A DNA stretch of 64,000 nucleotides from Candidatus Woesearchaeota archaeon (GTDB lineage Archaea; Nanobdellota; Nanobdellia; UBA10117; JABICX01). Within the stretch, counting starts at the first letter, position 1, and every line of letters begins with the position of its first letter. Shown in pieces: positions 1 through 64,000 of the stretch. The stretch spans positions 9,332 through 73,331 of the forward strand of contig JABHLG010000009.1 of NCBI GenBank assembly GCA_018692915.1. Reading direction: 5' to 3'. The position numbers and the translations under genes were made by a program. The notes below the pieces were generated by a model, which worked only from the letters and a program-made list of their open reading frames with translations, was not told the DNA's origin and did no database searches.

Positions 1-948
1 TGTTGCTTTGTGGTTAGAACCAAATACAATATCAATATTTAGTTGTTTGGCGTATGTAAATAATTGCTCTTTAATGTGCTCAATTTTAGCAACTGTATCC
101 TTTTTCAGCTCCTCTAATTTAACTAACTCATTAACTAATTTGACGCCATCTTCTTTCTTGAATTCTTCCGGTTCAAGTTCTTCAACTTTGTGCAGGTGTT
201 TCCAGTGCGGACAAATTGATTGATAACCACACCACTTACATAAAGCAGTTTTATTTGGTTTAAATTCAGTAGCAGACTCTATTTTCTTAATAGCTTTCAT
301 AATTTCATTTTGCAACTGAACAAGTGATTTATCACTACGAACTGATTCAACTTCTTTATCAAAAGCTAGCATGTGCCATCTTAATATAACTTTTTTAGCA
401 TCACTAAATTTGTTTTTAACCCATATAGAATACATTGCCAATTGCCTGTCTGCGTCAGCAGAAGATTGGTCTTTCATTCCAGCATTTGTTTTGTAATCAC
501 ATACAAAATACGTAGAACCTTTGCAACCGAGCTTATCTATCCGAACATGATATTGGTTTCCATCTGGCAAGGTAAGTCTATCCTGCGTTTCCAGACCAAT
601 AATTTTCATCTCATTGAATGGTTTGAACCGTTTGTAATAATCTTCAAGAAATTTCTCACCCATTCGTCGATAGTTTTGTTTTGTTATATTCTCCTTAACG
701 ATTTTTACATTATCTGTCCAGTTCTTACGCCACTGTTTTCTGTAAAATATTATTAGCTGATCAAAAGTCATTATTCTGCAACATTTAGCTCGGCGATATA
801 ATTCTTCAAGAGCTTCGTGAACACGTGAACCCATAAACGCTTCAATACCCGTATCAATATCTGGCTTTATTCTATCAATATATCGATATTTGTACTGCAG
901 AGGGCATGTTTCAAAGGTATTTAATCTCGAATGTGAGTATGTAGCCAT
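1..948 (-). CDS. Cas4-like / RecB-family PD-(D/E)XK nuclease with C-terminal Cys cluster (partial; C-terminus beyond window start)
   Basis: Hand translation of the minus strand from ATG at 948-946 runs open to position 1. The N-terminus MATYSHSRLNTFETCPLQYKYRYIDRIK carries the SxSRLxxFxxCP motif, there is a DYKTN (DYKTG-like) catalytic motif, and a CKWCGYQSIC cluster. It is absent from the ORF track only because it runs off the edge. The two plus-strand ORFs at 8-223 and 442-756 lie inside it. Confidence 0.6.
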   Translation of the reverse strand, partial: MATYSHSRLNTFETCPLQYKYRYIDRIKPDIDTGIEAFMGSRVHEALEELYRRAKCCRIMTFDQLIIFYRKQWRKNWTDNVKIVKENITKQNYRRMGEKFLEDYYKRFKPFNEMKIIGLETQDRLTLPDGNQYHVRIDKLGCKGSTYFVCDYKTNAGMKDQSSADADRQLAMYSIWVKNKFSDAKKVILRWHMLAFDKEVESVRSDKSLVQLQNEIMKAIKKIESATEFKPNKTALCKWCGYQSICPHWKHLHKVEELEPEEFKKEDGVKLVNELVKLEELKKDTVAKIEHIKEQLFTYAKQLNIDIVFGSNHKAT

Positions 949-985
949 ATAAAATGTAAGAAAATAAAGCATATAAGCGTTATGT

Positions 986-1138
986 TTAGTCGGATTTCTT
1001 CTTCTTAGGCTTGTTCCAATAAGGAGACTTACAACTAGGACAGATTATTGGATCTTCTTTGGTCTTTATGCGAGGAATCCATTTATGACTGCAGCGTTCG
1101 CATCTGAATCCATCCATAGTAATCTTAATCTTAGCCAT
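986..1138 (-). CDS. small zinc-ribbon protein (50 aa, two CxxC pairs)
   Basis: Minus-strand ORF MAKIKITMDGFRCERCSHKWIPRIKTKEDPIICPSCKSPYWNKPKKKKSD, below the 60-aa track cutoff. It lies 37 nt upstream of, and co-oriented with, the nuclease gene. Confidence 0.4.
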   Translation of the reverse strand: MAKIKITMDGFRCERCSHKWIPRIKTKEDPIICPSCKSPYWNKPKKKKSD

Positions 1139-1199
1139 TATACAATTAAAAGCATAGGAATTATATAAATCTTTCTAGAACATAGGTTATATAAACATT

Positions 1200-2600
1200 A
1201 CTTATATACGTAAGAAATAGAAAACTTTATATAGAATTAATACTTACATAAGTTATACTTAGTTAAGTAAGTTATTAGGAATGGAATTTGATTTGAAAGG
1301 TTTGTCACGGGAAGAAAGAGGGCGACTGCTAGCCAGAAAAAGCGGAATCTCAAAAACTGAACTTGGATGGTCAGTCCCATCTCAGACTGACAATAATCTC
1401 TATCTGGTTCGCTTTGATGGTTGTGGACCAACCTGCAATTGTAAGGATTATCAAATTAGAGACGTAAAATGCAAGCATATCCATGCAGTTGAATTTCACA
1501 TAATGCGCGAGGTCGATAAGAACGGAAGCGTTACAGTAACAAAAAAGGTGATGTATTCGCAGAAGTGGACAGCCTACAACACGAGTCAGACAAACGAGAA
1601 GCTTGTTCTTATGAAACTTTTGAAGGATTTGGCTAGTAACGTAAAGCAGCCAGAATACAAGTTCGGCAGACCAACTCTTCCTTTTTCAGACATGGTTTTT
1701 GGTTCAGTTATGAAAATCTATTCAACTTTCTCGTTGCGCAGGTTCATTTCAGACATGAAAATAGCAAAAGAAATGGGTCTAGTTGACAAGGTTCCGTGCT
1801 ACTCGACGATTAGTAACTTCATGAACAGAGAAGAACTTACATCTATTCTGAGACAGTTAATTCAACTTAGCTCTTTACCTTTGAAAGAAGTTGAAGAAGA
1901 CTTTGCTATTGACAGTTCAGGATTCTCAACTTCTAGGTTTGCTCGTTGGTTTGATCATAAATGGGGCAAAGAGACAAAGTACCGCGTCTGGATTAAAGCA
2001 CACCTGTGCTCAGGAGTTAAAACAAATATAGTAACAAGTGTTGAAATTACAGAAGGAACTGAGCACGATACTAAACAGCTTCCAGCGCTGATCCAAGAAA
2101 CTGCTAAGAATTTCAATCTAAGTGAAGTAAGTGCAGATAAGGCGTACTCAAGCAAGAAAAATCTAGCCTTAATTGATGAAGCTGGAGCAGTTCCGTTTAT
2201 TCTATTCAAGAAAAACGCCACAGATAAGCGAGTTGGATCATACATCTGGAAGAAAATGTATCACTATTTTATGTACAAGCATGATGAGTTTCTGAATCAC
2301 TATCACAAGAGAAGCAATGCTGAGACTGTCTTTCATATGATTAAAACTAAATTCAAAGGAGATCTGCGAAGCAAGTGTAAGACAGCACAGATAAATGAGC
2401 TTCTATGCAAGGTGCTATGCCACAATATCTGTGTTATAATCCAAGAAATAATGGAACTAGGCATAAAAGCAGAGTTCCAAATGGAGATTTCTAACTAAGA
2501 AAAAATCTGACTAGAAATAATACAAAAAATAATGAATAAGAATAGTAAAAGATTCTTAGCTGTCTATCTATTTCAGTAAGTTATCTATTGTTCTTAAACC
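1200..2600 (+). mobile_element. putative IS element carrying the SWIM-DDE transposase (ends not defined)
   Basis: Single transposase ORF, compositional shift, AT-rich flanks. Only a weak candidate terminal inverted repeat was seen (aagttatact near 1250 versus agataacttact near 2575 on the reverse complement). The boundaries are approximate. Confidence 0.3.
1281..2498 (+). CDS. IS4/IS5-family DDE transposase with N-terminal SWIM-type zinc finger
   Basis: CNCKDYQIRDVKCKHIH fits the CxCx(n)CxH SWIM pattern. DDE_Tnp_1 signatures are present: FAIDSSGFSTS, ADKAYSS, and KRSNAETVFHMIKTKF (the R..VE..F..K motif). GC content is visibly higher than the flanks. Confidence 0.75.
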   Translation: MEFDLKGLSREERGRLLARKSGISKTELGWSVPSQTDNNLYLVRFDGCGPTCNCKDYQIRDVKCKHIHAVEFHIMREVDKNGSVTVTKKVMYSQKWTAYNTSQTNEKLVLMKLLKDLASNVKQPEYKFGRPTLPFSDMVFGSVMKIYSTFSLRRFISDMKIAKEMGLVDKVPCYSTISNFMNREELTSILRQLIQLSSLPLKEVEEDFAIDSSGFSTSRFARWFDHKWGKETKYRVWIKAHLCSGVKTNIVTSVEITEGTEHDTKQLPALIQETAKNFNLSEVSADKAYSSKKNLALIDEAGAVPFILFKKNATDKRVGSYIWKKMYHYFMYKHDEFLNHYHKRSNAETVFHMIKTKFKGDLRSKCKTAQINELLCKVLCHNICVIIQEIMELGIKAEFQMEISN

Positions 2601-3041
2601 TTCAGCCATCGCCTCTTCGCCGTTTTGCTCAGCAAGTTCAATAGCTTTAGCATAATCTCCGCTTTCCACATAGACATTTAAAAATCCTTGATTATAAACC
2701 AGATCTGAAGCTGCTCGGGTCTTTTCTTCTTGACCGTATTCTCCAACCTTTTTATAGAAATCTGCATTTCCTTCACCCATAGCACCAAGAGCCATAAGTA
2801 AAGCAGTCTCTAACAGAGAATCGTCCTTTTTAGATATATTATCTGCAACTTTTGTTAAGCCTATTTCTTTAGCAAGTAAAACTGTTGCTTCTGAATCGTC
2901 TGTCTTAATATTGTATAGTGCTAGAATTTCCGGTTTTTTTGCTAATGCCTTAATTACTGCAGTTTGCGGATTAGTAAATTTTAAACTTTTAACCGCTTCT
3001 GTTACGTTTGCTTTAATTGCCATTTCACTTATGAGTGACAT
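2568..3041 (-). CDS. hypothetical protein (helical, 157 aa)
   Basis: ORF track entry with coding-like composition. No family recognised. Confidence 0.5.
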   Translation of the reverse strand: MSLISEMAIKANVTEAVKSLKFTNPQTAVIKALAKKPEILALYNIKTDDSEATVLLAKEIGLTKVADNISKKDDSLLETALLMALGAMGEGNADFYKKVGEYGQEEKTRAASDLVYNQGFLNVYVESGDYAKAIELAEQNGEEAMAEGLRTIDNLLK

Positions 3042-3295
3042 AATTAGTTTAAAAAGCTTCCTATTTGTAATTTGTATAGCGAAACACTAAATTATTTTAC
3101 ATTATATACTTGAGATATAAAAATACGCTGCTAGCGCAGCGGGCTAAGTTATTGATTAAAACTGCTGAAGGGAAAGCTGACTTGTTAGTTTAGTTTCTTT
3201 CTATATTGCAAAGAATAGACTTATTAAACAAAATCTACTTTTTAAACAAAGCCCAGATAATCATAAAGCTTTTAAACTATATATTTCACATATAA

Positions 3296-3865
3296 GTGAT
3301 AATTAAAATGATGAATCAACTATTAAAATTAATCAAAAGAGATCCTCAGTCGCTTAGAGAAAAAGAGATTAGATGTGAAGAAAATGCTCTAAAAAAGACA
3401 AAGCCTGTTGATCTTGTAGAAAATACACTAGAAAATAACCGAAATAGCGCAATGAATTTTAATAAAGATATGAATGGCATTAATGTATTATATACTAACT
3501 ATGGTATGCTTTTTGTTATTGACGAGCATGCTTATATAATTAATAAAGGATCTGCAAGAACTGGAGAAATTAGAGGACGATTTGATTTAAGAGAAATTAC
3601 ACCTGAGACGATTAAAAATATAGATATACTTCCAACATGGGATAATCGCCCAATTATTAATAGCTATGCAAGCGGCGGTGTTCTTAAACGAATAACAGAA
3701 CAATCTAGACCTATCTCTGGAGAAGAATCTAAACAAATTCTTGAAAAATTAGGATATACTCCAAAAAGAGTTTATTATGAATTAACTAGTATGGATCCAA
3801 ATGATCGTAATGCTGTTTTTACAGAGCTTGGTTTTAATAAATCTGAACTTTCTGATTTAATGTAA
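3296..3865 (+). CDS. hypothetical protein (189 aa)
   Basis: ORF track entry. No recognisable motif. Confidence 0.5.
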   Translation: MIIKMMNQLLKLIKRDPQSLREKEIRCEENALKKTKPVDLVENTLENNRNSAMNFNKDMNGINVLYTNYGMLFVIDEHAYIINKGSARTGEIRGRFDLREITPETIKNIDILPTWDNRPIINSYASGGVLKRITEQSRPISGEESKQILEKLGYTPKRVYYELTSMDPNDRNAVFTELGFNKSELSDLM

Positions 3866-3874
3866 TTTTTAAGA

Positions 3875-4240
3875 TTAGAAAACCTTCTTGACGTTATCTA
3901 AATCAAAAACTTCTTTGATATCAACAACTAAAACATGATGAGGTATTATATCATCACCTTTGCTCTTTTCCATAGTAATATCAAAATACTCTCCAGATGA
4001 GTATATCTCACATTTTCCACTAGCTGCATAATAGTATTTACCTTTATCTAAAGCAGCAAGAGAAACGTTTTTGTTGTGCTTCAAGTTCTCAAAGGATTTT
4101 TTCATCTGACAAATCCCAATAAGTAGCTTATTTTTATGAAATCCTAAAGAAATCACTGCAATTATCCTTGGATTGCCTGATTTTGAGCAAGTAGCTAAGA
4201 TTATTTCTTCTCTATCACCAAAAGCCTTCTTCCAATCCAT
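3875..4240 (-). CDS. pyridoxamine 5'-phosphate oxidase-like FMN-binding split-barrel protein (putative)
   Basis: Size and pattern (GNPRIIAVISLG ... HHVLVVDIKEVFDL) resemble PNPOx-like flavin-binding proteins. This is recognition by eye only. Confidence 0.4.
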   Translation of the reverse strand: MDWKKAFGDREEIILATCSKSGNPRIIAVISLGFHKNKLLIGICQMKKSFENLKHNKNVSLAALDKGKYYYAASGKCEIYSSGEYFDITMEKSKGDDIIPHHVLVVDIKEVFDLDNVKKVF

Positions 4241-4285
4241 AATAAAAGAACTATATTAAAATTATATAAGTTTTGTTAAAATCAC

Positions 4286-4504
4286 TTATTGATCTATTTT
4301 TCTTCGTGCGATTAGTGCTTCTTTTACTAACTCTAAGAAAAATGTAAGTGATTCTCTATCATCTTCTGAAATTTCACGATTATCTGCAGTAGTATTAACA
4401 CATTGTTCTAATAATCCAAATTCTCTTCCTTGTATGGATTTTGCTGGTTTGTATAATCTATCAGGGTTTTCTTCAGTGCTTTTTTTAATATTATATTTTT
4501 TCAT
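4286..4504 (-). CDS. hypothetical small protein (72 aa)
   Basis: ORF track entry in an intergenic-free context. Confidence 0.3.
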   Translation of the reverse strand: MKKYNIKKSTEENPDRLYKPAKSIQGREFGLLEQCVNTTADNREISEDDRESLTFFLELVKEALIARRKIDQ

Positions 4505-4514
4505 AGTTAATCCA

Positions 4515-4754
4515 TTAAGAAATATTTGGTATAATGTAATTCATATTATACTCTTCATATGTCCATTTATATGGTGAATCTTGACCTGTGCTAACTTCAC
4601 AAACTAATTTAAATACATCTGGACTCATAACTAATTTTCTTATATCGTCTTTGTCTAGCTCTGGAAAAATATCGAACGCATCGTTAAAAGCTTTGAACTT
4701 AGGATGAAACATTCCTGTATTTCTAAGTAACTCTAAAGATTCTTTAGATCTCAT
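4515..4754 (-). CDS. hypothetical small protein (79 aa)
   Basis: ORF track entry, co-oriented with the neighbouring gene. Confidence 0.3.
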   Translation of the reverse strand: MRSKESLELLRNTGMFHPKFKAFNDAFDIFPELDKDDIRKLVMSPDVFKLVCEVSTGQDSPYKWTYEEYNMNYIIPNIS

Positions 4755-4830
4755 GTTACTAATCAGTAATATTGGTTTTTAAAGGTTTCTGAAATAAAAA
4801 CCCTTTTAAACCGTCACTGGACAGTAATTT

Positions 4831-5337
4831 ATGGCATTTAGTAACCTAGACCATTCTGATTTAGGAGATATTCCAAAAGATATAAAAATTAGTCTAATAT
4901 TACCTAATTTAAATGTGGGAACTAATCCAATAGTTACAAAACCAATTATATATAACTCTAAAATACTTAAAAAAGCATACATAAGCGCATTAAAAAAATC
5001 TGTAGATAAATTAGATGATATAGAGTTTGACCCTAAAGATTATGATTGCCAAAGAGCATTAGATTTAGATATATATGCTACTGAACTAAAGACTAACGGT
5101 TTTAAATTTTCTGGCGCAGATATGTATAACACATTAACAGTTAAACTTGCTGTTATAGATACTTGCAAAGCAGTGCCTTCTCTTAAAAAAATTCTTGATA
5201 TGAAGACAAAAACGCATAGTCAATTACTAAATTATACACAAGGTGATGAAATTGCTATGAGAATTTATGAATCAAACTTATCAAATCAAAAAGGGCTTGA
5301 TATAGAACCATTTCTTAAAAATATGCCTAAATTATAA
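4831..5337 (+). CDS. hypothetical protein (168 aa)
   Basis: ORF track entry. Confidence 0.4.
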   Translation: MAFSNLDHSDLGDIPKDIKISLILPNLNVGTNPIVTKPIIYNSKILKKAYISALKKSVDKLDDIEFDPKDYDCQRALDLDIYATELKTNGFKFSGADMYNTLTVKLAVIDTCKAVPSLKKILDMKTKTHSQLLNYTQGDEIAMRIYESNLSNQKGLDIEPFLKNMPKL

Positions 5338-5351
5338 TTAAAATAAGGTAT

Positions 5352-5891
5352 TTATTCAGCCTTTTCTTCTTCAGACTTCTCTTCTTTCTTATCTTCCTTA
5401 GGTGCTTCTTCTACTTTTTCTTCATTTGCTGGCTCTTCAGTTGCTTCTTCCTTAGCTTCTTCAACTGGAGCTGCAGGTTTCTCTTCTTTCTTTTCTTCTA
5501 CAGGTTTTGCTTCTAAACCTAATAGCTTTGCAATAGTGTCTTTTCCAGCTTTTACAACTTTGCAGTTGATTTGAGCTGTTTGATCAGAAATAGTATTACC
5601 TCTAATTGAGCGTCTCTTTCTCTGGCCTTTTATTTTTGAGTTAAATCCTAAACTTCTAGTTACAACAACCTTTTTTCGTCCAGGACCATCAATATCTTTT
5701 CTCATTGGAAAACCAGAAGTATCTGAACCGCCTGTAACTTCTAATTCATAGCCGTTCAGTCCTATGATTTCGCCACGGAATTTTTCATTAATTTTCTTTC
5801 CGAAAAGCTTCTCAGCATCAGCTCCACTAACAACATGTTTGAATACTTTCTTTTCTTGTTTTGAGCCAATTGCTAACTTTATCTCAACCAT
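5352..5891 (-). CDS. rps6e: 30S ribosomal protein S6e with K/E/A-rich C-terminal extension
   Basis: GYELEVTGGSDTSGFPMRKDIDGPGRKKVVV ... KGQRKRRSIRGNTIS is the S6e signature. About 50 aa of EEKKE/AP-rich tail follow. Confidence 0.85.
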   Translation of the reverse strand: MVEIKLAIGSKQEKKVFKHVVSGADAEKLFGKKINEKFRGEIIGLNGYELEVTGGSDTSGFPMRKDIDGPGRKKVVVTRSLGFNSKIKGQRKRRSIRGNTISDQTAQINCKVVKAGKDTIAKLLGLEAKPVEEKKEEKPAAPVEEAKEEATEEPANEEKVEEAPKEDKKEEKSEEEKAE

Positions 5892-6007
5892 TAGAATTAC
5901 CGAGGATAAGGGTTTTTAAGTCTTTCTGAAAGAAAAAACTTTACTATCTGATTTATTTTCAGCTTAGTTAAAGCTTATGGCATTCAAAATACTTATAAAA
6001 CATATTT

Positions 6008-6466
6008 TTGTTGTGTATTATGATAAACACTCCCGAAAACATTCCCATATCAACAAAAACAAAACATTTGTTTTATCAGACGCTAATAAAACAAGGTATA
6101 TTGATCCCCACAAAAGAACAAGATATATGCACTCCGGAAGAATTATCATTTATTAATAATATTCATAAAAAAAGTGGCAAATTGCAAAATGATATGTATT
6201 TACATGAAAAAGTTAATAATTATATAAATAATGTAGTCGGATTATTATTAGATATAAATGTAAAAATAGAAATTAAATTTAAATTTTCTAATTATTTGCT
6301 AAACAAAATAAATACTGGCGAAGAAACACCTAATGAAATGGAAGCAAAAAACACAATAGATACGATTTTATCTCAATATTTACCTGAAGATATTGATTTT
6401 CCAGATACTTTAGATATAATGGAGACTTCTTTTCAAATTAATCAAGACCAACATGATATGTTCTAA
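6008..6466 (+). CDS. hypothetical protein (152 aa)
   Basis: ORF track entry. N-rich and low complexity. Confidence 0.35.
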   Translation: MLCIMINTPENIPISTKTKHLFYQTLIKQGILIPTKEQDICTPEELSFINNIHKKSGKLQNDMYLHEKVNNYINNVVGLLLDINVKIEIKFKFSNYLLNKINTGEETPNEMEAKNTIDTILSQYLPEDIDFPDTLDIMETSFQINQDQHDMF

Positions 6467-6480
6467 GGCAGTATAAATAA

Positions 6481-8256
6481 CTAAATGCCCCATATTTCTT
6501 TCTCTCGTCTATGGATTTCTGCAATTTCATTAAGGGTTGTCTTTTCTTGTCCATTTAATAATTTTTTAACTCCCTTTAACTGTTTAAAACTTGATTCGGG
6601 CACATCAATATACAACTCATCTCCACCTTCTGCATTTCTGCCAATTGTAATTCCCTTAACAGAAAGCGCTGCTTGCTCGCCTTGTTTTATCTCATCTAAC
6701 TTTTTTCCAGCATCTTCAACACTTTTTATTGTTCCGATAACAAGCCCATCTTTATTCATTATATGTGTATTTGCTCGTATCTTACCTGCAAGAACTTCCA
6801 CACCAAAAATAGCGGGACCTGATTGTCTAAATATATATTGAGGAAGTATTCTAAATTTTCCTGGCCAAGTTATACCTTGTAGCTTTTCTATTTCTGCTTT
6901 CTTTTTCAGCACTTCAATTTGTTCTTCATATTCTTCAACAATTTTGTAAATAACAGGATGACAGATAACAGGAATACTTTCTTTTTCAGCTTCTTTTTTT
7001 ACAGAATCAATACATTTTACATTAAATCCTAGCACAAACCCTGCGCCTATAACTTCTTTCTGACTAGCTGCTTCTAAAACATCATTCTTTGATATGTCTC
7101 CAATATCTGCTTTCTTAATCTGAATACCTTTTTGTTTTAGCAAATTTGCAGCAGCTTCAATTGACCCAAGAGTATCTGCTTTAAGAATAATTCCTACATC
7201 ATCAGTCTCAATTAAAACTTCTTCAATTTCATTTAAAATTCGCTCTTTTGCTTCATCAATTTCATCTTGATTTCTACCTGACGCAAATGGTGCTCCTGCA
7301 AGTGCTTTATCCAAGTCAGGTGCAAGAATTTTGATTCCTGTTGCAGCTACAACTTTATCTACGTGCTTAAAGCTACTCTTGCTATCGCGTATTTCAGATA
7401 ATGGCAATGGCTTAAGCAAAGACCTAATCTTTGTGTCAAAAACATCTACGCCCCCAACAATAATCGTATCTTCTTTAGTTAGAGAACCTGCGTAAATAAT
7501 AACATCCGCAGTAGTTCCCATTCCTTTTTCTTCCTTTATTTCGAGAATTGTTCCTTGTGCAGGTTTATTTACATCAATCTCAAGTTTATCATGTAAAAAT
7601 TTCTGTGAAAGTCCGGTTAAAATCGCTAATAGCTCTGCAACTCCTTCTCCAGAATGTCCTGAAACAGGAACAATAGCAACATTTTTGCTATAATCATCAA
7701 CTTGATTATAAATGTTTGAATCAAAACCTAATTCAGATAACTCTCCAATCAATTTGTAAAATCTTGTTTCGTAAGCTTCTTTTGCTTGCTGAGTTTGCTG
7801 TTTAAGATTTGATAAAAAAGTTTTGTCGTGAGGTTTCCATCCAGTTATCCTATCAACTTTTGTAGCTGCTACAATAAATGGAACTTTGAAAGTTTTAAGA
7901 ATCTGAATAGCTTCTTTTGTCTGAGGCTGAACACCTTGATTAATATCAATTATAAGAACTGCAAGGTCTGCAATTGACCCACCTCGCTTTCGCAGGTTTG
8001 TAAATGCTTCATGACCTGGTGTATCTATAAATAAAAGCCCTGGAATAGTAAATTTCAGATTAAAAACCTCTAAAAGACCACCACAAACCTTTTTCAGCGT
8101 GCCAATTGGCACTTCTGTTGCACCAATATGTTGTGTAATCTTACCTGCCTCTCTCTGAGCAAGAGTGGTTCCCCTAATATAATCAAGCAAAGTTGTTTTG
8201 CCATGGTCTACATGACCCAACACAGTAATTATTGGTTGTCGAATAATTTTAATCAC
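6481..8256 (-). CDS. infB: translation initiation factor aIF5B (IF-2)
   Basis: G-domain GHVDHGKTTLLDYIRGT and DTPGHEAF. Length and domain order are typical of aIF5B. Confidence 0.95.
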   Translation of the reverse strand: MIKIIRQPIITVLGHVDHGKTTLLDYIRGTTLAQREAGKITQHIGATEVPIGTLKKVCGGLLEVFNLKFTIPGLLFIDTPGHEAFTNLRKRGGSIADLAVLIIDINQGVQPQTKEAIQILKTFKVPFIVAATKVDRITGWKPHDKTFLSNLKQQTQQAKEAYETRFYKLIGELSELGFDSNIYNQVDDYSKNVAIVPVSGHSGEGVAELLAILTGLSQKFLHDKLEIDVNKPAQGTILEIKEEKGMGTTADVIIYAGSLTKEDTIIVGGVDVFDTKIRSLLKPLPLSEIRDSKSSFKHVDKVVAATGIKILAPDLDKALAGAPFASGRNQDEIDEAKERILNEIEEVLIETDDVGIILKADTLGSIEAAANLLKQKGIQIKKADIGDISKNDVLEAASQKEVIGAGFVLGFNVKCIDSVKKEAEKESIPVICHPVIYKIVEEYEEQIEVLKKKAEIEKLQGITWPGKFRILPQYIFRQSGPAIFGVEVLAGKIRANTHIMNKDGLVIGTIKSVEDAGKKLDEIKQGEQAALSVKGITIGRNAEGGDELYIDVPESSFKQLKGVKKLLNGQEKTTLNEIAEIHRREKEIWGI

Positions 8257-8331
8257 CTATAATAAACAAAAGACAACTTTGTTTTTAAGGCTTTTCAGAA
8301 AATTATATATTTAAATAAAGATTAGTTTAAT

Positions 8332-8559
8332 ATGGATTCTATGTTTACGAGAAACCCAATTAGTAGAATGAAACTAGAGCTTCAGCTAGCTAAAATGAAG
8401 CTTAAAGAGAAATCAAAACTGCGTAGAGAACGCAAGATTGAAAAGCTTAAGCAAAAAGCTATTGAAAACAAATCAAAATTAGAACTTCTTCAACTCAAGC
8501 TAAAGAATAAAAAATTAAAGAGCAAGAGAAAACGATTGAAAAGGAAGCTTAGGAAATAA
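8332..8559 (+). CDS. hypothetical Lys-rich coiled-coil small protein
   Basis: 75-aa ORF, highly basic (KLKEKSKLRRERKIEKLK...). It could equally be a spurious ORF in AT-rich DNA. Confidence 0.25.
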   Translation: MDSMFTRNPISRMKLELQLAKMKLKEKSKLRRERKIEKLKQKAIENKSKLELLQLKLKNKKLKSKRKRLKRKLRK

Positions 8560-8561
8560 TT

Positions 8562-9323
8562 CTATGCAGGTATCCAATAACCTTCTATAGGGTATGTTGT
8601 GGCAGTGATTCTTTGAGGTTTATTTTCAATTAAATCTAATTCTACGCCACAATATTTAACAAAATAACGAAAATCATCTATTGATTTTTTTGAATTAAGA
8701 AAACTATTACTAAAATTATTCATTACAAACATTGCGCTATCTCCTTTAGCATCTCTATTTGGTAAACCCTCACATGTACGCATCATATTTAAATTAACTT
8801 GATAAGGAGAGTCATCTTCTAACTTTACATCTATTTCTTCTATTTTATTATAAGAAAAAGAATGTAAATCTTCAAGTGAATCTATAATTTCTTGTTTGAA
8901 TCCTTCCTCAGGAGATATTTTATTTCGATTAAATAGGCATTTGCAATAAAATGCTAATTTTAAATGATATCCTTGATTATATATATCCTGTGAAACTAAT
9001 TTTGCAAAAAATTGCCCTTCTGAAAACCCTCTTTTATCCAAAACAGGAGTTATCTCTAATGCAAATCGTATATCTTCATTTTCCAATATATCCATTAAAT
9101 CGTTTTTGTGTCCTTCTATTTCATCATCAATATCATTAATTTTATTCTTCACTTGAGCAATATCATGTTCATAATCTTTTTGAGGTTCGCTATAATACGC
9201 GCCCTGTTCACTTTCTAATTGTGCTATTTTATTTCTTAGTGGAGGCTGCTCTTCACGAAGTGGATAAATTGCATCTACATGCACTTCAAATGGTGATGGT
9301 TCTTTTATTTTTTCTGTTGTCAT
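8562..9323 (-). CDS. hypothetical protein (253 aa), first gene of an unknown three-gene operon
   Basis: ORF track entry. It is 2 nt from the next gene. No known motif. Confidence 0.55.
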   Translation of the reverse strand: MTTEKIKEPSPFEVHVDAIYPLREEQPPLRNKIAQLESEQGAYYSEPQKDYEHDIAQVKNKINDIDDEIEGHKNDLMDILENEDIRFALEITPVLDKRGFSEGQFFAKLVSQDIYNQGYHLKLAFYCKCLFNRNKISPEEGFKQEIIDSLEDLHSFSYNKIEEIDVKLEDDSPYQVNLNMMRTCEGLPNRDAKGDSAMFVMNNFSNSFLNSKKSIDDFRYFVKYCGVELDLIENKPQRITATTYPIEGYWIPA

Positions 9324-9325
9324 TT

Positions 9326-9856
9326 TTATCTCATATATCTTCCAATGTAATTATAGCCACGTCCTTTTTCGTTAGGTTCTTTTCTGATATTAGCTAATAA
9401 TATACGATGATATTCAGTGATTAAATCATCTGTTAATTTTGGTGTGATAGGTCTTAATGAATCAATATCAACAAGTAACTCTCTTTTGCGTTCAACATTT
9501 TCCTCGGAAATCAATTGATCTTCTAAACTCTTTTTTTCTGTTTCATAGATATGTTCTCTTAATCCCCTTAAACGCGATTTAAGTGCATCTATGTTTATGC
9601 TAAAATCTATATCTTTATTCTCGCATTGATCTATATTCATATGCGTTTTGTAAATATCTATACGGCTATTAAGACAATACCCTTGATATCCTCGAAGATC
9701 ATCTATCCATTTAATTGCACTAGTTCTTGCAGCGTTTTTATTATCATAGACACCTGCGAATATGCTTTCAGATTCATAACCACTACCCCAGCGGCCACCC
9801 GTAACATAATCAACTTTTATAATATATATGTCTTTTTTTGATGTCTTTTTTGCCAT
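9326..9856 (-). CDS. hypothetical protein (176 aa)
   Basis: ORF track entry, tightly packed within the operon (9323/9326 and 9856/9859). Confidence 0.55.
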   Translation of the reverse strand: MAKKTSKKDIYIIKVDYVTGGRWGSGYESESIFAGVYDNKNAARTSAIKWIDDLRGYQGYCLNSRIDIYKTHMNIDQCENKDIDFSINIDALKSRLRGLREHIYETEKKSLEDQLISEENVERKRELLVDIDSLRPITPKLTDDLITEYHRILLANIRKEPNEKGRGYNYIGRYMR

Positions 9857-9858
9857 TT

Positions 9859-10497
9859 TTATTTTGTAATCATTAAATAATTCTTAATGGCGTCCGCTTT
9901 TGCATTAATTTTATTAAGATATTTTTCTAATTGAGGTTTTACTTGCAGCTCTTTTGCATCTAAGAATTCTGTGTGTTTTTCTTCATTCTCTAACATTCTA
10001 ATTAAATCTTTTTTAGCAAATCCTGCTCGCTCTACAATATTAGATGGTAAATCAAGAAGTCCTCTAAGATTATCATATGTTTTAATTCGATAAACTTCAT
10101 CATGAGGACAAAGACATTTATTTATTCCCATTCTTGGATGTCGATTAGCTATTTCTTCAATAGGTATTGCACAGTCTTGTTCAGCATTACCAACATAATC
10201 AGCACAATTAAAACTTCCAATAAATTTATCAGAACTTCCATCGTTAGTTATGTATCTAAACGCACAATCTTCACAATTTTCATTTGTTGTTTCTCCATTT
10301 TTTACAACAACCATATTTTTTTTAAAGAATCCATTATCGCCATGTAAAAAAAGCTTGCCATCAATAATCAAACCTTCGTCAGTTTGTTCTATTGGAACTT
10401 TCTCCATTGTTCCATTTAGGTATTTATCCTCAGTTTCATTTTCAACAGGAAGACCTGTTTTTTCAGCTAGTTGTTCTAGCACCTCATTAAATTTCAT
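9859..10497 (-). CDS. hypothetical Cys-rich protein (212 aa)
   Basis: ORF track entry. Cysteines: CEDC ... NCADY ... DCAI ... CLCPHDE. No family recognised. Confidence 0.55.
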   Translation of the reverse strand: MKFNEVLEQLAEKTGLPVENETEDKYLNGTMEKVPIEQTDEGLIIDGKLFLHGDNGFFKKNMVVVKNGETTNENCEDCAFRYITNDGSSDKFIGSFNCADYVGNAEQDCAIPIEEIANRHPRMGINKCLCPHDEVYRIKTYDNLRGLLDLPSNIVERAGFAKKDLIRMLENEEKHTEFLDAKELQVKPQLEKYLNKINAKADAIKNYLMITK

Positions 10498-10555
10498 TTT
10501 GTTATCTCTTATTTACACTTATTTCATCAAAAATTTCTGTGCGAAATTTTCGTGC

Positions 10556-10577
10556 TCTGATAACTTACGTCATCAGA
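10556..10577. promoter_or_regulatory. inverted repeat TCTGAT-N10-ATCAGA in the divergent intergenic region between the unknown operon and the Lrp gene
   Basis: The repeat is seen directly in the sequence as tctgataacttacgtcatcaga. It could be an Lrp/AsnC-type operator. Confidence 0.25.
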
Positions 10578-10679
10578 ATGTGTATTATCTATAAGTAGTT
10601 ACGACACTATATAAGAGTTATTAGGAAAAAGGGCTTAAAATAAGCGTAAAACTTATAAATATGGCTCATTATACATTAT

Positions 10680-11177
10680 ATGGAAAATGTTGGTATTGTA
10701 TATGGTGTTGAGCAGAAAGTTGATGCTAAAGATAAGAAAATCCTAAAAGTGCTTTTTGAAGATGGTAGAATGAGCATTGCAGATATTGCAACTAAAACAA
10801 GATTACGACGAGACTCTGTTGCTCGTCGGCTGAAAAAACTAAGGAAAGACAAAGTAATTACGGGATTTGTGCCTGTAATAAATCCTCCTGCTTTAGGATA
10901 TCCAAATATTGCATTAATGTTATTTAGAGTTAAAACTGGAAATGAATCTGCTAAAAAGAAGTTCCAAGATAAGCTCGTAGGTAATAAATTTATTCTTCAC
11001 ATTTCTAAATTGATTGGAAAGTTTGATTTTAATTGTGCAGTTATTTATGAAAACACGAATCATCTTAATCAGATTGTTGAAGAAATCAAAACTTATGTGC
11101 CTAATTTCATAGATAATTTTGAGTTATTCCAAGTTGTTGATGAACCAAAATTTGAGAAGATGAGTGATTTGTTATAA
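10680..11177 (+). CDS. Lrp/AsnC-family transcriptional regulator
   Basis: N-terminal HTH (KILKVLFEDGRMSIADIATKTRLRRDSVARRLKKL) followed by a RAM-like C-terminal domain. Confidence 0.8.
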   Translation: MENVGIVYGVEQKVDAKDKKILKVLFEDGRMSIADIATKTRLRRDSVARRLKKLRKDKVITGFVPVINPPALGYPNIALMLFRVKTGNESAKKKFQDKLVGNKFILHISKLIGKFDFNCAVIYENTNHLNQIVEEIKTYVPNFIDNFELFQVVDEPKFEKMSDLL

Positions 11178-11453
11178 TTCACAAACTGCGATTAAAGGTA
11201 TTTGATTTTTAGACAATTTTATATCTGAGTTGTCTTCATTTAAATCTAAGTCATGCTTTCGAATTAATTTTATTAACTCATTTCCATCATATAAAGGTCC
11301 ACCTAATTGTGCAATGTCTTCCATTATAGGTTTTACCTTATCACTATCTTCCCTATGATTTTTAAGATATTCATCTTCATATCTAAAACTATATTCCTTG
11401 CTAGGATCTATTTTAATTGCTATTACTATCGCCTCCAAGTACATATAATACAA
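11172..11453 (-). CDS. hypothetical protein (93 aa)
   Basis: ORF track entry. Confidence 0.35.
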   Translation of the reverse strand: MYYMYLEAIVIAIKIDPSKEYSFRYEDEYLKNHREDSDKVKPIMEDIAQLGGPLYDGNELIKLIRKHDLDLNEDNSDIKLSKNQIPLIAVCEL

Positions 11454-11526
11454 AAAACTTTTAAAACTTATGAATTTATTGAAAATCGAATATTTTCAAT
11501 TCCGCAAAGGAGTTAACTCCTTGGCA

Positions 11527-12777
11527 TTATAAAATACAATCTTGTTTTTTCTCAGAGTGGACACTAGAAGCATGTAAGTCGGTTATATGATGTTTATGTG
11601 CAAGTGATCTTCCCCTAGCCATTATACCTTTTTTAACAAAGAATAAGAAAAGTGCAACTAATAATGCAAATGTGCTAGCGCCCCAAAGAACAACTTTAAT
11701 TGTATAAATATCTGCTAAATAACCTGCAAATATTGTAACTAAACCCACAGTAATTGCATTTGCTGCTCTAAATAAACCAGTTGTTCCACCATGCTCTTTA
11801 CGTGGAGTTAAATGTGAAATTCTAGCTATGAGTGGGTTCCATTCCATATTAAATCCAATACCCATTGTTGCACGCGTAATTGTAAATCCAACAAAATCTT
11901 TGAATAACAAAAAGGCATATCCTGAAGCCCAAACTAAAAAGAATCCAGGTATTATTATATATTTTGATGGGAACTTATCAATTGCTTTTCCAATAGGATA
12001 TTGAGTAAGCATACTAACTAAATATGTAACTGAAAGTAATACTCCTATGCTTTGAATTGATATACCAATACTTCTAAGATAAATTGGCATATATACATAC
12101 CAAATACACCATGCAATATTATGCAAAACACCTATTGTAGCAAGTGTACGAAATTTATGCATATTAATTAAATGTTTATATTCGTAAGCAACATCCTTCT
12201 CTAGCCGTTCTAAAGTTTCATGAGATTTCTTTCCATAATCTTTTACTACAAAACTAATAAACACAATATTAAGAACGCCAATAAACGCTGCAAGATAAAA
12301 CAAGTGTGTAAAACCATAATATGCAATAATTAATCCGCCAATAAATGGTGCAATAACATTACCAATACCTATAATCATATTTGCATGTGCCATTTCTTTA
12401 CCTTCATTACCATGTTTTATTGTATCATAAATATACGCCCAGAAAGCTATCCAAAAGAGCGCGCCAAAAACTTCTACAACTAATTTCATTCCAATAAAAT
12501 GCGCAGTTGTTGATGAAAATATAACACCTAACGCAAAAAGTGGGTATCCGATAGCTCCAATCAACATTAATGGACGACGGCCAACTCTATCTGCCATAGT
12601 TCCAATTGGAAACCGAATAATCCCTGCAATCATTGCACCAAAAGCAAAAACCAGTCCAATATTTACCAAACTTATGCCCATGCTATCAAGATAAATTGGA
12701 AGAAAGTTAGCTACAAGCGCAAAACTAAGAACTATATTAAGCCCACATATTGCCCTAATAATTAGATTTCTATTCAT
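11527..12777 (-). CDS. MFS transporter
   Basis: Twelve-TM hydrophobic profile and the MADRVGRRP motif in loop 2-3. Confidence 0.85.
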   Translation of the reverse strand: MNRNLIIRAICGLNIVLSFALVANFLPIYLDSMGISLVNIGLVFAFGAMIAGIIRFPIGTMADRVGRRPLMLIGAIGYPLFALGVIFSSTTAHFIGMKLVVEVFGALFWIAFWAYIYDTIKHGNEGKEMAHANMIIGIGNVIAPFIGGLIIAYYGFTHLFYLAAFIGVLNIVFISFVVKDYGKKSHETLERLEKDVAYEYKHLINMHKFRTLATIGVLHNIAWCIWYVYMPIYLRSIGISIQSIGVLLSVTYLVSMLTQYPIGKAIDKFPSKYIIIPGFFLVWASGYAFLLFKDFVGFTITRATMGIGFNMEWNPLIARISHLTPRKEHGGTTGLFRAANAITVGLVTIFAGYLADIYTIKVVLWGASTFALLVALFLFFVKKGIMARGRSLAHKHHITDLHASSVHSEKKQDCIL

Positions 12778-12804
12778 ATAGTAAGATATCTCTCTAGTAT
12801 ATAA

Positions 12805-13356
12805 TTATTTCTTAGAATACTCTTGGAAAAGCTGAACTTCTTTCTTAGGTTTTGCAAAGCAGCTTGGATCTAAATCAGATAATCTTATTGTAACAACATT
12901 TATTCCAATTTCTTCAAGTTCATTTGCATCCCTATAATCGAAAGCCCAATCAACATATGTTCTATCATTTTCTTTTGTTGCTTCATTAAAATATACTTCA
13001 CCAACATAACTTAATTTTTTTCCAAGGAAAAATTTAGCATCTTCAAATTCACTCAATCGATGTTTATCATATATATTAAATGTATATATCTCATTAATTC
13101 CTTTTCCTAATATTTTTTCTTTAACATATTCATCAGTAACTGGTGCTATAAATGTATAATCAAATTCAGTATAATCTAATGCATTATGAACTTCTTCTAA
13201 TTCTTCATTTTCATATTTATGAATCGATAGACAACCATCAATCTCTTCTCGAGTTAAATAATCTACTTGGTATCTTAAAATTATATATTTGCCTTCGAAG
13301 TCTTCAGGTAGCAACTTACGTCCTTCTTGCTCAATGATTTTTAATAATTCATTCAT
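12805..13356 (-). CDS. hypothetical acidic protein (183 aa)
   Basis: ORF track entry. Confidence 0.45.
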   Translation of the reverse strand: MNELLKIIEQEGRKLLPEDFEGKYIILRYQVDYLTREEIDGCLSIHKYENEELEEVHNALDYTEFDYTFIAPVTDEYVKEKILGKGINEIYTFNIYDKHRLSEFEDAKFFLGKKLSYVGEVYFNEATKENDRTYVDWAFDYRDANELEEIGINVVTIRLSDLDPSCFAKPKKEVQLFQEYSKK

Positions 13357-13389
13357 AAATGATAAAGAAAAATAGTCTTAAAAAGCTTA

Positions 13390-14034
13390 CTAAGCAGAAT
13401 CTATTGCTTTGATAGTTGGATCGATTATCTTATGTAGCTCATTGTAGCCATAAGATGAATCAATATCAGTAAGAATATTTTGTTTTTTGTAATATTCAAT
13501 AACTGGCTTGACTTGTTTTTTGTAAACATCTAATCGTTTTTTGATTGCATCTGGCTTATCATCATCTCTCTGAACTAATTTACCACCACATTCATCACAA
13601 ATTCCTGCTTCTTTTGGTTTTTTAATCGTATTAATATTATATCCTTTATCGCATTTTGAGCAAGACATCCTACCTCCAAGCCGTTCTAAAATTACTTTTG
13701 TTGAAGCAAAATAATTTATTACTGTATCAATTTTCATTGACTTGTCCAGCAATTTTGCTTGTTCTAAATTTCGAGGATAACCATCTAAAATAAAGCCATT
13801 CTTACAATCAGGTTTTTGTAAGCGATTTTTAATCATTATATCAATAATCTCATTTGGAACCAACACACCTTTATCCATATACGCTTTTGCTTTCTTGCCA
13901 ATAGCACTTGATGCTGCAACTTCGGCTCTAAGTAAATCACCTGAAGAAATTGTTGGGATACTGTAGTGCATAGCTACACGATTTGCATTAGTTCCTTTTC
14001 CAACACCTGCTGATCCGAGAAATATTATATTCAT
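13390..14034 (-). CDS. adk: adenylate kinase (long type, Zn-binding LID)
   Basis: P-loop GSAGVGKGT, and a LID with CSKCDK ... CDECGG. Confidence 0.85.
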   Translation of the reverse strand: MNIIFLGSAGVGKGTNANRVAMHYSIPTISSGDLLRAEVAASSAIGKKAKAYMDKGVLVPNEIIDIMIKNRLQKPDCKNGFILDGYPRNLEQAKLLDKSMKIDTVINYFASTKVILERLGGRMSCSKCDKGYNINTIKKPKEAGICDECGGKLVQRDDDKPDAIKKRLDVYKKQVKPVIEYYKKQNILTDIDSSYGYNELHKIIDPTIKAIDSA

Positions 14035-14073
14035 ATTTTTTTCTTAAACTTACTCCTTAAATAGTTTCTTTAA

Positions 14074-14880
14074 TTAGATAAAATCATTTAGCATTTTATT
14101 TATGTTGACTTTTAGTGATTGCTTAACTAAAGGCGTTTTTGAGATTTGAGGTTCTTGTTCATCATATGTCTTTCTTTTAATTTGATATAAAACGCCAAGA
14201 GGTAACTTACTACTTTCTGCAATTTCAATTGCTTTATATTTGTTTTTTTGTGTTTTAATTTGCTTTGTGTTTTTATTAAACCATTGTATATCATTATGTT
14301 TGTTAAAACTTGGACACAACTGAAGAACATTAACTAACGAAAATCCTTTATGTTTTATAGCTTGTTTTATTGTATCTGCAAGTTTTAAATTATAAGAAGC
14401 TCCTTGAGATACAAATGTAGCTCCTTGTGTTATAGCAAGAGTTAATGGATTTACAGGTTGTTCTAGCGCACCAAAGGGTGTTGAATTTGTTTTCATTCCT
14501 TGTGGACTTGTTGGAGAAGTTTGCCCACGAGTTAGACCATAAACAGAATTATCTTGAGTAATATATGTCAAATTAATATTTCTTCGACATGAATGCAAAA
14601 AGTGGTTTCCACCAATACCATAAGCATCACCATCTCCTGCAACAACAATAATATGTAATTTGTTATTTGCAAGCTTTGCTCCAGTTGCAACAGGCAGTGC
14701 TCTTCCATGTATGCCTTCAAATCCATATGCTTTTACATAATGGGGCATCTTACTACCACAACCAATTCCCGATACAATAAGAACATCTTTGCTAGGTATT
14801 TTAAGTTCTTGTAGTGATTTTCGTATAGCTGCAAGTATCATATAATCCCCACAGCCTGGACACCAAGTTGGAATTTTCAT
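14074..14880 (-). CDS. porB: 2-oxoacid (pyruvate):ferredoxin oxidoreductase beta subunit (TPP-binding)
   Basis: WCPGCGD near the N-terminus plus the GDG..YGIGGNH TPP motif. Confidence 0.85.
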   Translation of the reverse strand: MKIPTWCPGCGDYMILAAIRKSLQELKIPSKDVLIVSGIGCGSKMPHYVKAYGFEGIHGRALPVATGAKLANNKLHIIVVAGDGDAYGIGGNHFLHSCRRNINLTYITQDNSVYGLTRGQTSPTSPQGMKTNSTPFGALEQPVNPLTLAITQGATFVSQGASYNLKLADTIKQAIKHKGFSLVNVLQLCPSFNKHNDIQWFNKNTKQIKTQKNKYKAIEIAESSKLPLGVLYQIKRKTYDEQEPQISKTPLVKQSLKVNINKMLNDFI

Positions 14881-16595
14881 ACTAATTTACTAATCTCCTT
14901 AGCAAGATTTTCTGGGTCAAATGGTCGACCATCATATTTGAGTATTTTATGTTTAACTTCAATTCCTGTTTCTTTTCTAATCAACTGAGATAATTGTGAA
15001 GTTTTATTTCCTTCAACAACAATCAAATTCTTTTTTGAAAGTTTGTTAAAAAACTTTATTGGAAATGGACTTATAAAACTAAGATGTATATGTGCAAAGT
15101 CTTTCTTACAAATTTTGCGCGCTTCTCTAACAACTCCTTTAGTTGAGCCCCAACTTACAACAACATTGTTAGAATTTCCAAATAATTTTGGTTCAGATAA
15201 TTCTTTTGCTAACACTTCAAATTTTTGATAACGTTTATCTGTCATAGCAATTTTATTTTCTTTGTCTTCACATTCAGCACCATATTCATCATGTTCATAA
15301 CTACTTGCAACAAATTCACCCTTACTTGTTCCAGGTAAAGTTCTTGGACTAATTCCATCTTTTGTAATTAAATATCGTTTATAATTTTTAGCACCTTTTG
15401 ATATTTTACCTCTATCAATTTTAATTGGTTTTGAGAATAGATTAAGAGAAAAATTATGAACACTTGAATGTGCTGTTGACAAAAACTTATCAACAAGAAT
15501 TACAACAGGAAGCTGATATTTTTCAGCAATATTAAATGCTTGTTGCGTTAAGTAAAAACATTCGTTAACATCTCCTGGAGCAATTACAACTCTTGGAAAA
15601 CTATCTTGAGATGAATATAATGCAAATTGCAAATCTCCTTGTCCACTTCTTGTTGCTAAACCTGTAGCAGGTCCAGGTCTCTGAGAAACTGCAATAACAA
15701 CAGGAGTTTCAGTTTGAGCAGCAAGTCCTAATCCTTCAGACATTAATGCAAATCCTCCTCCAGATGTGCAAGTCATTGAACGAACGCCTGTAAAACCCGC
15801 GCCAATTGCCATATTTATTGACGCAATTTCATCTTCAGTGTGCTTTACAATTATATTATAATCTCTAGAATATTTTGCCATACCTGTAAGTATTGAAGTT
15901 GCAGGTGTCATTGGATATGCAGATATAAATTTACAACCTGCCTTAATCGCACCAGCAACAATTGCATCATTACCTGATATAAATATTCTATCTTCTTTTT
16001 TCCAAGCTGAACTTTGTTCAGCGTGGCCACGCAAATCTTTTGATTTGCTCGGCATTGGAGAAAGTTTGATATCAAATTTGAAATTATTTTTTGCAAAATC
16101 CCATCCAGCTTTTGCTGCTTTAATATTTGCATTAATTATTTTTTTATCTTTGTGTGCAAAAGTTTCTCTAAGAAGATTATTTAATTGTTTTAAATCTAAT
16201 CCAACAAGACCTAATGTTGCACCAATTGCAACTATATTTTGATAAAGAATATTACCTAAATCTTTTGCAATGTCTTGCATAGGAATTGCATAACATTTTC
16301 CTCTTACAATTTTACTTAAAGAAACATCACATAAAACTGCTGATGAACTTTTATTGTGCTTTACAATTGTTTCTTTGTCAAGAGCTAACAACAAATCAAC
16401 GTTGCTACTATGTGAATAAACATTTTCATCACTAACACTAACATTAAGATAATTATGTCCACCACGAATTAAAGAAGGATATTCTGCATAACTAAAAACT
16501 TTCAAACCGTCGCGTAAACATGCTTTTGCAAAAATTTGACCAATATTTATAATCCCCTTTCCTGCTTCTCCACCAATCCGCCAATTAAATTTCAT
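14877..16595 (-). CDS. porA: 2-oxoacid:ferredoxin oxidoreductase alpha subunit (fused gamma-alpha domains)
   Basis: The N-terminal gamma-like domain (GGEAGKGI) is followed by an alpha domain. It overlaps the beta-subunit gene by 4 nt. Confidence 0.85.
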   Translation of the reverse strand: MKFNWRIGGEAGKGIINIGQIFAKACLRDGLKVFSYAEYPSLIRGGHNYLNVSVSDENVYSHSSNVDLLLALDKETIVKHNKSSSAVLCDVSLSKIVRGKCYAIPMQDIAKDLGNILYQNIVAIGATLGLVGLDLKQLNNLLRETFAHKDKKIINANIKAAKAGWDFAKNNFKFDIKLSPMPSKSKDLRGHAEQSSAWKKEDRIFISGNDAIVAGAIKAGCKFISAYPMTPATSILTGMAKYSRDYNIIVKHTEDEIASINMAIGAGFTGVRSMTCTSGGGFALMSEGLGLAAQTETPVVIAVSQRPGPATGLATRSGQGDLQFALYSSQDSFPRVVIAPGDVNECFYLTQQAFNIAEKYQLPVVILVDKFLSTAHSSVHNFSLNLFSKPIKIDRGKISKGAKNYKRYLITKDGISPRTLPGTSKGEFVASSYEHDEYGAECEDKENKIAMTDKRYQKFEVLAKELSEPKLFGNSNNVVVSWGSTKGVVREARKICKKDFAHIHLSFISPFPIKFFNKLSKKNLIVVEGNKTSQLSQLIRKETGIEVKHKILKYDGRPFDPENLAKEISKLV

Positions 16596-17826
16596 TGTCT
16601 CTTATTTCTGTTTCTTGTCGTATTATAAAATATTTATCTTTTGGAATATCTTTATCAACAACAACATCTGGACCAATTATTGTATTTACTCCAATCCGTA
16701 TGCCTGGCATAATAGAAACATTAACTCCCGTCTTAACATTACTTCCAATAATACATCCAAAATGATTTCTTCCCGTATCAATTAAATTGTCTCCAACTTT
16801 AATTTTAACAGTCTTAGTATCAAACCGATAATTTGCAGTGATGGTTCCAGCAGCAATATTACAATTATCCATAATTATACTATCACCTACAAAACTTTGA
16901 TGTGTATTTGTATTGTCTCCAACATAACTATATTTTAATTCAGATGAAAATCCCATAACACAACCCTCTCCAACATGTGTATAATTCCACATAAAAACAT
17001 TATTACCAATTATACTATTTTTACCAATATAACATGGGCCTTTTATTACAGCATTCTCAAACACTTTAACACCGTCTTCAATAATTACTTTTCCAATAAT
17101 TTCTGCACTCTTTGCAATACTTGCTTTTGTTGAAATTCTTGCTTCTGCTTTATCTAAGAAATAATTTCTTATTTCAAAAATATGCCATGGAAATTTAATT
17201 GAACCCCAAAAACCATTATATTTTGAAACCCTATAATCATAATCTTCTTTTATCATATCATCCATTGCAACTTCATACTGGTCATCTTTATCGGTTTTCG
17301 CTGCTTTCATACATCTTACTAATTCGGGAAATTTTCTATGAATATGAACAACAATATTTACTAAATTACTTGGTTCGTTTCCAGCACCAGGCTTCTCAAT
17401 TATACCTTGCATTTTATCGCCCTTAACAATCAAATAACCTCCGGGAAAATATTCTTTAACTTCATATCCCAATATTACAGAATCACCTTTTGTATCAATT
17501 ACATTTTTGTAAGCTTCTTCATCAAACACATCATTTGCACTAACAATTAAAACTTGTTCTGGAATATTTTTAATACTTAATAACGCATCGGCCATGCCTT
17601 TTGGCTTTTCTTGAACAACATATTCAATATTATCTCCACATAATTTCTTTAGTGTATTTATGTTTGTGGGATTACCAATAATTATTATATCTTTCAGCCC
17701 AACATTGTGTAACTTTTCGATTTGATGTAAAATTAATTCTTTACCAAGAAATTTAATTAAACATTTATCTTTCTTAATAGGTGCCATTCGTTTACCAACA
17801 CCACCTGTTAAAATTATAACTTTCAT
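16585..17826 (-). CDS. glmU: bifunctional sugar-1-phosphate nucleotidyltransferase / acetyltransferase (GlmU-like, left-handed beta-helix C-terminal domain)
   Basis: N-terminal MKVIILTGGVGKRM NTP-transferase motif. The C-terminus has hexapeptide repeats. Confidence 0.75.
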   Translation of the reverse strand: MKVIILTGGVGKRMAPIKKDKCLIKFLGKELILHQIEKLHNVGLKDIIIIGNPTNINTLKKLCGDNIEYVVQEKPKGMADALLSIKNIPEQVLIVSANDVFDEEAYKNVIDTKGDSVILGYEVKEYFPGGYLIVKGDKMQGIIEKPGAGNEPSNLVNIVVHIHRKFPELVRCMKAAKTDKDDQYEVAMDDMIKEDYDYRVSKYNGFWGSIKFPWHIFEIRNYFLDKAEARISTKASIAKSAEIIGKVIIEDGVKVFENAVIKGPCYIGKNSIIGNNVFMWNYTHVGEGCVMGFSSELKYSYVGDNTNTHQSFVGDSIIMDNCNIAAGTITANYRFDTKTVKIKVGDNLIDTGRNHFGCIIGSNVKTGVNVSIMPGIRIGVNTIIGPDVVVDKDIPKDKYFIIRQETEIRDNEI

Positions 17827-19166
17827 TTTGGTATTGTCTCCACAATTTTATCAACAAATATTTTTATTCTATCTAATCCTTCTTTTGTTGTGGATTCATA
17901 TGCAAAACCAATTTTTGGCTCTGTGTTTGACGTTCTAAAAAGCGCCCAACCATCATCAAAAATAATTTTAACACCATCAGTATCATCAACATTATGTCCC
18001 TCATTTTTAAGTTTGGTTTTAAGATTATCAATAAATCTAAATTTCTCTGAGTCTTTTATTGTAGCTCGATTTGCTTCAGATACTTCTGAAAAATATTCTG
18101 GAATTAATAATATCTCTTCTTCAATTGTTGTGTTATTATTAATTAAAAACTCCATTAATTTAATTGACGCTAGTAAAACGTCATCTTGATTAAAAGTTTC
18201 ATTAAAGAAATAATGTCCAGATACTTCTCCTGCAAAAACACCATTAACTGCACTAAGCATTCTCGCGATGTGTGTATGACCAACACGACATATTTCTAAT
18301 TCACCGCCATACTTTTCTACAGCATCAGATATCATTCTAGAACACATTACATCGTGCACTATTTTGCCACTATCACATTTAGATAACACTTGTTTTGTAA
18401 GCAAAACAAATAATATATTTGAATCAAGTAATTCTCCATCAGATTTAATAACAAACCATCTATCACCATCACCGTCGTAAATGAAACCTAAATCTGCTTT
18501 TTCTTCAACAACTTTCGCTTTTATTTGACTTAAACTTTTTATTGGGTCTGGTCCATGAACTGGAAATCTTCCATCAGGCTCGCAGAATAATTCAACAATA
18601 TCAAATCCAAGCTCTCTAAGGATATTTGAATAATACTTTCCTGAAGAACCATGTGAACCATCTAGAACAACCTTAAGTCGTTTATCTGATTCAAATTTTG
18701 AATTTTCTATTATGAATTTTTTATAATCTTCAAAAACATCTTTTTTAGTTATAATTCCTTGTCCTAATTTAAATAATTTAGTTTGAACTAATGCTTCAAT
18801 TTTATCGATTCCATTTTCATATGGGATAGATACAGCACCTTTTGTATAAAATTTAATTCCATTATAATTAGAAGGTGTATGTGAACCTGTAATCATTACA
18901 CCACCATCATATTTGTAAAAACCTGTTGCGAAAATCATCATTGTTGTGGATACAATTCCAATATCTATTACATTAGCTCCTGCACTTACTAAACCTAAAA
19001 TAAATTTATTTTTAATAGAGGGTGTGCTTAATCTAGAATCTCCACCAACAACAATTGTTCCGGGATTTATAGTCCCAAATGCTTTCCCAATATTCTCTGC
19101 AGTTTCTTCATTTAATTCACTTGGATAAACTCCACGAATATCATATGATTTATATATTCCTGCCAT
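17823..19166 (-). CDS. glmM: phosphoglucosamine mutase / phosphohexomutase
   Basis: GVMITGSHTPSNYNGIKF phosphoserine loop and DGDGDR metal loop. Confidence 0.85.
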   Translation of the reverse strand: MAGIYKSYDIRGVYPSELNEETAENIGKAFGTINPGTIVVGGDSRLSTPSIKNKFILGLVSAGANVIDIGIVSTTMMIFATGFYKYDGGVMITGSHTPSNYNGIKFYTKGAVSIPYENGIDKIEALVQTKLFKLGQGIITKKDVFEDYKKFIIENSKFESDKRLKVVLDGSHGSSGKYYSNILRELGFDIVELFCEPDGRFPVHGPDPIKSLSQIKAKVVEEKADLGFIYDGDGDRWFVIKSDGELLDSNILFVLLTKQVLSKCDSGKIVHDVMCSRMISDAVEKYGGELEICRVGHTHIARMLSAVNGVFAGEVSGHYFFNETFNQDDVLLASIKLMEFLINNNTTIEEEILLIPEYFSEVSEANRATIKDSEKFRFIDNLKTKLKNEGHNVDDTDGVKIIFDDGWALFRTSNTEPKIGFAYESTTKEGLDRIKIFVDKIVETIPK

Positions 19167-19224
19167 TTTAATCTCCGATTGAAACCCGCAAATTTAATTA
19201 ATAAATTTGTGCTGTTTTATCTTC

Positions 19225-21015
19225 CTATTTCACAGTTACTGATTTTGCTAGGTTTCTTGGTTTATCTGGGTCACAACCACGTAGCAATGCTAGCTGATAA
19301 GCTAATATTTGCATAGGTATAATTTGGCAGATAGAATTTAAATCTTCTGCTTCTCTAACCTTTATATAAAAATCAAATAATTCATTGTTTTTTGGACCAA
19401 CACCTATAATGTATGCTCCTCTTGCTTTCAGCTCTGATGCATTGCTCATTATTTCTTTTTCTGTTCTATCTGACGTAAAGACAATACAAGGAGTTCCTTT
19501 GTCAATAAGTGCGATGGTCCCATGTTTCAATTCACCCCCAGCATAAGCTTCTGCATGAATATAACTAACTTCTTTTATTTTAAGTGCTGCCTCTAATGCT
19601 GTTGGATGTTGCAGACCTCTACCAATAAGATAAATATGTTGTGTATATCTCAGACGTTCTGAGAGCTCTTTAATATGGTCTCGCATAGCTTTTGAAGTTA
19701 AATAATAAATATATCGAATTAATTCTTTAAGTTTTGATCTGCCTTCTTCTTGCTGTCCTGCTAATTCATGTGCAATAAGAGATAATATGGCAATTTGAGA
19801 TGTATATGCTTTTGTTGATAAAACACAAATCTCTGGACCTGCGCCCTGAAGAATTGTTTTGTGAGATGCACGCATAATACTTGAACCCATAACATTTACA
19901 ATTGAAATCACTTTAGCGCCTCTTTCTTTTGCAACACGAATCGCTGCAAGTGTATCTGCTGTTTCTCCACTCTGAGATATTGCAATTACTAAGCTCTTTT
20001 TGTTCAAGAAATGTGTAAAATATTCAAACTCGGATGCCACACAAAAATTTACATGTGTTTTAGCAGTCTTAGAAAACAAATACATTCCATTCATACAAGA
20101 ATGTGCAGAAGTTCCACAAGCAACAAAGAAAATCCCTTGTGCTTCGCGTATTTCATTAGCAATATCTTTAATTTGCTTTGCAGGCAAAGATACAACTTTA
20201 CTAATTACATCAGCTTGTTCACTGATTTCTTTCATAAGATAATGGTCAAAATCACCTTTCTTTGCTTGCTCTGCATCCCAATCAATGCTTGTTGTCTTTC
20301 GATTAACAACTAAATTTTCTTTAAAATTAAAAATAGATAAATCTTCATTATCAATAATTGCTAAATCATTTTCTTCGAGGAAGATAACTTGTTTTGTATA
20401 ATCTAAAAACGCAGGAATATCTGATGCAATAAAAAACTCTTTTTTTCCAACACCAATAACTAATGGTGCTTCTTTTCTAATCGCAACAATTTGATTATGC
20501 TGTGAGTGCATAACAACTATCGCAAACTGACCATTAATGTGATTTAAAGAACGCTTTGCAGCATCAATGAAATCATAACCTCGGTTCATATGATACTCAA
20601 TTGTATTTGGAATAATTTCAGTATCTGTTTCTGATTCAAACTTAAAACCTTGTTTAATAAGAAAATCTCTTTGTTCTTGATAATTTTCAATTATACCATT
20701 ATGAACAACAGCAATTTTGCCACTATTTGATAAGTGAGGATGTGAATTTTTTTCTGAAACACCTCCATGTGTAGCCCAGCGAGTGTGCCCAATGCCAATG
20801 TTACTTTTTGGCATACCATCAACGTCAGTAGATTCAGTAATTTTACCAACAATTTTCTTAATAGTAAAATCTTTATCATTATTTTTAATTGCGACGCCCC
20901 AAGAATCATAGCCACGATATTCCAGAGTCTTTAACCCTTTAACAATAATTTCTGTAGCATTTCTCGGCCCATGATACGCAATAATCCCACACATATAACA
21001 AATATTATAAATCAA
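19225..21015 (-). CDS. glmS: glutamine--fructose-6-phosphate aminotransferase
   Basis: MCGIIAY N-terminal nucleophile followed by two SIS domains. Confidence 0.95.
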   Translation of the reverse strand: MIYNICYMCGIIAYHGPRNATEIIVKGLKTLEYRGYDSWGVAIKNNDKDFTIKKIVGKITESTDVDGMPKSNIGIGHTRWATHGGVSEKNSHPHLSNSGKIAVVHNGIIENYQEQRDFLIKQGFKFESETDTEIIPNTIEYHMNRGYDFIDAAKRSLNHINGQFAIVVMHSQHNQIVAIRKEAPLVIGVGKKEFFIASDIPAFLDYTKQVIFLEENDLAIIDNEDLSIFNFKENLVVNRKTTSIDWDAEQAKKGDFDHYLMKEISEQADVISKVVSLPAKQIKDIANEIREAQGIFFVACGTSAHSCMNGMYLFSKTAKTHVNFCVASEFEYFTHFLNKKSLVIAISQSGETADTLAAIRVAKERGAKVISIVNVMGSSIMRASHKTILQGAGPEICVLSTKAYTSQIAILSLIAHELAGQQEEGRSKLKELIRYIYYLTSKAMRDHIKELSERLRYTQHIYLIGRGLQHPTALEAALKIKEVSYIHAEAYAGGELKHGTIALIDKGTPCIVFTSDRTEKEIMSNASELKARGAYIIGVGPKNNELFDFYIKVREAEDLNSICQIIPMQILAYQLALLRGCDPDKPRNLAKSVTVK

Positions 21016-21048
21016 CTTAAAAGAATTATTTAACTAGAGAATAGAACT

Positions 21049-21588
21049 TTATTCAGTTTCTTCTGTTTCTTCAACTTCTTCTTGTTCAGGTGTTTCATCA
21101 AGTTGTTCAACTTCTTCTGCAACTGCTTCGACTTTTGGTTCTCCTTCGCCGCTAGGTGAAGGCTCTGCTGGGCTTTGCTCAGCTAAGTCTGCAGGAACTT
21201 CAGGCTTAGGTTCAGGTGCTTGCTCAACTACTTCTTCCACAGGTGCTTCTTGCTTTGGTTCTTCAGCAGGTGATTCAACTAGCTCAGTAGATGCTAATTC
21301 TCTTGAAATTCTGTTTAAATCAATATCCAGAGTTGAAACTCTAACGGTTCTGCCTTCTCTGTTCTTAAATTCTTCAGAATCCATTTTAATACCTGTAACT
21401 TCAATTTGGTCTCTTAAAAATCTACTTTTGACAACTTCAGCAACATCAACTGCTCTGCTAATGAACTTTCCACGAGAACGAATTACAACTTTATTTGCGC
21501 CCTTTGTTGTAAATTGCATAACTACTGCCGTTACGTAATTCATAAACGGCTTTCCACCAACAAAAATTGCGTGCTCCTCTGTCATCAT
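21049..21588 (-). CDS. albA: Alba DNA/RNA-binding protein with about 90-aa acidic P/E-rich C-terminal tail
   Basis: GGKPFMNYVTAVV ... VVIRSRGKFISRAVDVAEVV is the Alba core. The tail is EEPKQEAPVEE...EETEETE. Confidence 0.8.
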   Translation of the reverse strand: MMTEEHAIFVGGKPFMNYVTAVVMQFTTKGANKVVIRSRGKFISRAVDVAEVVKSRFLRDQIEVTGIKMDSEEFKNREGRTVRVSTLDIDLNRISRELASTELVESPAEEPKQEAPVEEVVEQAPEPKPEVPADLAEQSPAEPSPSGEGEPKVEAVAEEVEQLDETPEQEEVEETEETE

Positions 21589-21637
21589 TTCACCTTAGTA
21601 TTCTATGTAATCAAAGATTATGAGTATCTTATAAAGA

Positions 21638-21829
21638 TTAGTCTTCTGCAGTCTTCATTTTTTTAGTTATGTAGCCTGCAATCTTGTTTCTTAATTTCTT
21701 ACTTCTTACATCGCTCAGTGCTTGGACTTTTTGCTTGTTTCCTTGAAACTCTTTGTGTAGGTCGTCCTTATATAATTCGATGAATTTGTGTCCTAATCTC
21801 TTAATCTGTTTGGTTCTTATTCTACCCAT
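21638..21829 (-). CDS. rps17e: 30S ribosomal protein S17e
   Basis: MGRIRTKQIKR ... LRNKIAGYITKK. Confidence 0.8.
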   Translation of the reverse strand: MGRIRTKQIKRLGHKFIELYKDDLHKEFQGNKQKVQALSDVRSKKLRNKIAGYITKKMKTAED

Positions 21830-21904
21830 TATTTAAACCTAAAAAGGGTGTTTAAAAAGCTTTCTTATATATAAATCGTTAGACTGAAACGGTATATTAA
21901 CAAT

Positions 21905-23101
21905 CTATTTCCCACAAACTAATTCAATCACATCTCCATCTTTTAATACGTGGTCTTTGCCTATTGGGCGCTTTGTCTTGACATCATAAGCTGTTACAAA
22001 GTTCTTAACAAAGTCTTCGTGAATATGGCGAGCAAAATCTAAAACTGTTGAGTTTTGTGGAAACAGCCATGCATCTGGCAAGATATTTCCTTTAGAATCT
22101 CCAAGCTTTTTCATTCCACCTGGGAAAACAACAAAATATTTTAGCTCATCAAACACTGCTGTATTCAAACACTGCTGAACACCTGTTGCTCCAAGAGTTT
22201 TAAGAACTTTTGTTTTGATAAAATCAAGTGCCTTTTTCTGTTTATCAGATAACTTTCCAGTTTTTAGAATTTTAAAATCCTTATTTCCTGGAACATATTC
22301 AATTAATTCGTGCTTTGCAGCCTCTCGTAATGCTAATTCTGACTCTGATGAGCAAGGAATAATTTTATATGATGGAAATTGCTTTTTCAATTTCTTAATA
22401 TTATCTTTGGCTGTTGGCAAGTCTGCCTTATTTGCAGCAATAACCATTGGCTTTGAAACCTGTCGTAGCTCAGATGCAAATGCTTTCAAATCAATATCTG
22501 TCCACTTGCTAATATCACTATTCAAACCAAACTTCCTCATTGCTTTATGAATCATAGTTTCATTAATTTTCAGCCCAGAAAACTGTTTGTGGATTGCTTT
22601 AACTGAATCTTTATGCTCCATTGTAATAACTTTTGAAAATTTAGCCCAAACTTTCTTCATCATTCCAAAAAACCACATATCTAACTCAACTTCTAAAAAT
22701 TTGACATCATTAGCAGGGTCGTAGCTACCTGCTTTTACTGGCTCGCCTTTTTCATTTGTTGAACCTGCTGCATCAATAACATGAATTAAAACATCTGCTG
22801 AACTTAAATCATCAAGGAATTTATTACCCATTCCTTTTCCTTCGTGAGCTCCAGGAACTAAACCTGCAACATCAAGAAGTTTTACTGATATAAATCGCTC
22901 TCCATTAATACAAAATCCGTGCTTAGGATTACATTTTACTTTAAAGAATTTTTCAACACATTCATGTCTTACAAATCCCATGCCTGAATTTGGCTCAATA
23001 GTTGCAAAAGGATAATTAGCTATCTCTACCTCAGAAAGCGTAGCTGCCTTAAAGAACGTTGACTTTCCAACATTGGCTTTTCCTACAATACCTATTAACA
23101 T
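21905..23101 (-). CDS. ychF: Obg-like ATPase YchF/Ola1 family (C-terminal TGS-like domain)
   Basis: GIVGKANVGKSTFF P-loop. The C-terminus KDHVLKDGDVIELVCGK resembles the YchF TGS end. Confidence 0.8.
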   Translation of the reverse strand: MLIGIVGKANVGKSTFFKAATLSEVEIANYPFATIEPNSGMGFVRHECVEKFFKVKCNPKHGFCINGERFISVKLLDVAGLVPGAHEGKGMGNKFLDDLSSADVLIHVIDAAGSTNEKGEPVKAGSYDPANDVKFLEVELDMWFFGMMKKVWAKFSKVITMEHKDSVKAIHKQFSGLKINETMIHKAMRKFGLNSDISKWTDIDLKAFASELRQVSKPMVIAANKADLPTAKDNIKKLKKQFPSYKIIPCSSESELALREAAKHELIEYVPGNKDFKILKTGKLSDKQKKALDFIKTKVLKTLGATGVQQCLNTAVFDELKYFVVFPGGMKKLGDSKGNILPDAWLFPQNSTVLDFARHIHEDFVKNFVTAYDVKTKRPIGKDHVLKDGDVIELVCGK

Positions 23102-23219
23102 ATTTCACCTATTCCTGAAAAGACAACTAGCAAATTCGCTGAATTTGTGCAGTTAGCTTTACCAACTATTCCAATTAGCATTAAATAATTACAAAAACAA
23201 GGTATTTAAGGATTATTAA

Positions 23220-23633
23220 TTATAACTGTGCAAATTCTTTTAACTTATCTGAAATCTGAACGCTTAAAGGAACATAGACTGTTGCTTTAATTTCATATGT
23301 CAAAGGACCTGATTTTTGTTCATCTACATTTGCCCAATCATCAATCGCATTAATGCATGCGCTAAACAGCTGACTCTTATCTTGATAAGTTTCATTCTCA
23401 AGTAAAAGTTTAATAATTTCAGATTTGTATTTCTGGATTGTATCATCTAAGCTAAAATTTTGCTCATTTGGATGAATTTCAAGACGTGCCATGGAAATAT
23501 TACTACGTGGATATCGAATTGTTAATTCATAATGCCATTCAAAATCTGGAAACCTGCCAGCTCTTCTATCTCCTCGAGAAATACTTGCATTTATTTTTAT
23601 GAAATCTCTGTGCGTACCTTTTGGTGTAAACAT
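23220..23633 (-). CDS. hypothetical protein (137 aa)
   Basis: ORF track entry. Confidence 0.4.
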   Translation of the reverse strand: MFTPKGTHRDFIKINASISRGDRRAGRFPDFEWHYELTIRYPRSNISMARLEIHPNEQNFSLDDTIQKYKSEIIKLLLENETYQDKSQLFSACINAIDDWANVDEQKSGPLTYEIKATVYVPLSVQISDKLKEFAQL

Positions 23634-23742
23634 TCCTTAAAGCGTTAAAAAGATTTAAAAAGATTATTATTTCTTAGTAAATAATTAAATTTATTAATTT
23701 AATCACTAGTTTTATATAGTTCTTAATATAATTTTAATCAGA

Positions 23743-24027
23743 ATGGCATTCCCAATGAAACCCGAAATAAAATTCGTTGAGAAAGCATCAAGACTCGAAT
23801 TATTTATACGTTTAATTCTATGTTTCGTATATGGAATCATAGCAGAAATATGGGCAATATTCGTATTAATTGTTTGGGTCTTACAATGGTTCTACATCCT
23901 ATTCACAGGTAGACGACACAAATCTTTTGAAAACTTTACAAAAGGATTCTGGAGATACTGGGTAAGAGTTGTAGCATATTGTTTGATGTTAACTGACGAA
24001 AGGCCTCCTATTTCAGGACAGGCATAG
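23743..24027 (+). CDS. DUF4389-like small membrane protein
   Basis: The pattern RLxxFIRLILxxxxGIIAEIWAIFVLIVWVLQWFYILFTGRRHK ... WRYWVRVVAYCLMLTDERPP matches the DUF4389 layout. Confidence 0.55.
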   Translation: MAFPMKPEIKFVEKASRLELFIRLILCFVYGIIAEIWAIFVLIVWVLQWFYILFTGRRHKSFENFTKGFWRYWVRVVAYCLMLTDERPPISGQA

Positions 24028-24105
24028 TTACTCCTTAATATTTAAATATTGAGGGTAATTTTTCTTTTTTCGATTGTTTTTTATATTTTATGTTCTACTT
24101 ACTTT

Positions 24106-24846
24106 ATGAAATACAAGATTAGTGGAGATAATTTGCAGGTAGCTAATGTAAGCCTTGCAAAAAATGATATTGTAAATGCTGAAGCAGGTGCAATGGTTTA
24201 CAAATCAGGTAATGTTACAATTGATACTGAAACAAAAGGTGCTGGAAAAGCATTTAAGCGAATTTTAACTGGCGAATCTCTTTTTCTAACAAAGTTCAAG
24301 TCAGTTGGTGGTTCTGGAATAGTTGGTTTTGGTGGAAAAATTCCGGGTAAAATCAAAGTATTTCAATTAAAGAAAGGTCAACACATAATCGCAGAGAAAG
24401 GTGCTTATTTATGTTCTGACTCAACAATTGATATTGACCTAAAAACAGTTAAAAAAGTTGGAGCTGCCTTATTTGGTGGTGAAGGAATATTTTTACAGAA
24501 GATTTCTGGACCTGGAACAGTTTTACTACACGCTGCAGGAGATTTAATTGAATATAATCTTAAGAAATGTGAAAGACTTGATGTTGATACATCTCATTTA
24601 GTTGCTTTTGAACCAACAGTTGATTATGATATTCGCAGAGTTGGTGGAATCAAGACAACAGTATTTGGTGGTGAAGGATTATTCCTTGCGCAAATGACTG
24701 GACCGGGAAAAGTTATTCTTCAGAGCATGACAAAACAAATGTTAATGGGTCCTCGAACATCAGGTGGAACAACACATTCAAATATGGGTAGAAATCAAGC
24801 TGCAGGAAGTGTTCTTGGTGGAGTGCTAAGAGGTATATCTCACTGA
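24106..24846 (+). CDS. TIGR00266 / AIM24-family protein
   Basis: GESLFLTKF ... ALFGGEGIFLQKISGPGTVLLHAAGDLIEY ... DVDTSHLVAFE. The start is taken at MKYKISG (24106). The track ORF begins at 24049 with a probably spurious hydrophobic leader. Confidence 0.7.
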   Translation: MKYKISGDNLQVANVSLAKNDIVNAEAGAMVYKSGNVTIDTETKGAGKAFKRILTGESLFLTKFKSVGGSGIVGFGGKIPGKIKVFQLKKGQHIIAEKGAYLCSDSTIDIDLKTVKKVGAALFGGEGIFLQKISGPGTVLLHAAGDLIEYNLKKCERLDVDTSHLVAFEPTVDYDIRRVGGIKTTVFGGEGLFLAQMTGPGKVILQSMTKQMLMGPRTSGGTTHSNMGRNQAAGSVLGGVLRGISH

Positions 24847-25553
24847 TGAAACTTAAAGATAAAATTATTGTTATCACAGGTGCAAGTGATGGTATTGGAA
24901 AGCAAATTGCTTTAAGACTTGCTAAAGAAAACACTCGACTTGCTCTGATTGCAAGAGATAAAAAAAGATTAACTGAAGTTTCTAAATTATCTAAACAACT
25001 TGGTGCTGCAGAAGTTAAAATATATCTTTGTGACATTTGTAAAACTAAAAAATTAGAAAAAACTGTAAAGGATATTGTTTCTTATTTTGGTAGTATTGAT
25101 ATTCTTATTAACAATGCTGGAATCTGGCAGAAAATTAATCCTCTTGAAAAAATAAAAAAAGACATTGTTGATGAAATTATTGGAACTAATCTTACAGGTT
25201 TAATTCATATAACTAAATTATTTCTGCCTGTTCTGAAAAAACAAAAAGAATCTGCGATAATCAATGTTTCTTCAAGATCGGGTATTGTGCCACAAGAAGG
25301 TCAATCTGTATACTCTGCTAGCAAATATGGCGTTAAAGGATTCACAGATGTTCTTAAAATCGATCTTAAATCGACTAATGTAAAAGTTGCAGGAGTATAT
25401 CAGGGTGGAACAAATACAAGAATGTTCGCAAAAACTGGAGATAATTTCCCAACAGATAATTTTACTGAGCCGGCTGATTTAGCAGATGTTGTTGTATATA
25501 TGTTATCTAGACCTGCAAAAATATGGTTACCTGAAGTCCACATAGAACGCTAG
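24846..25553 (+). CDS. SDR-family short-chain dehydrogenase/reductase
   Basis: ITGASDGIGK cofactor motif, NNAG, and the YSASK catalytic motif. Confidence 0.85.
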   Translation: MKLKDKIIVITGASDGIGKQIALRLAKENTRLALIARDKKRLTEVSKLSKQLGAAEVKIYLCDICKTKKLEKTVKDIVSYFGSIDILINNAGIWQKINPLEKIKKDIVDEIIGTNLTGLIHITKLFLPVLKKQKESAIINVSSRSGIVPQEGQSVYSASKYGVKGFTDVLKIDLKSTNVKVAGVYQGGTNTRMFAKTGDNFPTDNFTEPADLADVVVYMLSRPAKIWLPEVHIER

Positions 25554-25586
25554 AAAACTATTTATTTCTGGACTTTTTTAGATAAT

Positions 25587-25802
25587 ATGAAAGGAACATC
25601 TTGGTTGAAAGGGATTGGTGGATTAATATTAGTTGCTTGTCTTGCAATTCTAGCGATTGTGTTCTTTGTGGCATTTAATGCATTATACGCAGCTGCACTA
25701 GCAATTCTTGCAATTGTTGCAATTATAGTTCTTCCATATTATTTTGGTAGACCAAATCAACCAGAAAAAGCAGGAAATTATAAGCTAAAGAAAATCAAGT
25801 AA
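25587..25802 (+). CDS. small membrane protein (71 aa, 2 TM)
   Basis: ORF track entry with a hydrophobic A/I/L-rich profile. Confidence 0.35.
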   Translation: MKGTSWLKGIGGLILVACLAILAIVFFVAFNALYAAALAILAIVAIIVLPYYFGRPNQPEKAGNYKLKKIK

Positions 25803-25837
25803 ACAAAAACTTATAACAGAAATATTAAACACAATAA

Positions 25838-26434
25838 ATGGACGAGCGAAAGACTAAAATTATTGCTTTTCTAAGAGAAATTGATAAATTCAAATTCATT
25901 ATTAGAGAAATTTATCGCACAGATGATAAAAAAGAAACTAACTCTGACCATGTATGGCACATTGCAATGTTCTTATTGCTTTTTGAAAAAGATGTAGCAG
26001 AACGCGTTGATATTCTCAAGTGCTTTAAGATGATTTTAATTCATGATATTGTTGAGATGTATGCAGGAGACACGTTTGCTTTTGTTGATGCAGATGCAAA
26101 GAAAGAAAAAGAAGTACAAGAAATAAAAGCTGCTGAAAAATTATTCGGACAGCTGCCAGAAGATTTAGGTGAAGAAATACACAATCTCTGGAAAGAATAT
26201 GAAGCTGCTGAAACTAAAGAGGCGCGATTTGTTAAAGGCTTAGACAGACTTCAAGCATTTAATCAAAACATCATAAGTAATGGTCGAATTTGGTGGGAAC
26301 GTAATGTTACATTTGATAAAGCTAAAGATTACAAACAAGAGTTCATAAATAGCGATGAGCTACTAACTGAAGTTTACAACGATATGCTAGAAGAAGTTAA
26401 GAAAATCTTCGATGACAAAAATAAGCAATCTTAA
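25838..26434 (+). CDS. HD-domain phosphohydrolase (YfbR-like 5'-deoxynucleotidase family)
   Basis: SDHVWH ... LIHDIVEMYAGD are the HD motifs. Confidence 0.7.
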   Translation: MDERKTKIIAFLREIDKFKFIIREIYRTDDKKETNSDHVWHIAMFLLLFEKDVAERVDILKCFKMILIHDIVEMYAGDTFAFVDADAKKEKEVQEIKAAEKLFGQLPEDLGEEIHNLWKEYEAAETKEARFVKGLDRLQAFNQNIISNGRIWWERNVTFDKAKDYKQEFINSDELLTEVYNDMLEEVKKIFDDKNKQS

Positions 26435-26436
26435 AA

Positions 26437-26871
26437 TTATTTAACACATTGTATGTAATATTTATCTAACACATCAGTTGCTTTCTCTAAAAGCTTATTC
26501 CAAGATATGGTATGATATGTATTAAAACTGCCCACACCCATATTACCTTTAAATTCCGTGAATGAACTACTCACATCCATATTGTCTTTAAATTCCGTGG
26601 ATGTTTTATCTTCTTTTGATAGAACTACTTTTTCAATACTAAAACCCGCATCTATACCTTTTACACTATTACTATGAATTTTAGGTTTAATTTCAATATT
26701 CTCTCCTCGACATACCTCTTCAACTATTTTTTTGAGTGAAAAATATTTCTGAATTGTAAACGGTCCTTCAAATTTAACAAAATATTCTTTTACCTCAAAT
26801 ACATTTTCTGGTGGTATGTAAGGATGTCCTATTTTTATACCTTCAAGAATATGTGTTATAGGTTTATTCAT
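26437..26871 (-). CDS. hypothetical protein with an internal tandem repeat (TEFKDNMDVSSS / TEFKGNMGVGS)
   Basis: ORF track entry. The repeat is also visible at the DNA level. Confidence 0.4.
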   Translation of the reverse strand: MNKPITHILEGIKIGHPYIPPENVFEVKEYFVKFEGPFTIQKYFSLKKIVEEVCRGENIEIKPKIHSNSVKGIDAGFSIEKVVLSKEDKTSTEFKDNMDVSSSFTEFKGNMGVGSFNTYHTISWNKLLEKATDVLDKYYIQCVK

Positions 26872-26948
26872 TCTAATTTAAAATATATTAATTAATAAAT
26901 ATTTATGTTTTCAGTTAAACTTTAAAGCATTAATTTCTTAGTTTTAAA

Positions 26949-28712
26949 ATGAGTAGAATAGCAATATTAAAACGTGCGGATTGTAATCCTAAAAAGTGCA
27001 GTCATGAATGTGAAAAATACTGTCCAGTTAATCGAACAGGTAAAGAATGTATCATTATAGATGAGACTGCAAAGATAGCTGAAGAGCTCTGCACGGGTTG
27101 TGGAATCTGCCCAAAAAAATGTCCATTTGATGCAATTCAAATTGTGAATCTTCCTCATCAGCTAAAAGAAAAACCTGTTTTCCGTTACGGTAAAAATGCT
27201 TTTGAACTTTTCAGACTCCCTGTTCCGCAAAAGGGTCAAGTTGTTGGTATATTAGGTTCAAATGGAATTGGTAAATCAACTGCACTTGAAATGTTAGCAG
27301 GACTTTTAAAACCAAATCTTGGTCAATTTGAAAAGGAACTTTTAGAAAAGGAAATTATTGATAGTTTTAAGGGAACTGAATTACAAGCATATTTTACTAA
27401 ATTATTTTCTAAGAAAATTTCAGTTAGTTACAAGCCACAATATATTGATTTAATCCCAAAGAAGTTTAAGGGTAAGGTTATTGACTTACTCTCAAAAGCA
27501 GGAAGCAAGAAACAAATTGATGAAATCTCAAAAGAAATTAACATTGGAGCGATTATTAACAGAAAAATTGAACAGCTATCAGGTGGAGAATTACAAAAAG
27601 TTGCAATTGCTGCTGCTGTATTAAAAGAAGCTGACTTATATTTGTTTGACGAGCCAGCATCTTATTTAGATGTTAAAGAAAGAGTTCGTGTTGCAAAAGT
27701 AATTAGAACTCTTGCTGAAAAAGGAAAGCATGTAATTGTCGTAGAACACGACTTGATTATTTTAGATTATCTTGCAGACCTCATTCATATTTTATTTGGG
27801 CAGATGGCAGCTTATGGAGTTGTATCACATCCCCTATCTGCTAAAAATGGCGTTAATACTTATTTAGATGGTTATTTACGAGATGAAAATATTCGATTTA
27901 GAACTCAATCAATTAAGTTTGACCATTCTGCAGCAGGTAGAAGCCAAGATTTAATTGTATTTACAAAATGGCCTGCACTTAAGAAAAAGCTAGGAACATT
28001 TAATCTAGAAATTGAACCTTCTGAAATTCACAAAAAAGAAATTGTTGGAATTGTTGGAGCAAATGCAATTGGTAAAACTACTTTTATGAAAATGATTGCA
28101 GGTCAACTTAAGCCAGACTCTGGCAAGATTCCTGCAAAACTAAAAATATCTTACAAAGAACAATATCTAAAACCACAAAAAGGCGTAACTGTAATGTCTG
28201 CACTTAGTTCAGTTACAAAAGAAATTATGACACAAAAATTCAAGCTAGATATTTTACGACCTTTGGAAATTGAACACTTGATGAATCACAAACTAGATGA
28301 ATTATCAGGTGGGGAACTTCAGAGAGTTGCAATTGCAGCGTGTCTTGCTCGCAAAGCAGATTTCTATTTGCTTGATGAACCTTCAACATATCTTGATGTT
28401 GAGCAAAGACTTCAAGCTGCTCGTGCAATTCAGAAAGTTATCAAAGATAGAGAAGCAGCAGCATTAGTAATTGACCATGACCTCTTATTTATCAACTATG
28501 TCTCAGATAGATTAATGGTTTTTGATGGAACTCCTGCAAAGAAAGGTAAAGCAAACAAAATTCAAACAGTTAAAGCTGGAATGAATCACTTTTTGAAAGA
28601 ACTAGATATCACATTAAGAAAAGACCCTTCAACTCACCGTCCTCGAGTTAACCAACCAGGAAGTCAGAAAGATAAAGTTCAAAGAAAACAAAATAAGTTT
28701 TACGAATTTTAA
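26949..28712 (+). CDS. abce1: ABCE1 / RNase L inhibitor-type ribosome recycling ATPase
   Basis: N-terminal 4Fe-4S ferredoxin Cys clusters (CNPKKCSHECEKYCP, CTGCGICPKKCP) followed by two ABC cassettes (LSGGELQ x2). Confidence 0.95.
   Translation: MSRIAILKRADCNPKKCSHECEKYCPVNRTGKECIIIDETAKIAEELCTGCGICPKKCPFDAIQIVNLPHQLKEKPVFRYGKNAFELFRLPVPQKGQVVGILGSNGIGKSTALEMLAGLLKPNLGQFEKELLEKEIIDSFKGTELQAYFTKLFSKKISVSYKPQYIDLIPKKFKGKVIDLLSKAGSKKQIDEISKEINIGAIINRKIEQLSGGELQKVAIAAAVLKEADLYLFDEPASYLDVKERVRVAKVIRTLAEKGKHVIVVEHDLIILDYLADLIHILFGQMAAYGVVSHPLSAKNGVNTYLDGYLRDENIRFRTQSIKFDHSAAGRSQDLIVFTKWPALKKKLGTFNLEIEPSEIHKKEIVGIVGANAIGKTTFMKMIAGQLKPDSGKIPAKLKISYKEQYLKPQKGVTVMSALSSVTKEIMTQKFKLDILRPLEIEHLMNHKLDELSGGELQRVAIAACLARKADFYLLDEPSTYLDVEQRLQAARAIQKVIKDREAAALVIDHDLLFINYVSDRLMVFDGTPAKKGKANKIQTVKAGMNHFLKELDITLRKDPSTHRPRVNQPGSQKDKVQRKQNKFYEF
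28671..28712 (+). repeat. direct repeat copy 1 (last 42 nt of ABCE1 including the stop)
   Basis: gataaagttcaaagaaaacaaaataagttttacgaattttaa is identical to 28804-28845 except for one C/T difference. Confidence 0.8.
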
Positions 28713-28781
28713 TATTTCTAAATTTTAAGAATAACAAGTTTTTTGACGAACAAATTTACGTTCTGAGGAGAAAAGGCGTGG

Positions 28782-28803
28782 TCAAACTTCGCCCGAAGTT
28801 TGA
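28782..28803. other. GC-rich perfect hairpin (9-bp stem, 4-nt loop) between the two repeat copies
   Basis: tcaaacttc-gccc-gaagtttga. It is an unusually GC-rich structured element in an AT-rich spacer. Confidence 0.5.
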
Positions 28804-28845
28804 GATAAAGTTCAAAGAAAACAAAATAAGTTTTATGAATTTTAA
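28804..28845 (+). repeat. direct repeat copy 2 (non-coding duplicate of the ABCE1 3' end)
   Basis: A 42-nt copy with one mismatch, 133 nt downstream of copy 1. Confidence 0.8.
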
Positions 28846-28922
28846 ATTTATTAAAACAAAAGTGCTAAAGATAATATCTTAATTAGTATTTGTTTAAAAA
28901 TATTCCTAACACGAAATGGGAT

Positions 28923-28972
28923 ATATCACGTATTGCAAATATCACGTATCTCAAAAAAAGATATATAAAGGG
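28923..28972 (+). promoter_or_regulatory. candidate promoter/operator upstream of the 29015 gene
   Basis: Direct repeat ATATCACGTAT (28923-28933 and 28939-28949, separated by tgcaa), then a purine tract and the TATA-like box gatatataaag (28960-28970), about 45 nt before the ATG. A strong SD (ggagg) lies at 29001-29005. Confidence 0.4.
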
Positions 28973-29014
28973 ACAACTCGAATTTTAGAATCCTAGAAAA
29001 GGAGGCTATACAAT

Positions 29015-29203
29015 ATGGTAAAAAGAATAATAACAAATCGACTATCGGGTGGACAACCCAAAGAAACGTGCGAAGACTGCGGAAGTGAAACTAAAGGTGT
29101 CTTAATGTTTAAAAAGTGTCCAGATTGTAAGAGCTCCCGAATTACAACACTTGCAGAAACCGGAGAGAAATTCTGTCGTGCATGTGGCTTAGTTTTACTT
29201 TAA
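29015..29203 (+). CDS. small zinc-ribbon protein resembling the N-terminal Zn-ribbon of TFB/TFIIB (62 aa)
   Basis: KCPDCKSSRITTLAETGEKFCRACGLVL matches the TFB ribbon pattern CPxCGxxxxxxDxxxGExVCxxCGxV, and there is an extra N-terminal CEDCGS pair. It is preceded by a strong SD. Confidence 0.55.
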   Translation: MVKRIITNRLSGGQPKETCEDCGSETKGVLMFKKCPDCKSSRITTLAETGEKFCRACGLVLL

Positions 29204-29210
29204 TTTTTAT

Positions 29211-30116
29211 TTATTTTCTTAATATTTTATGTATATTTTCTTCAGAACCAATGTAAACTCTATAATCTTTAATACAATTACTAAATTTACCAATCATATC
29301 ATAAAATCCATTTACAGAAAGGTAATTATCTCTTTTCTCTAAAAAGTTATCATCTCCACTTAACTCTAGGAAACTTAGATTAAGTGGAAATTTAGCTGCA
29401 TTAATTAAGTTTATTTTTGTATCAGATTCAGGGATAATTTCACCAGACGCACCTTTATTATATTGTAAAGATAAAGATCTGATACGTGATTTATTATTTC
29501 TAATAATTATTGGTTCGTCTATTGTAATAATCTTATTTTCTAATCCACCAGTAATTCTTGATAGAGTATGTATTTTTTTATCAGGGTGACGCTGACTAAA
29601 TAAAGTTACATTATCAGCAGTAGGTTTTGCAACTAAATAAGACCCTGAAAGAACATTAATATCCTCATCATATGTATTAATTAAGTGATCTAAAATAGTG
29701 CTTTTACCTGTTCCTTTTTGTGAACTACTAAGAAGATATATTTGATTTTTATATTCAAACGCAACCCCATGAATAAATAATAATTCTCTTGCTAAAGATA
29801 ACATAATTGAGCGCATAAATACGGAATTTATATTACGATCTCCTAATTTTGACTCTAACTCATCTGAATTAATATTAATATTTGCACAACCATATGCCGT
29901 ATTTAATTCTATAGTATTTGCAGAAGAAGTAGTATCTATATTTAATTTTCCGATAAAATCATTAGCATTATAATGCGGTAATTCTCTAACATATATTCCG
30001 CGCATTAATTCACCAATATTAATTTCTAAATACCTTGCAATACTTCGATTATCTTTAACTGTATATTGAAATTTTCTTCTTTCTGGGCCAATTTCATATG
30101 CTCGTTTTGATTCCAT
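29211..30116 (-). CDS. HprK-like P-loop protein (HPr kinase/phosphorylase C-terminal domain-like fold), function unknown
   Basis: IHGVAFEYKNQIYLLSSSQKGTGKSTILDHL ... VLSGSYLV fits the HprK-type pattern hHG...g.gvLl.G.SG.GKS. Its start ATG shares 1 nt with the upstream gene's stop (TAATG). Confidence 0.6.
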   Translation of the reverse strand: MESKRAYEIGPERRKFQYTVKDNRSIARYLEINIGELMRGIYVRELPHYNANDFIGKLNIDTTSSANTIELNTAYGCANININSDELESKLGDRNINSVFMRSIMLSLARELLFIHGVAFEYKNQIYLLSSSQKGTGKSTILDHLINTYDEDINVLSGSYLVAKPTADNVTLFSQRHPDKKIHTLSRITGGLENKIITIDEPIIIRNNKSRIRSLSLQYNKGASGEIIPESDTKINLINAAKFPLNLSFLELSGDDNFLEKRDNYLSVNGFYDMIGKFSNCIKDYRVYIGSEENIHKILRK

Positions 30117-31903
30117 TATTCTATCTTAACAAAACCTCCTTCACTTTTTATGAAATTATCAATATTAAATTCCTTAAGTGGTAATTTTATGATGTGTCCT
30201 GCGTTAAAGTATTTTTGAAAAGAATAACTAACATTATTATTATCAAACAAAGATTTTGAGTATCTACTGAAATTTAATCTACGAACCTTAGAATCTTTAT
30301 CATAAAAATAATTAGCAATAGTTTCTTTCTGACAATCTCGCAATCCTAATCTAATATAATCTACATCAAGATTATCCATATAATCTCTAGTTGCTTGAAG
30401 AATTATTTCTATATCTTTTAAATTCACATTACCTTCTAAAAGAATATCAAAAGCTTCTTTTAAACCAACTAAAGATAAAGAATACAAACTATCATCTAAA
30501 TGAATATATTTAATTTTCTTAAACAAATATCTGCTCTGAATTGAATTGACTAATTCATAAGAATATTTCAAAACTTCGACAGATTCTTTAATAATTTTAA
30601 ACAACTCTTCTTTAAACAGTTGCAAATTCTTAGTTCTAGCAGCAATACGAGGAGCATTAATTGCAATATTTTGTATGTCACCTACGCGAACTGTTCGCAT
30701 CCAATATTTCCAATTAGCATCTAAACGGGAGTTTTTTAAATAAACTACATTAGATGTCTGCCATTTTGGAATTAAATTCGCAATATAAGATTTCGGTATA
30801 AACAATAAATCATTTTTAGGTTCAGTCCATAGTTTATATACTAAAGATATATTATTTGTTTTTATTTTCTTAAATATATTAAGAATTATATCTGTATTAA
30901 TACCAACATATTTTTCTAAATTCATTAGATTTGGTGGTAAGAAATTTACTTCTAATTCTTTTTGAATAAAACGAGGAGTGCCCATATCTAACCCTAAAAA
31001 TATTTCAACACCAATTGCATCTAAATTTTTAATAAACTTTTCAAGTTCAGATACAATCTTACGCTCATCTAAAATAGATGTATATTTAGAAATAAAATAA
31101 TTAAAAGAATCTAATGCTTGTTCTTTAATACCTAAATTTGCTAGTTTTTTAACCATATTTGTAACTTCCATTAAGTAATCTGGAAGATTAGAAACATTAT
31201 TGAACAAAGCTATTGCATTTAAGTCATGTGAAAAATTAGATACTTTTGGTTTTCCTAAATTCTCAATAAAAATATCTCCATTAATGTGCATATCTAAACC
31301 ATATGGATAACGCAATTTTAAATAATTAAAAAAAGTTTGTATCTTAGCACGAGATTTTTCTATGTTTATTAATGCGCTATTAATTGAATTCACTCTATTT
31401 TGTATTGCAATTTCAAATATTGCTCTAAATTCAATAAGAGATGTTCTTTCACGTATTTGATTTTGAATAGAATTTAATCCAATTTCTATTGTATTTTTAG
31501 GAATGCCTCCATCTAAGTAAGGTTTAGCAAATTTGATTTTATCAAAACGTTCTAGCTTACCATGGTCAGTAATTATATGAAAATCAGATAGTTCACTATC
31601 TTCGTGCTCTATTTTATCACCCTTAAGTATCTTAGATATATTAGATGGATTTATATTAATATAAAAATCTTGGATATAGAACATTCGCTTTAAGCGATTC
31701 TCATGTTCTTGTTTTGAACGAACAAAGCCAGTACGTTCAAGTTGCTCTAAATATTTGTGTGCTGTTGAAAATTTTAAATTAAGTTGCTTAGATATATCTG
31801 TGATTGATTTTGCTCCAGTTTCAGTTAGCAATGCAAGTATTCTTAACTTTACTTCATTGTCAAGCACTTTCAGTTGCTCAATTACTTTCGTGTTTTGAAC
31901 CAT
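30116..31903 (-). CDS. wHTH (ArsR-like) domain fused to a large (about 500 aa) uncharacterised domain
   Basis: The N-terminus LKVLDNEVKLRILALLTETGAKSITDISKQLNLKFSTAHKYLEQLERTGFVRSK is a winged-helix HTH. The remainder has no recognisable motif. It is translationally coupled to the HprK-like gene. Confidence 0.6.
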   Translation of the reverse strand: MVQNTKVIEQLKVLDNEVKLRILALLTETGAKSITDISKQLNLKFSTAHKYLEQLERTGFVRSKQEHENRLKRMFYIQDFYININPSNISKILKGDKIEHEDSELSDFHIITDHGKLERFDKIKFAKPYLDGGIPKNTIEIGLNSIQNQIRERTSLIEFRAIFEIAIQNRVNSINSALINIEKSRAKIQTFFNYLKLRYPYGLDMHINGDIFIENLGKPKVSNFSHDLNAIALFNNVSNLPDYLMEVTNMVKKLANLGIKEQALDSFNYFISKYTSILDERKIVSELEKFIKNLDAIGVEIFLGLDMGTPRFIQKELEVNFLPPNLMNLEKYVGINTDIILNIFKKIKTNNISLVYKLWTEPKNDLLFIPKSYIANLIPKWQTSNVVYLKNSRLDANWKYWMRTVRVGDIQNIAINAPRIAARTKNLQLFKEELFKIIKESVEVLKYSYELVNSIQSRYLFKKIKYIHLDDSLYSLSLVGLKEAFDILLEGNVNLKDIEIILQATRDYMDNLDVDYIRLGLRDCQKETIANYFYDKDSKVRRLNFSRYSKSLFDNNNVSYSFQKYFNAGHIIKLPLKEFNIDNFIKSEGGFVKIE

Positions 31904-32028
31904 AGTGGTGATATGGTTTATGATAGGAAAACTTAAAAGGGTTATCTTAATCCGTGATAGGTCATGATATTGTATTCCATAAACTATAATAAAGAAAATG
32001 TTTTAATCTAAAATTAAAAGGAGCTTAT

Positions 32029-32565
32029 ATGCGATCAGGGATAAGAGCAATTGATATAGGAAATAGAAAAGTAATTTCAGTTAAACCAAGAACTAAGCTA
32101 ACTTCTGTAGCTAAAAAAATGGCTAAAAAAAGAATTGGGGGATTACCTGTAGTTTACAAAAAGAAATTAGTTGGTATTATCACAGAAAGAGATATTATAA
32201 ACAAAGTTGTTGCTAAAGGTAAAACTGCTAAAGGAATGCGAGTAGAAGATGTAATGACTTCGCCAGTAAAAGTTTATGCTGAAAAACATGATGATTTAAC
32301 ACACATAGCTAAAAAAATGGTTAAGCATGATGTATCAAGAATACCAATAGTTCACGAAGAAAAACTTATTGGATTTATAACAAACAAAGATATTGCACGC
32401 GAATCGCCTGTTTTAATTAATGTTCTTTTAGAAAGACTAAAAGTTTCTAATCCAGAATTTAAATTCCAACCAAGTTCTTTTGGAGAATGTGAAGTTTGTG
32501 GCCAGCCAGGTCATCTTGGTTTTAATCAAAATAAATTCTTATGTGAACTCTGCTCAGATAAATAA
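32029..32565 (+). CDS. CBS-domain pair protein with C-terminal zinc ribbon
   Basis: Two CBS repeats (GGLPVVYKKKLVGIITERDI ... SRIPIVHEEKLIGFITNKDI), then CEVCGQPGH ... CELCSDK. Confidence 0.75.
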   Translation: MRSGIRAIDIGNRKVISVKPRTKLTSVAKKMAKKRIGGLPVVYKKKLVGIITERDIINKVVAKGKTAKGMRVEDVMTSPVKVYAEKHDDLTHIAKKMVKHDVSRIPIVHEEKLIGFITNKDIARESPVLINVLLERLKVSNPEFKFQPSSFGECEVCGQPGHLGFNQNKFLCELCSDK

Positions 32566-32614
32566 ATAAATTACATTATACAAAAGTTTAAAAGATTTTA
32601 CATATACACTTCTT

Positions 32615-33400
32615 ATGGATGAAGAATCACCACAGTCACTAACTTTTCCAGAGTATATAAAAGTAAGAGAAGTATTTCTAAAAGATCAAGAAGCGTTAAA
32701 AACAAGAATTAAAGATTTAGAATTAGATGCACAGTTTAAACGTGCAGAAAAACAAGCTAAATGGGAAAAATTCTCAAAATTAGAACGTAGTTTATTGGAT
32801 ATTATTCAAACAACTGACTTAAAACATATATTTAATGAACTAAATGCGCTTGGCTATACATCTACAAGTCAAAAATTAGAATATAACGAAGATGGTCTTA
32901 CAGATTACACAATTATATTAGAATGTGCTGGTCGTGCAATTAATGATAATATTGAATTTAAGGCAGTTACAGATACAAATTATGCTCAACCACCAAATAT
33001 ATTTGAAGAAGTGCGAACACAATGGAAAAAAATTCCTGTGCCTGCCAGAGCAGTATCTGGAGCAATTATACTTCAAGGTAATTTAGATAATCAAGGAAAA
33101 AGTTCTGGCATATATTGTTGCTTAACTATAGATTCATCAGGGATACAGGACTATTTAAACCTTAAAAGAAAAAGATGTCTCTTCTTTTTTGAAGATATAA
33201 ATTCAGATATATCTGTAGAAGAAGCTAGTTCTAAAACAGCATTTATTCCTGAAGATAAAATTAATGATTTAGATTATATAAAACCTATAATTAACCTGTT
33301 AGATTCATTTATTGATGATGCTGCACAAGGAAAAAGTCCTATTTTTGTTGGAGAAAATATGTATGGTGGTAAACCAACTAAAGCAGGTATTAAATTATAA
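32615..33400 (+). CDS. hypothetical protein (261 aa)
   Basis: ORF track entry. Confidence 0.5.
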   Translation: MDEESPQSLTFPEYIKVREVFLKDQEALKTRIKDLELDAQFKRAEKQAKWEKFSKLERSLLDIIQTTDLKHIFNELNALGYTSTSQKLEYNEDGLTDYTIILECAGRAINDNIEFKAVTDTNYAQPPNIFEEVRTQWKKIPVPARAVSGAIILQGNLDNQGKSSGIYCCLTIDSSGIQDYLNLKRKRCLFFFEDINSDISVEEASSKTAFIPEDKINDLDYIKPIINLLDSFIDDAAQGKSPIFVGENMYGGKPTKAGIKL

Positions 33401-34196
33401 GTAAACTAATTAAATTTCTCATTCCTTCTGCTAAACCTAATACAGCTATTGAAATAAGCAAGAAGTTTCTCAATTGTTTGTCTTCTATTTCAGTAGATAT
33501 TACATAAATAGCGGGAATTATAACAACCATTTTTAGTGGAATAAAACTAAATGCGCCAAAGCGCTCTATGAAAAATCTTGGTAGTGGGTGTTTTTCCCAG
33601 CCTCCAACAAAAAATAATATCATAGATGTAGCTGTTGCATCTAGCAAGTGTGCAGTAAATGCTGCATAACCAATCTTATCTGTAATCCATGTCCATTTAA
33701 GTTTTGTAAATACAAAATAAAACGCTACTGCAAGTGAAACAATTGTAAATACAATTCCTAAAAACAATCCTATGTTTTCAAAACTAATTTTTGTGATATT
33801 AATTGCAATGAGATTTACTAAAACAATAATTCCAATTAAATTAGTAATACTATACCAAGGATACTTTGTTTTATGTCCAATCATCAGACCAAATACTAAA
33901 CCAAGTAAGAAAATAAAGGTAGTTAGCAAATAAATTCCCGGAGATACTGTCCAAAAGTTCCTAATCATATATCCTGAGTCAATAAATGCTCTAAGTGTTG
34001 AACCAAACAAAATAAATGGAAGTGTGGATAGTAAAAACTTGAAATCAATTTTTACTTTAAACTTTCTAAGAATTATAAAAATAGTATAAAGCAAAGCAAG
34101 TGCAACAACTGCATATGTAATTGTATTTACAAAATTATAACCTTGTTCTACTCTAATAGGTGATAAAAAATATTTATCTATAAAATTTATTTTCAT
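33390..34196 (-). CDS. polytopic membrane protein (possibly the archaeal DUF63 family)
   Basis: Seven to eight predicted TM helices. The family assignment is from memory only. Confidence 0.5.
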   Translation of the reverse strand: MKINFIDKYFLSPIRVEQGYNFVNTITYAVVALALLYTIFIILRKFKVKIDFKFLLSTLPFILFGSTLRAFIDSGYMIRNFWTVSPGIYLLTTFIFLLGLVFGLMIGHKTKYPWYSITNLIGIIVLVNLIAINITKISFENIGLFLGIVFTIVSLAVAFYFVFTKLKWTWITDKIGYAAFTAHLLDATATSMILFFVGGWEKHPLPRFFIERFGAFSFIPLKMVVIIPAIYVISTEIEDKQLRNFLLISIAVLGLAEGMRNLISLLII

Positions 34197-34524
34197 TTCG
34201 AGACCGCATATACATAAAAAGCCCTATTTGAGATAGGACAGTAATTACTAAAAGTGATGTTAAATAATTTTTAGGAGGCATACCTGCAATTGCAGAGCTT
34301 GTGATTTGGTTCTTAGGATATTTTGAATCATCTAATGGATTTGTTCCTAATTCTACTTCTACGCCATCTGAAAAACCATCTTTATCTGTATCCATATCAT
34401 TAATTCCTGTGCCTAACTCTTGTTCTGATAAATCCTCTAATCCATCATTATCTGTATCAATTGCATAAGCAGAACTAATTATGAAAGTTAATACTAAAAA
34501 CATAATTATAATTTTAAATTTCAT
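34174..34524 (-). CDS. secreted protein with DxDxDG calcium-binding-like repeats and a C-terminal TM anchor
   Basis: Signal peptide MKFKIIIMFLVLTFIISSAYA. Repeats DTDNDGLEDLSEQELGT and DTDKDGFSDGVEVELGT (thrombospondin type 3 / EF-like). C-terminal TM helix followed by RSRNENKFYR. Confidence 0.5.
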   Translation of the reverse strand: MKFKIIIMFLVLTFIISSAYAIDTDNDGLEDLSEQELGTGINDMDTDKDGFSDGVEVELGTNPLDDSKYPKNQITSSAIAGMPPKNYLTSLLVITVLSQIGLFMYMRSRNENKFYR

Positions 34525-34547
34525 TGTTCTTTTCTTTCGCGAACGTT

Positions 34548-34567
34548 TCTTTTCTTACAAGAAAAGA
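34548..34567 (-). terminator. palindromic hairpin tcttttctt-acaa-gaaaaga immediately 3' of the 34574 gene (recurring motif, copy A)
   Basis: Perfect inverted repeat. It is the same TTTCTT-GTAAG-AAA family found at four other sites. Confidence 0.4.
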
Positions 34568-34573
34568 AAGGCT

Positions 34574-35047
34574 CTACCAGGGGCTCTGCCAGTTCTGTTT
34601 AGGTTGCTGTTGCTGTTGTTGAGGTTGCTGAGTTTGGAATGACCCAAACGCATTAGCATCTTGCTGACCATAACCTGCTTGTTGCTGTTGAGGTTGCTGA
34701 GGTTGTTGCTGAGGTTTAGCTGGACTTAATTTACTTTCCATTTGTGTAATTTTCTGCTTTAGAACTTCCATCTCAGAAAGCAAAGAGTCAATCTTGCTAG
34801 TTAAAATCTCAATTTTATTTGACAGTTGCATTTGAGATGAAGCAGATGTTCCTGAAGAACTTGGAAGTGCTGAAGGACTTGGTAATTGACCTACACCACC
34901 TATATCTGGCATTTCGCCACCTGCGGGACCTAAAGCGCCACTTGGACCGCCAATTCCACTAGTAGGTAATTTCATAAAATCTTCTTCTTCATCAGGTCTT
35001 CCTCTTAACTTATCAAAAACGCCCATAAAACACAAAAAGATTATCAC
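34574..35047 (-). CDS. low-complexity protein with N-terminal MGVFDKL, a G/P/S-rich linker, a coiled coil and a poly-Q tail
   Basis: ORF track entry. The likely true start is at MGVFDKLRGRP (35026). The PspA/ESCRT-III-like N-terminal resemblance is weak. Confidence 0.45.
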   Translation of the reverse strand: MIIFLCFMGVFDKLRGRPDEEEDFMKLPTSGIGGPSGALGPAGGEMPDIGGVGQLPSPSALPSSSGTSASSQMQLSNKIEILTSKIDSLLSEMEVLKQKITQMESKLSPAKPQQQPQQPQQQQAGYGQQDANAFGSFQTQQPQQQQQQPKQNWQSPW

Positions 35048-35115
35048 TTAAATATTTTGTTATGTTATTGGAGTATGACCCAAAATATTATTAAGAACTG
35101 TAGTTTAGAGTTTAT

Positions 35116-36600
35116 ATGAGTAAGTATGAAATAATTATGGGGTCATATCAAGGTAGTGTTGAAAAATACTATTTCTTAGCTCTCGAACTGCTCGGAGAGT
35201 TTGGTTTTAAGTCAATCAAGACAAATGATACATTTACATCAAGTATAACTTCTTCATTCTGGGGCTCAATTGAACAACGGAGAACCTTACAACAAGAAAA
35301 AGCATCACAATTCCTTGCGACAATTGGCAACATGATTAAAACTATGTTTCAAATAATTAGGTCTTTACGAATTATGGACGAAAAGATGAAATATTATACT
35401 GAAGCTAAAAAAGGGCCTGACCGAAAATCTGCGGAAATTGCATTAAAAGGAATTTGGATTGATATGGTTGAAGGAGGAGGTAAGAATCCTAGTTCTATTT
35501 ATGGATTAGCAACACAAGTTGGATTTACTACACTTCCAGATTTATTCTTTGATATCTGTCCAAGAGATTCTACTGATTTAAACAAAAAAATGAATGAATT
35601 AAACAAAAGTGGAATAAACAAAAAAATAACTGAAGTTCTTAGAAGAAAACTTTTCCAATATATGGAATGGAGAGATAAAACTGATGAAGAAATTAAAACA
35701 AGTAGAAGATTCCACCTTGCTTATCTTAGACAGCACTTTAACACAATTCGAATGTATTTAAGTTGGGTCAAACCTTATTTGAAAAATGTAAATAGATTAA
35801 AACAACATGGCTCAAGACAAGAACATTTACTAGAAATGGCAGATACTGCAATATCTGATATTGAATTATTTTCTTATCCTGAAAATTTTAAAAAATATAA
35901 AAAATATGTTCCAATAATAACAACTAATTTTGAATACACAACAGTTCCTGAATTATCTTATCAACAAGAATACCAGCGAGGACCAATTCACGTTGGACGA
36001 ACGCGCATGGTAATCGAAGGAAAAGCAATGTTAATTGAAGAAGTACGTGAGAAGTTTAGGCAAGATATGTTAAACGATCTTAACTTACTAAAAGACATGT
36101 TCTCTGCAATGCAAGCACTTGGAGATGATTTAAAGAATTATTTAGAAGAAGCTGAAGAAGAAGACCCTGCAGGTAAACTAGGTAAAAAATTAAAATCTGG
36201 AAAAGCTAAAGCACCTACTGGAATTATTGGTTTATTTGGCCCATTCAAAGATATTGGAAAAGGATTTACAACATTATTTGGTGGATTTACGCGAGGGAAA
36301 AAGAAAGAGTTCAAAAAAACAGTTATAACATATGATTTACCAGAAGACATTGAAAAAATGTGGAAAATAAGACAAGCAACTGTAAAAGAAAAACGAAGTA
36401 GTAGAATGAAATTCAAAATGCGTGAAGATTTTGACGATGATAAATCATTTAAGAAATATTTAGACCTATCTAAAAAACGTAACACAAAAGCAGAAGAAGA
36501 TGAGCTTGCAGCAGTTAAAAAAACTGTAGAAAAAAAAGAAGACATTGTCTGGAAGATTTATGACACATACAAGAAAAGTCTTGGCGTTGTTCGATGGTAA
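35116..36600 (+). CDS. hypothetical protein (494 aa), charged C-terminal third
   Basis: Long clean ORF with no recognised domain. It is divergent from the Q-rich gene. Confidence 0.6.
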   Translation: MSKYEIIMGSYQGSVEKYYFLALELLGEFGFKSIKTNDTFTSSITSSFWGSIEQRRTLQQEKASQFLATIGNMIKTMFQIIRSLRIMDEKMKYYTEAKKGPDRKSAEIALKGIWIDMVEGGGKNPSSIYGLATQVGFTTLPDLFFDICPRDSTDLNKKMNELNKSGINKKITEVLRRKLFQYMEWRDKTDEEIKTSRRFHLAYLRQHFNTIRMYLSWVKPYLKNVNRLKQHGSRQEHLLEMADTAISDIELFSYPENFKKYKKYVPIITTNFEYTTVPELSYQQEYQRGPIHVGRTRMVIEGKAMLIEEVREKFRQDMLNDLNLLKDMFSAMQALGDDLKNYLEEAEEEDPAGKLGKKLKSGKAKAPTGIIGLFGPFKDIGKGFTTLFGGFTRGKKKEFKKTVITYDLPEDIEKMWKIRQATVKEKRSSRMKFKMREDFDDDKSFKKYLDLSKKRNTKAEEDELAAVKKTVEKKEDIVWKIYDTYKKSLGVVRW

Positions 36601-36605
36601 TGAAA

Positions 36606-36629
36606 CTTTCTTTCTTGTAAGAAAGAAAG
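36606..36629 (+). terminator. palindromic hairpin ctttctttctt-gta-agaaagaaag, 6 nt after the stop codon (recurring motif, copy B)
   Basis: Seen directly in the sequence. It sits in terminator position. Confidence 0.45.
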
Positions 36630-36781
36630 AACATAGAGAAAAACTATTTTTAAAATACATTATATAATGCCATTGTCTACGACAATTGCGGAATTGAAAA
36701 TCTATACGAATAACATCTTCAAATTTTCAATAAACAAATAAGGAAAGTTATTTCTATGAGTAATTACTATATAATTATAGC

Positions 36782-37306
36782 ATGACTAAACCAAGTAAGA
36801 ATGCTAAGAAACTTCAGAAGAAGCTAAACGGTAACAACACATCGCAAACTTCAAAAAAGCTTGCGGAGCTGACTACGTCAGAAACAAAAGACACTGAGGA
36901 CACTGAAAAAAAGAACCAAGAGAAAAAAACACAACAATTTATTAATGAAAATCATTTTGAGTTATTTTCTAAATTCACGCAACCAGAACATATAGATATA
37001 ACTAAACTCCTAACTGAATCACCAAACAAATCAGAAGAAACAGAAACATTAGAGCAAACTACTGCACAATTTATTACCCAAGAAGAAAGCGAAAACATTG
37101 TTCAAAACCAATATACAGGTGGTGAAGATTATACTAAATACAATAAACATGAGCATATAGATATAACAAAATATCCTATAAAAGATAAGCAATTAAAACA
37201 ATACAAAACAGAGCTACTTTCATTTAATCCAGTAACTACTGATAGTGAATCTAATTCTCCTGAATCAGATTATAACACTAAAAAACCCAAAGAACAACAC
37301 TACTAA
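36782..37306 (+). CDS. disordered polar protein with two EHIDITK repeats (174 aa)
   Basis: ORF track entry. Low complexity (T/E/K/Q/N). Confidence 0.4.
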   Translation: MTKPSKNAKKLQKKLNGNNTSQTSKKLAELTTSETKDTEDTEKKNQEKKTQQFINENHFELFSKFTQPEHIDITKLLTESPNKSEETETLEQTTAQFITQEESENIVQNQYTGGEDYTKYNKHEHIDITKYPIKDKQLKQYKTELLSFNPVTTDSESNSPESDYNTKKPKEQHY

Positions 37307-37400
37307 TTCCCAAACTTATTTATATATTAAAGAATATATATTCTATTATGATGTTAAAATGTGAAACATTTGAACGGCCCGCTAAAATGGAGGTTTTAGC

Positions 37401-39311
37401 GTGAAATTAAGTCCTACTTATTGGGAAGCAGGAAGAGCAGGTAATGATCAACATATTACTTCTATAGGCAACATCGGAATTGGAACTCATGCAGGAAAAG
37501 ACCAACTCCAAGAATTAAAAGCTAAGATTTTCAAAGGTGCTGGTGCTGTTGAACTTGGTTTTATGGGCCGTGGAAAGGGTGTAAAAGGTCAAGGAAACAC
37601 TACTCCTGGAATGCATGGTAAAGAAGAACGAGAAGCAATGCGCGACCTTGCAAAAGTAAATAAAGTTCGGTTATCAACACATGCGTCAGTTGGTGCAGGT
37701 TCATGGTCAGGTTTTCACGAAAACAAATTTGATGAAAATGCACGAGAACAAAATATTTTCGAAGGTAAACGAGCAATTGAATTTGCAGCAGATGTAGCAG
37801 AGGGCGGACCAATTGTTATTCATACAGGTGAATTTCCAAGAGGTATTACAGAAGTTCCTAATGGTGATGATAACTTTCGAACATTAATAAAAGAAAGTGG
37901 TCAGCAAACTCATTATCTTATGGATAAAAAAACAGGACAGTTAATCACAGCAGTTAGAGAAGACCAAGTAAATTTCGTGCCTGAATATGATGTAACAACA
38001 AATGAAAAAGACCAGTGGGGTAAAGAAATAAAACATATTAAATGGAAAGATAAACCAGGTGGAGAATTTAATATTATTAAACATAATTGGGCACATTATA
38101 AAGAAGAAGCTAAGAAAAATGATAGAGAAGATTATAAAAAATTCCAAAACCCTAACGATAAAAATTATGACCCTTCAAAATCAGCAGATCCATCTATACT
38201 TTTCTATTATGAAAATCTTGAAGCTAAACGATTACAAGCTCAAGGACAAGCAGATGAGTATGAATTAATGTATCGACGGCACGCAGATGATAGAGAAAAA
38301 ATCAAAAAAGCAGTAGATTATTGGGAAAAAAAATGGAAAGAAATACCTAAAGAAGATAGATGGAAACATATGGAAGCAATACCTATCGAAGGTAAAGGAT
38401 TAGTAGAACCACATGTTCGTAACAGACTTGAGCACCTTAAAAGAATGCTTGAAGACACTGAAAAGCAAATGAGTTATGGAAAAGAAGTCGCAGCTAGTTC
38501 ACGTGCTAATGAGCAAGAAATTAAAGACCAGCAAAAGAGAGTTACGTCAATTCCAGATTATGGTTTAAAAAAGACTGCAGATTCTATCGCCACAATGGCT
38601 ATTTATGCTGCTGAAGAACAGCAAAAGAAAAATCTAAAACGTGATATGTTTATAGCTCCTGAAAATATTTTTCCAGAAATGGGTTATGGTTCCCATCCTG
38701 ACGAACTTAAAAAAATTGTTCAAGACTCACGTAAAGAAATGGTTAAAAAACTAACAGATCCATTTATTGAAAGAAATGGTGAAAAAATCAAAAATCCAGA
38801 TTTCCATGCAAACCTTAGTGAAAGTAAAGCAAAAGAAATGGCTGCGCGACACATTAAAGCAACTTTTGATATTGGGCATGCAAATACTTGGCAAAAATAC
38901 TTTAAAGGCAAGCCAAAAGAATTCAAAAAATGGCTTATTGATCAAGTATCTGAACTAAACAAGGAAGGAGTTCTTGGTCACGTGCACGTTACAGATAATT
39001 TTGGTTATTATGATGAGCATTTATCTCCAGGGCAAGGTAATGTTCCTGTTGAGGAGTTTGTTAAGCAATTAAAAAAATCTGGATATAAAGGTCAAATTAC
39101 AGTTGAAACTGCAGAGCAGGACTACAAAGCAATGACTGAAATGTGGAGAACTGTAAACAGTCCCGTTTATAAAATCGGTGGCGGATGGCAAGACTGGGCA
39201 GGTATTGAGCAAGGATACTTTGGTAAAACTCGCTCACCTAATTTCTTATTTGGTCCAATTGCTCCAGACCCAAAAACATGGACTCTTTGGTCAGAAGTCC
39301 CGATGGAATAA
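37401..39311 (+). CDS. xylose-isomerase-like TIM-barrel (sugar phosphate isomerase/epimerase / endonuclease IV superfamily) protein with about 330-aa charged insertion
   Basis: N-terminal barrel half GAVELGFMGRGKG ... RLSTHAS ... IVIHTGE. C-terminal half FDIGHANTW ... GHVHVTDNFGYYDEHLSPGQGNVPVEEFVKQLKKSGYKGQITVE. GTG start with ggagg SD at -12. Confidence 0.6.
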   Translation: MKLSPTYWEAGRAGNDQHITSIGNIGIGTHAGKDQLQELKAKIFKGAGAVELGFMGRGKGVKGQGNTTPGMHGKEEREAMRDLAKVNKVRLSTHASVGAGSWSGFHENKFDENAREQNIFEGKRAIEFAADVAEGGPIVIHTGEFPRGITEVPNGDDNFRTLIKESGQQTHYLMDKKTGQLITAVREDQVNFVPEYDVTTNEKDQWGKEIKHIKWKDKPGGEFNIIKHNWAHYKEEAKKNDREDYKKFQNPNDKNYDPSKSADPSILFYYENLEAKRLQAQGQADEYELMYRRHADDREKIKKAVDYWEKKWKEIPKEDRWKHMEAIPIEGKGLVEPHVRNRLEHLKRMLEDTEKQMSYGKEVAASSRANEQEIKDQQKRVTSIPDYGLKKTADSIATMAIYAAEEQQKKNLKRDMFIAPENIFPEMGYGSHPDELKKIVQDSRKEMVKKLTDPFIERNGEKIKNPDFHANLSESKAKEMAARHIKATFDIGHANTWQKYFKGKPKEFKKWLIDQVSELNKEGVLGHVHVTDNFGYYDEHLSPGQGNVPVEEFVKQLKKSGYKGQITVETAEQDYKAMTEMWRTVNSPVYKIGGGWQDWAGIEQGYFGKTRSPNFLFGPIAPDPKTWTLWSEVPME

Positions 39312-39385
39312 AGAGTAGTTTTGCTAATAGAATATTTTAATTAGGAAGTAGTCACTAAAATATTATATATAATTCAATATATATA

Positions 39386-40219
39386 TTGAATACTATGAAA
39401 TTTAAAGTTAGACATAATAAGGGCCATTTAAATTATAATAAAAAATATCCAAAAAACGAAATAATAATTGCTAGGAAACTAGCAAAGCGACTTTACAAAG
39501 AAATGGGTGAGTTTATTGTTGCTATGTCTTTATTTGGCTCTTCAGCACGTGGCGGGCATAAAAAACATGACATTGATGTATTAGTTATAATTGATGATGT
39601 TCATGTTAAATTAACGCGCGAGCTAATTGAAACATATCGCATAATTCTTGCAAAAGCTGTTTCAAATATAGACCCAAAGCGACTTCATATTCAAACTATG
39701 GCTTGGACATCTTTTTGGGAGTATGTTAGAGTTGGAGACCCTATTGCAATAAACATATTACGAGATAGTATTTCATTAATTGATATTGGATTCTTTGACC
39801 CACTTCAAACACTTTTATTCCAAGGCAGAATAAGACCTAGTGAAGAAAGCATTTGGACATATTTTTCACTAGCACCTACATCATTACACAGTTCAAAAAT
39901 GCACATTAATGCAGCACTTTTAGACCTTTATTGGGCAGCAATTGATGCAGCACATGCTGCTCTTATGAGTATTGGTGAAATTCCACCTAGCCCCGCACAT
40001 GTTTCTGACATGATACAAAAAAAATTAGTTGTGCCTGGATTAGTTCCTGCACGCTGTGCAACTGTAATGAAACACATGTATATTATATCTAAAAAAATCA
40101 CTCACGGTGAATATTCTCATTTAGAAGGTGACGATTATGATAAATACCAGCGCCATGTTCAGAAATTTATAAAAGACATGGAGAAAGTCATTAAACATAA
40201 AATTAATAAGAAATTATAA
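39386..40219 (+). CDS. Pol-beta-type nucleotidyltransferase domain fused to a helical HEPN-like domain (277 aa)
   Basis: LFGSSARGGHKKHDIDVLVIIDD is the GS-x(n)-DxD NTase motif. It is paralogous to the core of the 41299 gene (shared LRD.I.L.D.G.F.P...L..G.I.PS.E.I). Confidence 0.65.
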   Translation: MNTMKFKVRHNKGHLNYNKKYPKNEIIIARKLAKRLYKEMGEFIVAMSLFGSSARGGHKKHDIDVLVIIDDVHVKLTRELIETYRIILAKAVSNIDPKRLHIQTMAWTSFWEYVRVGDPIAINILRDSISLIDIGFFDPLQTLLFQGRIRPSEESIWTYFSLAPTSLHSSKMHINAALLDLYWAAIDAAHAALMSIGEIPPSPAHVSDMIQKKLVVPGLVPARCATVMKHMYIISKKITHGEYSHLEGDDYDKYQRHVQKFIKDMEKVIKHKINKKL

Positions 40220-40227
40220 AATTCCTA

Positions 40228-40250
40228 CGTTGGCCGCAACGTGTGTTGCG
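40228..40250. terminator. GC-rich overlapping hairpins (cgttggccgcaacg / cgcaac-gtgt-gttgcg) between convergent genes
   Basis: Seen directly in the sequence. Candidate bidirectional terminator. Confidence 0.35.
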
Positions 40251-40289
40251 AACCAGGCAGGAACCTTAAGTAAAATTTAGTTAAAAAGT

Positions 40290-41228
40290 CTAAAATAGAC
40301 CTTTTAACATGTTGTTTTGTGCTAACAGAACAGTAGCTTGTGTTACTGCGCCTCTGTTATTGTGTAGCTTTTTACCAGTTAATTGTTTGTATATATCTTT
40401 AATTAAAGTGTGCACAGCTGTTACTTCAGCAGGCTCTTCTCTAATTTCAGAGTCAGCTCTATTCTTAACAACTTTCTGCATGTATCTTCGTGCTTGAGAA
40501 GCTTCTTGCTCATTTTCTTCAATTGAATATGTTCCTTCAGCCATACTTTCTGCAGTGCTATTAAGATCTAAACCTGTTATAGAATCTAAAAGGCTTTGAT
40601 AAGTTGCAAATGTATCTGCATATTCATCAGTATCTGTTGATCCTCTAAGAATCGCTTCTTGTGCAGGTGTAAGTGTAAGATGAGATGCAATTCCAAGTTC
40701 AGTTTGGCCTTTAATCAGGTCAACTAAAACTTCTTGTGTGTGTGTTCCTGTGGCATCGATACCTATTGGATTTCCCATAGTATCTTTTTTAATTAAATCT
40801 TTTGCTCTAACTACATTCATAAAATCATTTTCATAGACTTTACTTGTAAGTTTTCTTGACTGGTCAGAATTATAAATTCTTTCCAATGCTTTTTTTCCGT
40901 CAAATGGCATTTTATTATTCCTCGTTTCTACTAAAGAGTTAATATAATCGTTTAAAAAGCTTTCGGTTTGTTCTAAAAAGTAATTATTTGCTAAATTTTC
41001 ATATCCTGACCATTTTGCGCCAGCTTTTGTTCCAGGCGCGCGAGGAAAACCAAATCGCAGCGATCCATCATTATCTTGTCTAATTATGCTCTCACCATTT
41101 TCGACATCAAAAAACGCTTCACTAAGTAGTTTGTAATGCTCATTTTCATCCTTAGCTCTTGGATGTGGTTTGATCAGCTTATCTTCAATATATATCTTTA
41201 AGTCTGCAGGTAATTCCTTTGAAACCAT
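40290..41228 (-). CDS. hypothetical protein (312 aa)
   Basis: ORF track entry with no recognised domain. It lies between the two NTase paralogues. Confidence 0.55.
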   Translation of the reverse strand: MVSKELPADLKIYIEDKLIKPHPRAKDENEHYKLLSEAFFDVENGESIIRQDNDGSLRFGFPRAPGTKAGAKWSGYENLANNYFLEQTESFLNDYINSLVETRNNKMPFDGKKALERIYNSDQSRKLTSKVYENDFMNVVRAKDLIKKDTMGNPIGIDATGTHTQEVLVDLIKGQTELGIASHLTLTPAQEAILRGSTDTDEYADTFATYQSLLDSITGLDLNSTAESMAEGTYSIEENEQEASQARRYMQKVVKNRADSEIREEPAEVTAVHTLIKDIYKQLTGKKLHNNRGAVTQATVLLAQNNMLKGLF

Positions 41229-41298
41229 TCGATAATAACACCTAAAGACTTAAAAGAGTATCCAAAAGCTTTATATTTATTGTGTTTCAAGATTTATA

Positions 41299-43206
41299 AT
41301 GCCAGAACCAACATACCTACAAAAAGAGCAACCAAAATATCAAAATCAAGATAATTCTTCAAATGTTAAAATTGATGATATAGAACTTTTAAAGAAAAAA
41401 GCAGCTGCACAAGCTGCAAAAAAAGAGCAAGAAAAACGAGAATTTGCAGAAAAAATCAAAGTTTTAATGAGTGACACTGCAAAAAAAGCTACTCCTTTCA
41501 AAAAAGAAATTCTTGGTAAACACAAACAACGACTAATTGGTATTATTATTATGCCTCCAAAAGCAGACAAAAAACTTGAAACAAAGGCAGGCAAGCTTAA
41601 TGATAAATTAGATATTTTATGTTTATTAGAATTTAAAGATATTTCAGATATCAAAAAGAAAATTGAAAAGAAACAAGAAATTGAAAAGAAAATCAAAGAC
41701 CTTGCAAAGAAAAAATTACCTGGTCATGATGTTAATGTTGTATTATTAGATGAAATATGGGATATGTGTCTAAAAGGAAAGCACGACATCCTTAATATTC
41801 TATCAATAGGTATGCCGCTTTACGATAGTGGTTGGATAGGCGCACTTAGAATGACTGAAATCCACAAAATGAAAGTGCTTCAGAAATTTGAAAAATATGT
41901 TATATGTTATGCTCTTGCAGGTTCTATGGTGCGTGGAGATGCTACAGAAACATCTGACGTAGATGGATTTATTGTTATTGATGATACAGATGTAACTCGA
42001 ATGACTTCTGCTGAATTAAAAAATAGACTTATGGGAATTATTTGGGGATATGCTGGAGAAGCTGCTTTAGCTGCAGGTGTTAAAAACAAGTTAGAAGTTC
42101 AAGTTTATGTTCTAAGCGACATGTGGGACTCAATAAAAAACGCTAACCCGGTCATAGTTACATTATTAAGAGATGGAATTCCATTATATGATAGAGGAAT
42201 GTTCACTCCGTGGAAAATGCTTCTTAAGAAAGGTAAAATTAAACCAAGCCCTGAAGCAATTACAAATTATATGAAATCAGGTGGTCAGATACTTGATAGA
42301 ATCAAAGCAAAATTTAAAGAAATGTCTATTGAGGACTTTTTCTGGGCAACATGCACACCGTCTCAAGGTGCACTTATGGTTATGGGTGTAGCACCACCTG
42401 CACACAAAGAAGTTGCTGCAGCACTTAGAGAACACTTTGTAAAAAACGGGTTACTTGAAGACAAATATGTAAAAATGTGGGAACGAATCTTCAAAGTGCG
42501 AAAGGATTTTGAGCACGGACGTAGAAAAGACATTGACGCAAAGGAAATTGCTTCACTTGTAAATGATGTTCAATTATATTTAAAGAGAATTGATAAATTA
42601 TTCATAGAAGTTGAAAAAAGAGTTATTTGTGATGAAATGAAGGTCCTTTACAACAAAACTGTTGAGGATTGCTTAGCTGCAGTTTCAATGGTTGGAAAGA
42701 AAGCTACAAAGAAAGATGTTTTTAAGAAATTCAAAGATGAGCTTGTTGATAAACAACTTGCATCAGAGCGATATAATGACCTTGTTAAAAGAATTGAAGA
42801 ACTAAGCAAATCATGTAAAGCAAGTAGAGAAGAAATTGCTTCACTTAGTTTTGAGCAAGATAAGCAAGCAAGAGATGTTTTTAATTTAATTCGAGCTGAG
42901 CATGGCCAGAAAATTGAGAAATTCAAAGTCTCAGCACAATATAATAAAGGAAAAGACACAGCAGCTATATGGTTATTCACAAAAGATGCTTACATAATTA
43001 GAGATGTATCTGATCCAAACACTGCAATTATGAGTTATAAAATTTCATCTAATGGTTCTTTAACTGATAAAAAAGATGCTAAATTATCTGATGTTGAAAA
43101 GAAACTTCAGACTTTTTCAGGCACACCAACAACAATGACAAAACAAACAATTGATTGTCTTAAAGATATTCTCTCAGATGATGTTAAGATTGTCATTGGA
43201 GCCTAG
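41299..43206 (+). CDS. large nucleotidyltransferase + HEPN-like protein with K/E-rich N-terminus and C-terminal coiled-coil extension (635 aa)
   Basis: ALAGSMVRGDATETSDVDGFIVIDDTD NTase motif. The central region is homologous to the 39386 protein. Confidence 0.65.
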   Translation: MPEPTYLQKEQPKYQNQDNSSNVKIDDIELLKKKAAAQAAKKEQEKREFAEKIKVLMSDTAKKATPFKKEILGKHKQRLIGIIIMPPKADKKLETKAGKLNDKLDILCLLEFKDISDIKKKIEKKQEIEKKIKDLAKKKLPGHDVNVVLLDEIWDMCLKGKHDILNILSIGMPLYDSGWIGALRMTEIHKMKVLQKFEKYVICYALAGSMVRGDATETSDVDGFIVIDDTDVTRMTSAELKNRLMGIIWGYAGEAALAAGVKNKLEVQVYVLSDMWDSIKNANPVIVTLLRDGIPLYDRGMFTPWKMLLKKGKIKPSPEAITNYMKSGGQILDRIKAKFKEMSIEDFFWATCTPSQGALMVMGVAPPAHKEVAAALREHFVKNGLLEDKYVKMWERIFKVRKDFEHGRRKDIDAKEIASLVNDVQLYLKRIDKLFIEVEKRVICDEMKVLYNKTVEDCLAAVSMVGKKATKKDVFKKFKDELVDKQLASERYNDLVKRIEELSKSCKASREEIASLSFEQDKQARDVFNLIRAEHGQKIEKFKVSAQYNKGKDTAAIWLFTKDAYIIRDVSDPNTAIMSYKISSNGSLTDKKDAKLSDVEKKLQTFSGTPTTMTKQTIDCLKDILSDDVKIVIGA

Positions 43207-43239
43207 ATTCCGATAATCTTTTAAACTAGTTTTATTGGT

Positions 43240-43509
43240 TTGATTATAATGAAAGGAATAATAATGAACTATCGTGGTTCACATCATACACAGCGTCCAA
43301 AGCATATGATTCTTCATCCAGAAGGCTCAGCTAGCAAAGCAGATGCTGAAAAATTTGTAGGTAAGAAAGCTACTTGGACAACTAAATCTGATAAGAAAAT
43401 CACAGGTATAATCACAGCACCACATGGTGCAAAAGGCGCTGTTCGTGTTAGATTCGATGAAAAGGGCTTACCAGGTCAATCACTTGGAACTCAAATCGAA
43501 ATTGAATGA
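43240..43509 (+). CDS. rpl35ae: 50S ribosomal protein L35Ae
   Basis: HGAKGAVRVRFDEKGLPGQSLGTQIEI matches the L35Ae C-terminus. The start may be at an internal Met (43249 or 43264). Confidence 0.75.
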   Translation: MIIMKGIIMNYRGSHHTQRPKHMILHPEGSASKADAEKFVGKKATWTTKSDKKITGIITAPHGAKGAVRVRFDEKGLPGQSLGTQIEIE

Positions 43510-43563
43510 TTTTTTCTAGAATCGCAACATATTTAAACAACTTATGTTACTCATAAGTGAATA

Positions 43564-44103
43564 ATGGGAAACTATGTAAGTAATTGTAATGATTGCGCTA
43601 CAAGCTATAGTTGCAAAGGACCTAGTGGATCTGAGAGCTCTTTTCAGACAAGTTACTCTGCTTCTATACAAAATATAGGTGATGATAATGCCAATGTTCA
43701 AATGTCTTATTTAGATCAACAGCAAGAAGGAACAAATGCTTCTGCGAATGTTCAAGTTGATTACCTTAAACCTGAATCACAAGATAAGGACTCACTTCAA
43801 AAAGGGTACTTAATTGGTGAAATAAATAAAAATAAAGAAGATGAAGAAAAAGACAAAGAAAATGTTTTTTTCAAGCACCATGATAGTTTAGGTGAAAAAC
43901 TAACTCAAAAGGAAGATACTAACGCAACAGTTAGTTTTTCAGTTGATTCAACTCAAAGCAATGTTCGAATGGAAGATATATTAAATCCTGATAATAGAGC
44001 AAAACAAATAGTTAATGAACATAACAAACTTGGAGATGCAGTTCAAACAGGTGTTGGAAAAGAATTTAAAGATATCAACACTATCGGCACAAGACTTGAT
44101 TAA
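43564..44103 (+). CDS. hypothetical disordered protein (179 aa)
   Basis: ORF track entry. N-terminus MGNYVSNCNDC, polar and low complexity. Confidence 0.4.
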   Translation: MGNYVSNCNDCATSYSCKGPSGSESSFQTSYSASIQNIGDDNANVQMSYLDQQQEGTNASANVQVDYLKPESQDKDSLQKGYLIGEINKNKEDEEKDKENVFFKHHDSLGEKLTQKEDTNATVSFSVDSTQSNVRMEDILNPDNRAKQIVNEHNKLGDAVQTGVGKEFKDINTIGTRLD

Positions 44104-44144
44104 TTTTACTTATTTTATTCCAATAAAATAAACTTATTCGAAGC

Positions 44145-44453
44145 TTATCTTTTAGTAAAGAATTCGTGCATTGGGTATTTCATACCTGTTGCAGGAGATA
44201 TTTTAAAAATTTGACCAACTTTTCCTTCATGGACGTTGAATCTTGTGAAAACTTTTCCACTTGAAAGCTTTAAGAAATAAATTCCGTCAGGCCAATTTCT
44301 TATCCGGTCATTCATAGCCTGTTTAAATGTTCTTTCGGTTTTGACGTCTTTTTTATCAATATAGACGTATTTCTGCTTGAGATATGGTGCGGCATAGTTC
44401 TTTCTAACACGAATTACTGACAATTGATCTTCGAATTTTGGTCGCTGTACCAT
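44145..44453 (-). CDS. hypothetical basic protein (102 aa)
   Basis: ORF track entry. Confidence 0.45.
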   Translation of the reverse strand: MVQRPKFEDQLSVIRVRKNYAAPYLKQKYVYIDKKDVKTERTFKQAMNDRIRNWPDGIYFLKLSSGKVFTRFNVHEGKVGQIFKISPATGMKYPMHEFFTKR

Positions 44454-44575
44454 AGTTTCATTAATATTATATCTTGCTTTGTTTATATAGTTAAGTAGCG
44501 CCTTATTAATGATGCTAGTACCTAACTACCTTTGAGTAAACAAAAGTATTATAAAAGGTTTTCGTTAATTTTGCA

Positions 44576-45037
44576 ATGATAAATGTTAGTAAAACGCAGT
44601 TAGAGAACAAAAATTATAAATTAAAATTTACAGATGCTCCAGAACAAGATTTTAGCACACGTTTATATTATCATACTAAAAATCATAAATGGTACATATT
44701 ATTAGATTTTGAAGATTTACCAAAAAACGCCCACTTTGAAGGACTTAATGAAAAAACAAATAAATTAGGTATTAATTTTAGATTAGGTTTCAAAAAAAAT
44801 ACAACAAATAATATAGATTGCACAATAGAATTAAAAGATATGATATTTTTTGAAAACAAAAACCAAGATTATCTTTTAGGTAATATATTTTCTACACATA
44901 TAAAAAGTCAACAATATCAACAAAAACCAAAGCCACGTCAAGTTGCACCTAAATTTTTTGTCGATGATGCTAAAGAAAAAAAATTAAAAACTAGTTTAAA
45001 TGAAGAAATTGGTGAAGGCTTTACATTCTACCAATAG
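44576..45037 (+). CDS. hypothetical protein (153 aa)
   Basis: ORF track entry. Confidence 0.4.
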   Translation: MINVSKTQLENKNYKLKFTDAPEQDFSTRLYYHTKNHKWYILLDFEDLPKNAHFEGLNEKTNKLGINFRLGFKKNTTNNIDCTIELKDMIFFENKNQDYLLGNIFSTHIKSQQYQQKPKPRQVAPKFFVDDAKEKKLKTSLNEEIGEGFTFYQ

Positions 45038-45066
45038 GCTATTAAACTTCTTTAGAAAAAAATAAT

Positions 45067-46173
45067 ATGAAATCTCAGACAATTCAAGAAGGAAAAATTC
45101 AGTTAAAAGTTCCTAAAGGATATAAACTAGACAGCAAGATGCCGGTTTTTTATAATCCTATTCAGGTGCTTAATCGAGATATATCTATCCTACTTTTGAA
45201 ATCAATTGACATAACAGAACGAACTTTGCGTGTTTTAGACTTGCTAGCTGCATCGGGAGCTAGAGGGTTAAGAATTAAAAAAGAGGTTAAAAAATGTGAT
45301 GTAACTTTGAATGATTATAGCAAAGAAGCTTGCAAATTAATTAAATATAACGCTAAATTAAATAAGGTGAAGGTTAAAACTGAGTGCAAGCCTGCAAATG
45401 TTCTGCTTTCCGAACTAAACACATGGGACTATATTGATTTGGATCCATTTGGAACTCCAGTTCCCTTCTTAGATGATGCAATCAAGCGGATTTCGCCGCA
45501 CGGAATCATAGGCATAACTGCAACAGATACTTCTGCGCTTTGTGGTGCTGCTGTAAAAGCTTGTCTGCGAAAATATGGCTCAAAACCTTTACGCAACGAG
45601 TTTATGCATGAAACTGCTGTGCGAATTCTAATCAAAAAAGTTCAGGAAGTTGCTGCACAATACGACACTGCACTCACACCTATTTTTTCACATAGCTCAA
45701 ATCATTATGTTCGTGTTTATTTTCAGAAAGCTAATTCTGCTAAGAAAGCTGATGAAATTCTAAAACATCATGGCTATATTCTCTATTGCCCAAAATGCTG
45801 CTATAGAAAAACTTCAACTAATTTACTATCTGAGTCAAATAAATGTAAATGCAATGGAAAATTAGAACCAATTGGCCCTGTTTGGCTAGGAAAACTATGG
45901 GACCGAGCTCTTGTTAAGAAAATGGTTCAAAATATCAACACCGAAGCTGAAAAGAAGGGTAAAACTATAACTTCCATACAAACAAATAAATTAATTAGAG
46001 AGATTTATGAAGAATCAGCAATTCCAACAGTTGGTTTTTATGACATTCATACTCTTGCTAAGAAAAATAAATGGAAACAAGTCCCTAAAATGCAAGATAT
46101 TTTTAATAAAACCAAAGGAACTCGAACTCATTTCAGATTAACTGGAATCCGAACTAAAAAAATTAATGTCTAA
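45067..46173 (+). CDS. trm1: tRNA (guanine26-N2)-dimethyltransferase Trm1
   Basis: FYNPIQVLNRDISIL, the SAM-binding LDLLAASGARGLR, and a C-terminal Cys cluster. Confidence 0.85.
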   Translation: MKSQTIQEGKIQLKVPKGYKLDSKMPVFYNPIQVLNRDISILLLKSIDITERTLRVLDLLAASGARGLRIKKEVKKCDVTLNDYSKEACKLIKYNAKLNKVKVKTECKPANVLLSELNTWDYIDLDPFGTPVPFLDDAIKRISPHGIIGITATDTSALCGAAVKACLRKYGSKPLRNEFMHETAVRILIKKVQEVAAQYDTALTPIFSHSSNHYVRVYFQKANSAKKADEILKHHGYILYCPKCCYRKTSTNLLSESNKCKCNGKLEPIGPVWLGKLWDRALVKKMVQNINTEAEKKGKTITSIQTNKLIREIYEESAIPTVGFYDIHTLAKKNKWKQVPKMQDIFNKTKGTRTHFRLTGIRTKKINV

Positions 46174-46483
46174 TAACTCCACTTAGAAATACTGCTTTTC
46201 TATCTACATTACGTAAATCTTGATATAAATCTCTATATGCTCTATCTGCTTCAATTTCAGCATTAGCTTTTGCTTCTAATGCATGTTCTTTAGCGATTCT
46301 TGCTCTTACTTCAGATATTTTCATACCATTTGGAAGATATTCATTATTCGCTAAAGATTCTGCTATAATATCATTTTCCAAGCACTCAGCGTCTCTGCAT
46401 TTAGAAATATACTCATCGCAGAAATTTCTAATATACTGGACAACAGGTTCAAATCTCAATCGAAATCTTGTTTCAAATCTCAT
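46163..46483 (-). CDS. hypothetical protein (106 aa)
   Basis: ORF track entry. Confidence 0.4.
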   Translation of the reverse strand: MRFETRFRLRFEPVVQYIRNFCDEYISKCRDAECLENDIIAESLANNEYLPNGMKISEVRARIAKEHALEAKANAEIEADRAYRDLYQDLRNVDRKAVFLSGVIRH

Positions 46484-46646
46484 CTTTATGTTCTATTGAA
46501 AACACTTCTTCAATTGGTAAATCAAATAAAAGTTCTACCTTTATTTTCATAAGCTCAGCCAGATCATCTGCTCGATCAGGAGCTCTTGCAGTATAATTTA
46601 CAATGCGATTAATTGCATATTGAGTATTTTCAGAAGGTTCTATCAT
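46473..46646 (-). CDS. possible small ORF (57 aa) overlapping the start of the downstream gene
   Basis: Hand-translated MIEPSENTQYAINRIVNYTARAPDRADDLAELMKIKVELLFDLPIEEVFSIEHKDEI. Below the track cutoff, with coding-like composition. Confidence 0.2.
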   Translation of the reverse strand: MIEPSENTQYAINRIVNYTARAPDRADDLAELMKIKVELLFDLPIEEVFSIEHKDEI

Positions 46647-46670
46647 TTTAAAATTAATTTGTTCTACGAT

Positions 46671-47660
46671 TTATTCCTCAGTTTCTTCTTCAACAACTTC
46701 ACGTGATTTTTTTGCAGCTTCAATCATACTGTCAAGGTTTAATTTTTCAATCATTTCCTTGTAACGGTTTCTGATTGTAACTTCTGTAACTCCAACAACA
46801 TCTGCGATTTCTCGCTGTGTTCGTTTTTCACCAGTCATTAAAGATGCTACATATAAAGCAGCGGCAGCAAGACCTGTTGGACCTCTACCTGAAGTCAATT
46901 CTGAGTTTTGTGCAATGTTTAGAATATCAATAGCTTTTGTTTGAGTTTCTGCTGAGAATTTTAGCTTGTTTGCGAATTTTGGAATATAGTCAATTGGTCC
47001 ACTTGGAAGCATTCGAATTCTTAATTCTCTTGCAATAAATCTGTAAGTCTTTCCTACATCTCTTTTATTTGTATTTGTAATATTACAAACTTCATTTAGA
47101 GACCTTGGTAAATTAAATAATCGAGCAGCAATGTAAACTGCGCCTACAACAACAGATTCCATTGATCGTCCTCGAACAAGTCCTTTTGTTACAGCCATTC
47201 TATAAATTCTAGCTGCTTCTTCTTCAATTGCTGGAGGAACGTTTAGTAATGAAGAAACTCTTCGAAGTTCTACAAGAGCGTATTTTAAATTTCGCTCAAG
47301 AGATGTTGAGGAACGTGAGTGCCATTTTTTAAGTCGCATAAACTTTCTTCGGTCAGAGCCTTTCAGACCATAAACATCTGCAGCATCTCCGATTTCAGTT
47401 CCTGTTCCCATGTCGTGTTTTGCAAAGCTTGTTGGGGAACCAGCTCTTCGCTTTGATTCACCTTCTCCACCAAATTCACGCCATTCTTGACTTATGTCAA
47501 TCTCATTTTCATCAACAACAAGTCCACAACTTTTACAAATAACTTCTCCCCTTTTTTCGTCAAGGGTTAGATTAATGCTCTGACATTCAGGGCATTTTTT
47601 AATAAAACCAGCTTTCGCCTTTGATTGATCTTTCACATTTGGCAAATTTATCGCCTTCAT
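46671..47660 (-). CDS. tfb: transcription initiation factor IIB (TFB)
   Basis: N-terminal Zn ribbon CPECQS ... CKSCGLVV, a B-reader, and two cyclin repeats. Confidence 0.95.
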   Translation of the reverse strand: MKAINLPNVKDQSKAKAGFIKKCPECQSINLTLDEKRGEVICKSCGLVVDENEIDISQEWREFGGEGESKRRAGSPTSFAKHDMGTGTEIGDAADVYGLKGSDRRKFMRLKKWHSRSSTSLERNLKYALVELRRVSSLLNVPPAIEEEAARIYRMAVTKGLVRGRSMESVVVGAVYIAARLFNLPRSLNEVCNITNTNKRDVGKTYRFIARELRIRMLPSGPIDYIPKFANKLKFSAETQTKAIDILNIAQNSELTSGRGPTGLAAAALYVASLMTGEKRTQREIADVVGVTEVTIRNRYKEMIEKLNLDSMIEAAKKSREVVEEETEE

Positions 47661-47804
47661 TATGCTTGTTTTTGTTCAATAGTTGGAACACAAGCTTTAA
47701 AAGTTTATCAGAATTCGACTTTAAAAGTCTTTTGATTTACTAATTTTACTTTCGAAACCTAATTTGATATTGTGGATTTTTAAATATGAAATATATGGAT
47801 TTTA

Positions 47805-48098
47805 TTAAATATTTTTCTTAACGTTTAATATTCCTTTTATTTTATTGGATACTAACACTATTTCTTCTTTAGCACCCATTATTCCTAACTCTGTCTGTAT
47901 ATGCATCTTACCATCTTTACTTATTTCATCTTTAGCTTTTTTTCCTAAATTTCTTATAAATTTTCTTGCTCTAGTTAATCTAACTTGTAGTTCTCTCATC
48001 TCTTCAGAAAGTGCTTTATCTGCGCCGCTTTTTGTATAAACTTTACGTCCAGTTAATCTATAAACATATGTTTTCAATTTAGTATTTATTAGAATCAT
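47805..48098 (-). CDS. hypothetical small basic protein (97 aa), possibly ribosome-associated
   Basis: ORF track entry, next to S8e. The family was not recognised. Confidence 0.4.
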   Translation of the reverse strand: MILINTKLKTYVYRLTGRKVYTKSGADKALSEEMRELQVRLTRARKFIRNLGKKAKDEISKDGKMHIQTELGIMGAKEEIVLVSNKIKGILNVKKNI

Positions 48099-48129
48099 TA
48101 GATAAATACTATTCTAAAATATAAAAGAT

Positions 48130-48513
48130 TTACTTCTTTTTTACAAGAACAGCATTTACAATACCTTCTTGAGTTGGTCTTGAAGTAACTCGTGCAAGGC
48201 CTTCAGGAGTATCAATTATAGCTCCCTTTGAAAGTACGTTCTGTCTAACAAAGTGTCGTGAAGCTGTATTTTCTACAACTCTGCTAATATTTGTTTTCTT
48301 TGCTTTGCCGCTAATCATTAAATTAACTTGATTTGCTCCTCTAAGAGAAGTCTTTTGGTTTCCACCTTTTGTTCTAAGAAATTTCTTTTTGATTTTATCA
48401 GAAACTCTTGTTAAAACTGGATCTCTGCCAATGTGGCTAGCTTTCTTTTTATGTGAAGAATGATATCTACCACCACTAACTTTTCGTTTTGATCTCAGTT
48501 TCCATATACTCAT
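48130..48513 (-). CDS. rps8e: 30S ribosomal protein S8e
   Basis: RSKRKVSGG ... IIDTPEGLARVTSRPTQEGIVNAVLV. Confidence 0.85.
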   Translation of the reverse strand: MSIWKLRSKRKVSGGRYHSSHKKKASHIGRDPVLTRVSDKIKKKFLRTKGGNQKTSLRGANQVNLMISGKAKKTNISRVVENTASRHFVRQNVLSKGAIIDTPEGLARVTSRPTQEGIVNAVLVKKK

Positions 48514-48552
48514 TGTAATACTCTATTTAGTTGGTTTATAAGGTTTGCTTAA

Positions 48553-48735
48553 AGCCTCGGGGGAGATTTTCATCATCTTACAATCTGTTCTTTTGGGATT
48601 GTAAAACCTTTTCTTACAAGAAAAGGGATTATATTGAACTCCCGACCTCTGCCTTACCAAGGCAGCGCTATTTAGAGCGTTCCGGTCTAAGCCGGCGAAG
48701 CTTTGCTTCGGCACGTACCCCTAAGCCACCGAGGC
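48553..48735 (-). tRNA. probable tRNA (anticodon GGU, Thr-like) with non-canonical introns (about 71 nt in the T-loop, about 44 nt in the D region)
   Basis: GC-rich island. On the minus strand: 7-bp acceptor gcctcgg/ccgaggc, T-stem gggag/ctccc, T-loop ttcaa[intron]at giving TTCAAAT, variable aggtc, and anticodon arm ctgcc-ttGGTaa-ggcag. The T-loop insert is homologous to the tRNA-Leu intron. The D-arm could not be resolved by eye. Confidence 0.45.
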
Positions 48736-48751
48736 TTTATCTAGCTAAATA

Positions 48752-49276
48752 ATGGTCAATGTAGTTAAAAAGATTTCACTTTTAATAAAACAATATTTAA
48801 AAAGGAATAATTACTCAAATCAAATGACTGATGTAGTTAATATCCTAGAACAGATTATCAATAAAGAGTATTATGAATTTTCATGCGAGCGCCAGGCAGA
48901 AGAATATGAAGCGATACGTGATGAACGTAGCGGTCGTTATGGTGAAGGTGAAAAAGGAGATTGCTGGCCACACTATTCTGATTTTTTAGAACATTCATTA
49001 TGGATAAAATTACATGAAAATTTCAAAACGCCAGAAGAACTTATTCAAGTAGCTACACTATTATTAGATAAACATGAAAAATTTGAAAAAGGATATTTTG
49101 AACGCAGTATTAACAAAATAAAAGACATATATAGTTCTCCATTCGACACACATGTGCAAAAATACGTAGAAAAACTTGCAGCTAAGGAAAGCCTAGCTGA
49201 ACCAGAAGGTGTAATTGATAAAGATATAGACGTTATAAATAATGACTTTACTCAGAAATCACTTATTGATTTTTAA
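48752..49276 (+). CDS. hypothetical protein (174 aa; start may be at a later Met)
   Basis: ORF track entry. Its 5' end abuts the RNA locus. Confidence 0.4.
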   Translation: MVNVVKKISLLIKQYLKRNNYSNQMTDVVNILEQIINKEYYEFSCERQAEEYEAIRDERSGRYGEGEKGDCWPHYSDFLEHSLWIKLHENFKTPEELIQVATLLLDKHEKFEKGYFERSINKIKDIYSSPFDTHVQKYVEKLAAKESLAEPEGVIDKDIDVINNDFTQKSLIDF

Positions 49277-49452
49277 AACTAAGAAAACTATTTTAATCAG
49301 TTGCTTTTTTAGAAAAGATGATAGAAAAAGACAACAAGGAAAAACTGAAAGAACTTCTTAAGAATATGGGTATGGCTTTTACAGATGCGGATGAAATAGT
49401 TGAAAAATCCAAAACTACTGTCAAGAAATCTTCTGATGTAAAATAATAATTT

Positions 49453-49743
49453 TTAATCTAATTTAAGTTTATATTCTATAAAGTTTGAGATTATTTTATC
49501 TCGTGCAACAGCTAGTGCTCGTTGATATGTTGTTGTACTTATGCCAAAGTCCTTACTCAATTCACGCATAGCAGGTCTCCGACCACCTCCTTCTGGAGAA
49601 GTGAAATAATTATGCTCATAAGCATGAATTAGAATCGCAATCTCTTGAATAGATAAATCAGTCATTTCTTCTAAATTTCTTGCGCCATGAATTATTTCTT
49701 TAACTTTTATTCTTGGCTCTTCCTTTACAATTTGTTCTATCAT
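49453..49743 (-). CDS. HTH_10-family (Bat/Tfx-like C-terminal HTH) DNA-binding protein
   Basis: YFTSPEGGGRRPAMRELSKDFGISTTTYQRALAVARDKI matches YFxxPR..ELA..LGIS..T...HLRRAE.KI. Confidence 0.55.
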   Translation of the reverse strand: MIEQIVKEEPRIKVKEIIHGARNLEEMTDLSIQEIAILIHAYEHNYFTSPEGGGRRPAMRELSKDFGISTTTYQRALAVARDKIISNFIEYKLKLD

Positions 49744-49759
49744 TTTAATATAGTAGTAA

Positions 49760-50143
49760 TTATCCTTTTAGTTTCTTGGTAACGTTAATTTTTTCGTGGC
49801 AAGAATCACATTCAAATGTGAATGATAAAACAGATTTTCGCTTGCCTTTGATTATAATTCCAACTTTCTTTCGCTTAAATGGTTCTTCTTTCTCAGCAGA
49901 ATGTTTACATTTTGGACAAGTATATACAATACCTGCAATCTCACTAGATTCATAATCTTCTTTTGGAACAATTTTCTCACAAGATTCACAAATATACTCA
50001 GTAGCTCGCATTTTTGGTTTTTTAAGAACGCCACCGCATGAGCATTTTTGTTTAGTGACCCAAACTTCTGCTTTTCCTTCGCCAATAGCTCTACGTGTAT
50101 AATAATCAAGTTCACTCATTGACTTAGGTCTTTGAATTACCAT
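49760..50143 (-). CDS. multi-zinc-ribbon protein (four CxxC pairs)
   Basis: CSCGG, CESCEK, CPKCKH, CDSCHEK. Confidence 0.5.
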   Translation of the reverse strand: MVIQRPKSMSELDYYTRRAIGEGKAEVWVTKQKCSCGGVLKKPKMRATEYICESCEKIVPKEDYESSEIAGIVYTCPKCKHSAEKEEPFKRKKVGIIIKGKRKSVLSFTFECDSCHEKINVTKKLKG

Positions 50144-50240
50144 TTTTGCTCTGATATATACTCCAAAAGGAGTAAAAAGACAGCAACTCGCAATTTGCTG
50201 TATAATCTTATCAGAAATTATTGTTTAAAAGAATACCTAT

Positions 50241-51479
50241 TTACCGCGTTTTCTTACCAGTAGAATATTTTGATTTTTTATTATTTTTAAATATATAATT
50301 TACTAGCTTCATTAAAATAGGAGTCATAACTACAGTTAATAAAATTAATATTAATACACTTGAAAATAAACCTGATATATCTTCATTTACAAAGAAATTA
50401 ACATTATCACTAACTAATATCATTAAGGCACTCATTACAACTAATGTTACTTCGCCATAAGGCAACATAGCTAATCCAGTTATTAAAGATTCTCGAGTAT
50501 CATATTTAAATAATTTTGCTACAGTAAATGCACCACCTACTTGTATGGTTATTATAACTCCAAAAAACAATAATGCCCTATATATGTTAGAGGCAAAGTT
50601 TGTAAATTCTAATAAAGTACCTGTCATTACAAAAAATATTGGTATAAAAAACCCGTATGATATTGAATGTATTTTTTTATGGAAACTATAAGTTTCGAAG
50701 ACAGGCGATCTTGCAATCATAATTCCTGCAATAAATGCTCCAATAATTAAACTCAATCCAAAACTTGCTGCCAACCACGCAAATAATAATATCAATACTA
50801 TGGCAAATGTAAATTGTGCTTCTTGAACTTTAAATTTAATAAAACTATTGCTGATTTTAGGCATATATCTAAAGCCTAAATAAAATAATGCGAAGCAAAT
50901 TAAAATAGATGCGAAAGATTTTCCTAAGGATAAAAAGATATTTCCAGCACCACTAAGTACTACGTCTGCATATGTGACTACTCCAGTTAAAAGTAAAAGG
51001 CCAGTAATATCGTTAAGAACTAAACTACCCATGACAGTTTTACCCACCTTAGTATCTAGTTCTTTAACCCCCATTAATGAAGCAAGTGATACTCCCATCG
51101 AAGTTGCACCTAATGCTGTTGCTAAAAATAAACTCGTAAGTAATGAGAAACCCTGCATCTGGGTTAAAATAATTACTGCAATTACTGGCAGTGTAGAACT
51201 CAATAATGATATTGATATGGATGTATTTTTGTATTTTAATAATTCCTTTATTGAACCGTGTTCAAAACCTGCTAAGAATATTAATAATATAATTCCAAGT
51301 TCTGCAAACAGCTTAAATGTCATATCGGGACTAATAATTTTTAGTACTGCTGGACCAAGTAATATTCCAGTTAATATTTCACCTAATAAAGCAGGCATTT
51401 TTAGCTTCTGAGCTAATTCACCAAATAATTTAGCAAGTAGTAATAAAATTGCCAACCCTAAAAAAATATTAATATCCAT
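50241..51479 (-). CDS. monovalent cation:proton antiporter (CPA family, Na+/H+ exchanger)
   Basis: A 12-13 TM profile. The N-terminus FGELAQKLKMPALLGEILTGILLGP is typical of NapA/Kef-type proteins. Confidence 0.85.
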   Translation of the reverse strand: MDINIFLGLAILLLLAKLFGELAQKLKMPALLGEILTGILLGPAVLKIISPDMTFKLFAELGIILLIFLAGFEHGSIKELLKYKNTSISISLLSSTLPVIAVIILTQMQGFSLLTSLFLATALGATSMGVSLASLMGVKELDTKVGKTVMGSLVLNDITGLLLLTGVVTYADVVLSGAGNIFLSLGKSFASILICFALFYLGFRYMPKISNSFIKFKVQEAQFTFAIVLILLFAWLAASFGLSLIIGAFIAGIMIARSPVFETYSFHKKIHSISYGFFIPIFFVMTGTLLEFTNFASNIYRALLFFGVIITIQVGGAFTVAKLFKYDTRESLITGLAMLPYGEVTLVVMSALMILVSDNVNFFVNEDISGLFSSVLILILLTVVMTPILMKLVNYIFKNNKKSKYSTGKKTR

Positions 51480-51931
51480 TATTTCTTACCTTTTTTATTA
51501 CCTTTCGTTATTTGTTTATAATGCCTTAAAATCGCAATATCTGTTAATATGCCTAATAATTTTTTTCTTTTATCAACTATGGGGATAGTTGATATGCCTT
51601 TATCATACATTATTTGTATAATATCAGATAATTCATCATCTAGATAAGCAACAATTTCATGTTTATTGAAAAAATCGTCAACGATATTAGAAAAAGACGA
51701 TTGTAAATTTTTTATAGCTTCAAAGTCTAGCCCCTCGGAAGATAGTCTTTGTTTAGCAATAAGCTTCAAAAGTAAATCTTTTTGATTTAGTTCACCAATA
51801 ACTTTACCTTTTTTATTAATTACTGGTAATGAAGATTCAGGAACGGAAATTAACAAATTAATTGCTTTTAAAATATTCTCGTGTGGTTTAATTGTTTTTG
51901 GATTTAAAAGCATAATATCTTTTATCTTCAT
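51479..51931 (-). CDS. CBS-domain pair protein (likely regulator of the adjacent antiporter)
   Basis: Two CBS repeats. Its stop overlaps the antiporter start by 1 nt. Confidence 0.7.
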   Translation of the reverse strand: MKIKDIMLLNPKTIKPHENILKAINLLISVPESSLPVINKKGKVIGELNQKDLLLKLIAKQRLSSEGLDFEAIKNLQSSFSNIVDDFFNKHEIVAYLDDELSDIIQIMYDKGISTIPIVDKRKKLLGILTDIAILRHYKQITKGNKKGKK

Positions 51932-52039
51932 ATTATATAATTCATTATATATATTTATAGTTTGCTGAGTAAAATCTAACCAATAAAATTGTTTAAAAAA
52001 GTATCCAAATTGTTATAAAATCGAATTCTTACCTGAGCT

Positions 52040-52321
52040 ATGGTTAAACCTGAGTTAATAGCTAGAAAGAAATCTAAACAAACCAAATCTAAAATGGATT
52101 GGAGTAGAGTTGAAGAGCTATTAGCTGAAAAACTCGCTGACAGAGTTAAAATCAAACTTAAAATAAGAGAATCAGATGAATTAGAAAATGCTGATGAAAT
52201 AGAAGATGCTGTTGACGAAGGTGAATTTTCACAAGAAGAGCTTGATGAAGAAATTAACTCAAGAGAAATCGCTTATTTTTTCATCCACAGACACATAAAT
52301 AAAATACACAAAGTTGGCTAA
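52040..52321 (+). CDS. hypothetical acidic small protein (93 aa)
   Basis: ORF track entry. Confidence 0.35.
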   Translation: MVKPELIARKKSKQTKSKMDWSRVEELLAEKLADRVKIKLKIRESDELENADEIEDAVDEGEFSQEELDEEINSREIAYFFIHRHINKIHKVG

Positions 52322-52370
52322 ATTATATTCTTAGAAACAGTTAAAAACCGCTTATTTCTCGTATAATTAT

Positions 52371-52509
52371 GCTGGGGTACCGAAGTGGTCAAACGGGCAG
52401 GACTTAAGATGAGCCCTTTCTTGTAAGAAAGGTTTCACAGTCCCAAAGAACAAATTATAAGACATCCTGTGGCTTAGTGCCTACGCAGGTTCAAACCCTG
52501 TCCCCAGCA
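52371..52509 (+). tRNA. tRNA-Leu (anticodon UAA) with about 55-nt intron at the canonical 37/38 position (approximately 52410-52464)
   Basis: Acceptor gctgggg/ccccagc, D-arm ccga-agtggtcaa-acgg, anticodon arm cagga-ctTAAga-[intron]-tcctg, a long variable arm (ggcttagtgcctac), T-arm gcagg-ttcaaac-cctgt, discriminator A. No encoded CCA. Confidence 0.75.
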
Positions 52510-52676
52510 CATTTATTTTTATTCTGGAAAGATTATGTTATGGCGATCAGATTACGTTTAAATAAAAAGAATGTAAAAAAGGCGCTAGTTGAGTTCTGAA
52601 TACCTATTCGATACCTTTATATATGAATAAGTATTCATAATTATTAGAGCTGAAAAAAGCTTAGGAGGAAAATAAA

Positions 52677-52949
52677 ATGCCAAATCAAGATGGAACGGGA
52701 AGATTAGGACGAGGACGAAACTGCGACGATGTCGCTATATCTGATAGAACTGGTGGCGGTTTCGGACGAGGAAGAGGATTAGGACGTGGCCTTGGAAGAG
52801 GTTCTGCAAGAGGTGCGGGATACGGATTTCGAAAAACAGATTATCAAACACCAACTAAAAAAGATGAAAAATCTTACTTAACTACTGAACTAAAAGCTGC
52901 TGAAGAAGCCATATCTGAAATTAAAAAGAGACTACAAGATTTAAAGTAG
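52677..52949 (+). CDS. DUF5320-like Gly/Arg-rich protein with C-terminal coiled coil
   Basis: MPNQDGTGRLGRGRN ... GRGRGLGRGLGRGSARGAGYG ... EAISEIKKRLQDLK. Strong SD aggagg. The family is typically linked to NifX-like and DUF134 genes. Confidence 0.6.
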   Translation: MPNQDGTGRLGRGRNCDDVAISDRTGGGFGRGRGLGRGLGRGSARGAGYGFRKTDYQTPTKKDEKSYLTTELKAAEEAISEIKKRLQDLK

Positions 52950-52983
52950 TTTCTTTTTTATATTATTATATTTAAATAATTAC

Positions 52984-53331
52984 ATGAAAATTGCATTTGC
53001 AGCTGAAGGCGAAGGAATTAGTGCTAGTTTAGCTTATCATTTTGGTAGATGTCCGTACTATGTTTTTGTTGAATTAGAAAGTAACAATATCAAAAGTACA
53101 ACTACAAAGAAAAATCCTTTTTTCAACAAACATGAAGAAGGATCTGTGCCAAAATTTATTGCGGGTGAAAAAGCAAAGATTATGATTACAGGTGGAATCG
53201 GACCAAAAGCTATAGAATGGTTTGATAAGTTGGGAATAATCGTAATAACTGCTAAACCTAAAGAATTAACTGCGGTTTTGAAAGATTACTTGGATGGAAA
53301 ATTATCTGGAGCAAAATCATGCAGAACTTAA
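52984..53331 (+). CDS. NifX/NifB-like dinitrogenase FeMo-cofactor-binding domain protein
   Basis: MKIAFAAEGEGISASLAYHFGRCPYYVFVE ... ITGGIGPKA. Confidence 0.7.
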   Translation: MKIAFAAEGEGISASLAYHFGRCPYYVFVELESNNIKSTTTKKNPFFNKHEEGSVPKFIAGEKAKIMITGGIGPKAIEWFDKLGIIVITAKPKELTAVLKDYLDGKLSGAKSCRT

Positions 53332-53750
53332 AAATAAAACGACTTAAACAAGCAGTAATCAAAGCCAGCAAAGGTATATGGAATGCAGTCCCGATGATTA
53401 TATGTGTTGTATTATTGATTGGATTACTGAACGTATTGATACCTAAATCTACATATTCAAAAGTTTTCACAAACAGTATTTTTGATCCAGTAATTGGGGG
53501 GGCATTAGGAAGTATTCTTGCAGGCAGTCCTATAACAAGTTATATACTTGGTGGAGAATTTCTTGCGCAAGGAGTTAGTTTAGTTGCAATCACTGCTTTT
53601 ATTGTATCGTGGGTAACAGTAGGTATTGTTACACTACCTGCTGAAATAGTAATGCTTGGAAAAAAATTTGCAATAACAAGAAATGCCATTAGCTTTGTAT
53701 TTGCCATTCTAGTTGCAATAATTACTGTCGGGGTGCTTAACTTACTATGA
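53319..53750 (+). CDS. permease, N-terminal part (two-piece permease)
   Basis: Hydrophobic TM protein. It overlaps the next ORF through ATGA. Confidence 0.55.
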   Translation: MQNLKIKRLKQAVIKASKGIWNAVPMIICVVLLIGLLNVLIPKSTYSKVFTNSIFDPVIGGALGSILAGSPITSYILGGEFLAQGVSLVAITAFIVSWVTVGIVTLPAEIVMLGKKFAITRNAISFVFAILVAIITVGVLNLL

Positions 53751-54280
53751 AACAAACAAGTTTGTTGCCGTTTAATCAAAAGATTAAGCTGAAGCTTCAA
53801 GATATAAGCAAAGCATGGTATTTTGTTATCTCAATTATATTTATTTATATAATTCTTGGCGTAATTGATTTTACAAAAGCATTAGAATCATTACAATTCT
53901 CAGCAAGTGTTTTCATAAAAATTATACCTGTTTTTGTTTTAGTCTTTGCTTTAATGGCTATAACTAATTATTTTGTTACACCTAAAAAGCTAGCCGGCTG
54001 GCTAAACAAAAAGCATGGTTGGTTGATAGCGATTGTTGCAGGTATAATCTCAACAGGTCCAATTTATATGTGGTATCCTATGCTTCAAGACTTGCAGAAG
54101 CAAGGAGTTAAAAACGGATTGATAGCAACTTTCCTATACAATCGGGCAATCAAACCAGCACATCTGCCTTTAATAATTATATACTTTGGACTTGCTTTTA
54201 CAGTTGTCCTAACTATTGTGATGGCTGTCTTATCTGTTATTCAAGGCTGGCTAGTTGAGAAAATCGTTGACTACTTTTAA
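53747..54280 (+). CDS. permease, C-terminal part
   Basis: Hydrophobic. Together the two ORFs total about 320 aa, the size of a single predicted-permease (DUF318-like) protein. Confidence 0.55.
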   Translation: MKQTSLLPFNQKIKLKLQDISKAWYFVISIIFIYIILGVIDFTKALESLQFSASVFIKIIPVFVLVFALMAITNYFVTPKKLAGWLNKKHGWLIAIVAGIISTGPIYMWYPMLQDLQKQGVKNGLIATFLYNRAIKPAHLPLIIIYFGLAFTVVLTIVMAVLSVIQGWLVEKIVDYF

Positions 54281-55014
54281 ATTACTGCCAAACTTACAGC
54301 CATTACAGCCATTCCAATAAACACCCCCGCAATTGTAATATGATGTTTTTCATATTTAAGTGCGTTAGGTAAAAGCTCATCAAAGCTTATGAAAACCATA
54401 ATTCCAGCCACTGCTGCAAGTATAATATTAAGTATAAAAACATTTAGAAAATTCATTAAAAATAAGTAAGCAATTATAGCACCAATCGGCTCAGCAATTC
54501 CTGAAAACGCAGCATATGAAAAAGCCTTAATTTTGTTTCCAGTAGCATAATAAATCGGCATAGCTATAGCAATACCTTCCGGAATATTATGTATTGCAAT
54601 TGCAATAGCAACAATCAATCCGAGTCTAATATCTACAATCGATGAAAAAAGAACAATCATACCTTCCGGAATATTATGAATAGTAATCCCCACAGCTACT
54701 AAACGCCCACATCTTTCTAATTCTTTTTTCTTGCAAGGTGGATTTTCAGCTTCATATGAATGTGGAATAAGTATATCAATTAGGTATATTATCAAGATTC
54801 CTACAAAGAATGAAATAATCGCATAGTTATAGCCAATATTTTCAATGCTTTCACCTAAAAGTTCGGTCAAAGAAATAAAAATCATTACTCCTGCTGCAAA
54901 ACCCATACCAAGAGATAGGTAACTTAATTTAGGTTTTTTTATAAAAAAGATAATTGCTCCACCAATTAGTGTAGAAAGTCCTGCTAATATCGTAAGAATA
55001 AATGCATTAATCAT
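54277..55014 (-). CDS. ZIP-family divalent metal transporter (ZupT-like)
   Basis: HNIPEG motifs (ITIHNIPEG, IAIHNIPEG). Confidence 0.85.
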   Translation of the reverse strand: MINAFILTILAGLSTLIGGAIIFFIKKPKLSYLSLGMGFAAGVMIFISLTELLGESIENIGYNYAIISFFVGILIIYLIDILIPHSYEAENPPCKKKELERCGRLVAVGITIHNIPEGMIVLFSSIVDIRLGLIVAIAIAIHNIPEGIAIAMPIYYATGNKIKAFSYAAFSGIAEPIGAIIAYLFLMNFLNVFILNIILAAVAGIMVFISFDELLPNALKYEKHHITIAGVFIGMAVMAVSLAVI

Positions 55015-55081
55015 TTTCTAATATTTAAGTATAATATAAAAACATTATGAATATATATGCAAAAAATCGTTAGGTTTTTAT

Positions 55082-55399
55082 ATGAATATGTATTCAATTA
55101 ATATTATGAAAATAGCAATTGCATCTGAAGGTAAAACAGAAGATTCTAAAATAAGTGGAGCTGCTGGAAGAGCACTGTATTACCTTATTTTTGAAGATAA
55201 AAAACTTGTAAAAACTATTGAAAATCCTTTCAGACGTGGCAGTGGTGGCGCTGGTTATTCTGTTGCTCGCATGCTTGCTAATGAAAAAATAGATGAAGTT
55301 GTTGCCGGCCAATTTGGTGGAAACATGACTGGCGCTTTAGAAGAAAATGGAATCAAATCAAAAACTGCTTCAGGAAAAGTAAAAGAGGTAATTCAATGA
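55082..55399 (+). CDS. NifX/NifB-like FeMo-cofactor-binding domain protein (second copy)
   Basis: MKIAIASEGKTEDSKISGAAGRALYYLIFE ... VVAGQFGGN. Confidence 0.7.
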   Translation: MNMYSINIMKIAIASEGKTEDSKISGAAGRALYYLIFEDKKLVKTIENPFRRGSGGAGYSVARMLANEKIDEVVAGQFGGNMTGALEENGIKSKTASGKVKEVIQ

Positions 55400-55674
55400 C
55401 ACCAAGACCGTGTATAAACAGACGAGTAAGATTTAATCCTAATGCAGATTATTTTAAGCCTGCAGGTATTCCTATGCGAACTCTTGAAGAAGTTCAACTG
55501 ACTCTTGGAGAAGCAGAAGCAATTAGATTATTTGATGTTCAAAACTTAGAGCAAAAGCAATGTGCTGAGAAAATGGAAGTTTCGCAACCAACATTTTCAC
55601 GAATTTTAGACTCCTCAAGAAAGAAAGTTGCTGATGCACTGATTAATGGAAAAGCAATAAGAATTGAAAAATGA
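55396..55674 (+). CDS. DUF134 (UPF0251) predicted DNA-binding protein
   Basis: PRPCINRRVRFNPNADYFKPAGIP ... LTLGEAEAIRLFDVQNLEQKQCAEKMEVSQPTFSRIL. Confidence 0.7.
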   Translation: MTPRPCINRRVRFNPNADYFKPAGIPMRTLEEVQLTLGEAEAIRLFDVQNLEQKQCAEKMEVSQPTFSRILDSSRKKVADALINGKAIRIEK

Positions 55675-56771
55675 AAGCATTAAAATTTGCTTTGGTGTTG
55701 TTAGTAATTCTTAATATATTTGCAGTTGTGTCGGCTGAAGAAACCTGTGCATATTTTTTCTATGGTGAAGGATGTCCGCACTGCGGAAAAGTCAAACCAT
55801 ACATTGACGAGCTCAACCAACAACCAGAAGTTAATATACAGATTTTTGAAATATATCACAACCGAGAAAATGCGGTTTTACTTAATGATTTTTACGAATC
55901 CTATAATGTTCCAGCAAATTCAAGAGGAGTTCCTACGGTTTTAATCAATGGGAAATATTTAGTAGGTGATGATCCAATTTTAGATAATCTTGAAACTGAA
56001 CTTATTAAAAACAAGGGTGTTTCTTGTCCATCTTTAGTAAATGAAGGTGCTACGGGCGTAACTGGACAATCTTCATCAACAAATGAGTTTGGCGGTCTAT
56101 CCATATTGACGGTAACTGGAGCAGCATTTGTTGATTCAATTAATCCATGTGCAATCGCAGTTCTTTTGATTTTACTTTCAGCATTACTAGCTTCGGGTGA
56201 GAAAAAACGAGCACTAAAAGCTGGAATTGCTTTTACAATATCAATATACATTTCATATTTCTTATTTGGAATTGGTTTGTTCAAAGTGATTCAAATTTCA
56301 GGAGTCTCATATACCTTTTACAAACTTGTTGGCTTGCTTGCAATTATTGTGGGTATCTTTAATTTAAAAGATTGGATCAAACATGGCTCTTTGGGTTTTG
56401 TGATGGAGATTCCACGATCGTGGAGACCTACGCTTAAGAAATTGCTTAATAAGGTTACATCACCAATTGGCGCATTTTTAATGGGATTCTTAGTGTGTTT
56501 GTTTGAACTACCTTGTACGGGAGGACCCTATATTGTAATACTCGGCTTGCTTGCTCAAAGAACAACACAGATGCAAGCTTTACCAATACTTGCGTTTTAT
56601 AATCTCGTATTTATACTACCACTATTGGTCGTTACCTTCCTTGTATTTAGAGGCTTTACAACAATAGAATCAGCAGACAAGTGGAAAGAAAAGCATATCC
56701 GAAAGCTCCACTTAATTGCAGGTATTGTTATGATAGCATTAGGTGCAGTAATTCTAAGTGGATTAATCTAA
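55671..56771 (+). CDS. thioredoxin-like domain fused to CcdA/DsbD-type transmembrane thiol-disulfide transporter
   Basis: Signal peptide and CPHC thioredoxin motif at the N-terminus. The C-terminus has six TM helices and Cys residues (CAIAVLL ... ELPCTGGP). Confidence 0.75.
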   Translation: MKALKFALVLLVILNIFAVVSAEETCAYFFYGEGCPHCGKVKPYIDELNQQPEVNIQIFEIYHNRENAVLLNDFYESYNVPANSRGVPTVLINGKYLVGDDPILDNLETELIKNKGVSCPSLVNEGATGVTGQSSSTNEFGGLSILTVTGAAFVDSINPCAIAVLLILLSALLASGEKKRALKAGIAFTISIYISYFLFGIGLFKVIQISGVSYTFYKLVGLLAIIVGIFNLKDWIKHGSLGFVMEIPRSWRPTLKKLLNKVTSPIGAFLMGFLVCLFELPCTGGPYIVILGLLAQRTTQMQALPILAFYNLVFILPLLVVTFLVFRGFTTIESADKWKEKHIRKLHLIAGIVMIALGAVILSGLI

Positions 56772-57032
56772 ACCATAAGATTCCATAAATCCAGTTATTA
56801 ATTTATATTCCTTGAGATAGCCTGAACCCTTAGCAGTTAGTGAATATGTTTTGCCTTTCGGGTTTTTAGTTTCTGTAATAAAGCCTTTTGAGATAAGTTC
56901 ATTCAAATACTGCTCAAGCATTTGATGTGAGAGATTTGCTTTATACATTATATGTGTCGGTTTTGTCTTGCCAATCTGAATCGCTTTGAGAATGTCATAA
57001 ATAACTTGAAGACTTTCTCTTTTTGATTTCAT
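56763..57032 (-). CDS. winged-helix DNA-binding protein (HTH_45-like)
   Basis: THIMYKANLSHQMLEQYLNELISKGFITE ... YSLTAKGSGYL. Confidence 0.6.
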   Translation of the reverse strand: MKSKRESLQVIYDILKAIQIGKTKPTHIMYKANLSHQMLEQYLNELISKGFITETKNPKGKTYSLTAKGSGYLKEYKLITGFMESYGLD

Positions 57033-57679
57033 TTCTTAAGCAACCTCAGATTAACTAATACACATACATATGCAATCAGCTCTAAGGACCTTCCAAGTAT
57101 GAAGAACAATCCCTGGCGGGCTGCAAATATAAATGTAAAATTACTAATTAGCAAAAAGACAAACGCAATCAAAACCAGTTCTGTCTTTAAGTTCTTATGC
57201 GCCCGATAGTTCCGATAATAAAACAATACGAGGAACATTAACATGAAAGAGGAAATAATATGAAATACATGAATAGACATGGGGTTAAACAGAATCGGGA
57301 TCAAAACCAACCCTAATAACAACCCAAGTAATTGCTTGCTCCGTGTTTTGCAAGTCATATAAACCAAAAGAATTAGACCAACTGAAAACAGGATTTCATG
57401 AGAAAACGTAGACGCAGTAATAAACGGAACTGCTGTTCTAAATTTAGCTCTAACAACTGTTTCAAGCTTATACTTCAAAACAATTCCAAGAATCACCTGG
57501 AGAATATATGCAAGTGCAAAAGACAAGAATGCAAAACTAAAAAGTTTCAACTCTTTCCGACCTGTAAGTTTGTAAACTTTGTATGAAATAAAACTAACTA
57601 AAAAAGTCGTAACAGCAAAAGCCAAAGTAAAAAGTATATTAAGATTCATAAATCCTTGAGAAATTGCATAAGGTGGCAT
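57029..57679 (-). CDS. polytopic membrane protein (216 aa)
   Basis: ORF track entry with about six TM helices. Confidence 0.5.
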   Translation of the reverse strand: MPPYAISQGFMNLNILFTLAFAVTTFLVSFISYKVYKLTGRKELKLFSFAFLSFALAYILQVILGIVLKYKLETVVRAKFRTAVPFITASTFSHEILFSVGLILLVYMTCKTRSKQLLGLLLGLVLIPILFNPMSIHVFHIISSFMLMFLVLFYYRNYRAHKNLKTELVLIAFVFLLISNFTFIFAARQGLFFILGRSLELIAYVCVLVNLRLLKK

Positions 57680-57786
57680 ACTAAGAAAAGCTTAATTTTG
57701 TTTAAAAGAGTTGTGAAGGATTCCTCTTATTTATCCTTAACAGCGCTTTAATAAAGCAAATTTATATTTCCTTCAGGAGAACCAAA

Positions 57787-58212
57787 ATGAAAAATAATAA
57801 AATAATTGGAATGATGGCGCTGTTCGTTATTGGTATGATAGTATCAGTAGGAGCAGTCAGTGCATATAGGGGTAACTATTCAATAGAAGGTCCTAACTGC
57901 TCACCTGAAAGGCACGAAGAAATGCAACAAGCATTTGAAAATCAAGATTATGAATCATGGTATAACTTAATGACTGAAGATGGAAGACATCCACGAGTTG
58001 TTGATGTTGTAAATGAAGATAATTTTGATGTGTTTGTCAAAGCACATGAAACTGGAAAATCTGGCGACACTGAAACTGCTGCACAATTGCGAGCTGAACT
58101 TGGACTAAATAACGGTATGGGTCCAAAAGACGGAACAGGTTTCAGAAGAGGAATGGGTTCAAGACAAGGTCTTAGAGATGGTTCTGGAGCTGGACAGATG
58201 AAAGGTCAATGA
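57787..58212 (+). CDS. secreted protein with Gly/Arg-rich DGTGxRRGxG tail
   Basis: Signal peptide. The C-terminus GMGPKDGTGFRRGMGSRQGLRDGSGAGQ echoes the N-terminus of the DUF5320-like protein. Confidence 0.5.
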   Translation: MKNNKIIGMMALFVIGMIVSVGAVSAYRGNYSIEGPNCSPERHEEMQQAFENQDYESWYNLMTEDGRHPRVVDVVNEDNFDVFVKAHETGKSGDTETAAQLRAELGLNNGMGPKDGTGFRRGMGSRQGLRDGSGAGQMKGQ

Positions 58213-58336
58213 AAAAAGTAATTCTTCCTTTATTTTTTATTTTTAGATAAGCTTTTTATTACTATAATCTCATATATTTACATATATCCCGACAAACAGG
58301 AACAAAGTGGACTCGTTGTGTCCCCAGCACTGAACC

Positions 58337-58354
58337 TTTTTCTTGTAAGAAAAA
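58337..58354 (+). other. palindromic hairpin tttttctt-gt-aagaaaaa (recurring motif, copy E), 7 nt after a 12-nt copy of the tRNA-Leu 3' end
   Basis: Seen directly in the sequence. tgtccccagcac at 58319-58330 equals 52499-52510. Confidence 0.5.
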
Positions 58355-58381
58355 CGTTCTCGAAAAAGAACATTTTCAAAA

Positions 58382-59347
58382 ATGAAAACATGTAAAATAG
58401 GTTCTATAGAAATTAAGAATAACATTTGTCTAGCGCCGATGGCAGGTTTAACAGATATTGCTTTTAGAGTGTTAGCTAAAAAACAAGGTGTTGGATTAGT
58501 CTGGACTGAAATGGTTTCTGTAAATGCCATCAACCAAAACAATGGCGTTACAATGAGAATGACTGAAATCGATCCTAACGAAAGACCTGTTGCAATTCAA
58601 TTATTTGGTCAGCAGATTGAGCAGATTGAAAGAGCAGTTAAGAAAATCGAAGACCGCGCAGACATTATTGATTTTAATATGGGCTGTCCTGCAACACATA
58701 TTATTAGAGCAGGTTCTTGTTCTGCATTATTAGGTCGACCTGAAAAAGTTAAAAAAATTATTGAAACAATTCGCAAATCAACAAAGAAACCAATCACTGT
58801 AAAAATAAGAATAGGTCTTAATGACTACAAAAAAAATCATGTTCGAATTGCTAAAATTATTGAGCAAGCAGGAGCAGATGCAATTATAGTTCATGGCAGA
58901 ACTGTTGCTCAAAAATATTCAGGGATTGTAAATTACAAAGCAATTAAAGAAGTTAAAGATGCGGTCTCAATTCCTGTAATTGGAAATGGTGATATTGTTG
59001 ATGGCGCTTCTGCTAAGAAAATGTTTGATGAAACAGGTTGTGATGCGATTATGGTAGGTAGGGCTGCTGCCAAAGACCCGTTCATATTCAAGCGAATTAT
59101 TCATTATCTAAAAACTGGAAAAGAACTTCCTGAACCAACTGATAAAGAAAAGATAAATCACTTTTTTGAATATGCAAAACTCTGTGAAAAATATACTATT
59201 AGAGTAGGTCATTTAATTGCTCACGCACATTTATTCACAAAAGGAATTAGAAAAAGCACAATACTTCGTGAACAAATTAATACAGTAAAAACGCGCGATG
59301 AAGTAATTGCGCTAATTAAATCATTTAAGAAAAAGCTTAAAAACTAA
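58382..59347 (+). CDS. dus: tRNA-dihydrouridine synthase
   Basis: LAPMAGLTDIAFR ... FGQ ... DFNMGCP FMN TIM-barrel motifs. Confidence 0.9.
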   Translation: MKTCKIGSIEIKNNICLAPMAGLTDIAFRVLAKKQGVGLVWTEMVSVNAINQNNGVTMRMTEIDPNERPVAIQLFGQQIEQIERAVKKIEDRADIIDFNMGCPATHIIRAGSCSALLGRPEKVKKIIETIRKSTKKPITVKIRIGLNDYKKNHVRIAKIIEQAGADAIIVHGRTVAQKYSGIVNYKAIKEVKDAVSIPVIGNGDIVDGASAKKMFDETGCDAIMVGRAAAKDPFIFKRIIHYLKTGKELPEPTDKEKINHFFEYAKLCEKYTIRVGHLIAHAHLFTKGIRKSTILREQINTVKTRDEVIALIKSFKKKLKN

Positions 59348-59363
59348 TTAGATTGAATAGCAT

Positions 59364-60050
59364 ATGAAAACACCAAAAGCTGATGTTAAAAATATAATTG
59401 TTGCTGGAAAGTCTGGAGCTGGAAAGCAACCTCGTATTGATGTTATTGCTGAAGAGCTAGGATTAAAACAGCTATCTACTGGAACAATTTTTAGAGATAT
59501 TCTTTCAAAAGATACTCCTCTTGCTAAAAAAGTAAAATATTATGTAGAAAATGGTAAGTGGGTTCCTGATGAAGTTACAAATGAAGTATTTGCTGAATAC
59601 TTTAAACGCCATGATTTCAAAGGGTGTATTCTTGATGGATTTCCACGGACTGCTGAGCAAGCAAAATTCTTAATGAAACTATTAAGAGAAAATGGTAGTC
59701 ATGTTGATATGATTATAGAAGTTCATAGAGAAGACGAACATATTGTAAATCATGTTATTCACAGACGGATTTGTAAAACATGTGGTAAAACATATCATAT
59801 GGTAGATAACCCACCAAAAGGTAAAAAATGTAGTAAATGTGATGGTGAAGTTTATCACCGAAGCGATGATACTGTAGAAAAAATCAAAAGCAGATTAAAT
59901 GAATTCCATACAAAAGTTGTTCCTGCAATTGAAGAATTAAAGAAAAATGATATTCATTTTGTTATGGTAAATGGTTTCTTAAATCCTTGGACACCAACTA
60001 AAGTTCAAGAAACTGTTCGAGAAGCATTAAAAACAAAGATTGATTTGTGA
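59364..60050 (+). CDS. adenylate kinase-like nucleotide kinase (second, long-type paralogue with Zn LID and atypical P-loop)
   Basis: GKSGAGKQP P-loop variant. LDGFPRTAEQA. LID CKTCGK ... CSKCDG. Confidence 0.7.
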   Translation: MKTPKADVKNIIVAGKSGAGKQPRIDVIAEELGLKQLSTGTIFRDILSKDTPLAKKVKYYVENGKWVPDEVTNEVFAEYFKRHDFKGCILDGFPRTAEQAKFLMKLLRENGSHVDMIIEVHREDEHIVNHVIHRRICKTCGKTYHMVDNPPKGKKCSKCDGEVYHRSDDTVEKIKSRLNEFHTKVVPAIEELKKNDIHFVMVNGFLNPWTPTKVQETVREALKTKIDL

Positions 60051-60100
60051 AAGTTTCTTTAGAAAACATAAACTTAAATATTAATTAATATTTTCTTAAT

Positions 60101-60652
60101 ATGCATAATAAAAGCTGGATTAAATATGTAATTGGTTTGCTAATTTGTATAATTATTAGAAGATTTGTTCCAATGCCTATTCCAAATATTGAACCAATTA
60201 TGTTTACAATGATGCCTTTTGCAAAAAAATATGGAAAAATGGCAGGCTTCATATTTGCATTTAGTGCAATTATTGCTATTGATTTTATAACGGGAATTGT
60301 TGGTATTTGGACAGCAGTCACTTCAATCACTTATGGTGCAATTGGAATATTTGCAGCACAATATCTATATCAAAAGAAGAACAAAACAAAATATTATGTT
60401 GGCTTTGCAATTCTAGGAACTCTTGCTTATGATGCAATAACTGGAATTGGAATGGGAACGCTATTATTTGGTCAAACTTTGCAATTCACAATTCTTGGGC
60501 AAATTCCATTTACAATATATCATTTAATTGGTAACGTAAGTTTTGCAGCTTTATTTAGTGGATTAATATACAAATTTATTGTAGCAAATCCTAAACTAGA
60601 CACTGATGTAGTTTATGATAAAATAAAAACCAAATTTTCACATCGAATTTAA
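60101..60652 (+). CDS. membrane protein resembling an ECF-transporter S component (6 TM)
   Basis: Hydrophobic profile only. Confidence 0.45.
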   Translation: MHNKSWIKYVIGLLICIIIRRFVPMPIPNIEPIMFTMMPFAKKYGKMAGFIFAFSAIIAIDFITGIVGIWTAVTSITYGAIGIFAAQYLYQKKNKTKYYVGFAILGTLAYDAITGIGMGTLLFGQTLQFTILGQIPFTIYHLIGNVSFAALFSGLIYKFIVANPKLDTDVVYDKIKTKFSHRI

Positions 60653-60653
60653 A

Positions 60654-60872
60654 ATGGATAGAGAAACTGAAAAAAGATATGTAGCTGACCAAATCAGAGT
60701 TTTATTTCTAACTAAATGGGCAGGTAAGTGGGTTGCTGAAAACGAACTACGACAGCAAAACCGTTTATGGTCACAGGTTTTTCAGGAACTAGTCCAGCAG
60801 AAGTTTATTGAAAAGAAACACGAGGGCACTATAACAAAATATAAATGGAAGGAACCTCTTGAGCAATTATGA
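60654..60872 (+). CDS. hypothetical small protein (72 aa)
   Basis: ORF track entry. It overlaps the next gene by 4 nt. Confidence 0.35.
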   Translation: MDRETEKRYVADQIRVLFLTKWAGKWVAENELRQQNRLWSQVFQELVQQKFIEKKHEGTITKYKWKEPLEQL

Positions 60873-61561
60873 AGCACGTAATTATCTATCGAAATAATGA
60901 AATCAATTTCTCAGTTAAAGCTAATCATTTAGCTAAACGAATTATTCTACGGATTTCTAATGATGGAGAAGTTAATGTTACGATTCCTAGCAAGAGATTT
61001 GAACGAGAAGCTATTCAGCTAGTTCAGAAAAAAGGTGCTTGGATTTTAGCGCATTTAAACAAAATTAATCGAGAAACAGAATCTAAGCCAAAGGTTGTTG
61101 ATGAAATTCAGTTCCTTGGCAATAAATATCCTGTTGAAGTTTTGGGTGGCTCAAAACGTGCTAAGCTAAAATTCAAAACAAACAAGTTTGAGCTATACTT
61201 AGGTAACCATACATATGATGATGTCCGAGTTGAACTGAAAAAATGGTATACGACACGCGCTAGGGAAGTTATTCCGAACTTAATTGAAAACTTTGGCTAT
61301 TCAGATAGAGTTAAACGAATTGCAATCAAAGGTCAGAAAACCTGCTGGGGTTCTTGCTCAACAAAGAACAATTTGAATTTTAATTGGAAGCTAATGATGG
61401 CTCCTTTTGAAGTTGTTAATTATGTTGTTGCTCACGAACTAACGCATTTAGACCATATGGACCACTCCGCACAGTTCTGGTCAGCTGTTCAGGAAAAATG
61501 CCCAGACTATCTCAGACATCGAGGCTGGCTAAAACACCATGGTCGATTGTTGAAGTTCTAA
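60869..61561 (+). CDS. YgjP-like (DUF45/M48-type) zinc metallopeptidase
   Basis: VVAHELTHLDHMDHSAQFW is the HExxH motif followed by a conserved W. Confidence 0.8.
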   Translation: MKHVIIYRNNEINFSVKANHLAKRIILRISNDGEVNVTIPSKRFEREAIQLVQKKGAWILAHLNKINRETESKPKVVDEIQFLGNKYPVEVLGGSKRAKLKFKTNKFELYLGNHTYDDVRVELKKWYTTRAREVIPNLIENFGYSDRVKRIAIKGQKTCWGSCSTKNNLNFNWKLMMAPFEVVNYVVAHELTHLDHMDHSAQFWSAVQEKCPDYLRHRGWLKHHGRLLKF

Positions 61562-61609
61562 TCGATTGTTTCAACAAAACTTTTTATATCGTAGAGATTT
61601 CTCAAAGGA

Positions 61610-63475
61610 ATGAGTATTTTTCCATTTGATGAAGTTAGACCTGAACAGAATAAACTAATGGCAGACATTGAATCTGCTATAAAAGAAGGACAAAGTATAA
61701 TTGCTCACGCTCCAACAGGTTTAGGGAAAACTGCTGCAGCACTAACTCCTGCGCTTGAATATGCAATTGAAAATAACAAAACAGTTTTCTTTCTAACGTC
61801 ACGTAATACACAACATACACTAATTATTGAAACTTTACGTGAGATGAATAATAAACAAAAAATTATAGCTGTTGATTTTATTGGCAAAAAAGGTATGTGC
61901 CCGCAGATGCTCAATTATGATTCGCGAAGTATAAACTTTATTGAATTTTGCAAGGACCAGCGAAAAACAAAAGACTGTAAATTATTCAATAAGACTCTGG
62001 ATAAAAATGAAGCTACAAAAAAATCAGAAGAATTTATTGCAAAATTAATTGAAGAAGGTCCACTAAATGTTGAAGAAGTTGTTGCTAGAAGTGTGAATAA
62101 TTTTTGTGCATATGAACTTTCTATGCTTTTAGCTCAACAAGCAAATGTTATTGTTGCAGATTACTATCACATATTTAGTCCGAAAGTTCGTAAGTTCTTT
62201 CTTAATAAGATAAAAAAGGACCTTGCTAATTCAATTATTATTATTGATGAAGCACATAACTTACCAGATAGAATTCGTAATCTTCTAACAAATAAAATCA
62301 ATACATTAACTCTTTCGAAACTTTCTAATGATATTAAAAATAATGTCCTAGAAGATTTAGATGTTACACTAAAAGATATTGTAAATCGCCTAAGAATGTA
62401 TGGTGAAAATGCTTTAGGTAATAAAAAAGAAGTAAAAGTAACAAAAGAAGATTTTATTAGCATCGTAGAAACTGCGACAGATGCTACTTATTCAGATTTT
62501 ATTGAAACACTTGAAACAATTAGCAGTGAAATAGAAGATCCCGATAATGAAGATAGTATCACTCGCTTTGTTGAATTCTTACGTAGTTGGTTAGGTAAAG
62601 AAGAGGGATTTGTAAGAATTTTAAAACGCGAATTCACAAAAGCACGTAGACCATTTACATCAATTGAATACAATTGTTTACATCCTGGAGCACTTGCTAA
62701 AAAAGTTTTTGATGAAGTTCATTCAGCAATACTAATGTCTGGAACACTTACACCTACAGAAATGTATCGAGATATTTTAGAATTAAAAAAAGATACATTA
62801 TTGAAAGTATATAGCAATCCATTTCCAAATGAAAATAGATTAGTTTTAGTTTCATCAGATATTACTACAAAATATGAAGAACGGACTGAGCAAATGTTCA
62901 AAAAAATTGCTGCTTCTTGTGCATATATAATAAATAATGTTAAAGGAAATTCTGCAATATTCTTTTCATCATATGATATTTTAGCAAAGACAATGATATT
63001 TTTAGATAAAATTGTTGAAAAAGATCTTTTTATTGAAAAAAAAGGTATGACAAAAGCAGAACGTTCGCAACTACTTGTAGATTTTAAGCAAAATTTAATT
63101 CATGGTGGTGGAGCAATTATTGGTGTGCAGGGTGCTAATTTTTCTGAAGGTATTGATTTACCTGGGGATTTGCTAAAAGCTGTTGCAATAGTTGGTGTCC
63201 CATTTGCACCTCCAGATTTACGACAAAAAGCAATTATAGATTACTATGAAAAAAACTTTAGACATGGTTGGGATTATGGATATATTTTTCCTGCAATGAA
63301 TCGTGCACTTCAAGCAGCAGGTAGATGTATTCGCAGCGCAGAAGACAGAGGCATAATTGCATTTTTAGACAAGCGATTTTCATGGAGTAAGTATGCAAAA
63401 ATTATTCCACCTGATTGGAATGCTCAAACAACAGATTACTTCGGAGATAAAATACAAAACTTCTTTGATAATTAA
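61610..63475 (+). CDS. xpd: XPD/Rad3-family FeS DNA helicase
   Basis: FPFDEVRPEQ ... APTGLGKT, an FeS-domain Cys cluster (CPQM ... C ... C ... C), DEAH box IIIDEAHNL, and motif VI GRCIRS. Confidence 0.9.
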   Translation: MSIFPFDEVRPEQNKLMADIESAIKEGQSIIAHAPTGLGKTAAALTPALEYAIENNKTVFFLTSRNTQHTLIIETLREMNNKQKIIAVDFIGKKGMCPQMLNYDSRSINFIEFCKDQRKTKDCKLFNKTLDKNEATKKSEEFIAKLIEEGPLNVEEVVARSVNNFCAYELSMLLAQQANVIVADYYHIFSPKVRKFFLNKIKKDLANSIIIIDEAHNLPDRIRNLLTNKINTLTLSKLSNDIKNNVLEDLDVTLKDIVNRLRMYGENALGNKKEVKVTKEDFISIVETATDATYSDFIETLETISSEIEDPDNEDSITRFVEFLRSWLGKEEGFVRILKREFTKARRPFTSIEYNCLHPGALAKKVFDEVHSAILMSGTLTPTEMYRDILELKKDTLLKVYSNPFPNENRLVLVSSDITTKYEERTEQMFKKIAASCAYIINNVKGNSAIFFSSYDILAKTMIFLDKIVEKDLFIEKKGMTKAERSQLLVDFKQNLIHGGGAIIGVQGANFSEGIDLPGDLLKAVAIVGVPFAPPDLRQKAIIDYYEKNFRHGWDYGYIFPAMNRALQAAGRCIRSAEDRGIIAFLDKRFSWSKYAKIIPPDWNAQTTDYFGDKIQNFFDN

Positions 63476-63481
63476 TTTTAA

Positions 63482-64000
63482 TCAAAAACTTGCTATTTGT
63501 TTTGGAGTTAATTCAGTATATTTTCCAGATTCCAATTTTCCAAGTTTTATAGACCCAACTTGAATTCGCTCTAATTTCCTAATTTTATACCCTAATGAAT
63601 TAAAAATACGTCTAACAATTCTATTTTTTCCTTCATGAAGTATTATCTCAGCAGTAGTTTTATCTACCTGTCTAACTTTTGCAGGAGCAGTTTTTCCATC
63701 TTCAAGAGTTACTCCTTTTGATATCTGAAGAATATGTTGTTCAGAAAGTGGCTTGTTTAACTCAACACGATATGTTTTTTTTATCTCATATCGTGGATGC
63801 ATAATTTTATTTGCAAAGTCGCCATCGTTTGTTAACAAAATAAGTCCTGATGTATTATAATCTAATCTACCAATTGGAAACACTCGGGATTTAATTTTAA
63901 TATAATGCATAATTGTTTTGTATTTCGGATCTTTCAAAGCAGTAACACAACCAAGAGGTTTATTGAACATCAAGTAAACTCGCTCTTGCTTACTAATCAA
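63482..64000 (-). CDS. RsuA/RluB-family pseudouridine synthase (N-terminus beyond window)
   Basis: PIGRLDYNTSGLILLTNDGDFANKIMHP is the catalytic Asp motif. The listed Met is probably internal because the ORF runs off the 3' edge. Confidence 0.8.
   Translation of the reverse strand: MISKQERVYLMFNKPLGCVTALKDPKYKTIMHYIKIKSRVFPIGRLDYNTSGLILLTNDGDFANKIMHPRYEIKKTYRVELNKPLSEQHILQISKGVTLEDGKTAPAKVRQVDKTTAEIILHEGKNRIVRRIFNSLGYKIRKLERIQVGSIKLGKLESGKYTELTPKQIASF

Follow-up and report, generated by a model that had tools for sequence, protein, structure and literature searches.

The locus raises the question of whether three abutting genes facing the gene of an Lrp/AsnC-type regulator are real, whether they form a conserved functional module and whether the regulator could control them. 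The window, a stretch of 64,000 nucleotides, derives from a MAG of Candidatus Woesearchaeota (DPANN), a marine archaeon. Gene A (9859-10497, 212 aa), the first of the operon, gene B (9326-9856, 176 aa) and gene C (8562-9323, 253 aa) lie on the minus strand, and the A/B and B/C junctions both consist of 2 nt (TAA-AA-ATG). The three minus-strand genes with 2-nt gaps that an initial annotation of this DNA had described were thus all found in place.

A, B and C are genuine, co-oriented and closely abutting protein-coding genes. Their codon usage and GC3 resemble those of host genes, and the sister lineage keeps all three frames in synteny with identical 2-nt gaps. The proteins contain no transmembrane segment and no signal-like hydrophobic stretch, pointing to soluble products. 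The absence of homologues and of a confident fold would fit the idea that they are spurious ORFs, i.e. non-coding DNA that is open by accident, but we give this idea practically no credence. It is effectively refuted by the alignment of the A alleles, in which the frame survives 56% amino-acid divergence with indels of whole codons, and by the chance of finding stop-free runs of 176-253 codons at 30.5% GC (5e-7 to 1e-9); moreover, the gene callers of NCBI, JGI and ENA alike predict all three genes, whose products carry 'hypothetical' labels.

The description of the trio as tightly coupled and lacking a recognisable motif was borne out, as A, B and C matched no family in Pfam, NCBIfam, PHROG, PADLOC or the PDB. 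The sub-threshold matches of the three proteins and of the neighbouring K75 and orf93 (see below) were to KIF21A, DUF7838, DrrA1-3_C, SoFic and two PHROGs of unknown function, and none of these was common to both alleles of A. The best PHROG matches (E=0.0015) were to families of unknown function, scans of IMG/VR with A, B and C gave no relative, and no nuclease, ATPase, NTase or other effector motif was found in the three proteins with Pfam and NCBIfam. In PADLOC, A and C were without match and B matched SoFic over a helical stretch (E=4.4e-4, 17.7 bits); we rejected B as a Fic protein, the match being non-significant and lacking both the Fic motif and a Pfam Fic match. A PDB match to HMG-CoA reductase (E=0.018) was likewise rejected as chance. 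No toxin or antitoxin of a type II system was matched in Pfam or NCBIfam, and three genes of 176-253 aa do not make a two-gene cassette. Even at E<=5, A, B, C, orf93 and the orphan g183 showed no paralogy with one another or with any ORF of the sister loci, and Rfam gave no match either. AlphaFold2 models of A (from a four-row alignment, pLDDT 48) and of B and C (as a concatenated single sequence, pLDDT 37) were unusable; Foldseek comparison of these models with the PDB gave nothing at E<=0.001, and matches would be meaningless at such confidence. Long helices appear in these poor models at residues 162-211 of A, residues 86-158 of B and in the N-terminal half of C.

The proposal that the trio is a conserved module was not supported. 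In word-indexed searches of 5.8 billion clusters A, B and C retrieved only their own clusters, and a full HMMER scan of the concatenated proteins against 1.84 billion representatives added only a second allele of A (P0041). Among about 15 billion proteins there was no homologue beyond two sister lineages within a single genus of Woesearchaeota, so that co-occurrence across genomes cannot be shown; such a distribution is typical of the fast-changing "dark" accessory genome of this group and not of a widely conserved module. A literature search on hypervariable loci in DPANN archaea or Woesearchaeota found nothing relevant.

The genomic setting agrees with this, since related genera lack the whole block. 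The operon is part of a block of about 3.3 kb (orf93-Lrp-A-B-C-K75, 8257-11526) located between the gene for an MFS transporter (11527-12777) and that for aIF5B (6481-8256). In five related genomes (L008-L012) the MFS gene lies directly 5' of aIF5B, with a gap of about 50-60 bp in the two that were read ORF by ORF (L008 and L011), and the 10 kb around these two genes contained nothing that matched Lrp, A, B, C or K75. The block is therefore lineage-specific. A further locus (L014) carries a different trio of orphan ORFs at the same site upstream of aIF5B. In a third lineage (JABICX01, L007) the identity of aIF5B is 82%. Within the block, orf93 (11172-11453, minus strand), an orphan ORF called as 88-90 aa elsewhere, occurs in the window lineage only; its protein cluster has two members, both 'hypothetical', and the region 11178-11526 has no counterpart in the sister locus (L001). 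Orphan status is the norm in this neighbourhood, 14 of the 26 neighbouring genes in L001 being without a Pfam match.

The two sister lineages diverge in a mosaic fashion. The window and L001 have a median DNA identity of 89.5% over all windows, and the only stretch of 97-100% identity between these otherwise about 10% different lineages is a tract at 8990-9880, comprising the 3' end of A, the whole of B and the 5' third of C in the sliding identity profile; the 200-bp windows with at least 97% identity all start at 8539-9639 and so cover 8539-9838. The near-identity of B and parts of C against the 89.5% median implies a recent exchange between the lineages, and we take the tract as one of recent recombination or transfer. 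We did not take L005, in which a window-type A is joined to an L001-type C, as proof of recombination: this contig of 3.9 kb comes from a mixed sample and may be an assembly chimera. With deep A alleles, exchange of B and of the ends of C, and a variable patch in C, the cluster behaves as flexible-genome DNA.

Protein A, which is acidic (pI 5.0) and soluble, exists as two deep alleles with 43-44% amino-acid identity, the second of which is P0041 (223 aa); nucleotide identity of A between the lineages is about 60%, and its dN is 0.46 versus 0.02-0.04 in core genes. Both alleles are of full length with in-frame indels and retain the C-terminal helix and the motif LNKINAKA. The note that A is Cys-rich needed correction: of its six cysteines (C75, C78, C98, C109, C128 and C130), C98 and C128 are not conserved between the alleles, and conservation holds for the other four together with His132. 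The segment encoding C75-x2-C78, C109 and C130-P-H132 (10102-10275, minus strand), with these columns invariant across both alleles, may thus specify a metal (Zn) site. It does not resemble a zinc ribbon or classical Cys4 zinc finger, as there is a single CxxC, the other ligand candidates (C109, C130, H132) are isolated and no zinc-finger family of Pfam matched. A bL9-like C-terminus of A was rejected as chance, the PDB matches (E=0.04-0.08) consisting of two pieces in permuted order. A scan of JGI metagenomes with the A alignment yielded the L001-type haplotype only and no further allele.

Protein B is near-neutral, soluble and almost invariant between the lineages (98.9% nucleotide identity), with six nonsynonymous and no synonymous differences, a ratio that does not depart from neutrality (p=0.6). 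Protein C is soluble and very acidic (pI 4.7, charge -18). Its dN/dS between the lineages is 0.43, and 25 of its 27 inter-lineage amino-acid differences fall in residues 112-205 (8709-8990, minus strand), where dN/dS is 0.53 versus 0.11 in residues 1-105. The variable patch has synonymous changes too (dS 0.24). These selection tests rest on two haplotypes only and are accordingly low in power. A and C are unlike the targets of diversity-generating retroelements (DGRs): their variable regions have no repeat anywhere in the 64-kb window, and the patch of C has the synonymous changes mentioned.

The Lys-rich ORF of 75 aa that the initial annotation placed downstream is a genuine basic gene adjoining C (K75, 8332-8559; helical, pI 11.4, charge +23.5), but it lies on the plus strand and converges on C, the two stop codons being 2 nt apart; it is thus no downstream member of the operon. 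It is divergent from aIF5B, and a TATA-like TTATATATTTAAATA is found 15-29 nt 5' of its ATG. With 18 synonymous versus 3 nonsynonymous changes (dN/dS 0.03, dS at background level) K75 is a separate gene under strong constraint, whereas A and C have a dN/dS of about 0.4-0.5, which speaks against its being part of the operon.

We consider A-B-C to be best explained, with a probability of roughly 40%, as a genuine orphan operon in lineage-specific flexible DNA whose products would form an accessory complex. The TAA-AA-ATG junctions may couple translation and give roughly equal amounts of A, B and C, and the long helices predicted in the proteins might bring them together in a single cytoplasmic complex. 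In such a complex A could supply a recognition domain that varies between alleles and is stabilised by metal (Cys4/His), with B as the invariant core and C as an acidic partner whose surface varies. The role would be accessory and lineage-specific, and a fast-changing interaction (with a virus, a host cell or mobile DNA) seems likelier than core metabolism.

Several other readings have to be weighed against this one. It is rather unlikely that A, B and C are young or weakly constrained orphans with little or no function, and that the mosaic results from ordinary homologous recombination between co-occurring relatives. The dN/dS of 0.4-0.5 of A and C resembles that of other orphans of the same genome pair (0.61 for dark171 and 0.39 for dark71) and may simply mean weak constraint; more than half of the neighbouring genes are without a Pfam match, orphans are swapped at neighbouring positions between the lineages (g183 versus dark162; orf93 present or absent) and the 3' end of A is frameshifted in one contig (L004). 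Yet two A alleles at 44% identity have kept their length, in-frame indels, four cysteines and a histidine, and C-terminal helix, residues 1-105 of C depart from neutrality (dN/dS 0.11, p=0.013), the coupled 2-nt junctions are retained in both lineages, codon usage is host-like and the B tract passed intact between lineages. That the block is leftover cargo of an integrated virus or mobile element that entered between the genes for the MFS transporter and aIF5B appears very unlikely. Related genera without the block, the other orphan trio upstream of aIF5B in L014 and an imperfect 19-nt direct repeat (16/19) at the block edges (8268-8286 and 11531-11549) would be in line with insertion, but repeats of this quality are frequent in this AT-rich stretch, which has 26 families of them in 3.4 kb. 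Neither the block nor its flanks contained an integrase, a transposase or a tRNA, the composition and codon usage of the block match the host, and neither a relative in IMG/VR nor a significant PHROG match was found.

An unlikely alternative to the accessory-complex reading is that A-B-C is a conflict module, either an anti-virus defence or an addiction (toxin-antitoxin-like) system, with A as the variable sensor or specificity subunit, B and C as effector and partner, and K75 or the overlapping antisense transcript as a possible toxic or regulated component. The lineage-specificity of the block would suit such a system, as would the presence of both deep A alleles in contigs of one sample (ERZ27250245), the repeated breaking of contigs within or beside A, the recent spread of the B-C tract between lineages, the clustered amino-acid changes in C and the position of the acidic A and C beside the basic K75 (+23), the stop codons of C and K75 being 2 nt apart. 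Polymorphic conflict loci (defence islands, toxin-immunity and toxin-antitoxin cassettes) share with our locus deep co-existing alleles next to a conserved, lineage-crossing neighbour, clustered variable residues and assembly breaks at the variable gene. However, A-B-C has no sequence or fold similarity to catalogued defence or toxin families, no enzymatic (effector) motif, no mobility genes and no significant PADLOC match (including that of B to SoFic), and no defence genes are found nearby. Furthermore, K75 evolves like a core gene, unlike A-C, and ordinary genes are similarly mosaic in these genomes (for instance PGM and PNPOx, with 33% and 41% amino-acid identity). Decidedly unlikely, too, is the bolder version in which A-B-C, possibly with K75 and Lrp, constitutes a previously unseen archaeal system for conflict or partner recognition, where a metal-binding allelic sensor A and the variable surface of C would determine specificity while the invariant B sweeps between DPANN lineages.

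ORFan clusters in DPANN archaea consist of short soluble proteins without family match that are restricted to a narrow lineage and set among housekeeping genes. A-B-C resembles these in all such respects, and its neighbouring orphans vary even between sister lineages; it differs in being unusually compact (two identical 2-nt coupled junctions), in being paired with a regulator and in holding the sole 97-100% inter-lineage tract. As the evidence stands there is nothing here to surprise a specialist, with orphans making up about half of the neighbourhood and the cluster confined to one genus-level lineage. If functional, A-B-C would be another case from the very large pool of uncharacterised DPANN genes, in archaea that depend on hosts, face viruses and have a little understood biology. 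The useful lead is an evolutionary one: ancient A alleles beside the only tract recently common to two lineages that diverge by about 10%. Such a pattern is a sign of unusual selection on the genes concerned, and it makes the cluster a reasonable small target for experiments.

As regards regulation, the divergent orientation of the operon and an Lrp/AsnC-family gene (10680-11177, plus strand, 165 aa) was confirmed by the clear AsnC-type winged HTH of its product (PF13404, E=4.8e-11, 42.7 bits with a cut-off of 27; PF13412, E=1.5e-10). The match to the RAM/AsnC_trans_reg domain (PF01037, E=0.015) scores 15.6 bits, under the cut-off of 25, and NCBIfam Lrp-type models span residues 17-136, all scoring under their cut-offs; dN/dS of the gene between lineages is 0.05. 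The arrangement is like that of divergent Lrp/AsnC-target pairs in that an AsnC-type HTH protein is encoded opposite an operon across a spacer of 182 bp (10498-10679; 8666-8793 in L001), of which, upon alignment with L001 and L004, the roughly 100 bp nearest Lrp are conserved and the portion nearest A is allele-specific. It differs from them in that A-B-C are not genes of amino-acid metabolism or transport, in the sub-threshold RAM match and in that no conserved palindromic operator was found. The TCTGAT-N10-ATCAGA inverted repeat noted earlier is present (10556-10577), but its frequency is at chance level, since 6-bp inverted repeats with a spacer of 0-20 nt occur in 83% of shuffles of the 182-bp spacer (30% for repeats of the same size with at least two G/C per arm). 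It falls within an indel of about 54 bp that is missing from the sister allele, and the suggestion that it is the Lrp operator thus finds no support. A longer perfect inverted repeat, AAAATTTC-N5-GAAATTTT (10530-10550, 33-53 nt 5' of the A ATG), sits in the same allele-specific indel. The operon is possibly transcribed from an allele-specific promoter opposite the Lrp gene, and its transcription may be set by Lrp.

The three consecutive minus-strand genes of unknown proteins beside an Lrp regulator, as described in the initial annotation, were confirmed from the ORF table as a real operon: A (9859-10497, 212 aa), B (9326-9856, 176 aa) and C (8562-9323, 253 aa), in which the A/B and B/C junctions are the same 8-mer (TAA-AA-ATG). 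The ORFs are not accidental, since runs of 176-253 stop-free codons at 30.5% GC have a chance of 5e-7 to 1e-9. The Lys-rich miniprotein that had been grouped with the operon is present and genuine, but constitutes a separate gene: K75 (8332-8559, plus strand, 75 aa, Lys/Arg-rich) is convergent with C, the stop codons lying 2 nt apart, and diverges from the gene encoding aIF5B (6481-8256). K75 is strongly constrained (18 synonymous versus 3 nonsynonymous changes between the sister lineages, dN/dS 0.03). On the other side, the gene encoding the Lrp/AsnC-type regulator (10680-11177, 165 aa) is transcribed away from A, with a spacer of 182 bp between the two. Exact look-up returned 'hypothetical protein' of Candidatus Woesearchaeota archaeon MAGs for A, B and C (MBT7062770-772), and IF-2/aIF5B, Lrp/AsnC and MFS transporter for the neighbours, by which the window belongs to a DPANN archaeon of about 31% GC.

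Scans against Pfam, NCBIfam, PHROGs and PADLOC gave no meaningful family match to any of A, B, C and K75, and the two alleles of A have no weak family match in common. Searched separately in 5.8 billion protein clusters, A, B and C each retrieved only their own 90% cluster; a full HMMER search of 1.84 billion representatives with the concatenated A+B+C added only fragments and a 223-aa protein, the second allele of A (43-44% amino acid identity). Sequence searches of the PDB gave nothing significant. The AlphaFold2 models were unusable (pLDDT 48 for A and 37 for B+C), and Foldseek returned no match with them at E<=0.001. There are weak indications of a predicted long C-terminal helix in A (residues 162-211), of helices in B after a possible small beta-beta-alpha-beta unit at its N-terminus, and of a putatively helical N-terminal half in C. 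A transmembrane-like stretch was found in none of the proteins. Net charge is -10 for A, -18 for C, near neutral for B and +23.5 for K75.

The gene order MFS, Lrp, A, B, C, K75, aIF5B and the 2-nt gaps are kept in the sister-lineage contigs (L001-L006 and L029, with an 89%-identical C), and numerous further contigs match the window at 100% identity. L008-L012, five genomes that are more distant (aIF5B 59% identical), have the MFS gene directly upstream of the aIF5B gene, with a gap of about 50-60 bp in the two that were read ORF by ORF (L008 and L011), and nothing within 10 kb there matched Lrp, A, B, C or K75. The 3.3-kb block 8257-11526 is therefore specific to this lineage, and the conserved functional module proposed initially does not hold. 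In a Pacearchaeota-labelled MAG (L014, aIF5B 65% identical) three co-oriented orphan ORFs (6231-9960; 458, 558 and 217 aa) lie directly upstream of aIF5B; they are Pfam-negative, form singleton clusters and are unlike A-B-C. The site upstream of aIF5B may be a hotspot for lineage-specific genes. Exactly at both block edges we observed an imperfect 19-nt direct repeat (16/19; 8268-8286 and 11531-11549), one copy falling within the final codons of MFS and its partner just upstream of aIF5B. This could be an insertion scar or chance, the latter because the same 3.4 kb holds 26 repeat families of similar quality.

Between the two sister lineages the median DNA identity (200-bp windows over alignable DNA) is 89.5%, and core genes show dN/dS values of 0.05-0.13 (about 0.05 for MFS, Lrp and aIF5B alike) and dS values of 0.2-0.7. 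DNA identity is only 50-60% on the promoter side and throughout A. Despite 43-44% residue identity the A alleles keep their full length, with codon-wise indels, and share C75, C78, C109, C130, H132, a CPHDEVY motif and a C-terminal LNKINAKA helix. In the stretch 9880-8990, which spans the 3' end of A, the whole of B and the 5' third of C, and likewise at 8740-8561, the lineages are 97-100% identical; the 200-bp windows of at least 97% all begin at 8539-9639 and cover 8539-9838. None of the 104 synonymous sites of B differs despite a background dS of 0.35-0.7, which implies a recent exchange of the B-C tract between the lineages. In C, 25 of the 27 amino acid changes fall within residues 112-205 (dN/dS 0.53). 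Both haplotypes were found again in independent ENA and JGI assemblies, arguing against an assembly artefact. Contigs frequently stop within A, or at the conserved CPHDEVY island it encodes, and one sample (ERZ27250245) yields contigs with both A alleles. In L004 (1325-2044) a frameshift near the 3' end of A gives a 239-aa product overlapping the start of B; it is due either to an error of sequencing or assembly or to natural variation that disrupts the A/B junction. In L024 (JGI Ga0209042_1003786) nt 1-154 code for part of a bacterial-type MreB (residues ~250-308; PDB 4cze, E=3e-18), fused in frame to A at EKTGLPVE and joining window position 10464. A residues 12-19 themselves match the same MreB motif, and the fusion is probably a chimeric assembly via the common ~24-nt string; the window and the other loci contain no MreB gene.

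Much of this pattern is ordinary for the genome pair. PGM (17874-19157) and a PNPOx-like gene (3878-4240) have only 33% and 41% amino acid identity to their sister-lineage positional counterparts, compared with 92-97% for core genes, which points to gene replacement or paralogue swapping outside the studied locus. Similarly, g183 (12805-13356, adjoining MFS) is replaced by an unrelated 162-aa ORF in L001, and orf93 (11172-11453, adjoining Lrp) occurs in the window lineage and is absent from the sister lineage; both belong to tiny clusters named 'hypothetical'. Of the 26 complete genes that surround the locus in L001, 14 gave no Pfam match. Being orphan, fast-evolving and mosaic is thus general to the flexible fraction of this genome, and the sole locus-specific signal is the recently exchanged B-C tract beside the deeply split A. 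A-B-C is a fresh example of a known phenomenon: a cluster of orphan genes, confined to one lineage, that belongs to the flexible genome of its DPANN host. Elsewhere in the window, a 53-nt direct repeat (91% identical; 28670-28722 and 28803-28855, 133 nt apart) starts at the 3' end of a 587-aa ORF (26949-28712) and runs on just downstream.

Two identical coupled junctions, together with products that are rich in helices and opposite in charge, suggest that the three proteins would be made together and assemble into one cytoplasmic complex. In it, A may carry a metal-stabilised, allele-variable domain, B may be the invariant core and C may be an acidic partner whose surface varies. The way the genes evolve agrees better with an accessory role in some changing interaction than with housekeeping. 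We hold this reading of a co-made accessory assembly tentatively, at a probability of about 0.4; that the genes are real orphans in a lineage-specific block with mosaic evolution is much more certain.

Young, weakly constrained genes with little function are a possible but doubtful explanation: other orphan genes of the same genome pair show dN/dS values of 0.4-0.6, like those of A and C; against this, residues 1-105 of C are constrained (dN/dS 0.11, p=0.013 versus neutrality). A genuine conflict system, in which K75 might take part, would suit the split alleles of A and is unlikely given the lack of a meaningful PADLOC match. Remnant cargo of a mobile element would be in line with the block's restricted distribution and is very unlikely; checks for an integrase, a tRNA, a relative in IMG/VR or an anomaly of composition were all negative. 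Spurious ORFs, to which the lack of homologues might point, are practically dismissed by the stop-free runs.

The inverted repeat TCTGAT-N10-ATCAGA (10556-10577) in the A-Lrp spacer, earlier put forward as a possible Lrp operator, is not supported as one: an inverted repeat of 6 bp whose arms are 0-20 nt apart occurs in 83% of shuffled spacers (30% if at least two G/C per arm are demanded), and both this repeat and a longer perfect one nearer A (AAAATTTC-N5-GAAATTTT, 10530-10550) lie within a ~54-bp segment absent from the sister allele. Conserved in the spacer are ~100 bp adjoining Lrp and, at the other end, the final ~25 bp ahead of the ATG of A (AAGTGTAAA..AGAGATAACAAAATG). Control of A-B-C by Lrp is plausible from the divergent arrangement kept in both lineages; no conserved operator supports it. 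AT-rich TATA-like boxes lie about 22-27 nt before the start codons of K75, A and Lrp and, with what is known of archaeal promoters, suggest that transcripts may be leaderless or short-leadered. A ~87-nt leader without Rfam match precedes MFS in the sister lineage (L001 6843-6927); the window's own MFS leader (12778-12830) lacks its inner ~53 nt. A 90%-identical copy at 37320-37405 precedes a 636-aa GTG-start ORF (37401-39311), and the element holds a hairpin, GCTAAAA-(N)GGAGG-TTTTAGC, in which the Shine-Dalgarno-like GGAGG would be sequestered.

Follow-up and report, generated by a model that had tools for sequence, protein, structure and literature searches.

The window, by which we mean the whole 64,000-nt stretch of DNA analysed here, comes from a Woesearchaeota (DPANN) genome and carries an intact ABCE1 (RLI) gene, the final codons of which recur a short distance beyond its stop codon (Table 1). 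We refer to the copy that forms the gene end as copy 1 (A1), to the downstream copy as copy 2 (A2), and to the DNA between them as segment B. Beyond copy 2 lie an intergenic spacer, a small Zn-ribbon gene, a gene for a 301-aa protein, a wHTH/NrdD-like gene and a CBS gene. The same ABCE1 protein is found on assembly GCA_018672575.1 and on a dozen metagenome contigs, and its homologues in related lineages are 80–93% identical to the protein of the window.

Table 1. Features of the ABCE1 locus, in coordinates of the window.
Feature	Position	Strand	Remarks
ABCE1 (RLI)	26949–28712	+	587 aa, intact; Fer4_RLI and two ABC_tran domains (Pfam)
Repeat copy 1 (A1)	28670–28712	+	Last 13 codons of ABCE1 plus TAA; contiguous with the ORF
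Segment B	28713–28802	+	90 nt between the copies; orphan DNA, today the ABCE1 3′ UTR
T6 run	28739–28744	+	27 nt past the ABCE1 stop; read from the sequence
34-aa ORF (speculative)	28778–28882	+	GTG start, GGAG 7 nt upstream; crosses copy 2 out of frame
Perfect 9-bp hairpin	28782–28803	.	GCCC loop; right edge of B, adjoins copy 2
Repeat copy 2 (A2)	28803–28845	+	Non-coding today; preceded in frame by TGA at 28801–28803
Ancestral ABCE1/Zn-ribbon spacer	28846–29014	+	Homologous to the 142–160-nt spacers of relatives
Conserved promoter-like block	28921–28972	+	Inside the ancestral spacer
Zn-ribbon gene	29015–29203		
301-aa gene and 595-aa wHTH/NrdD-like gene	29211–31903	-	
CBS gene			Downstream of the wHTH/NrdD-like gene

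The direct repeat measures 43 nt, or 42 nt when counted from the GAT at 28671/28804, and its copies lie 133 nt apart from start to start. The preliminary description had reported a recurrence of the ABCE1 3′ end at this offset with one mismatch, and this is borne out; the insert it gave as 87 bp is a unique segment of 90 nt. Copy 1 encodes the protein end …DKVQRKQNKFYEF followed by the stop, and its DNA reads AGATAAAG…GAATTTTAA. The copies match at 42 of 43 positions, the one mismatch being C at 28703 in copy 1 versus T at 28836 in copy 2 (TAC versus TAT), which is silent since both codons specify Tyr; the closest relative also has T at this position. The 42-mer occurs exactly twice in the window, versus no occurrence in 100 shuffles, and no other direct repeat in the 64 kb is both local and near-perfect. 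A third copy, such as would mark a larger island, was not found in the window at up to three mismatches. In a gapped alignment similarity stops at both repeat edges, the flanks scoring no higher than shuffled sequence, which puts the end of the repeat at the TAA stop codon. The surrounding 421 nt (28600–29020) are 100% identical in all nine other fetched contigs of the species, deposited as nine separate records (ENA, JGI and NCBI) from different samples and assemblers. Such identity across independent contigs shows that the arrangement is no assembly artefact and that it is fixed in the sampled populations.

Segment B is short, and its right 40 nt reach 50% G+C in a genome of 32% G+C. At its right edge is the hairpin TCAAACTTC-GCCC-GAAGTTTGA, which had been described as perfect and unusually GC-rich. 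It is indeed perfect, but its arms hold only three G+C in nine positions, and the GC-rich part is confined to the loop and the surrounding 40 nt. As the window has about six different perfect hairpins with stems of 9 bp or more, versus about four expected, it is genuine but not statistically remarkable. Four of the five others sit 5–30 nt past a stop codon; the B hairpin resembles such a gene-end hairpin, although a comparably placed stop was not seen except for the TGA at 28764–28766. The 90 nt of B fold no better than their shuffles (z = 0.07 on the + strand and −0.73 on the − strand). No T run of five or more was seen in the spacer after copy 2 or in the relatives' spacers inspected. Archaeal transcription termination uses oligo-T tracts, and the T6 run may for this reason be a candidate terminator brought in by B.

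Searches for a gene or RNA in this segment returned little. ARAGORN found no tRNA in or near the insert, and Rfam gave no match to it at gathering or E-value thresholds, a SAM-II-like match of 14 bits being due to chance. A C/D-box small RNA was rejected, the boxes consisting of a degenerate TGACGA, 13 nt and CTGA (28744–28766) with no second box pair. The 34-aa ORF has no family or homologue and occurs in one species only. Translations of B have no match in Pfam, PHROG or the protein database, and a chimeric query made of all its open frames found no word-sharing protein among 5.8 billion sequences; a coding remnant in B was rejected on these grounds. By these searches B is orphan DNA.

It could nevertheless be supposed that B is a functional module under selection, acting as a small RNA, as the 34-aa ORF, or as a terminator shielding the Zn-ribbon promoter against transcription that runs on from ABCE1. 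The arrangement is fixed, without variation, in every population sampled, the T6 run and the hairpin are confined to B, the GTG codon has its GGAG, and hairpins just past stop codons are frequent in this genome. Against this, the failure of Rfam at any threshold, the unexceptional folding, the failed C/D-box reading and the ORF's want of a homologue argue against such a module, and its presence in one species leaves it without the support of covariation or conservation. A function would, moreover, leave the origin of the duplication unexplained, and we consider selection on B quite improbable as an account of the locus.

Related loci were found through a genome collection, a protein database with contig look-ups and a metagenome collection. 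A single ABCE1 end is present in all eight related lineages for which DNA was available (L092–94/L096, L009/L089/L097/L098, L090, L010/L101, L099/L100, L091/L112, L103 and L176). Two further lineages, P0007 and P0010, have single-end spacing as judged from gene coordinates only, with spacers of 146 and 154 nt. Across these ten lineages the distance from ABCE1 to the next gene is 142–223 nt, versus 302 nt here; most have a spacer of 142–160 nt followed by the small Zn-ribbon gene, and two have 178 and 223 nt. The preliminary description had proposed looking for such empty sites, and had held that the same duplicated arrangement in relatives would point to an ordinary duplicated terminator; the eight lineages with DNA are all single-ended. 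A conserved ABCE1 terminator or 3′ UTR structure was likewise rejected, B, the hairpin and the T6 run all being missing from relatives. Both small and large indels are abundant between lineages around the locus.

The closest relative (L092/L096), with an ABCE1 93% identical in protein and 88% in DNA, indicates which of the two copies is the older. In L096 the stretch 6722–7127, made up of the final 43 nt of ABCE1 together with the spacer and the Zn-ribbon gene, is colinear with 28803–29217 of the window at 88% identity, and its ABCE1 also aligns up to 28712. Since the single gene end of L096 is colinear with copy 2 and the DNA downstream of it, copy 2 is the displaced original end; it is ancestral, and copy 1 together with B (133 nt) is the newcomer. 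No counterpart of B was found in the relatives' spacers. A tandem duplication of the 133-nt unit was rejected, as copy 2 is followed by the ancestral spacer and not by a second B. The copies are 98% alike versus 88% for orthologous ABCE1 DNA, which places the event recently, within the lineage of this species. The insertion is real and species-specific. Among 174 archaeal ABCE1 loci scanned the duplicated end is seen in this species only, and ABCE1 is not a demonstrated recurrent target.

These comparisons also bear on whether the gene end might have been replaced by DNA of another strain of the species. A linear fragment that extended from the interior of ABCE1 into a different flank, B, would have joined the chromosome by homology on the left and illegitimately on the right, 43 nt before the resident stop. 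Such a replacement accounts for similarity that ends at the stop and for the one-base difference between the copies, and gene content around ABCE1 does vary between lineages. A recombination tract inside ABCE1 was rejected, however, divergence being flat along the gene with no shift to mark one. The donor would need to have had the novel flank B beforehand, which moves the question one step back, and no strain was found in which B is directly followed by other DNA. We regard a replaced gene end as improbable.

The genes downstream had been taken as an accessory cassette that fitted an integration hotspot. This link did not hold up. The repeat does not bound these genes, and they are therefore not cargo of this insertion; the order Zn-ribbon, variable gene, wHTH/NrdD-like gene and CBS gene is kept in most relatives, the variable middle gene being missing from L090 and L176. 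Window positions 29217–31466 have no nucleotide similarity to the closest relative, whereas both flanks align at 85–88%. The 595-aa protein of the window and its counterpart in that relative share 40% identity, and there is no relationship between the 301-aa and the 370-aa protein. G+C drops to 0.26 across this hypervariable region. The downstream genes are thus conserved in position and hypervariable in content. In the sister lineage with ABCE1 variant P0124 the ABCE1/Zn-ribbon spacer is 618 nt long and has an extra 120-aa ORF; the sole ENA contig of that lineage covers only the 74 nt of spacer next to the Zn-ribbon gene. This different and larger fill keeps alive the idea that the spacer may be an insertion hotspot.

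Genes that could have moved B were sought throughout the window. No integrase or other recombinase and no reverse transcriptase is present among the annotated genes within 10 kb on either side (Pfam), and a Pfam scan of 35 more ORFs of the window gave neither a recombinase nor a reverse transcriptase. The sole mobile-element gene in the window encodes an unrelated IS4-type transposase, 26 kb away at 1281–2498. By blastn-short B had no other copy in the window or in the related loci fetched, and it was also missing from phage and plasmid records and from viral contigs. Both halves of the 43-mer were likewise missing from viral contigs, so that no attP came to light. The search for further copies of the 42-mer or hairpin, suggested in the preliminary description, came back empty for both of these and for the insert in the window, in 177 fetched loci and in viral contigs.

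Two classes of element known to produce repeats can be weighed against these results. Known target-site duplications measure 2–15 bp, those of casposons about 14–15 bp. The ABCE1 locus is like casposon and IS duplications in that the insertion sits at the very 3′ terminus of an essential gene for a translation factor, with direct repeats flanking it and the gene intact, and thaumarchaeal family 1 casposons offer a precedent in their targeting of the 3′ end of the EF-2 gene (PMC6563490). Unlike in casposons, the duplication is about three times longer, 43 nt being far above the known range, and neither a casposase nor a transposase accompanies it; the ends of B carry no terminal inverted repeats, B is single-copy, and the only transposase in the window is the distant one noted above. 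A target-site duplication by a transposon, casposon or MITE is extremely improbable, and effectively refuted by the missing inverted repeats and the missing other copies.

The second class is that of diversity-generating retroelements, which are common in DPANN archaea. The locus recalls the variable/template repeat pair of such an element, with a gene 3′ end repeated just downstream and a hairpin close by. Unlike in these retroelements, no reverse transcriptase lies within 10 kb or among the larger window ORFs, and the single mismatch is a silent C/T difference on the coding strand and not adenine-specific. The repeat, at just 43 nt, is too short, and ABCE1 is not a variable ligand-binding protein but a conserved, essential one with a C-terminus that is invariant within the species. 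We assign this origin a negligible probability and, with no reverse transcriptase and no adenine-directed change, treat it as refuted.

Archaeal integrative elements insert at tRNA genes and, less often, at the 3′ ends of protein-coding genes (PMC6563490; general background in PMC8371274). Of 68 integrated elements in Thaumarchaeota, 14 occupy the 3′-distal part of protein-coding genes, and crenarchaeal att sites are 29–69 bp long with a median of 45 (PMC6563490). The ABCE1 locus is like archaeal attL/attR pairs, as formed by SSV-type and pNOB8-type tyrosine integrases and by thaumarchaeal elements, in that DNA missing from relatives lies between its direct repeats. Of these, one overlaps the 3′ end of the target and is the working gene end, and the other is found downstream, joined to the old flank; the block of identity runs to the gene end and halts there, leaving the target intact, and its 43 nt fall within 29–69 bp. 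For att sites in tRNA genes, a block of identity that ends with the gene and restores it is an established pattern, reportedly described by Williams (2002). Close relatives, in ten lineages, have the single-att empty site. Unlike archaeal integrative elements, the locus has 90 nt between its repeats, with no integrase in or beside the insert, no mobile or other gene within it, and no free or second copy and no attP found. Membership among these elements cannot be claimed, and the locus would be at most a heavily deleted relic of one. ABCE1 as an integration target was not found in the literature searched.

Our tentative reading, on which we come down a little short of an even call, is that the locus is the scar of a recent integration, at the extreme end of ABCE1, in the ancestors of this single species. 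The mechanism of recombination and the loss of cargo, like any terminator role of B, are inferred. Incoming foreign DNA would have brought along a copy of the final 13 codons and the stop of ABCE1, and a crossover with the chromosome would have taken place inside the 43-nt stretch, either of att type, by a site-specific recombinase, or of Campbell type, by host homologous recombination. The essential ABCE1 would have been kept intact, ending in copy 1 after the event, and the original end, copy 2, would have been pushed beyond the insert, keeping the old spacer and the Zn-ribbon promoter. The integrated DNA would later have been deleted almost entirely, leaving the 90 nt of B as the ABCE1 3′ UTR, with the T6 run and the hairpin. 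It is the order gene–A1–B–A2–old flank, together with an identity block that ends at the stop, that points to incoming DNA carrying a gene end; identity confined to the region up to the stop codon would be expected, because such DNA needed only to restore the gene.

The evidence on integration falls on both sides. The empty sites in ten lineages, the ancestral flank kept by copy 2 and the recency of the event argue for a scar, as do a repeat length within the reported archaeal att range and a B that looks foreign, with no homologue in relatives and a right part of raised G+C. The spacer of the sister lineage, filled differently, is counted on the same side. On the other side, the 90 nt between the repeats are gene-free, no integrase, transposase or reverse transcriptase is nearby, neither an attP nor B was found on viral contigs, and none of the other archaeal ABCE1 loci scanned has a duplicated end. 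A near-total internal deletion that spared both repeats is an extra assumption, and precise excision would erase the scar. Repeats of 43 nt lying 90 nt apart should be prone to deletion, yet these are fixed in all sampled populations. The preliminary description had read the repeated gene end as a sign of site-specific integration. What stands of this is an insertion that is lineage-specific and whose length, stop-codon end and ancestral flank on the displaced copy match att. Accompanying machinery finds no support, there being no integrase or mobile gene between the repeats or, apart from the unrelated IS4-type transposase, among the annotated window ORFs. Integration of att type is plausible.

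The small size of the insert is more easily accommodated if no mobile element took part. In a local accident of repair or replication, a template switch at a break or stalled fork would have copied about 90 nt of filler from elsewhere in the genome, and synthesis would then have resumed 43 nt upstream, giving the order A–B–A. The locus is like the scars of break repair and template switching in having a short, gene-free insert with an adjacent duplication, in occurring only once and in the perfect palindrome at one junction, the right one; palindromes promote both breaks and template switches, and lineages differ around the locus by many indels, both small and large. Most templated insertions fall short of 90 nt, however, and B is larger than typical filler DNA. 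Neither the 64-kb window nor the related loci yielded a source of B, and the coincidence of the duplication boundary with the stop codon, unlike in templated insertions, would be a chance of about 1 in 50. We consider such an accident unlikely on balance, if still a serious candidate.

Integration at the gene end could also have left nothing to delete. The 133-nt unit of B plus one repeat might be a complete, tiny, non-autonomous integrative element that is moved in trans by an unlinked recombinase and for which the ABCE1 stop region of DPANN archaea is the attachment site. The hairpin would then be the recombinase-binding site and the T6 run or the 34-aa ORF the payload, and the 120-aa-ORF fill of the sister lineage would be a larger relative at the same site. 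We hold this to be very improbable.

The significance of the locus is modest. Scars of this general type are known; this one is an isolated case, in a target gene for which none had been reported, and has no demonstrated function. A duplicated gene end does not by itself define a genomic island, and the neighbouring variable genes are here unbounded by the repeat. The insertion can be used as a clean, species-specific marker. ABCE1 is a universal, essential gene of ribosome recycling, and in a genome-reduced DPANN archaeon its extreme 3′ end would have taken up foreign DNA undamaged, because the incoming DNA restored the reading frame. The mobile elements of Woesearchaeota are, to our knowledge, poorly characterised; should the locus go back to an integrative element, it would point to a previously unrecorded attachment site and to integrase activity in this group.

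Ahead of the gene for a Zn-ribbon protein, the next gene downstream of ABCE1, the spacer contains a short non-coding block (see table) made up of two ATATCACRTAT repeats, an A-run and a TATA-like box. Across five lineages in which ABCE1 is 83-93% identical, this block is near-invariant and more conserved than coding DNA, which points to a probable promoter carrying operator sites. In more distant lineages the block has diverged and is still recognisable.

Features of the window, with coordinates
Feature	Window position	Details
Non-coding block	28921-28972	Upstream of Zn-ribbon gene; ATATATCACGTATTGCAAATATCACGTATCTCAAAAAAAGATATATAAAGGG
Hypervariable slot	29217-31466	301-aa P-loop-like gene and C-terminal three quarters of 595-aa wHTH/NrdD-like gene
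Lineage-specific genes	24846-26871	Directly upstream of ABCE1
Identical hairpin pair	34546-34569 and 36606-36629	CTTTCTTT(T)CT-TGTA-AGAAAGAAAG
IS4-type DDE transposase gene	1281-2498	Pfam DDE_Tnp_1, E = 3e-21
Intron-containing tRNA gene, 139 nt	52371-52509	Rfam, 44 bits

Besides the hairpin at 28782-28803, within the segment enclosed by the duplicated ABCE1 3' end, the window has five further hairpins with perfect stems of 9 bp or more, four of which sit 5-30 nt past a stop codon. The members of the identical pair follow two different genes, each lying directly 3' of the stop codon. The intron-containing tRNA gene detected by Rfam was not called by ARAGORN.

Gene content differs between lineages on both sides of ABCE1. 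Upstream, a short-chain dehydrogenase, an HD-domain protein and a 144-aa ORF (- strand) are encoded where the closest relative (ABCE1 93% identical in protein) has a 132-aa ORF instead. Downstream, the hypervariable slot shares no nucleotide similarity with that relative, while the flanks on both sides align at 85-88%, and the proteins it encodes either share 40% identity with their counterparts there or are unrelated to them. G+C in the slot falls as low as 0.26, and the PADLOC match was limited to the HTH part (Csa3/CasR-like). Apart from the IS4-type transposase, no mobile-element genes were found in the window. In a sister lineage (P0124, an ABCE1 variant on a 33,091-bp contig of JGI metagenome 3300072015), the spacer between ABCE1 and the Zn-ribbon gene measures 618 nt and holds an additional 120-aa ORF on the + strand, starting 33 nt past the ABCE1 stop; this ORF represents a second fill of the spacer, unlike the one in the window.

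Follow-up and report, generated by a model that had tools for sequence, protein, structure and literature searches.

Five palindromes in a 64-kb window

What are the short palindromes that recur at gene ends and inside tRNA genes in the genome of a DPANN archaeon (Candidatus Woesearchaeota)? In the window (the whole stretch of DNA analyzed here, 64 kb with a G+C content of 32% and rich in A/T runs), a sequence-only reading had listed five of them, and all five are present, with coordinates within 2 nt. Exact matches to the 14-mer TTTCTTGTAAGAAA are located at positions 34551-34564 (minus strand), 36611-36624 (plus), 48610-48623 (minus), 52417-52430 (plus) and 58339-58352 (plus), referred to below as sites 1 to 5. 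Dinucleotide shuffles predict 0.01 matches, and none of 100 shuffles reached five; for the 10-mer core TCTTGTAAGA, five matches were found against 0.30 expected. The count is thus far above chance, as had been claimed, and the contexts that had been noted, gene ends and tRNA inserts, were borne out by stop codons at sites 1 and 2 and tRNA genes at sites 3 and 4. The perfect Watson-Crick stems measure 11, 11, 9, 8 and 8 bp at sites 1 to 5. Scanning the window for pyrimidine/purine hairpins retrieved the five copies and one unrelated site, and no hits were obtained in shuffled sequences.

The idea that the palindrome is the whole unit did not hold, since a mirror-repeat third segment and the heptamer AAGAACA had been overlooked. 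AAGAACA is found at most 30 nt downstream of each of the five copies (P about 0.008 per site), and in four of the five it closes a purine tract in which the 3′ arm of the hairpin is mirrored. The combination of hairpin and mirror tract occurs in the window only at element sites and in none of 20 shuffles. The 14-mer palindrome is merely the best-conserved piece of a larger element. We consider it probable that what recurs at the five sites is a single interspersed element, short (about 33-49 nt), noncoding and nonautonomous.

Element anatomy and triplex-type layout

Read 5′ to 3′, the element consists of a 4-bp outer helix whose sequence varies between copies, a conserved C·Y mismatch (C·U or C·C), a hairpin, a short self-complementary spacer and a mirror purine tract. 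The hairpin comprises 8-13 bp, with an all-pyrimidine 5′ arm, an all-purine 3′ arm and an asymmetric centre, CUU-GU-AAG. The third tract is the 3′ arm reversed but not complemented, and it terminates in GAAC(A). In the window, the mirror extends over 11 of 11 positions at site 1 and 8 of 8 at site 5, and is limited to 7 nt at site 3 and 6 nt at site 4, where C stands opposite G positions; copy 2 is a shortened element with no separate third tract. Loop 1 measures 2-4 nt, and loop 2 is 8 nt long at sites 1 and 5 and 12 nt long at sites 3 and 4.

Covariation of the third tract was analyzed in 71 unique copies. A stands opposite A of the 3′ arm at 152 of 164 positions, and G or C stands opposite G at 97 of 99; 13 distinct long arms carry a full mirror. 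Identity between arm and tract is 62.6%, compared to a mean of 40.7% and a maximum of 47.6% after permutation. The outer helix also covaries, with 163 of 216 pairs being Watson-Crick and many pair types represented; its mismatches (11 GU vs. 9 AC) are uninformative on the folding strand. The same bases are contested by outer-helix pairing and self-pairing of the spacer.

In its order of pyrimidine arm, purine arm and mirroring purine arm, the element agrees with the class II intrastrand purine-motif triplex motifs defined by Holder et al. 2015 (PMC4666352). Judged from this design, hairpin and mirror tract would fold as an intramolecular triple helix, most plausibly in single-stranded DNA. The loops allowed for such motifs are 1-6 nt in ITxF and 0-10 nt in Hoyne et al. 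2000, so that loop 2 of the element (8-12 nt) exceeds the first limit and is at or beyond the second. Since purine-motif triplexes are reported in DNA and not in RNA (PMC4666352), an RNA triplex does not explain the sense-strand bias of the element in tRNA genes that is described below.

Insertion sites and their empty counterparts

Copy 1 (34525..34573, minus strand) is a full element of 49 nt with hairpin, 11/11 mirror and AAGAACA, composed of AGCC, pyrimidine arm TTTCTTTTCTT, GT, purine arm AAGAAAAGAAA, spacer CGTTCGCG and mirror AAAGAAAAGAA-CA. It occupies the entire spacer from the stop codon of the Q-rich gene (34574..35047, minus strand) to the ATG of the next gene (34524), the palindrome starting 4 nt past the TAG of the Q-rich gene. 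At this site, a sister strain, with about 85-96% nucleotide identity in aligned flanks, has TGA-A-ATG, while the window has TAG, 47 nt and AATG; at the insertion point, 1 nt lies between the stop and start codons of two co-directional genes. Copy 2 (36601..36633, plus strand) is a shortened element of 33 nt, in which an 11-bp hairpin is followed directly by AACA with no spacer. It begins immediately past the TAA of a 494-aa gene, with its palindrome starting 6 nt after this codon. Comparison of filled and empty sites puts the element end at GAAC at both sites.

All five copies are lacking in the sister strain, where the positions directly past the stop codons at sites 1 and 2 are cleanly empty. 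Since all five are absent there, the element is gained and lost quickly. In these comparisons, the five palindromes appear as recently inserted copies of a repeat element. Target-site duplications were not visible at the empty/filled junctions of sites 1 and 2 and the T-loop intron described below, and neither a transposase nor an integrase nor a reverse transcriptase turned up near any copy in the window. Loss in the sister strain instead of gain here could account for the difference but would require five precise losses.

Copy 3 had been placed in the T-loop insert of a candidate tRNA. This proved to be a genuine tRNA-Thr(GGU) gene (48553..48735, minus strand) with two noncanonical introns, which ARAGORN called after in silico splicing; the unspliced gene was missed by ARAGORN and scored 18.1 bits, below threshold, with Rfam. 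A 45-nt intron lies in the D-loop (48671-48715, minus strand) and a 66-nt intron in the T-loop (position 59/60; 48567..48632, minus strand), the latter consisting of copy 3 and the 3′ tail GATTGTAAGATGATGAAAA. Copy 3 itself (48586..48631, minus strand) reads outer helix TAAT / C / CCTTTTCTT-GT-AAGAAAAGG / T / TTTA..., then CCCAAAAGAACA, a segment located in the loop of another hairpin (ACAATC/GATTGT). UGAA of the intron tail pairs with UUCA of the T-loop, forming a 4-bp bulge-helix-bulge (BHB) helix with bulges AU/A and AA/U, the slash marking the predicted cut. The MFE fold contains the T stem, the UUCA/UGAA helix and the AAU 3′ bulge, with the 5′ side relaxed. In the sister strain, the T-loop is intronless (GGGAGTTCAATTCTCCC) and identical to the predicted splice product, and the other tRNA-Thr exons are identical; the predicted cuts thus reproduce the intronless allele.

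Copy 4 (52410..52452, plus strand; outer helix TGAG / C / CCTTTCTT-GT-AAGAAAGG / T / TTCA, then CAGT-CCCAAAGAACA) lies in the tRNA-Leu(UAA) gene (52371..52509, plus strand; Rfam RF00005, 44.4 bits; Leu-TAA by ARAGORN after splicing). Its canonical (37/38) BHB intron of 55 nt (52409..52463, plus strand) is made up of a single nucleotide, copy 4 and the tail AATTATAAGAC. UAAG of this tail pairs with CUUA of the anticodon loop, with bulges AG/A and AC/A. Thus, both genes yield a canonical tRNA by ARAGORN once the insert is removed, and both show a 4-bp helix flanked by two 3-nt bulges with predicted cuts 2 nt into each. The sister strain has the same tRNA-Leu exons with an unrelated 37-nt intron at the identical site. 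Despite the different tRNAs and positions, homology between the two intron copies covers about 50 nt and extends past the element (A-R-AUU-R-UAAGA). The 3′ halves of the introns were also considered as CRISPR repeats, and no array was found in the window; as C/D-box sRNAs, the best snoRNA-like match, which extends into the S8e start codon, reached 21.2 bits against a gathering score of 38.

Copy 5 (58332..58372, plus strand) is a full element, outer helix GAAC / C / TTTTTCTT-GT-AAGAAAAA / C / GTTC, TCG, mirror AAAAAGAA-CA, which ends 9 nt before the ATG of a Dus gene. No copy is present upstream of Dus in the sister strain, where the region differs. One nucleotide upstream of copy 5, there is indeed a 12-nt copy, TGTCCCCAGCAC (58319-58330, plus strand), of the tRNA-Leu 3′ end (52499-52510), a match that is weak alone (BLAST-short E = 0.35, with several chance 12-mers per 120-nt query). 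Two possible origins are an att-like repeat and the remnant of a tRNA 3′ end whose trailer carried the element; in other genomes, tRNA 3′ ends are directly followed by the element (loci L049, L056, L061 and L111). Between tRNA-Leu and the 12-nt repeat lies a variable island of 5.8 kb (52510..58318). By Pfam, its genes are metal/redox-related (DUF5320, two Nitro_FeMo-Co, ArsP, ZIP, DUF134, DsbD-like and HTH_45), with no integrase among these labels, and an unrelated 856-nt segment with one gene takes its place in the sister strain.

A two-block motif search retrieved at least 114 loci. Among the matches listed, 49 of 80 titled loci are from DPANN archaea, often several per genome; the motif is present in multiple copies, most of them in tRNA genes, in at least seven DPANN lineages (Micr-, Woese-, Pace-, Parv- and Aenigmatarchaeota, Iainarchaeum and Nanoarchaeia), while we estimate from composition about one or fewer chance matches across all DPANN genomes. 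Around the 75 archaeal copies listed, tRNA motifs were found in sense orientation at 30 and in antisense orientation at 4, and in canonical-site introns the outer helix starts 0-2 nt past the 5′ splice site. Further copies are located after 23S rRNA, inside a 23S rRNA span and after RNase P RNA, a variant (L126) lies just 3′ of a stop codon, and tandem arrays of the element occur. Copies near protein genes show no strand bias (12 co-oriented vs. 10 convergent). The element persists only where its insertion is harmless, i.e., after stop codons, in stable-RNA trailers and inside tRNA and rRNA genes. Homologous intron copies, empty sites in the sister strain and DPANN-wide intron and intergenic copies uphold the earlier suggestion that a small, mobile and intron-like element has also reached intergenic sites.

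Origin of the copies and comparison with known systems

Our preferred explanation, which we regard as fairly probable, is that of a mobile, nonautonomous repeat that is tolerated in noncoding sites and neutralized by splicing in tRNA genes. In a tRNA gene, the inserted element would be followed by a short 3′ tail that can pair with the adjacent exon loop. Insert and tail would then form a bulge-helix-bulge substrate, with the outer helix as the distal helix by the 5′ splice site, from which the tRNA splicing endonuclease (EndA) and ligase (RtcB) are predicted to excise the insert. Splicing would neutralize the insertion, and the element would thereby create or replace tRNA introns, so that it bears on how archaeal tRNA genes acquire introns. 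The triplex-type fold may be tied to the copying or insertion of the element.

Movement at the RNA level is a possibility to which we give limited weight. A mobile BHB intron would insert by reverse endonuclease/ligase splicing, followed by reverse transcription and recombination, with intergenic copies as by-products in mRNAs or trailers. Such a route would account for the sense orientation (30 vs. 4), for the outer helix abutting the 5′ splice site and for the fact that an insert in a single-copy tRNA gene must splice from the outset, which reverse splicing ensures; the T-loop intron also retains a UAAGA tail, which has a function in the Leu-type intron alone, suggesting intron-to-intron copying. 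However, no reverse transcriptase was found near the copies in the window, the intergenic copies have no BHB at their junctions and favour neither strand relative to protein genes, and the covariation of the mirror repeat is left without a role. To our knowledge, reverse BHB splicing has never been demonstrated.

Slightly less probable still, in our opinion, is a host-selected functional RNA hairpin, incidental in introns, that serves as a 3′-end, stability or processing signal by blocking 3′ exonucleases or guiding maturation. Copies do follow closely on stop codons (at sites 1 and 2 and in the L126 variant) and lie after 23S rRNA, RNase P RNA and tRNA 3′ ends, and the core is strongly conserved across phyla, a conservation that the exact-pattern search overstates, as variants with other centres occur. 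Yet the sister strain manages without all five copies, and near protein genes, about one copy in two is antisense with respect to the nearest 3′ end. The terminator function proposed from the sequence is unsupported because a terminator in tRNA introns would stop tRNA synthesis, to the detriment of the host; moreover, in the sense direction no copy is followed by a T-run, a purine tract being present instead, and copy 1 divides an operon-like co-directional stop/start junction. A search for intrinsic terminators gave no sense-strand match at sites 1, 2 and 5 and a weak antisense match at site 2. The proposed role as an RNA-processing hairpin survives only in the narrow sense that an intron's outer helix, 0-2 nt from the 5′ splice site, can act as distal helix in the BHB.

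An operator or regulon motif, in which a dimeric regulator or a nucleoid protein would bind the palindrome as DNA, is very improbable: the near-perfect inverted repeat with its highly conserved half-site TTTCTT, and the location of sites 1 and 5 just upstream of start codons, would fit, but the centre is asymmetric, orientation is maintained in tRNA genes, no dimer-operator model predicts variable arms with a covarying mirror tract, tRNA/rRNA intron sites and tandem arrays are unlike operators, and the flanking genes are functionally unrelated. Finally, chance or low-complexity coincidence, as might be feared in a 32% G+C genome with many A/T runs, is ruled out for practical purposes by five matches against 0.01 expected, the empty shuffles and recurrence in dozens of DPANN genomes.

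The proposed mobile repeat can be compared with several known systems. BoxC/PIT/TMECO repeats of E. coli and other Proteobacteria share its order of pyrimidine arm, loop, purine arm, loop and mirror purine arm. Both are short, multi-copy, noncoding and mostly extragenic, vary in copy number between close strains and are tied to variable loci; for BoxC/TMECO, Holder et al. 2015 (PMC4666352) demonstrated a DNA triplex and showed that the repeat marks loci that are unstable. The TMECO/BoxC consensus, CCCTCNCCC-N3-6-GGGNGAGGG-N3-GGGNGAGGG, is not matched by the element (TTTCTT-GT-AAGAAA...AAGAAC), which does not belong to this family: the architecture is alike and the sequences are unrelated. The element is A/T-rich, with A·A-T triads and a few G·G-C, whereas TMECO is G/C-rich; unlike TMECO, it has a longer second loop (8-12 nt), an additional outer helix and the C·Y mismatch, is archaeal and also resides inside tRNA/rRNA introns, and its triplex is predicted, while that of TMECO has been demonstrated.

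REP/BIME and MITEs of bacteria and archaea are likewise small palindromic repeats just downstream of genes, nonautonomous, present in many copies and strain-variable. In contrast to REPs and MITEs, the element possesses a third mirror tract and resides in introns; neither terminal inverted repeats nor target-site duplications were seen with it, and no partner RAYT or transposase was identified near its copies. SOS splicing of DNA transposons from animal mRNAs (PMC12779559) has in common with the proposed excision the concept that a structure formed by the insert triggers nonspliceosomal removal from RNA, which protects the host gene; with different machinery and a different domain of life, this is an analogy, not homology.

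Archaeal tRNA introns offer a further comparison. The transposed BHB introns described for tRNA genes of Thermoproteales (Fujishima et al. 2010, as outlined in PMC4090602) and the intron heterogeneity in tRNA-Thr(GGU) of Caldiarchaeum (Sugahara et al. 2012, PMC3293823) share with the element intron gain and loss within a population. The Caldiarchaeum case affects the same tRNA species as in the window, but involves a 1.8-kb recombinase-encoding element (PMC3293823), and no such gene was seen in the window. Unlike those archaeal introns, the element has a core that is also found past stop codons and after rRNA and RNase P RNA, that shows a defined triplex-type architecture and that several DPANN phyla have in common.

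A hairpin followed by a mirror-repeated purine tract

The five palindromes described in the sequence-only reading were all recovered, at approximately 34548 (site 1, minus strand, 3′ of the Q-rich gene), 36606 (site 2, plus strand, 3′ of the 494-aa gene), 48607 (site 3, minus strand, in a tRNA-Thr(GGU) T-loop intron), 52415 (site 4, plus strand, in a tRNA-Leu(UAA) intron) and 58337 (site 5, plus strand, upstream of Dus). The claim that their number is far above chance also stands: the 64-kb window contains exactly five matches to the 14-mer TTTCTTGTAAGAAA, where dinucleotide shuffles predict 0.01, and five to its 10-mer core, where 0.30 are expected. A scan for any hairpin whose 5′ arm consists of pyrimidines only and whose 3′ arm consists of purines only retrieved the five copies and one unrelated site. 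In each copy, AAGAACA is found no more than 30 nt after the hairpin (P ~0.008 per site). A string search of the literature found the 14-mer in no paper, and the element gave no Rfam match with E < 1 across the window and none on 16 related loci. A 10-mer, CCCGACAAAC, common to the region upstream of site 5 and the related locus L049, was discarded, since its frequency is in line with chance.

In four of the five copies, the purine tract ending in AAGAACA is a mirror (reversed, not complemented) of the 3′ arm of the hairpin, a structure that was not present in shuffled sequence. The match is 11/11 at site 1 (arm AAGAAAAGAAA, tract AAAGAAAAGAA) and 8/8 at site 5; the mirrors of copies 3 and 4 are short (7 and 6 nucleotides, respectively) and have C in place of G. 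Copy 2 is truncated, and its hairpin leads straight into AACA. The perfect arms are bordered by a conserved C·U or C·C mismatch and, outside it, a 4-bp outer helix (GAGC/GUUC, GAAC/GUUC or UGAG/UUCA). The copies constitute an element family with a tripartite anatomy.

Covariation was analyzed in the 71 unique copies whose arms extend past the enforced 6 bp. An A in the arm corresponds to an A in the tract at 152 of 164 positions, a G in the arm to G or C at 97 of 99, and full-length mirrors are present on 13 different long arms. Outside of the enforced bases, arm and tract are 62.6% identical, whereas 2000 permutations gave 40.7% on average and 47.6% at most. Of the 216 outer-helix pairs, 163 are Watson-Crick, and these include many different combinations. 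An exact-pattern search overstates the conservation of the core: variants with centres GA, AA, GC and UU retain the mirror. Where the centre begins with G, C comes after the mirror tract.

Watson-Crick pairing cannot give a mirror relation, which is the signature of a putative third strand (A·A-U/T and G·G-C triads) running antiparallel to the purine arm. The spacer sequences (CC-UUCA-GG, CG-UUCG-CG or CCC-UUAA-GGG) are small palindromes in their own right, which fits the expectation for a fold-back turn. We infer that the element folds as a triplex, most probably in DNA: for the sense strand, published work points to DNA, as purine-motif triplexes are reported not to form in RNA, where the complementary pyrimidine-motif strand can form one (Holder et al. 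2015, PMC4666352). Counts of G·U and A·C mismatches (11 and 9, respectively) did not discriminate between RNA and DNA folding. A 53-nt direct repeat (28670-28722 and 28803-28855, 91% identity), with no relation to the hairpin family, is located at and just past the end of the 587-aa gene.

Intron-containing tRNA genes and empty sites in a sister strain

The window (32% G+C) encodes TFB, ribosomal protein S8e and Trm1; the nearest named homologues of its proteins belong to Woesearchaeota and Nanoarchaeota, which marks the source as an archaeon of DPANN type. Contigs identical to it are present in marine metagenomes and in MAG GCA_018672575.1. ARAGORN called no tRNA in the window, and Rfam detected only tRNA-Leu(UAA) (52371-52509), with a 55-nt insert at 37/38. 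Upon removal of inserts in silico, ARAGORN called both tRNA-Leu and the gene previously listed as a candidate tRNA, which proved to be a real tRNA-Thr(GGU) (48553-48735, minus strand; acceptor GCCUCGG/CCGAGGC, anticodon arm CUGCC-UUGGUAA-GGCAG, T stem GGGAG/CUCCC). Two non-canonical introns, one of 45 nt in the D-loop (48671-48715, minus strand) and one of 66 nt in the T-loop (48567-48632, minus strand), interrupt this gene, which lies below the Rfam threshold. The element thus hides tRNA genes from standard finders. The window may contain further hidden tRNAs.

Both the tRNA-Leu insert (helix CUUA/UAAG, bulges AG|A and AC|A) and the tRNA-Thr T-loop insert (helix UUCA/UGAA, bulges AU|A and AA|U) have bulge-helix-bulge (BHB) geometry, and the predicted splice junctions of the two pre-tRNAs are GGGAGUUCAAU|UCUCCC and CUUAAG|AUCCUG. 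The two introns share a tail region, A-R-AUU-R-UAAGA, whose UAAG pairs with the anticodon loop of tRNA-Leu but has no such role in the T-loop intron, which suggests that the latter was derived from a Leu-type intron. The D-loop intron has no second copy within the window. A C/D-box sRNA within the T-loop intron or downstream of it was rejected (Rfam score of 21.2 bits against a threshold of 38, in a match overlapping the S8e start), as was the likeness of the intron 3′ half (CAATCCCA...GATTGTAAGA) to a CRISPR repeat, the window being devoid of an array. The tRNA-Thr gene is not syntenic next to the S8e orthologues P0003 and P0005.

A sister strain was found through the 494-aa protein (locus L125) and the Na+/H+ exchanger (P0101, 96% amino acid identity; loci L139 and L140). 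In this comparison, which covers one sister lineage only, flanking DNA is 84-96% identical, and none of the five copies is present in the sister strain; the element is therefore polymorphic for presence and absence. At site 1, the window reads TGGTAG[AGCC...47 nt...AAGAAC]AATG (insert in brackets) and the sister strain TGGTGA-A-ATG; at site 2, the respective sequences are GGTAA[TGAAAC...AAGAAC]ATAGAG and GGTAG-A-ATAGAG. Both inserts start directly 3′ of the stop codon and end at GAAC, and no target duplication is visible at element insertions. A segment of ~110 nt just 3′ of copy 2 (36634-36745) is also absent from the sister strain and has no other copy within the window.

At site 3, the sister-strain tRNA-Thr has identical exons, the same D-loop intron and an uninterrupted T-loop, GGGAGTTCAATTCTCCC, which is the exact product predicted from the BHB cuts. 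The element thus resides in a BHB intron whose predicted excision restores the natural intronless allele. The same sister-strain gene (L139, 3400-3528) carries a 12-nt mini-intron at 37/38 of the anticodon loop, AUUUUACCAAAU, that the window lacks; the two strains, identical in exons, therefore differ in their intron complement. At site 4, tRNA-Leu exons are identical and the sister-strain 37/38 intron is an unrelated 37-nt sequence. At site 5, the 5.8 kb that separate tRNA-Leu from Dus in the window give way in the sister strain to an unrelated 856-nt segment with one gene, and both the element and a 12-nt tRNA-Leu repeat are missing there. In the window, this repeat (58319-58330), a copy of the tRNA-Leu 3′ end, closes a 5.8-kb island (52510-58318) that begins at tRNA-Leu and carries metal- and redox-related genes; the layout resembles att sites but has no integrase, and a 12-nt repeat alone is weak evidence. 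A more distant relative (L126, minus strand, ~14760-14810) presents the opposite case: a variant copy with the core TTCTTTCTTTT-GT-AAAAGAAAGAA ... AAGAAAGAAAA-CAA and an 11/11 mirror lies directly 3′ of the NTP_transf_2 stop codon, at a place that is empty in the window.

Distribution of the element across genomes

We scanned 185,579 species genomes with the two-block pattern TTTCTTGTAAGAAA-N2-22-AAGAACA and retrieved at least 114 loci. By our own base-composition estimate, about one match or fewer would be expected by chance over all DPANN genomes. Among the matches listed, 49 of 80 titled loci are from DPANN archaea (Micrarchaeota, Woesearchaeota, Pacearchaeota, Parvarchaeota, Aenigmatarchaeota, Iainarchaeum, Nanoarchaeia and archaea without a name), and several genomes contribute 3-5 loci each. 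The element is, then, widespread in DPANN archaea. Twelve IMG/VR matches, considered as possible viral carriers, were homologous coding sequences without extended hairpins, so that no viral contig carrying the element was found.

Judging by flanks, archaeal copies among the matches listed are mostly inside tRNA genes, where they are positioned 3′ of the D-loop GUAGCUCAGU, at 37/38 or, within the T-loop, 3′ of GGUUCAAA. A further group immediately follows a tRNA 3′ end. A motif-based count on these matches gave tRNA motifs in sense orientation at 30 and antisense at 4 of 75 copies. This count was used in place of an ARAGORN deletion scan, which placed just 20 copies in tRNAs, since additional or longer introns are present in many of the genes. 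Copies are also associated with other stable RNAs. In an Iainarchaeum locus (L037), they lie 35 nt after the 23S rRNA gene and 15 nt after the RNase P RNA gene (3623-3664 and 4647-4688); in L065, the 23S rRNA span exceeds the Rfam model by ~1 kb and contains a copy (4039-4080). Loci L090 and L117, also from Iainarchaeum-like genomes, are further cases of copies directly 3′ of such genes.

Several loci have composite arrangements. L052 (minus strand, ~340-520) is a tandem array of three 57-nt element units, and L123 (3600-3860) has a composite tRNA-Thr intron built of repeated modules (purine arm, CC-UUCA-GG, mirror arm). In L049 (7715-7890), the element separates a complete upstream tRNA-Gly(GCC) from a second copy of its last 17 nt (AAATCCaGGCAGGCGCA) and is therefore flanked by a duplicated tRNA 3′ end. 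Bacterial loci from Clostridia/Oscillospiraceae and others (L014, L087, L105, L060, L067, L025, L059, L042, L091, L092 and L096) have the same core with extended co-varying stems and CAAAGAACA immediately after; some run on into a common hairpin, GCGAAGCUCCGCUUCGC, and L060 has two copies with unlike arms 80 nt apart. These may represent a related family in which the spacer is nearly missing.

Nature of the element and comparison with known systems

A role as an operator was rejected, since the arms vary freely with matching changes in the mirror tract, and since unrelated genes flank the copies. The sequence-only reading had named a terminator as one possibility, which does not hold either: no T-run follows the hairpin in the sense orientation, site 1 is inserted in a 1-nt stop/start junction, and copies in introns would abort tRNA transcription. 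Of a host signal and a short non-autonomous mobile repeat, the latter fits the data far better. No gene for a transposase, integrase or reverse transcriptase turned up in the neighbourhood of any copy. Compact DPANN genomes would be expected to tolerate such insertions after stop codons, in stable-RNA trailers and, if spliceable, in RNA genes.

In introns at the canonical site, the outer helix starts 0-2 nt after the 5′ splice site. The element would therefore supply the distal helix of the BHB substrate, a short 3′ tail pairing with the exon loop, and we infer that it generates introns rather than landing in existing ones. A joint reading, which we put forward tentatively and consider rather unlikely as a whole, is that this family creates the non-canonical BHB introns of DPANN tRNA and rRNA genes. 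According to this reading, the element would insert at the DNA level into tRNA genes and intergenic sites alike, copies in RNA genes would survive through excision by host splicing, and the hairpin and mirror would fold as an intramolecular triple helix needed for propagation. If true, this would tie the transposition of archaeal tRNA introns, whose mechanism has long been sought, to a concrete and testable sequence. The observations bear on how archaeal tRNA genes gain introns at new positions: one defined element of 40-50 nt occurs in both tRNA introns and ordinary intergenic sites and is filled or empty in sister strains, so that population genomics, RNA-seq and splicing in vitro can put intron gain directly to the test.

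Archaeal tRNA introns that transpose and repeats of the intrastrand-triplex kind are each already known; the literature searched gave no case of the two together. The combination consists in an A/T-rich class II triplex-type element that is common to many DPANN phyla, resides in introns of tRNA and rRNA genes, trailers of RNA genes and sites just past stop codons, and has filled and empty alleles that are clean. The arrangement of arm and mirror is that of the class II intrastrand purine-motif triplex, the best-studied example of which, E. coli BoxC/PIT/TMECO, folds in vitro into a DNA triplex and is a marker of loci prone to rearrangement (PMC4666352); the spacers of our element are longer than the published loop limits for triplex motifs. 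While the intrastrand-triplex repeats characterised so far are from Proteobacteria and Cyanobacteria, the element would extend them to DPANN archaea and transcribed RNA genes. Its behaviour is that called tRNA intron transposition in Thermoproteales, the mechanism of which was given as unknown (PMC4090602), and can be likened to the population-level intron heterogeneity of Caldiarchaeum tRNA-Thr(GGU) (PMC3293823). Unlike the introns of Thermoproteales and Caldiarchaeum, however, the intron core described here has a defined architecture and is also found outside tRNA genes.

Follow-up and report, generated by a model that had tools for sequence, protein, structure and literature searches.

A TIM-barrel protein of the MJ1311 branch in Woesearchaeota with a large predicted domain in the beta4-alpha4 loop and conserved endonuclease IV-type ligand positions

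Introduction

MJ1311 of Methanocaldococcus jannaschii was deposited in the PDB (3WQO) as a 'D-tagatose 3-epimerase-like protein'. According to the structure paper nine endonuclease IV residues are reportedly conserved, a DNA groove is said to be absent, and the loop after beta4 is said to cap the active site of the other subunit. MJ1311 has also been given as the predicted endonuclease IV homolog of M. jannaschii, and AP endonuclease activity was undetectable in PF1383, the endonuclease IV-like protein of P. furiosus (Kiyonari 2009). PF1383 has no equivalent of E261 of the E. coli enzyme (Nfo), hence its ligand set is incomplete. Here we describe a much longer relative of MJ1311, encoded in a window of 64,000 nucleotides from a Candidatus Woesearchaeota archaeon (contig JABHLG010000009.1). 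The protein family was absent from the literature which we searched on MJ1311/3WQO, on Woesearchaeota endonuclease IV and on DPANN AP endonucleases or xylose-isomerase-like TIM barrels.

Results

The reading frame and its start

The gene and its putative ribosome-binding element are located as follows.

37401 to 39311, plus strand: complete open reading frame, 636 aa plus TAA stop, split endonuclease IV/MJ1311-like TIM-barrel protein
37389 to 37393, plus strand: GGAGG, Shine-Dalgarno-like element, 7 nt 5' of the GTG, read directly in the sequence

The GTG at 37401 is the earliest possible start past the preceding in-frame stop. The conserved residues Y7, D12, G26 and E51 are all N-terminal to the next in-frame methionine, M55; therefore, the GTG start is required. 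This bore out the initial annotation, which had been made from the sequence alone and had proposed the GTG with its GGAGG; every motif quoted there, e.g. STHAS and IVIHTGE, was found in the 636-aa frame. The product is 100% identical to HN777_04570, a deposited Woesearchaeota hypothetical protein at NCBI. More than 700 homologs cover its entire length; in databases they are named 'sugar phosphate isomerase/epimerase'. The family is present in at least 467 GTDB species and the loci listed are DPANN throughout (Woese-, Pace- and Nanoarchaeota). The identical NCBI protein and the number of full-length homologs rule chance far out and confirm that the split-barrel frame is real.

Two halves of a single barrel

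Pfam PF01261 (AP_endonuc_2/xylose isomerase-like TIM barrel) matched in two separate stretches and passed the gathering threshold (68.1 bits, cutoff 31.1, E=1.2e-18). The two halves of the barrel are the following.

37467 to 37841, plus strand: N-terminal half, residues 23-147, beta1 to beta4 (hhalign E=1.7e-12; AF2 strands)
38550 to 39152, plus strand: C-terminal half, residues 384-584, alpha4, beta5 to beta8 and alpha8 (hhalign E=1e-20; AF2)

The AF2 model (pLDDT 89.9, pTM 0.87) contains the eight barrel strands in order, those of the N-terminal half at residues 25-28, 49-53, 90-94 and 136-141. The C-terminal half carries a variable extra segment at about residues 453-478. Foldseek alignments bridged the insert over about 570-600 columns, with a target-normalised TM of 0.77 to MJ1311 (3wqo_B); next came UlaE and psicose epimerases (target-normalised TM 0.64-0.69). 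When the insert was trimmed, the family profile matched a profile of 64 insert-less MJ1311-like proteins end to end (99.9% probability, E=6.5e-32, 246 columns). Untrimmed, it gave E=1e-20 in hhalign, and residues 1-150 alone gave the E=1.7e-12 listed above. Thus, as modelled, both halves form a single closed (beta/alpha)8 barrel, as the initial annotation had considered. It had named a first segment that is not barrel-like as the counter-case and two separate proteins as another option. The former is contradicted by the match to the N-terminal half of insert-less relatives, and the latter was not borne out, with one chain, one barrel and the full-length homologs.

Relationship to MJ1311, endonuclease IV and sugar epimerases

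MJ1311 is the closest relative. It was matched by the single sequence (E=4e-11) and, profile against profile, over the whole barrel at the E-value given above. From a search with 85 aa of MJ1311 we obtained a single fragment of 117 aa, and this seeded an exhaustive search of representatives; almost all of the best 150 were at most 320 aa long. The single-domain architecture of about 250-300 aa does not describe our protein with its 636 aa, the 236-aa insert and further additions. The gene context of the insert-less relatives contained nothing recurrent.

In the match of the MJ1311-like profile to E. coli Nfo (E=3.5e-16), every one of the nine Nfo ligands fell into a conserved column of the profile. 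Several solved endonucleases IV were matched as well (E=1e-23 to 1e-18), and so were tagatose 3-epimerases (E=7e-33). By overall similarity the MJ1311-like clade is slightly closer to the ketose 3-epimerases (E=7e-33) than to endonuclease IV (E=1e-23). The split-barrel family itself did not reach endonuclease IV directly. Its profile search returned no endonuclease IV chain at E<=1, hhalign against the single Nfo sequence gave E=0.12-0.17 with or without the insert, and the query matched no nfo model in NCBIfam. NCBIfam matches were limited to weak C-terminal ones, to hydroxypyruvate isomerase and, as the best, to fructoselysine 3-epimerase (28.1 bits, cutoff 305, C-terminal 46 residues only). 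In the direct alignment with Nfo only the C-terminal six ligands were reliable and the N-terminal register had zero confidence. Therefore, residues were paired through the MJ1311-like profile, and for the C-terminal six by the direct alignment, too. Judged by these comparisons, the link of the family to endonuclease IV is transitive, through the MJ1311-like clade.

All nine zinc-ligand positions of endonuclease IV are conserved

The ligand motifs are distributed over both halves of the barrel.

37674 to 37688, plus strand: STHAS, H94 at the end of beta3 (118/118), Nfo H69
37812 to 37832, plus strand: IVIHTGE, H141 at the end of beta4, E144 nearly invariant, Nfo H109
38655 to 38666, plus strand: APEN, E421 at the end of beta5, Nfo E145
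38865 to 38885, plus strand: FDIGHAN, D490 and H493, Nfo D179 and H182
38976 to 39020, plus strand: GHVHVTDNFGYYDEH, H529, D538 and H540, Nfo H216, D229 and H231
39096 to 39107, plus strand: ITVE, E569 at the end of beta8, Nfo E261

E. coli endonuclease IV binds three zinc ions with nine ligands, and the equivalents of all nine were conserved in 117-118 of 118 family members. The reference Nfo sequence was checked and is identical to 1QTW_A. The residues are located at the same strand ends as in Nfo, with D490 and H493 on beta6, H529 on beta7 and D538 and H540 in the beta7-alpha7 loop. Other residues facing the active site, E51, K59, D532 and N533, are also under strict conservation. E421, D490, H529 and E569, which correspond to the E/D/H/E set of a mononuclear site, are invariant as well; being a subset of the nine, they do not discriminate. 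The suggestion that only the C-terminal part has the metal site was not upheld because two of the invariant ligand equivalents, H94 and H141, belong to the N-terminal half. Similarly, with the full nine-residue set conserved the label 'sugar-isomerase type' is probably wrong; the alignment to endonuclease IV ligands, which had been proposed as a check, gave a conserved equivalent for each. On these conserved positions, a metal-dependent phosphoesterase appears more likely than a sugar epimerase.

A predicted folded insert and further family-specific additions

Between the halves lies the insert. It is accompanied by two other segments specific to the family.

37842 to 38186, plus strand: insert part 1, residues 148-262, predicted beta-rich subdomain with short helices (AF2, conservation)
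38187 to 38549, plus strand: insert part 2, residues 263-383, two predicted long helices (AF2)
37566 to 37604, plus strand: Gly/Lys-rich loop, residues 56-68, GRGKGVKGQGNTT, in the beta2-alpha2 loop (12-residue gap in the template)
39153 to 39308, plus strand: C-terminal tail, residues 585-636, family-specific and conserved, of low AF2 confidence

The initial annotation had seen a charged insertion of 330 aa. The split of the barrel and the charged middle (33-55% charged residues in the central region) stood; the size did not. The true insert comprises residues 148-383, about 236 aa, in the beta4-alpha4 loop, and the longer delimitation had included alpha4, beta5 (APEN with E421), alpha5 and beta6 (FDIGHAN) of the barrel. 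A new domain or a disordered spacer had been left as options. With pLDDT mostly above 90 the insert is predicted to be folded, which argues against disorder, and its profile matched nothing significantly in Pfam or the PDB. The profile search also returned coiled-coil noise matches and an insignificant L24/KOW-like hint.

AF2 strands of part 1 are at residues 170-175, 180-186, 191-194 and 225-228. It holds a conserved YLVDxxTG motif, in which G179 is invariant in two alignments (A1 and the insert alignment A4) and at least 90% conserved in a third (A2). The helices of the hairpin in part 2 are at 264-314 and 342-380; the connecting tip is variable (0-49 aa across the family). The longer one has 51 residues and, as modelled, would span roughly 75 Angstrom. 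The insert was found in every member of the 118-sequence alignment with lengths of 155-273 aa. Its conservation was 0.23-0.41 compared to 0.55-0.82 in the barrel. The family is acidic, with a median net charge of -14; its long arm is highly charged and not basic. K59 in the Gly/Lys-rich loop is invariant (118/118), and the loop is missing from MJ1311-like relatives. The tail ends in a nearly invariant glutamate (117/118).

Large domain insertions in beta-alpha loops are well known from other TIM-barrel families. The oddity is therefore specific to the superfamily and not to the fold, for which it had been called highly unusual: the nearest relatives are insert-less, and a comparable insert was present in none of the nearest solved or insert-less relatives. 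Within its known superfamily the split-barrel architecture is new and unusual.

A conserved gene cluster

The neighbouring genes on the same strand are the following.

35116 to 36600, plus strand: upstream partner, 494 aa, without Pfam, NCBIfam or significant fold match
36782 to 37306, plus strand: small charged low-complexity gene, 174 aa, position conserved, sequence barely
39386 to 40219, plus strand: downstream KNTase/MNT-like nucleotidyltransferase (profile match, synteny)

The order 494-aa protein, small charged protein, split-barrel gene and KNTase-like nucleotidyltransferase is conserved, and the reading frames abut or overlap. In 63 of 72 loci the 494-aa partner was found upstream, and in 49 of 71 the nucleotidyltransferase was found downstream. 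The latter probably starts at the ATG at 39395 (MKF..., matching the homologs). The AF2 model of the partner had no significant match in the PDB or BFVD. A Pol beta or Pol X-like gap-filling polymerase, an idea taken from the analogy with the ASFV repair system, was rejected since the nucleotidyltransferase profile matched, weakly, only MNT/KNTase/HalB-type minimal nucleotidyltransferases. The split-barrel gene sits amid housekeeping genes. Neither the barrel nor the 494-aa partner had a PADLOC defence signature, so a defence-island reading was dropped. No DNA-repair genes were linked to the cluster and no sugar-metabolism genes were in the conserved neighbourhood. A scan for bacterial-type promoters and terminators is not meaningful for an archaeon.

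Discussion

We favour the view, with a probability of about 0.55, that the gene codes for a single-chain barrel of the MJ1311 branch with a folded beta4-alpha4 insert, acting as an endonuclease IV-type phosphoesterase with a multinuclear metal site. It belongs to the MJ1311-like branch of the AP_endonuc_2/xylose-isomerase-like superfamily, between ketose 3-epimerases and endonuclease IV. At the catalytic face a domain of about 236 aa, predicted to be folded, sits in the beta4-alpha4 loop; it comprises a beta-rich subdomain and a hairpin of two helices. The family has further gained the Gly/Lys-rich beta2-alpha2 loop with its invariant lysine and the conserved tail of about 50 aa. The substrate may be phosphorylated, e.g. 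nucleic-acid ends that are damaged or 3'-blocked. The arm, near-neutral and highly charged, might be a lid, a dimerisation or a partner-binding element and not a basic nucleic-acid clamp. The gene is a core gene of Woese-, Pace- and Nanoarchaeota; its conserved cluster also encodes two uncharacterised proteins and, in many loci, a KNTase-like nucleotidyltransferase. Several findings count against an endonuclease IV-type enzyme: the acidic protein has a non-basic arm, unlike the DNA-clamping arm that one would expect, and the top Foldseek matches after MJ1311 are sugar epimerases. The transitive link to Nfo, the slightly greater similarity of the MJ1311-like clade to ketose 3-epimerases, the cluster without linked DNA-repair genes and the undetectable AP endonuclease activity of PF1383 point the same way, although PF1383 lacks the full ligand set. 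The initial annotation was thus supported in part: one barrel with a new insert remains, the spacer, the two proteins, the metal site confined to the C-terminal part and the size of the insert do not.

The Foldseek ranking, with UlaE and psicose/tagatose epimerases just behind MJ1311, leads to an alternative which we consider unlikely, a ketose 3-epimerase or isomerase of sugars or sugar phosphates with a single Mn/Co site (E421, D490, H529, E569) and the insert as a substrate lid or oligomerisation domain. The database name of the homologs, the MJ1311-like match to tagatose 3-epimerases and the nature of the sole, C-terminal NCBIfam matches point the same way; yet the latter score far below their cutoffs. 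Five more ligand equivalents (H94, H141, H493, D538, H540) are invariant or nearly so, and in epimerase structures at least the histidines of beta3 and beta4 are not known to belong to the mononuclear site. The conserved neighbourhood is devoid of sugar-metabolism genes, and these archaea have reduced genomes but nevertheless keep the gene in 467 species. The strict conservation of nine metal ligands together with E51, K59, D532 and N533 points to selection for catalysis. This makes it rather improbable that the protein serves chiefly as a structural or scaffolding subunit in a lineage-specific archaeal complex, in which the hairpin pairs with long helices of the 494-aa partner and the metal site is secondary or regulatory. 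Such a role would agree with the helices of about 50-60 residues predicted in both proteins, the tight synteny with abutting or overlapping frames, the charged, non-basic arm and a partner without an enzyme-like fold match. The chance of an artefact is negligible, whether through a sequencing or assembly error that joined two genes or in that a conventional short barrel carries an extension which is unrelated or disordered. The unusual length and the charged middle region suggest it and nothing else does; it is refuted by the same uninterrupted architecture in more than 700 proteins from independent assemblies and 467 species, by the homology of the N-terminal half to the first half of the barrel and by the high confidence of the modelled insert.

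What would a phosphoesterase of this kind mean for its hosts? The genomes of Woese-, Pace- and Nanoarchaeota are very small and much of their gene content is unannotated; a 636-aa protein with a conserved cluster around it, retained across at least 467 species, probably matters to them. Reconstructions of metabolism are likely to be misled by the label 'sugar phosphate isomerase/epimerase', since the conserved ligands point to a multinuclear metal site of the endonuclease IV type. If the protein were the AP endonuclease or the 3'-end-cleaning enzyme of this lineage, it would fill in DNA/RNA repair there and represent a new barrel decoration, in which the catalytic face bears a long arm. It also offers an entry point to the uncharacterised MJ1311-like clade and to the 494-aa partner without a recognisable fold. 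Going further is highly speculative: barrel, 494-aa partner, small charged protein and KNTase-like nucleotidyltransferase might constitute a lineage-specific machine, held together by the long helical hairpins of the barrel insert and of the partner. Its trinuclear-metal barrel would clean nucleic-acid ends that are blocked or damaged, or some other phosphorylated substrate, and the product would next be used by the nucleotidyltransferase. Archaea with reduced genomes would then have an end-healing or repair module that has not been described before.

How does the family compare with known systems? MJ1311-like proteins (Methanococci, Asgard archaea and others) have the nine ligand positions in common with it and near-identical FDIGHAN, HVHxxDNxGxxDEH and E motifs. 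However, they are single-domain proteins of 245-320 aa without the beta4-alpha4 insert, the 12-aa Gly/Lys loop, the N-terminal extension and the C-terminal tail. Endonuclease IV (Nfo; 1QTW), an AP endonuclease with a trinuclear zinc site, has the superfamily fold in common, yet it lacks a large insert, its direct sequence similarity is not significant and our family is acidic. The ketose 3-epimerases (D-tagatose, D-psicose, UlaE), the next-best Foldseek and profile matches, share the barrel and the E/D/H/E core metal site. They are mononuclear proteins of about 290 aa without insert, whereas the split-barrel family keeps five extra ligand-type residues. Domain B of pyruvate kinase and domain B of GH13 are domains inserted in beta-alpha loops of TIM barrels. 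There, as in the protein described here, a whole domain is inserted in a loop at the catalytic face; the superfamilies are unrelated and the inserted folds are different.

A single barrel interrupted in the β4-α4 loop

The gene under study encodes a protein (here termed the query) with 100% identity to 'hypothetical protein HN777_04570 [Candidatus Woesearchaeota archaeon]'.

37401-39311, forward strand: query ORF, 636 aa; GTG is the first possible start past the upstream stop
37389-37393: GGAGG, 7 nt ahead of the GTG

The ORF and its GTG start with GGAGG, as initially annotated, are real. The GTG is needed because the family-conserved residues Y7, D12, G26 and E51 lie before the next in-frame Met, M55. 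A sequence resembling an archaeal TATA-box, TTTATATA, is located at 37319-37326, about 75 nt 5' of the GTG in a 94-bp gap after a small gene. The GC content of the window is 32%, and in a genome of this composition such a sequence may occur by chance. At other loci, genes abut or overlap in place of the 94-bp gap present here.

Pfam PF01261 (AP_endonuc_2, xylose isomerase-like TIM barrel) matched the query in two stretches (E=1.2e-18); the middle region contains 33-55% charged residues. The initial annotation had considered a new domain, a disordered spacer or two separate proteins. An AlphaFold2 model was built on a 118-sequence alignment (mean pLDDT 89.9, pTM 0.87), in which only residues 1-16 and 590-612 were poorly modelled. 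Both halves assembled into one barrel, with strands 1-4 (25-28, 49-53, 90-94, 136-141) and 5-8 (416-421, 487-490, 525-530, 566-568) in barrel order. Foldseek alignments of the model with PDB entries bridged the insert over about 570-600 columns; the target-normalised TM was 0.77 to MJ1311 from M. jannaschii, which lacks the insert (3wqo_B), and 0.64-0.69 to UlaE and D-psicose 3-epimerases.

As a model-independent test of the single barrel, a 117-aa fragment of MJ1311 was used to search exhaustively for insert-less relatives. The best 150 representatives were recovered. The full-length ones had 245-320 aa and the remainder were shorter fragments, except for one outlier of 5,557 aa (P0247). Its MJ1311-like segment at residues 3246-3327 would place an MJ1311-type barrel in a giant multidomain context. 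Sixty-four full-length insert-less representatives were aligned (A5). The query-family profile, minus the columns of residues 150-383, matched A5 end-to-end over 246 columns (probability 99.9%, E=6.5e-32). For residues 1-150 on their own the match had E=1.7e-12; the N-terminal segment is therefore barrel-like. Computationally, the query is thus a single barrel, and the two-protein option is not supported.

The insert is a predicted folded domain

The alignment of the query with A5 stopped straight after HTGEFPR (β4) and restarted at the helix ahead of APEN (β5). Thus, the insert comprises residues ~148-383, about 236 aa, and is located in the β4-α4 loop at the catalytic face of the barrel. The 330 aa estimated initially had included α4, β5, α5 and β6. 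The insert is present in all members of the family, at lengths of 155-273 aa (median 225). It had a conservation index of 0.23-0.41 compared to 0.55-0.82 in the barrel, and moderate conservation was limited to the first ~50 residues, including a YLVDxxTG motif. G179 of this motif is invariant in query-family alignment A1 and in the insert-only alignment A4, and conserved to ≥90% in the second family alignment, A2.

The AlphaFold2 pLDDT of the insert was mostly >90, and Pfam and PDB sequence searches with an insert-only profile gave no significant match. Of the options initially entertained, a new domain is therefore supported and a disordered spacer is not. The computations indicate an insert that is predicted to be folded and conserved in architecture. 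A β-rich part (strands 170-228) with short helices comes first; two helices of great length, 264-314 and 342-380, come next and are linked by a variable tip. From this predicted layout we infer an antiparallel hairpin of the two helices. The insert has a high content of charged residues, yet is near neutral; the complete protein is acidic, with a median net charge of -14 in the family.

A lineage-restricted family

At E<=1e-3 the query matched >700 proteins. The best 120 of these had 477-699 aa (nearly all 560-700), nearly all spanned 96-100% of the query at identities down to 36%, and the named sources were Woesearchaeota or Nanoarchaeota. When a single genome from each GTDB species was scanned, 467 species had a relative, and the 80 loci returned were all from Woese-/Pace-/Nanoarchaeota-type MAGs. 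As far as these loci show, the family is confined to this lineage. Because >700 proteins and 467 species share the same architecture, the insert did not arise by misassembly or by a recent fusion. Several MAGs carrying the gene (loci L017, L021, L026, L028, L044, L048 and others) are titled 'uncultured Methanosarcinales archaeon', probably a taxonomic mislabel.

The predicted active site resembles that of endonuclease IV

In E. coli endonuclease IV (Nfo) nine residues are catalytic: H69, H109, E145, D179, H182, H216, D229, H231 and E261 (Kiyonari 2009, PMC2770678). The Nfo sequence used was identical to 1QTW chain A over 285/285 residues. The MJ1311-like profile (A5) matched Nfo with a probability of 98.7% (E=3.5e-16, 213 columns), and all nine residues were in conserved columns. 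Paired transitively via this profile, the query equivalents are, in order, H94, H141, E421, D490, H493, H529, D538, H540 and E569. Each is at the end of the matching strand in the model and is conserved in 117-118/118 sequences. Thus, the nine-ligand set is conserved in the query family. A direct comparison of the query family with Nfo was not significant and paired just the C-terminal six ligands; no nfo model or endonuclease IV chain was reached directly.

A conserved gene cluster

The cluster consists of a ~480-520-aa protein (the partner), a small charged gene, the query gene and, often, a ~270-aa nucleotidyltransferase.

35116-36600, forward strand: partner, 494 aa, no Pfam match
36782-37306: small charged gene, conserved in position only
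39386-40219, forward strand: KNTase/MNT-like nucleotidyltransferase, 277 aa
41299-43206, forward strand: second NTP_transf_2 (KNTase/MNT-like) paralog, 635 aa, downstream of the cluster

In the 80 species loci the partner was upstream on the same strand in 63/72 with enough room, and the nucleotidyltransferase downstream in 49/71. This established the synteny. The partner has >870 homologs, restricted to Woese-/Nanoarchaeota, and neither Pfam nor NCBIfam matched it. Its AlphaFold2 model (pLDDT 83.5) has a β-sheet and helices of 50-60 residues; searches of PDB and BFVD gave no significant fold match. It carries a strongly conserved motif, GIWIDxVEGGxKNPxSxYGLAxQVGFxTLPDLFF. The nucleotidyltransferase is 48-61% identical across loci. 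Its true start probably is the ATG at 39395 (MKF..., as in homologs), not the TTG chosen by the ORF finder. An assignment as Pol beta was rejected, as only minimal MNT/KNTase/HalB-type enzymes are similar. The NTP_transf_2 pair (277 + 635 aa) is also syntenic in locus L003.

No defence signature was found for the query or the partner; the cluster is surrounded by housekeeping genes, for ribosomal proteins, TFIIB and tRNA-modification enzymes. The insert-less relatives had no recurrent gene context. In two Freyarchaeota MAGs (L088 4405-5211, L089 4019-4825) the MJ1311-like gene directly follows genes for an AAA_18 (Fap7-like) kinase and a PF01877 RNA-binding protein and adjoins an RNase-Z-like beta-lactamase and a THUMP methyltransferase. 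Among the lineages sampled this RNA-processing-type neighbourhood was confined to this one Asgard lineage, and it is at most a weak hint.

Other features of the window

52371-52509, forward strand: tRNA (Rfam, 44.4 bits), the only one detected in the window
34574-35047, reverse strand: 157-aa ORF, weak PspA/DivIVA-like matches only
30116-31903, reverse strand: 594-aa protein, N-terminal winged-helix (MarR/IclR-like) domain

At 139 nt, the tRNA must contain an intron, and together with the GC content of 32% this marks the genome as archaeal; ARAGORN in default mode reported no tRNA in the whole window. In the 157-aa ORF, a segment rich in Gly/Pro/Ser lies close to the N-terminus; the ORF also has a short stretch resembling a coiled coil, and its C-terminal tail is Q/P-rich (QQPQQPQQQQ). 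The 594-aa protein also matches anaerobic ribonucleotide reductase (NRDD), but weakly and with a score under the Pfam cutoff. L003 contains a 158-aa gene in the position of the former and a 591-aa syntenic counterpart of the latter.

Possible function and relation to known proteins

With a probability of roughly 0.55, the query is a multinuclear-metal phosphoesterase of the endonuclease IV type, in which a Gly/Lys loop with an invariant Lys on the catalytic face would fit a phosphorylated substrate and the insert arm may be a lid, a dimerisation or a partner-binding element. Because of its charge, the arm is less likely a basic nucleic-acid clamp. Overall, the MJ1311-like clade is intermediate in similarity, with E=7e-33 to ketose 3-epimerases and E=1e-23 to 1e-18 to true endonucleases IV. 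A true sugar epimerase or isomerase would be conceivable. The metal site of mononuclear epimerases is known to comprise only an E/D/H/E subset, and the complete set in the query points to endonuclease IV rather than to a sugar epimerase; an epimerase or isomerase activity is unlikely. Somewhat more doubtful still is a chiefly structural function within a complex, which would have to be reconciled with the near-invariant ligands. An artefact is highly improbable in view of the spread of the architecture.

The superfamily and fold are already known. In public databases the sequences appear as 'hypothetical' or 'sugar phosphate isomerase/epimerase', the latter being a likely mis-annotation not described before; no literature on the family was found. 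Also new is the conserved cluster with a partner without fold match. No principle is challenged and the function is still inferred, yet the family offers a well-founded and testable way into the unannotated genes of DPANN archaea.

The structure paper on MJ1311 reportedly describes conservation of the nine endonuclease IV residues, absence of a DNA-binding groove, and a loop after β4 of one subunit which caps the metal site of the other. If so, the very loop that covers the active site across the dimer would be the one enlarged by the query insert. Compared to MJ1311-like proteins, the novelty lies in this large, predicted folded insert and in further family-specific additions: an N-terminal extension (residues 1-22), a 12-residue Gly/Lys-rich β2-α2 loop (56-68) with invariant K59, a variable segment at about 453-478, and a conserved C-terminal tail (585-636) with a nearly invariant final Glu.
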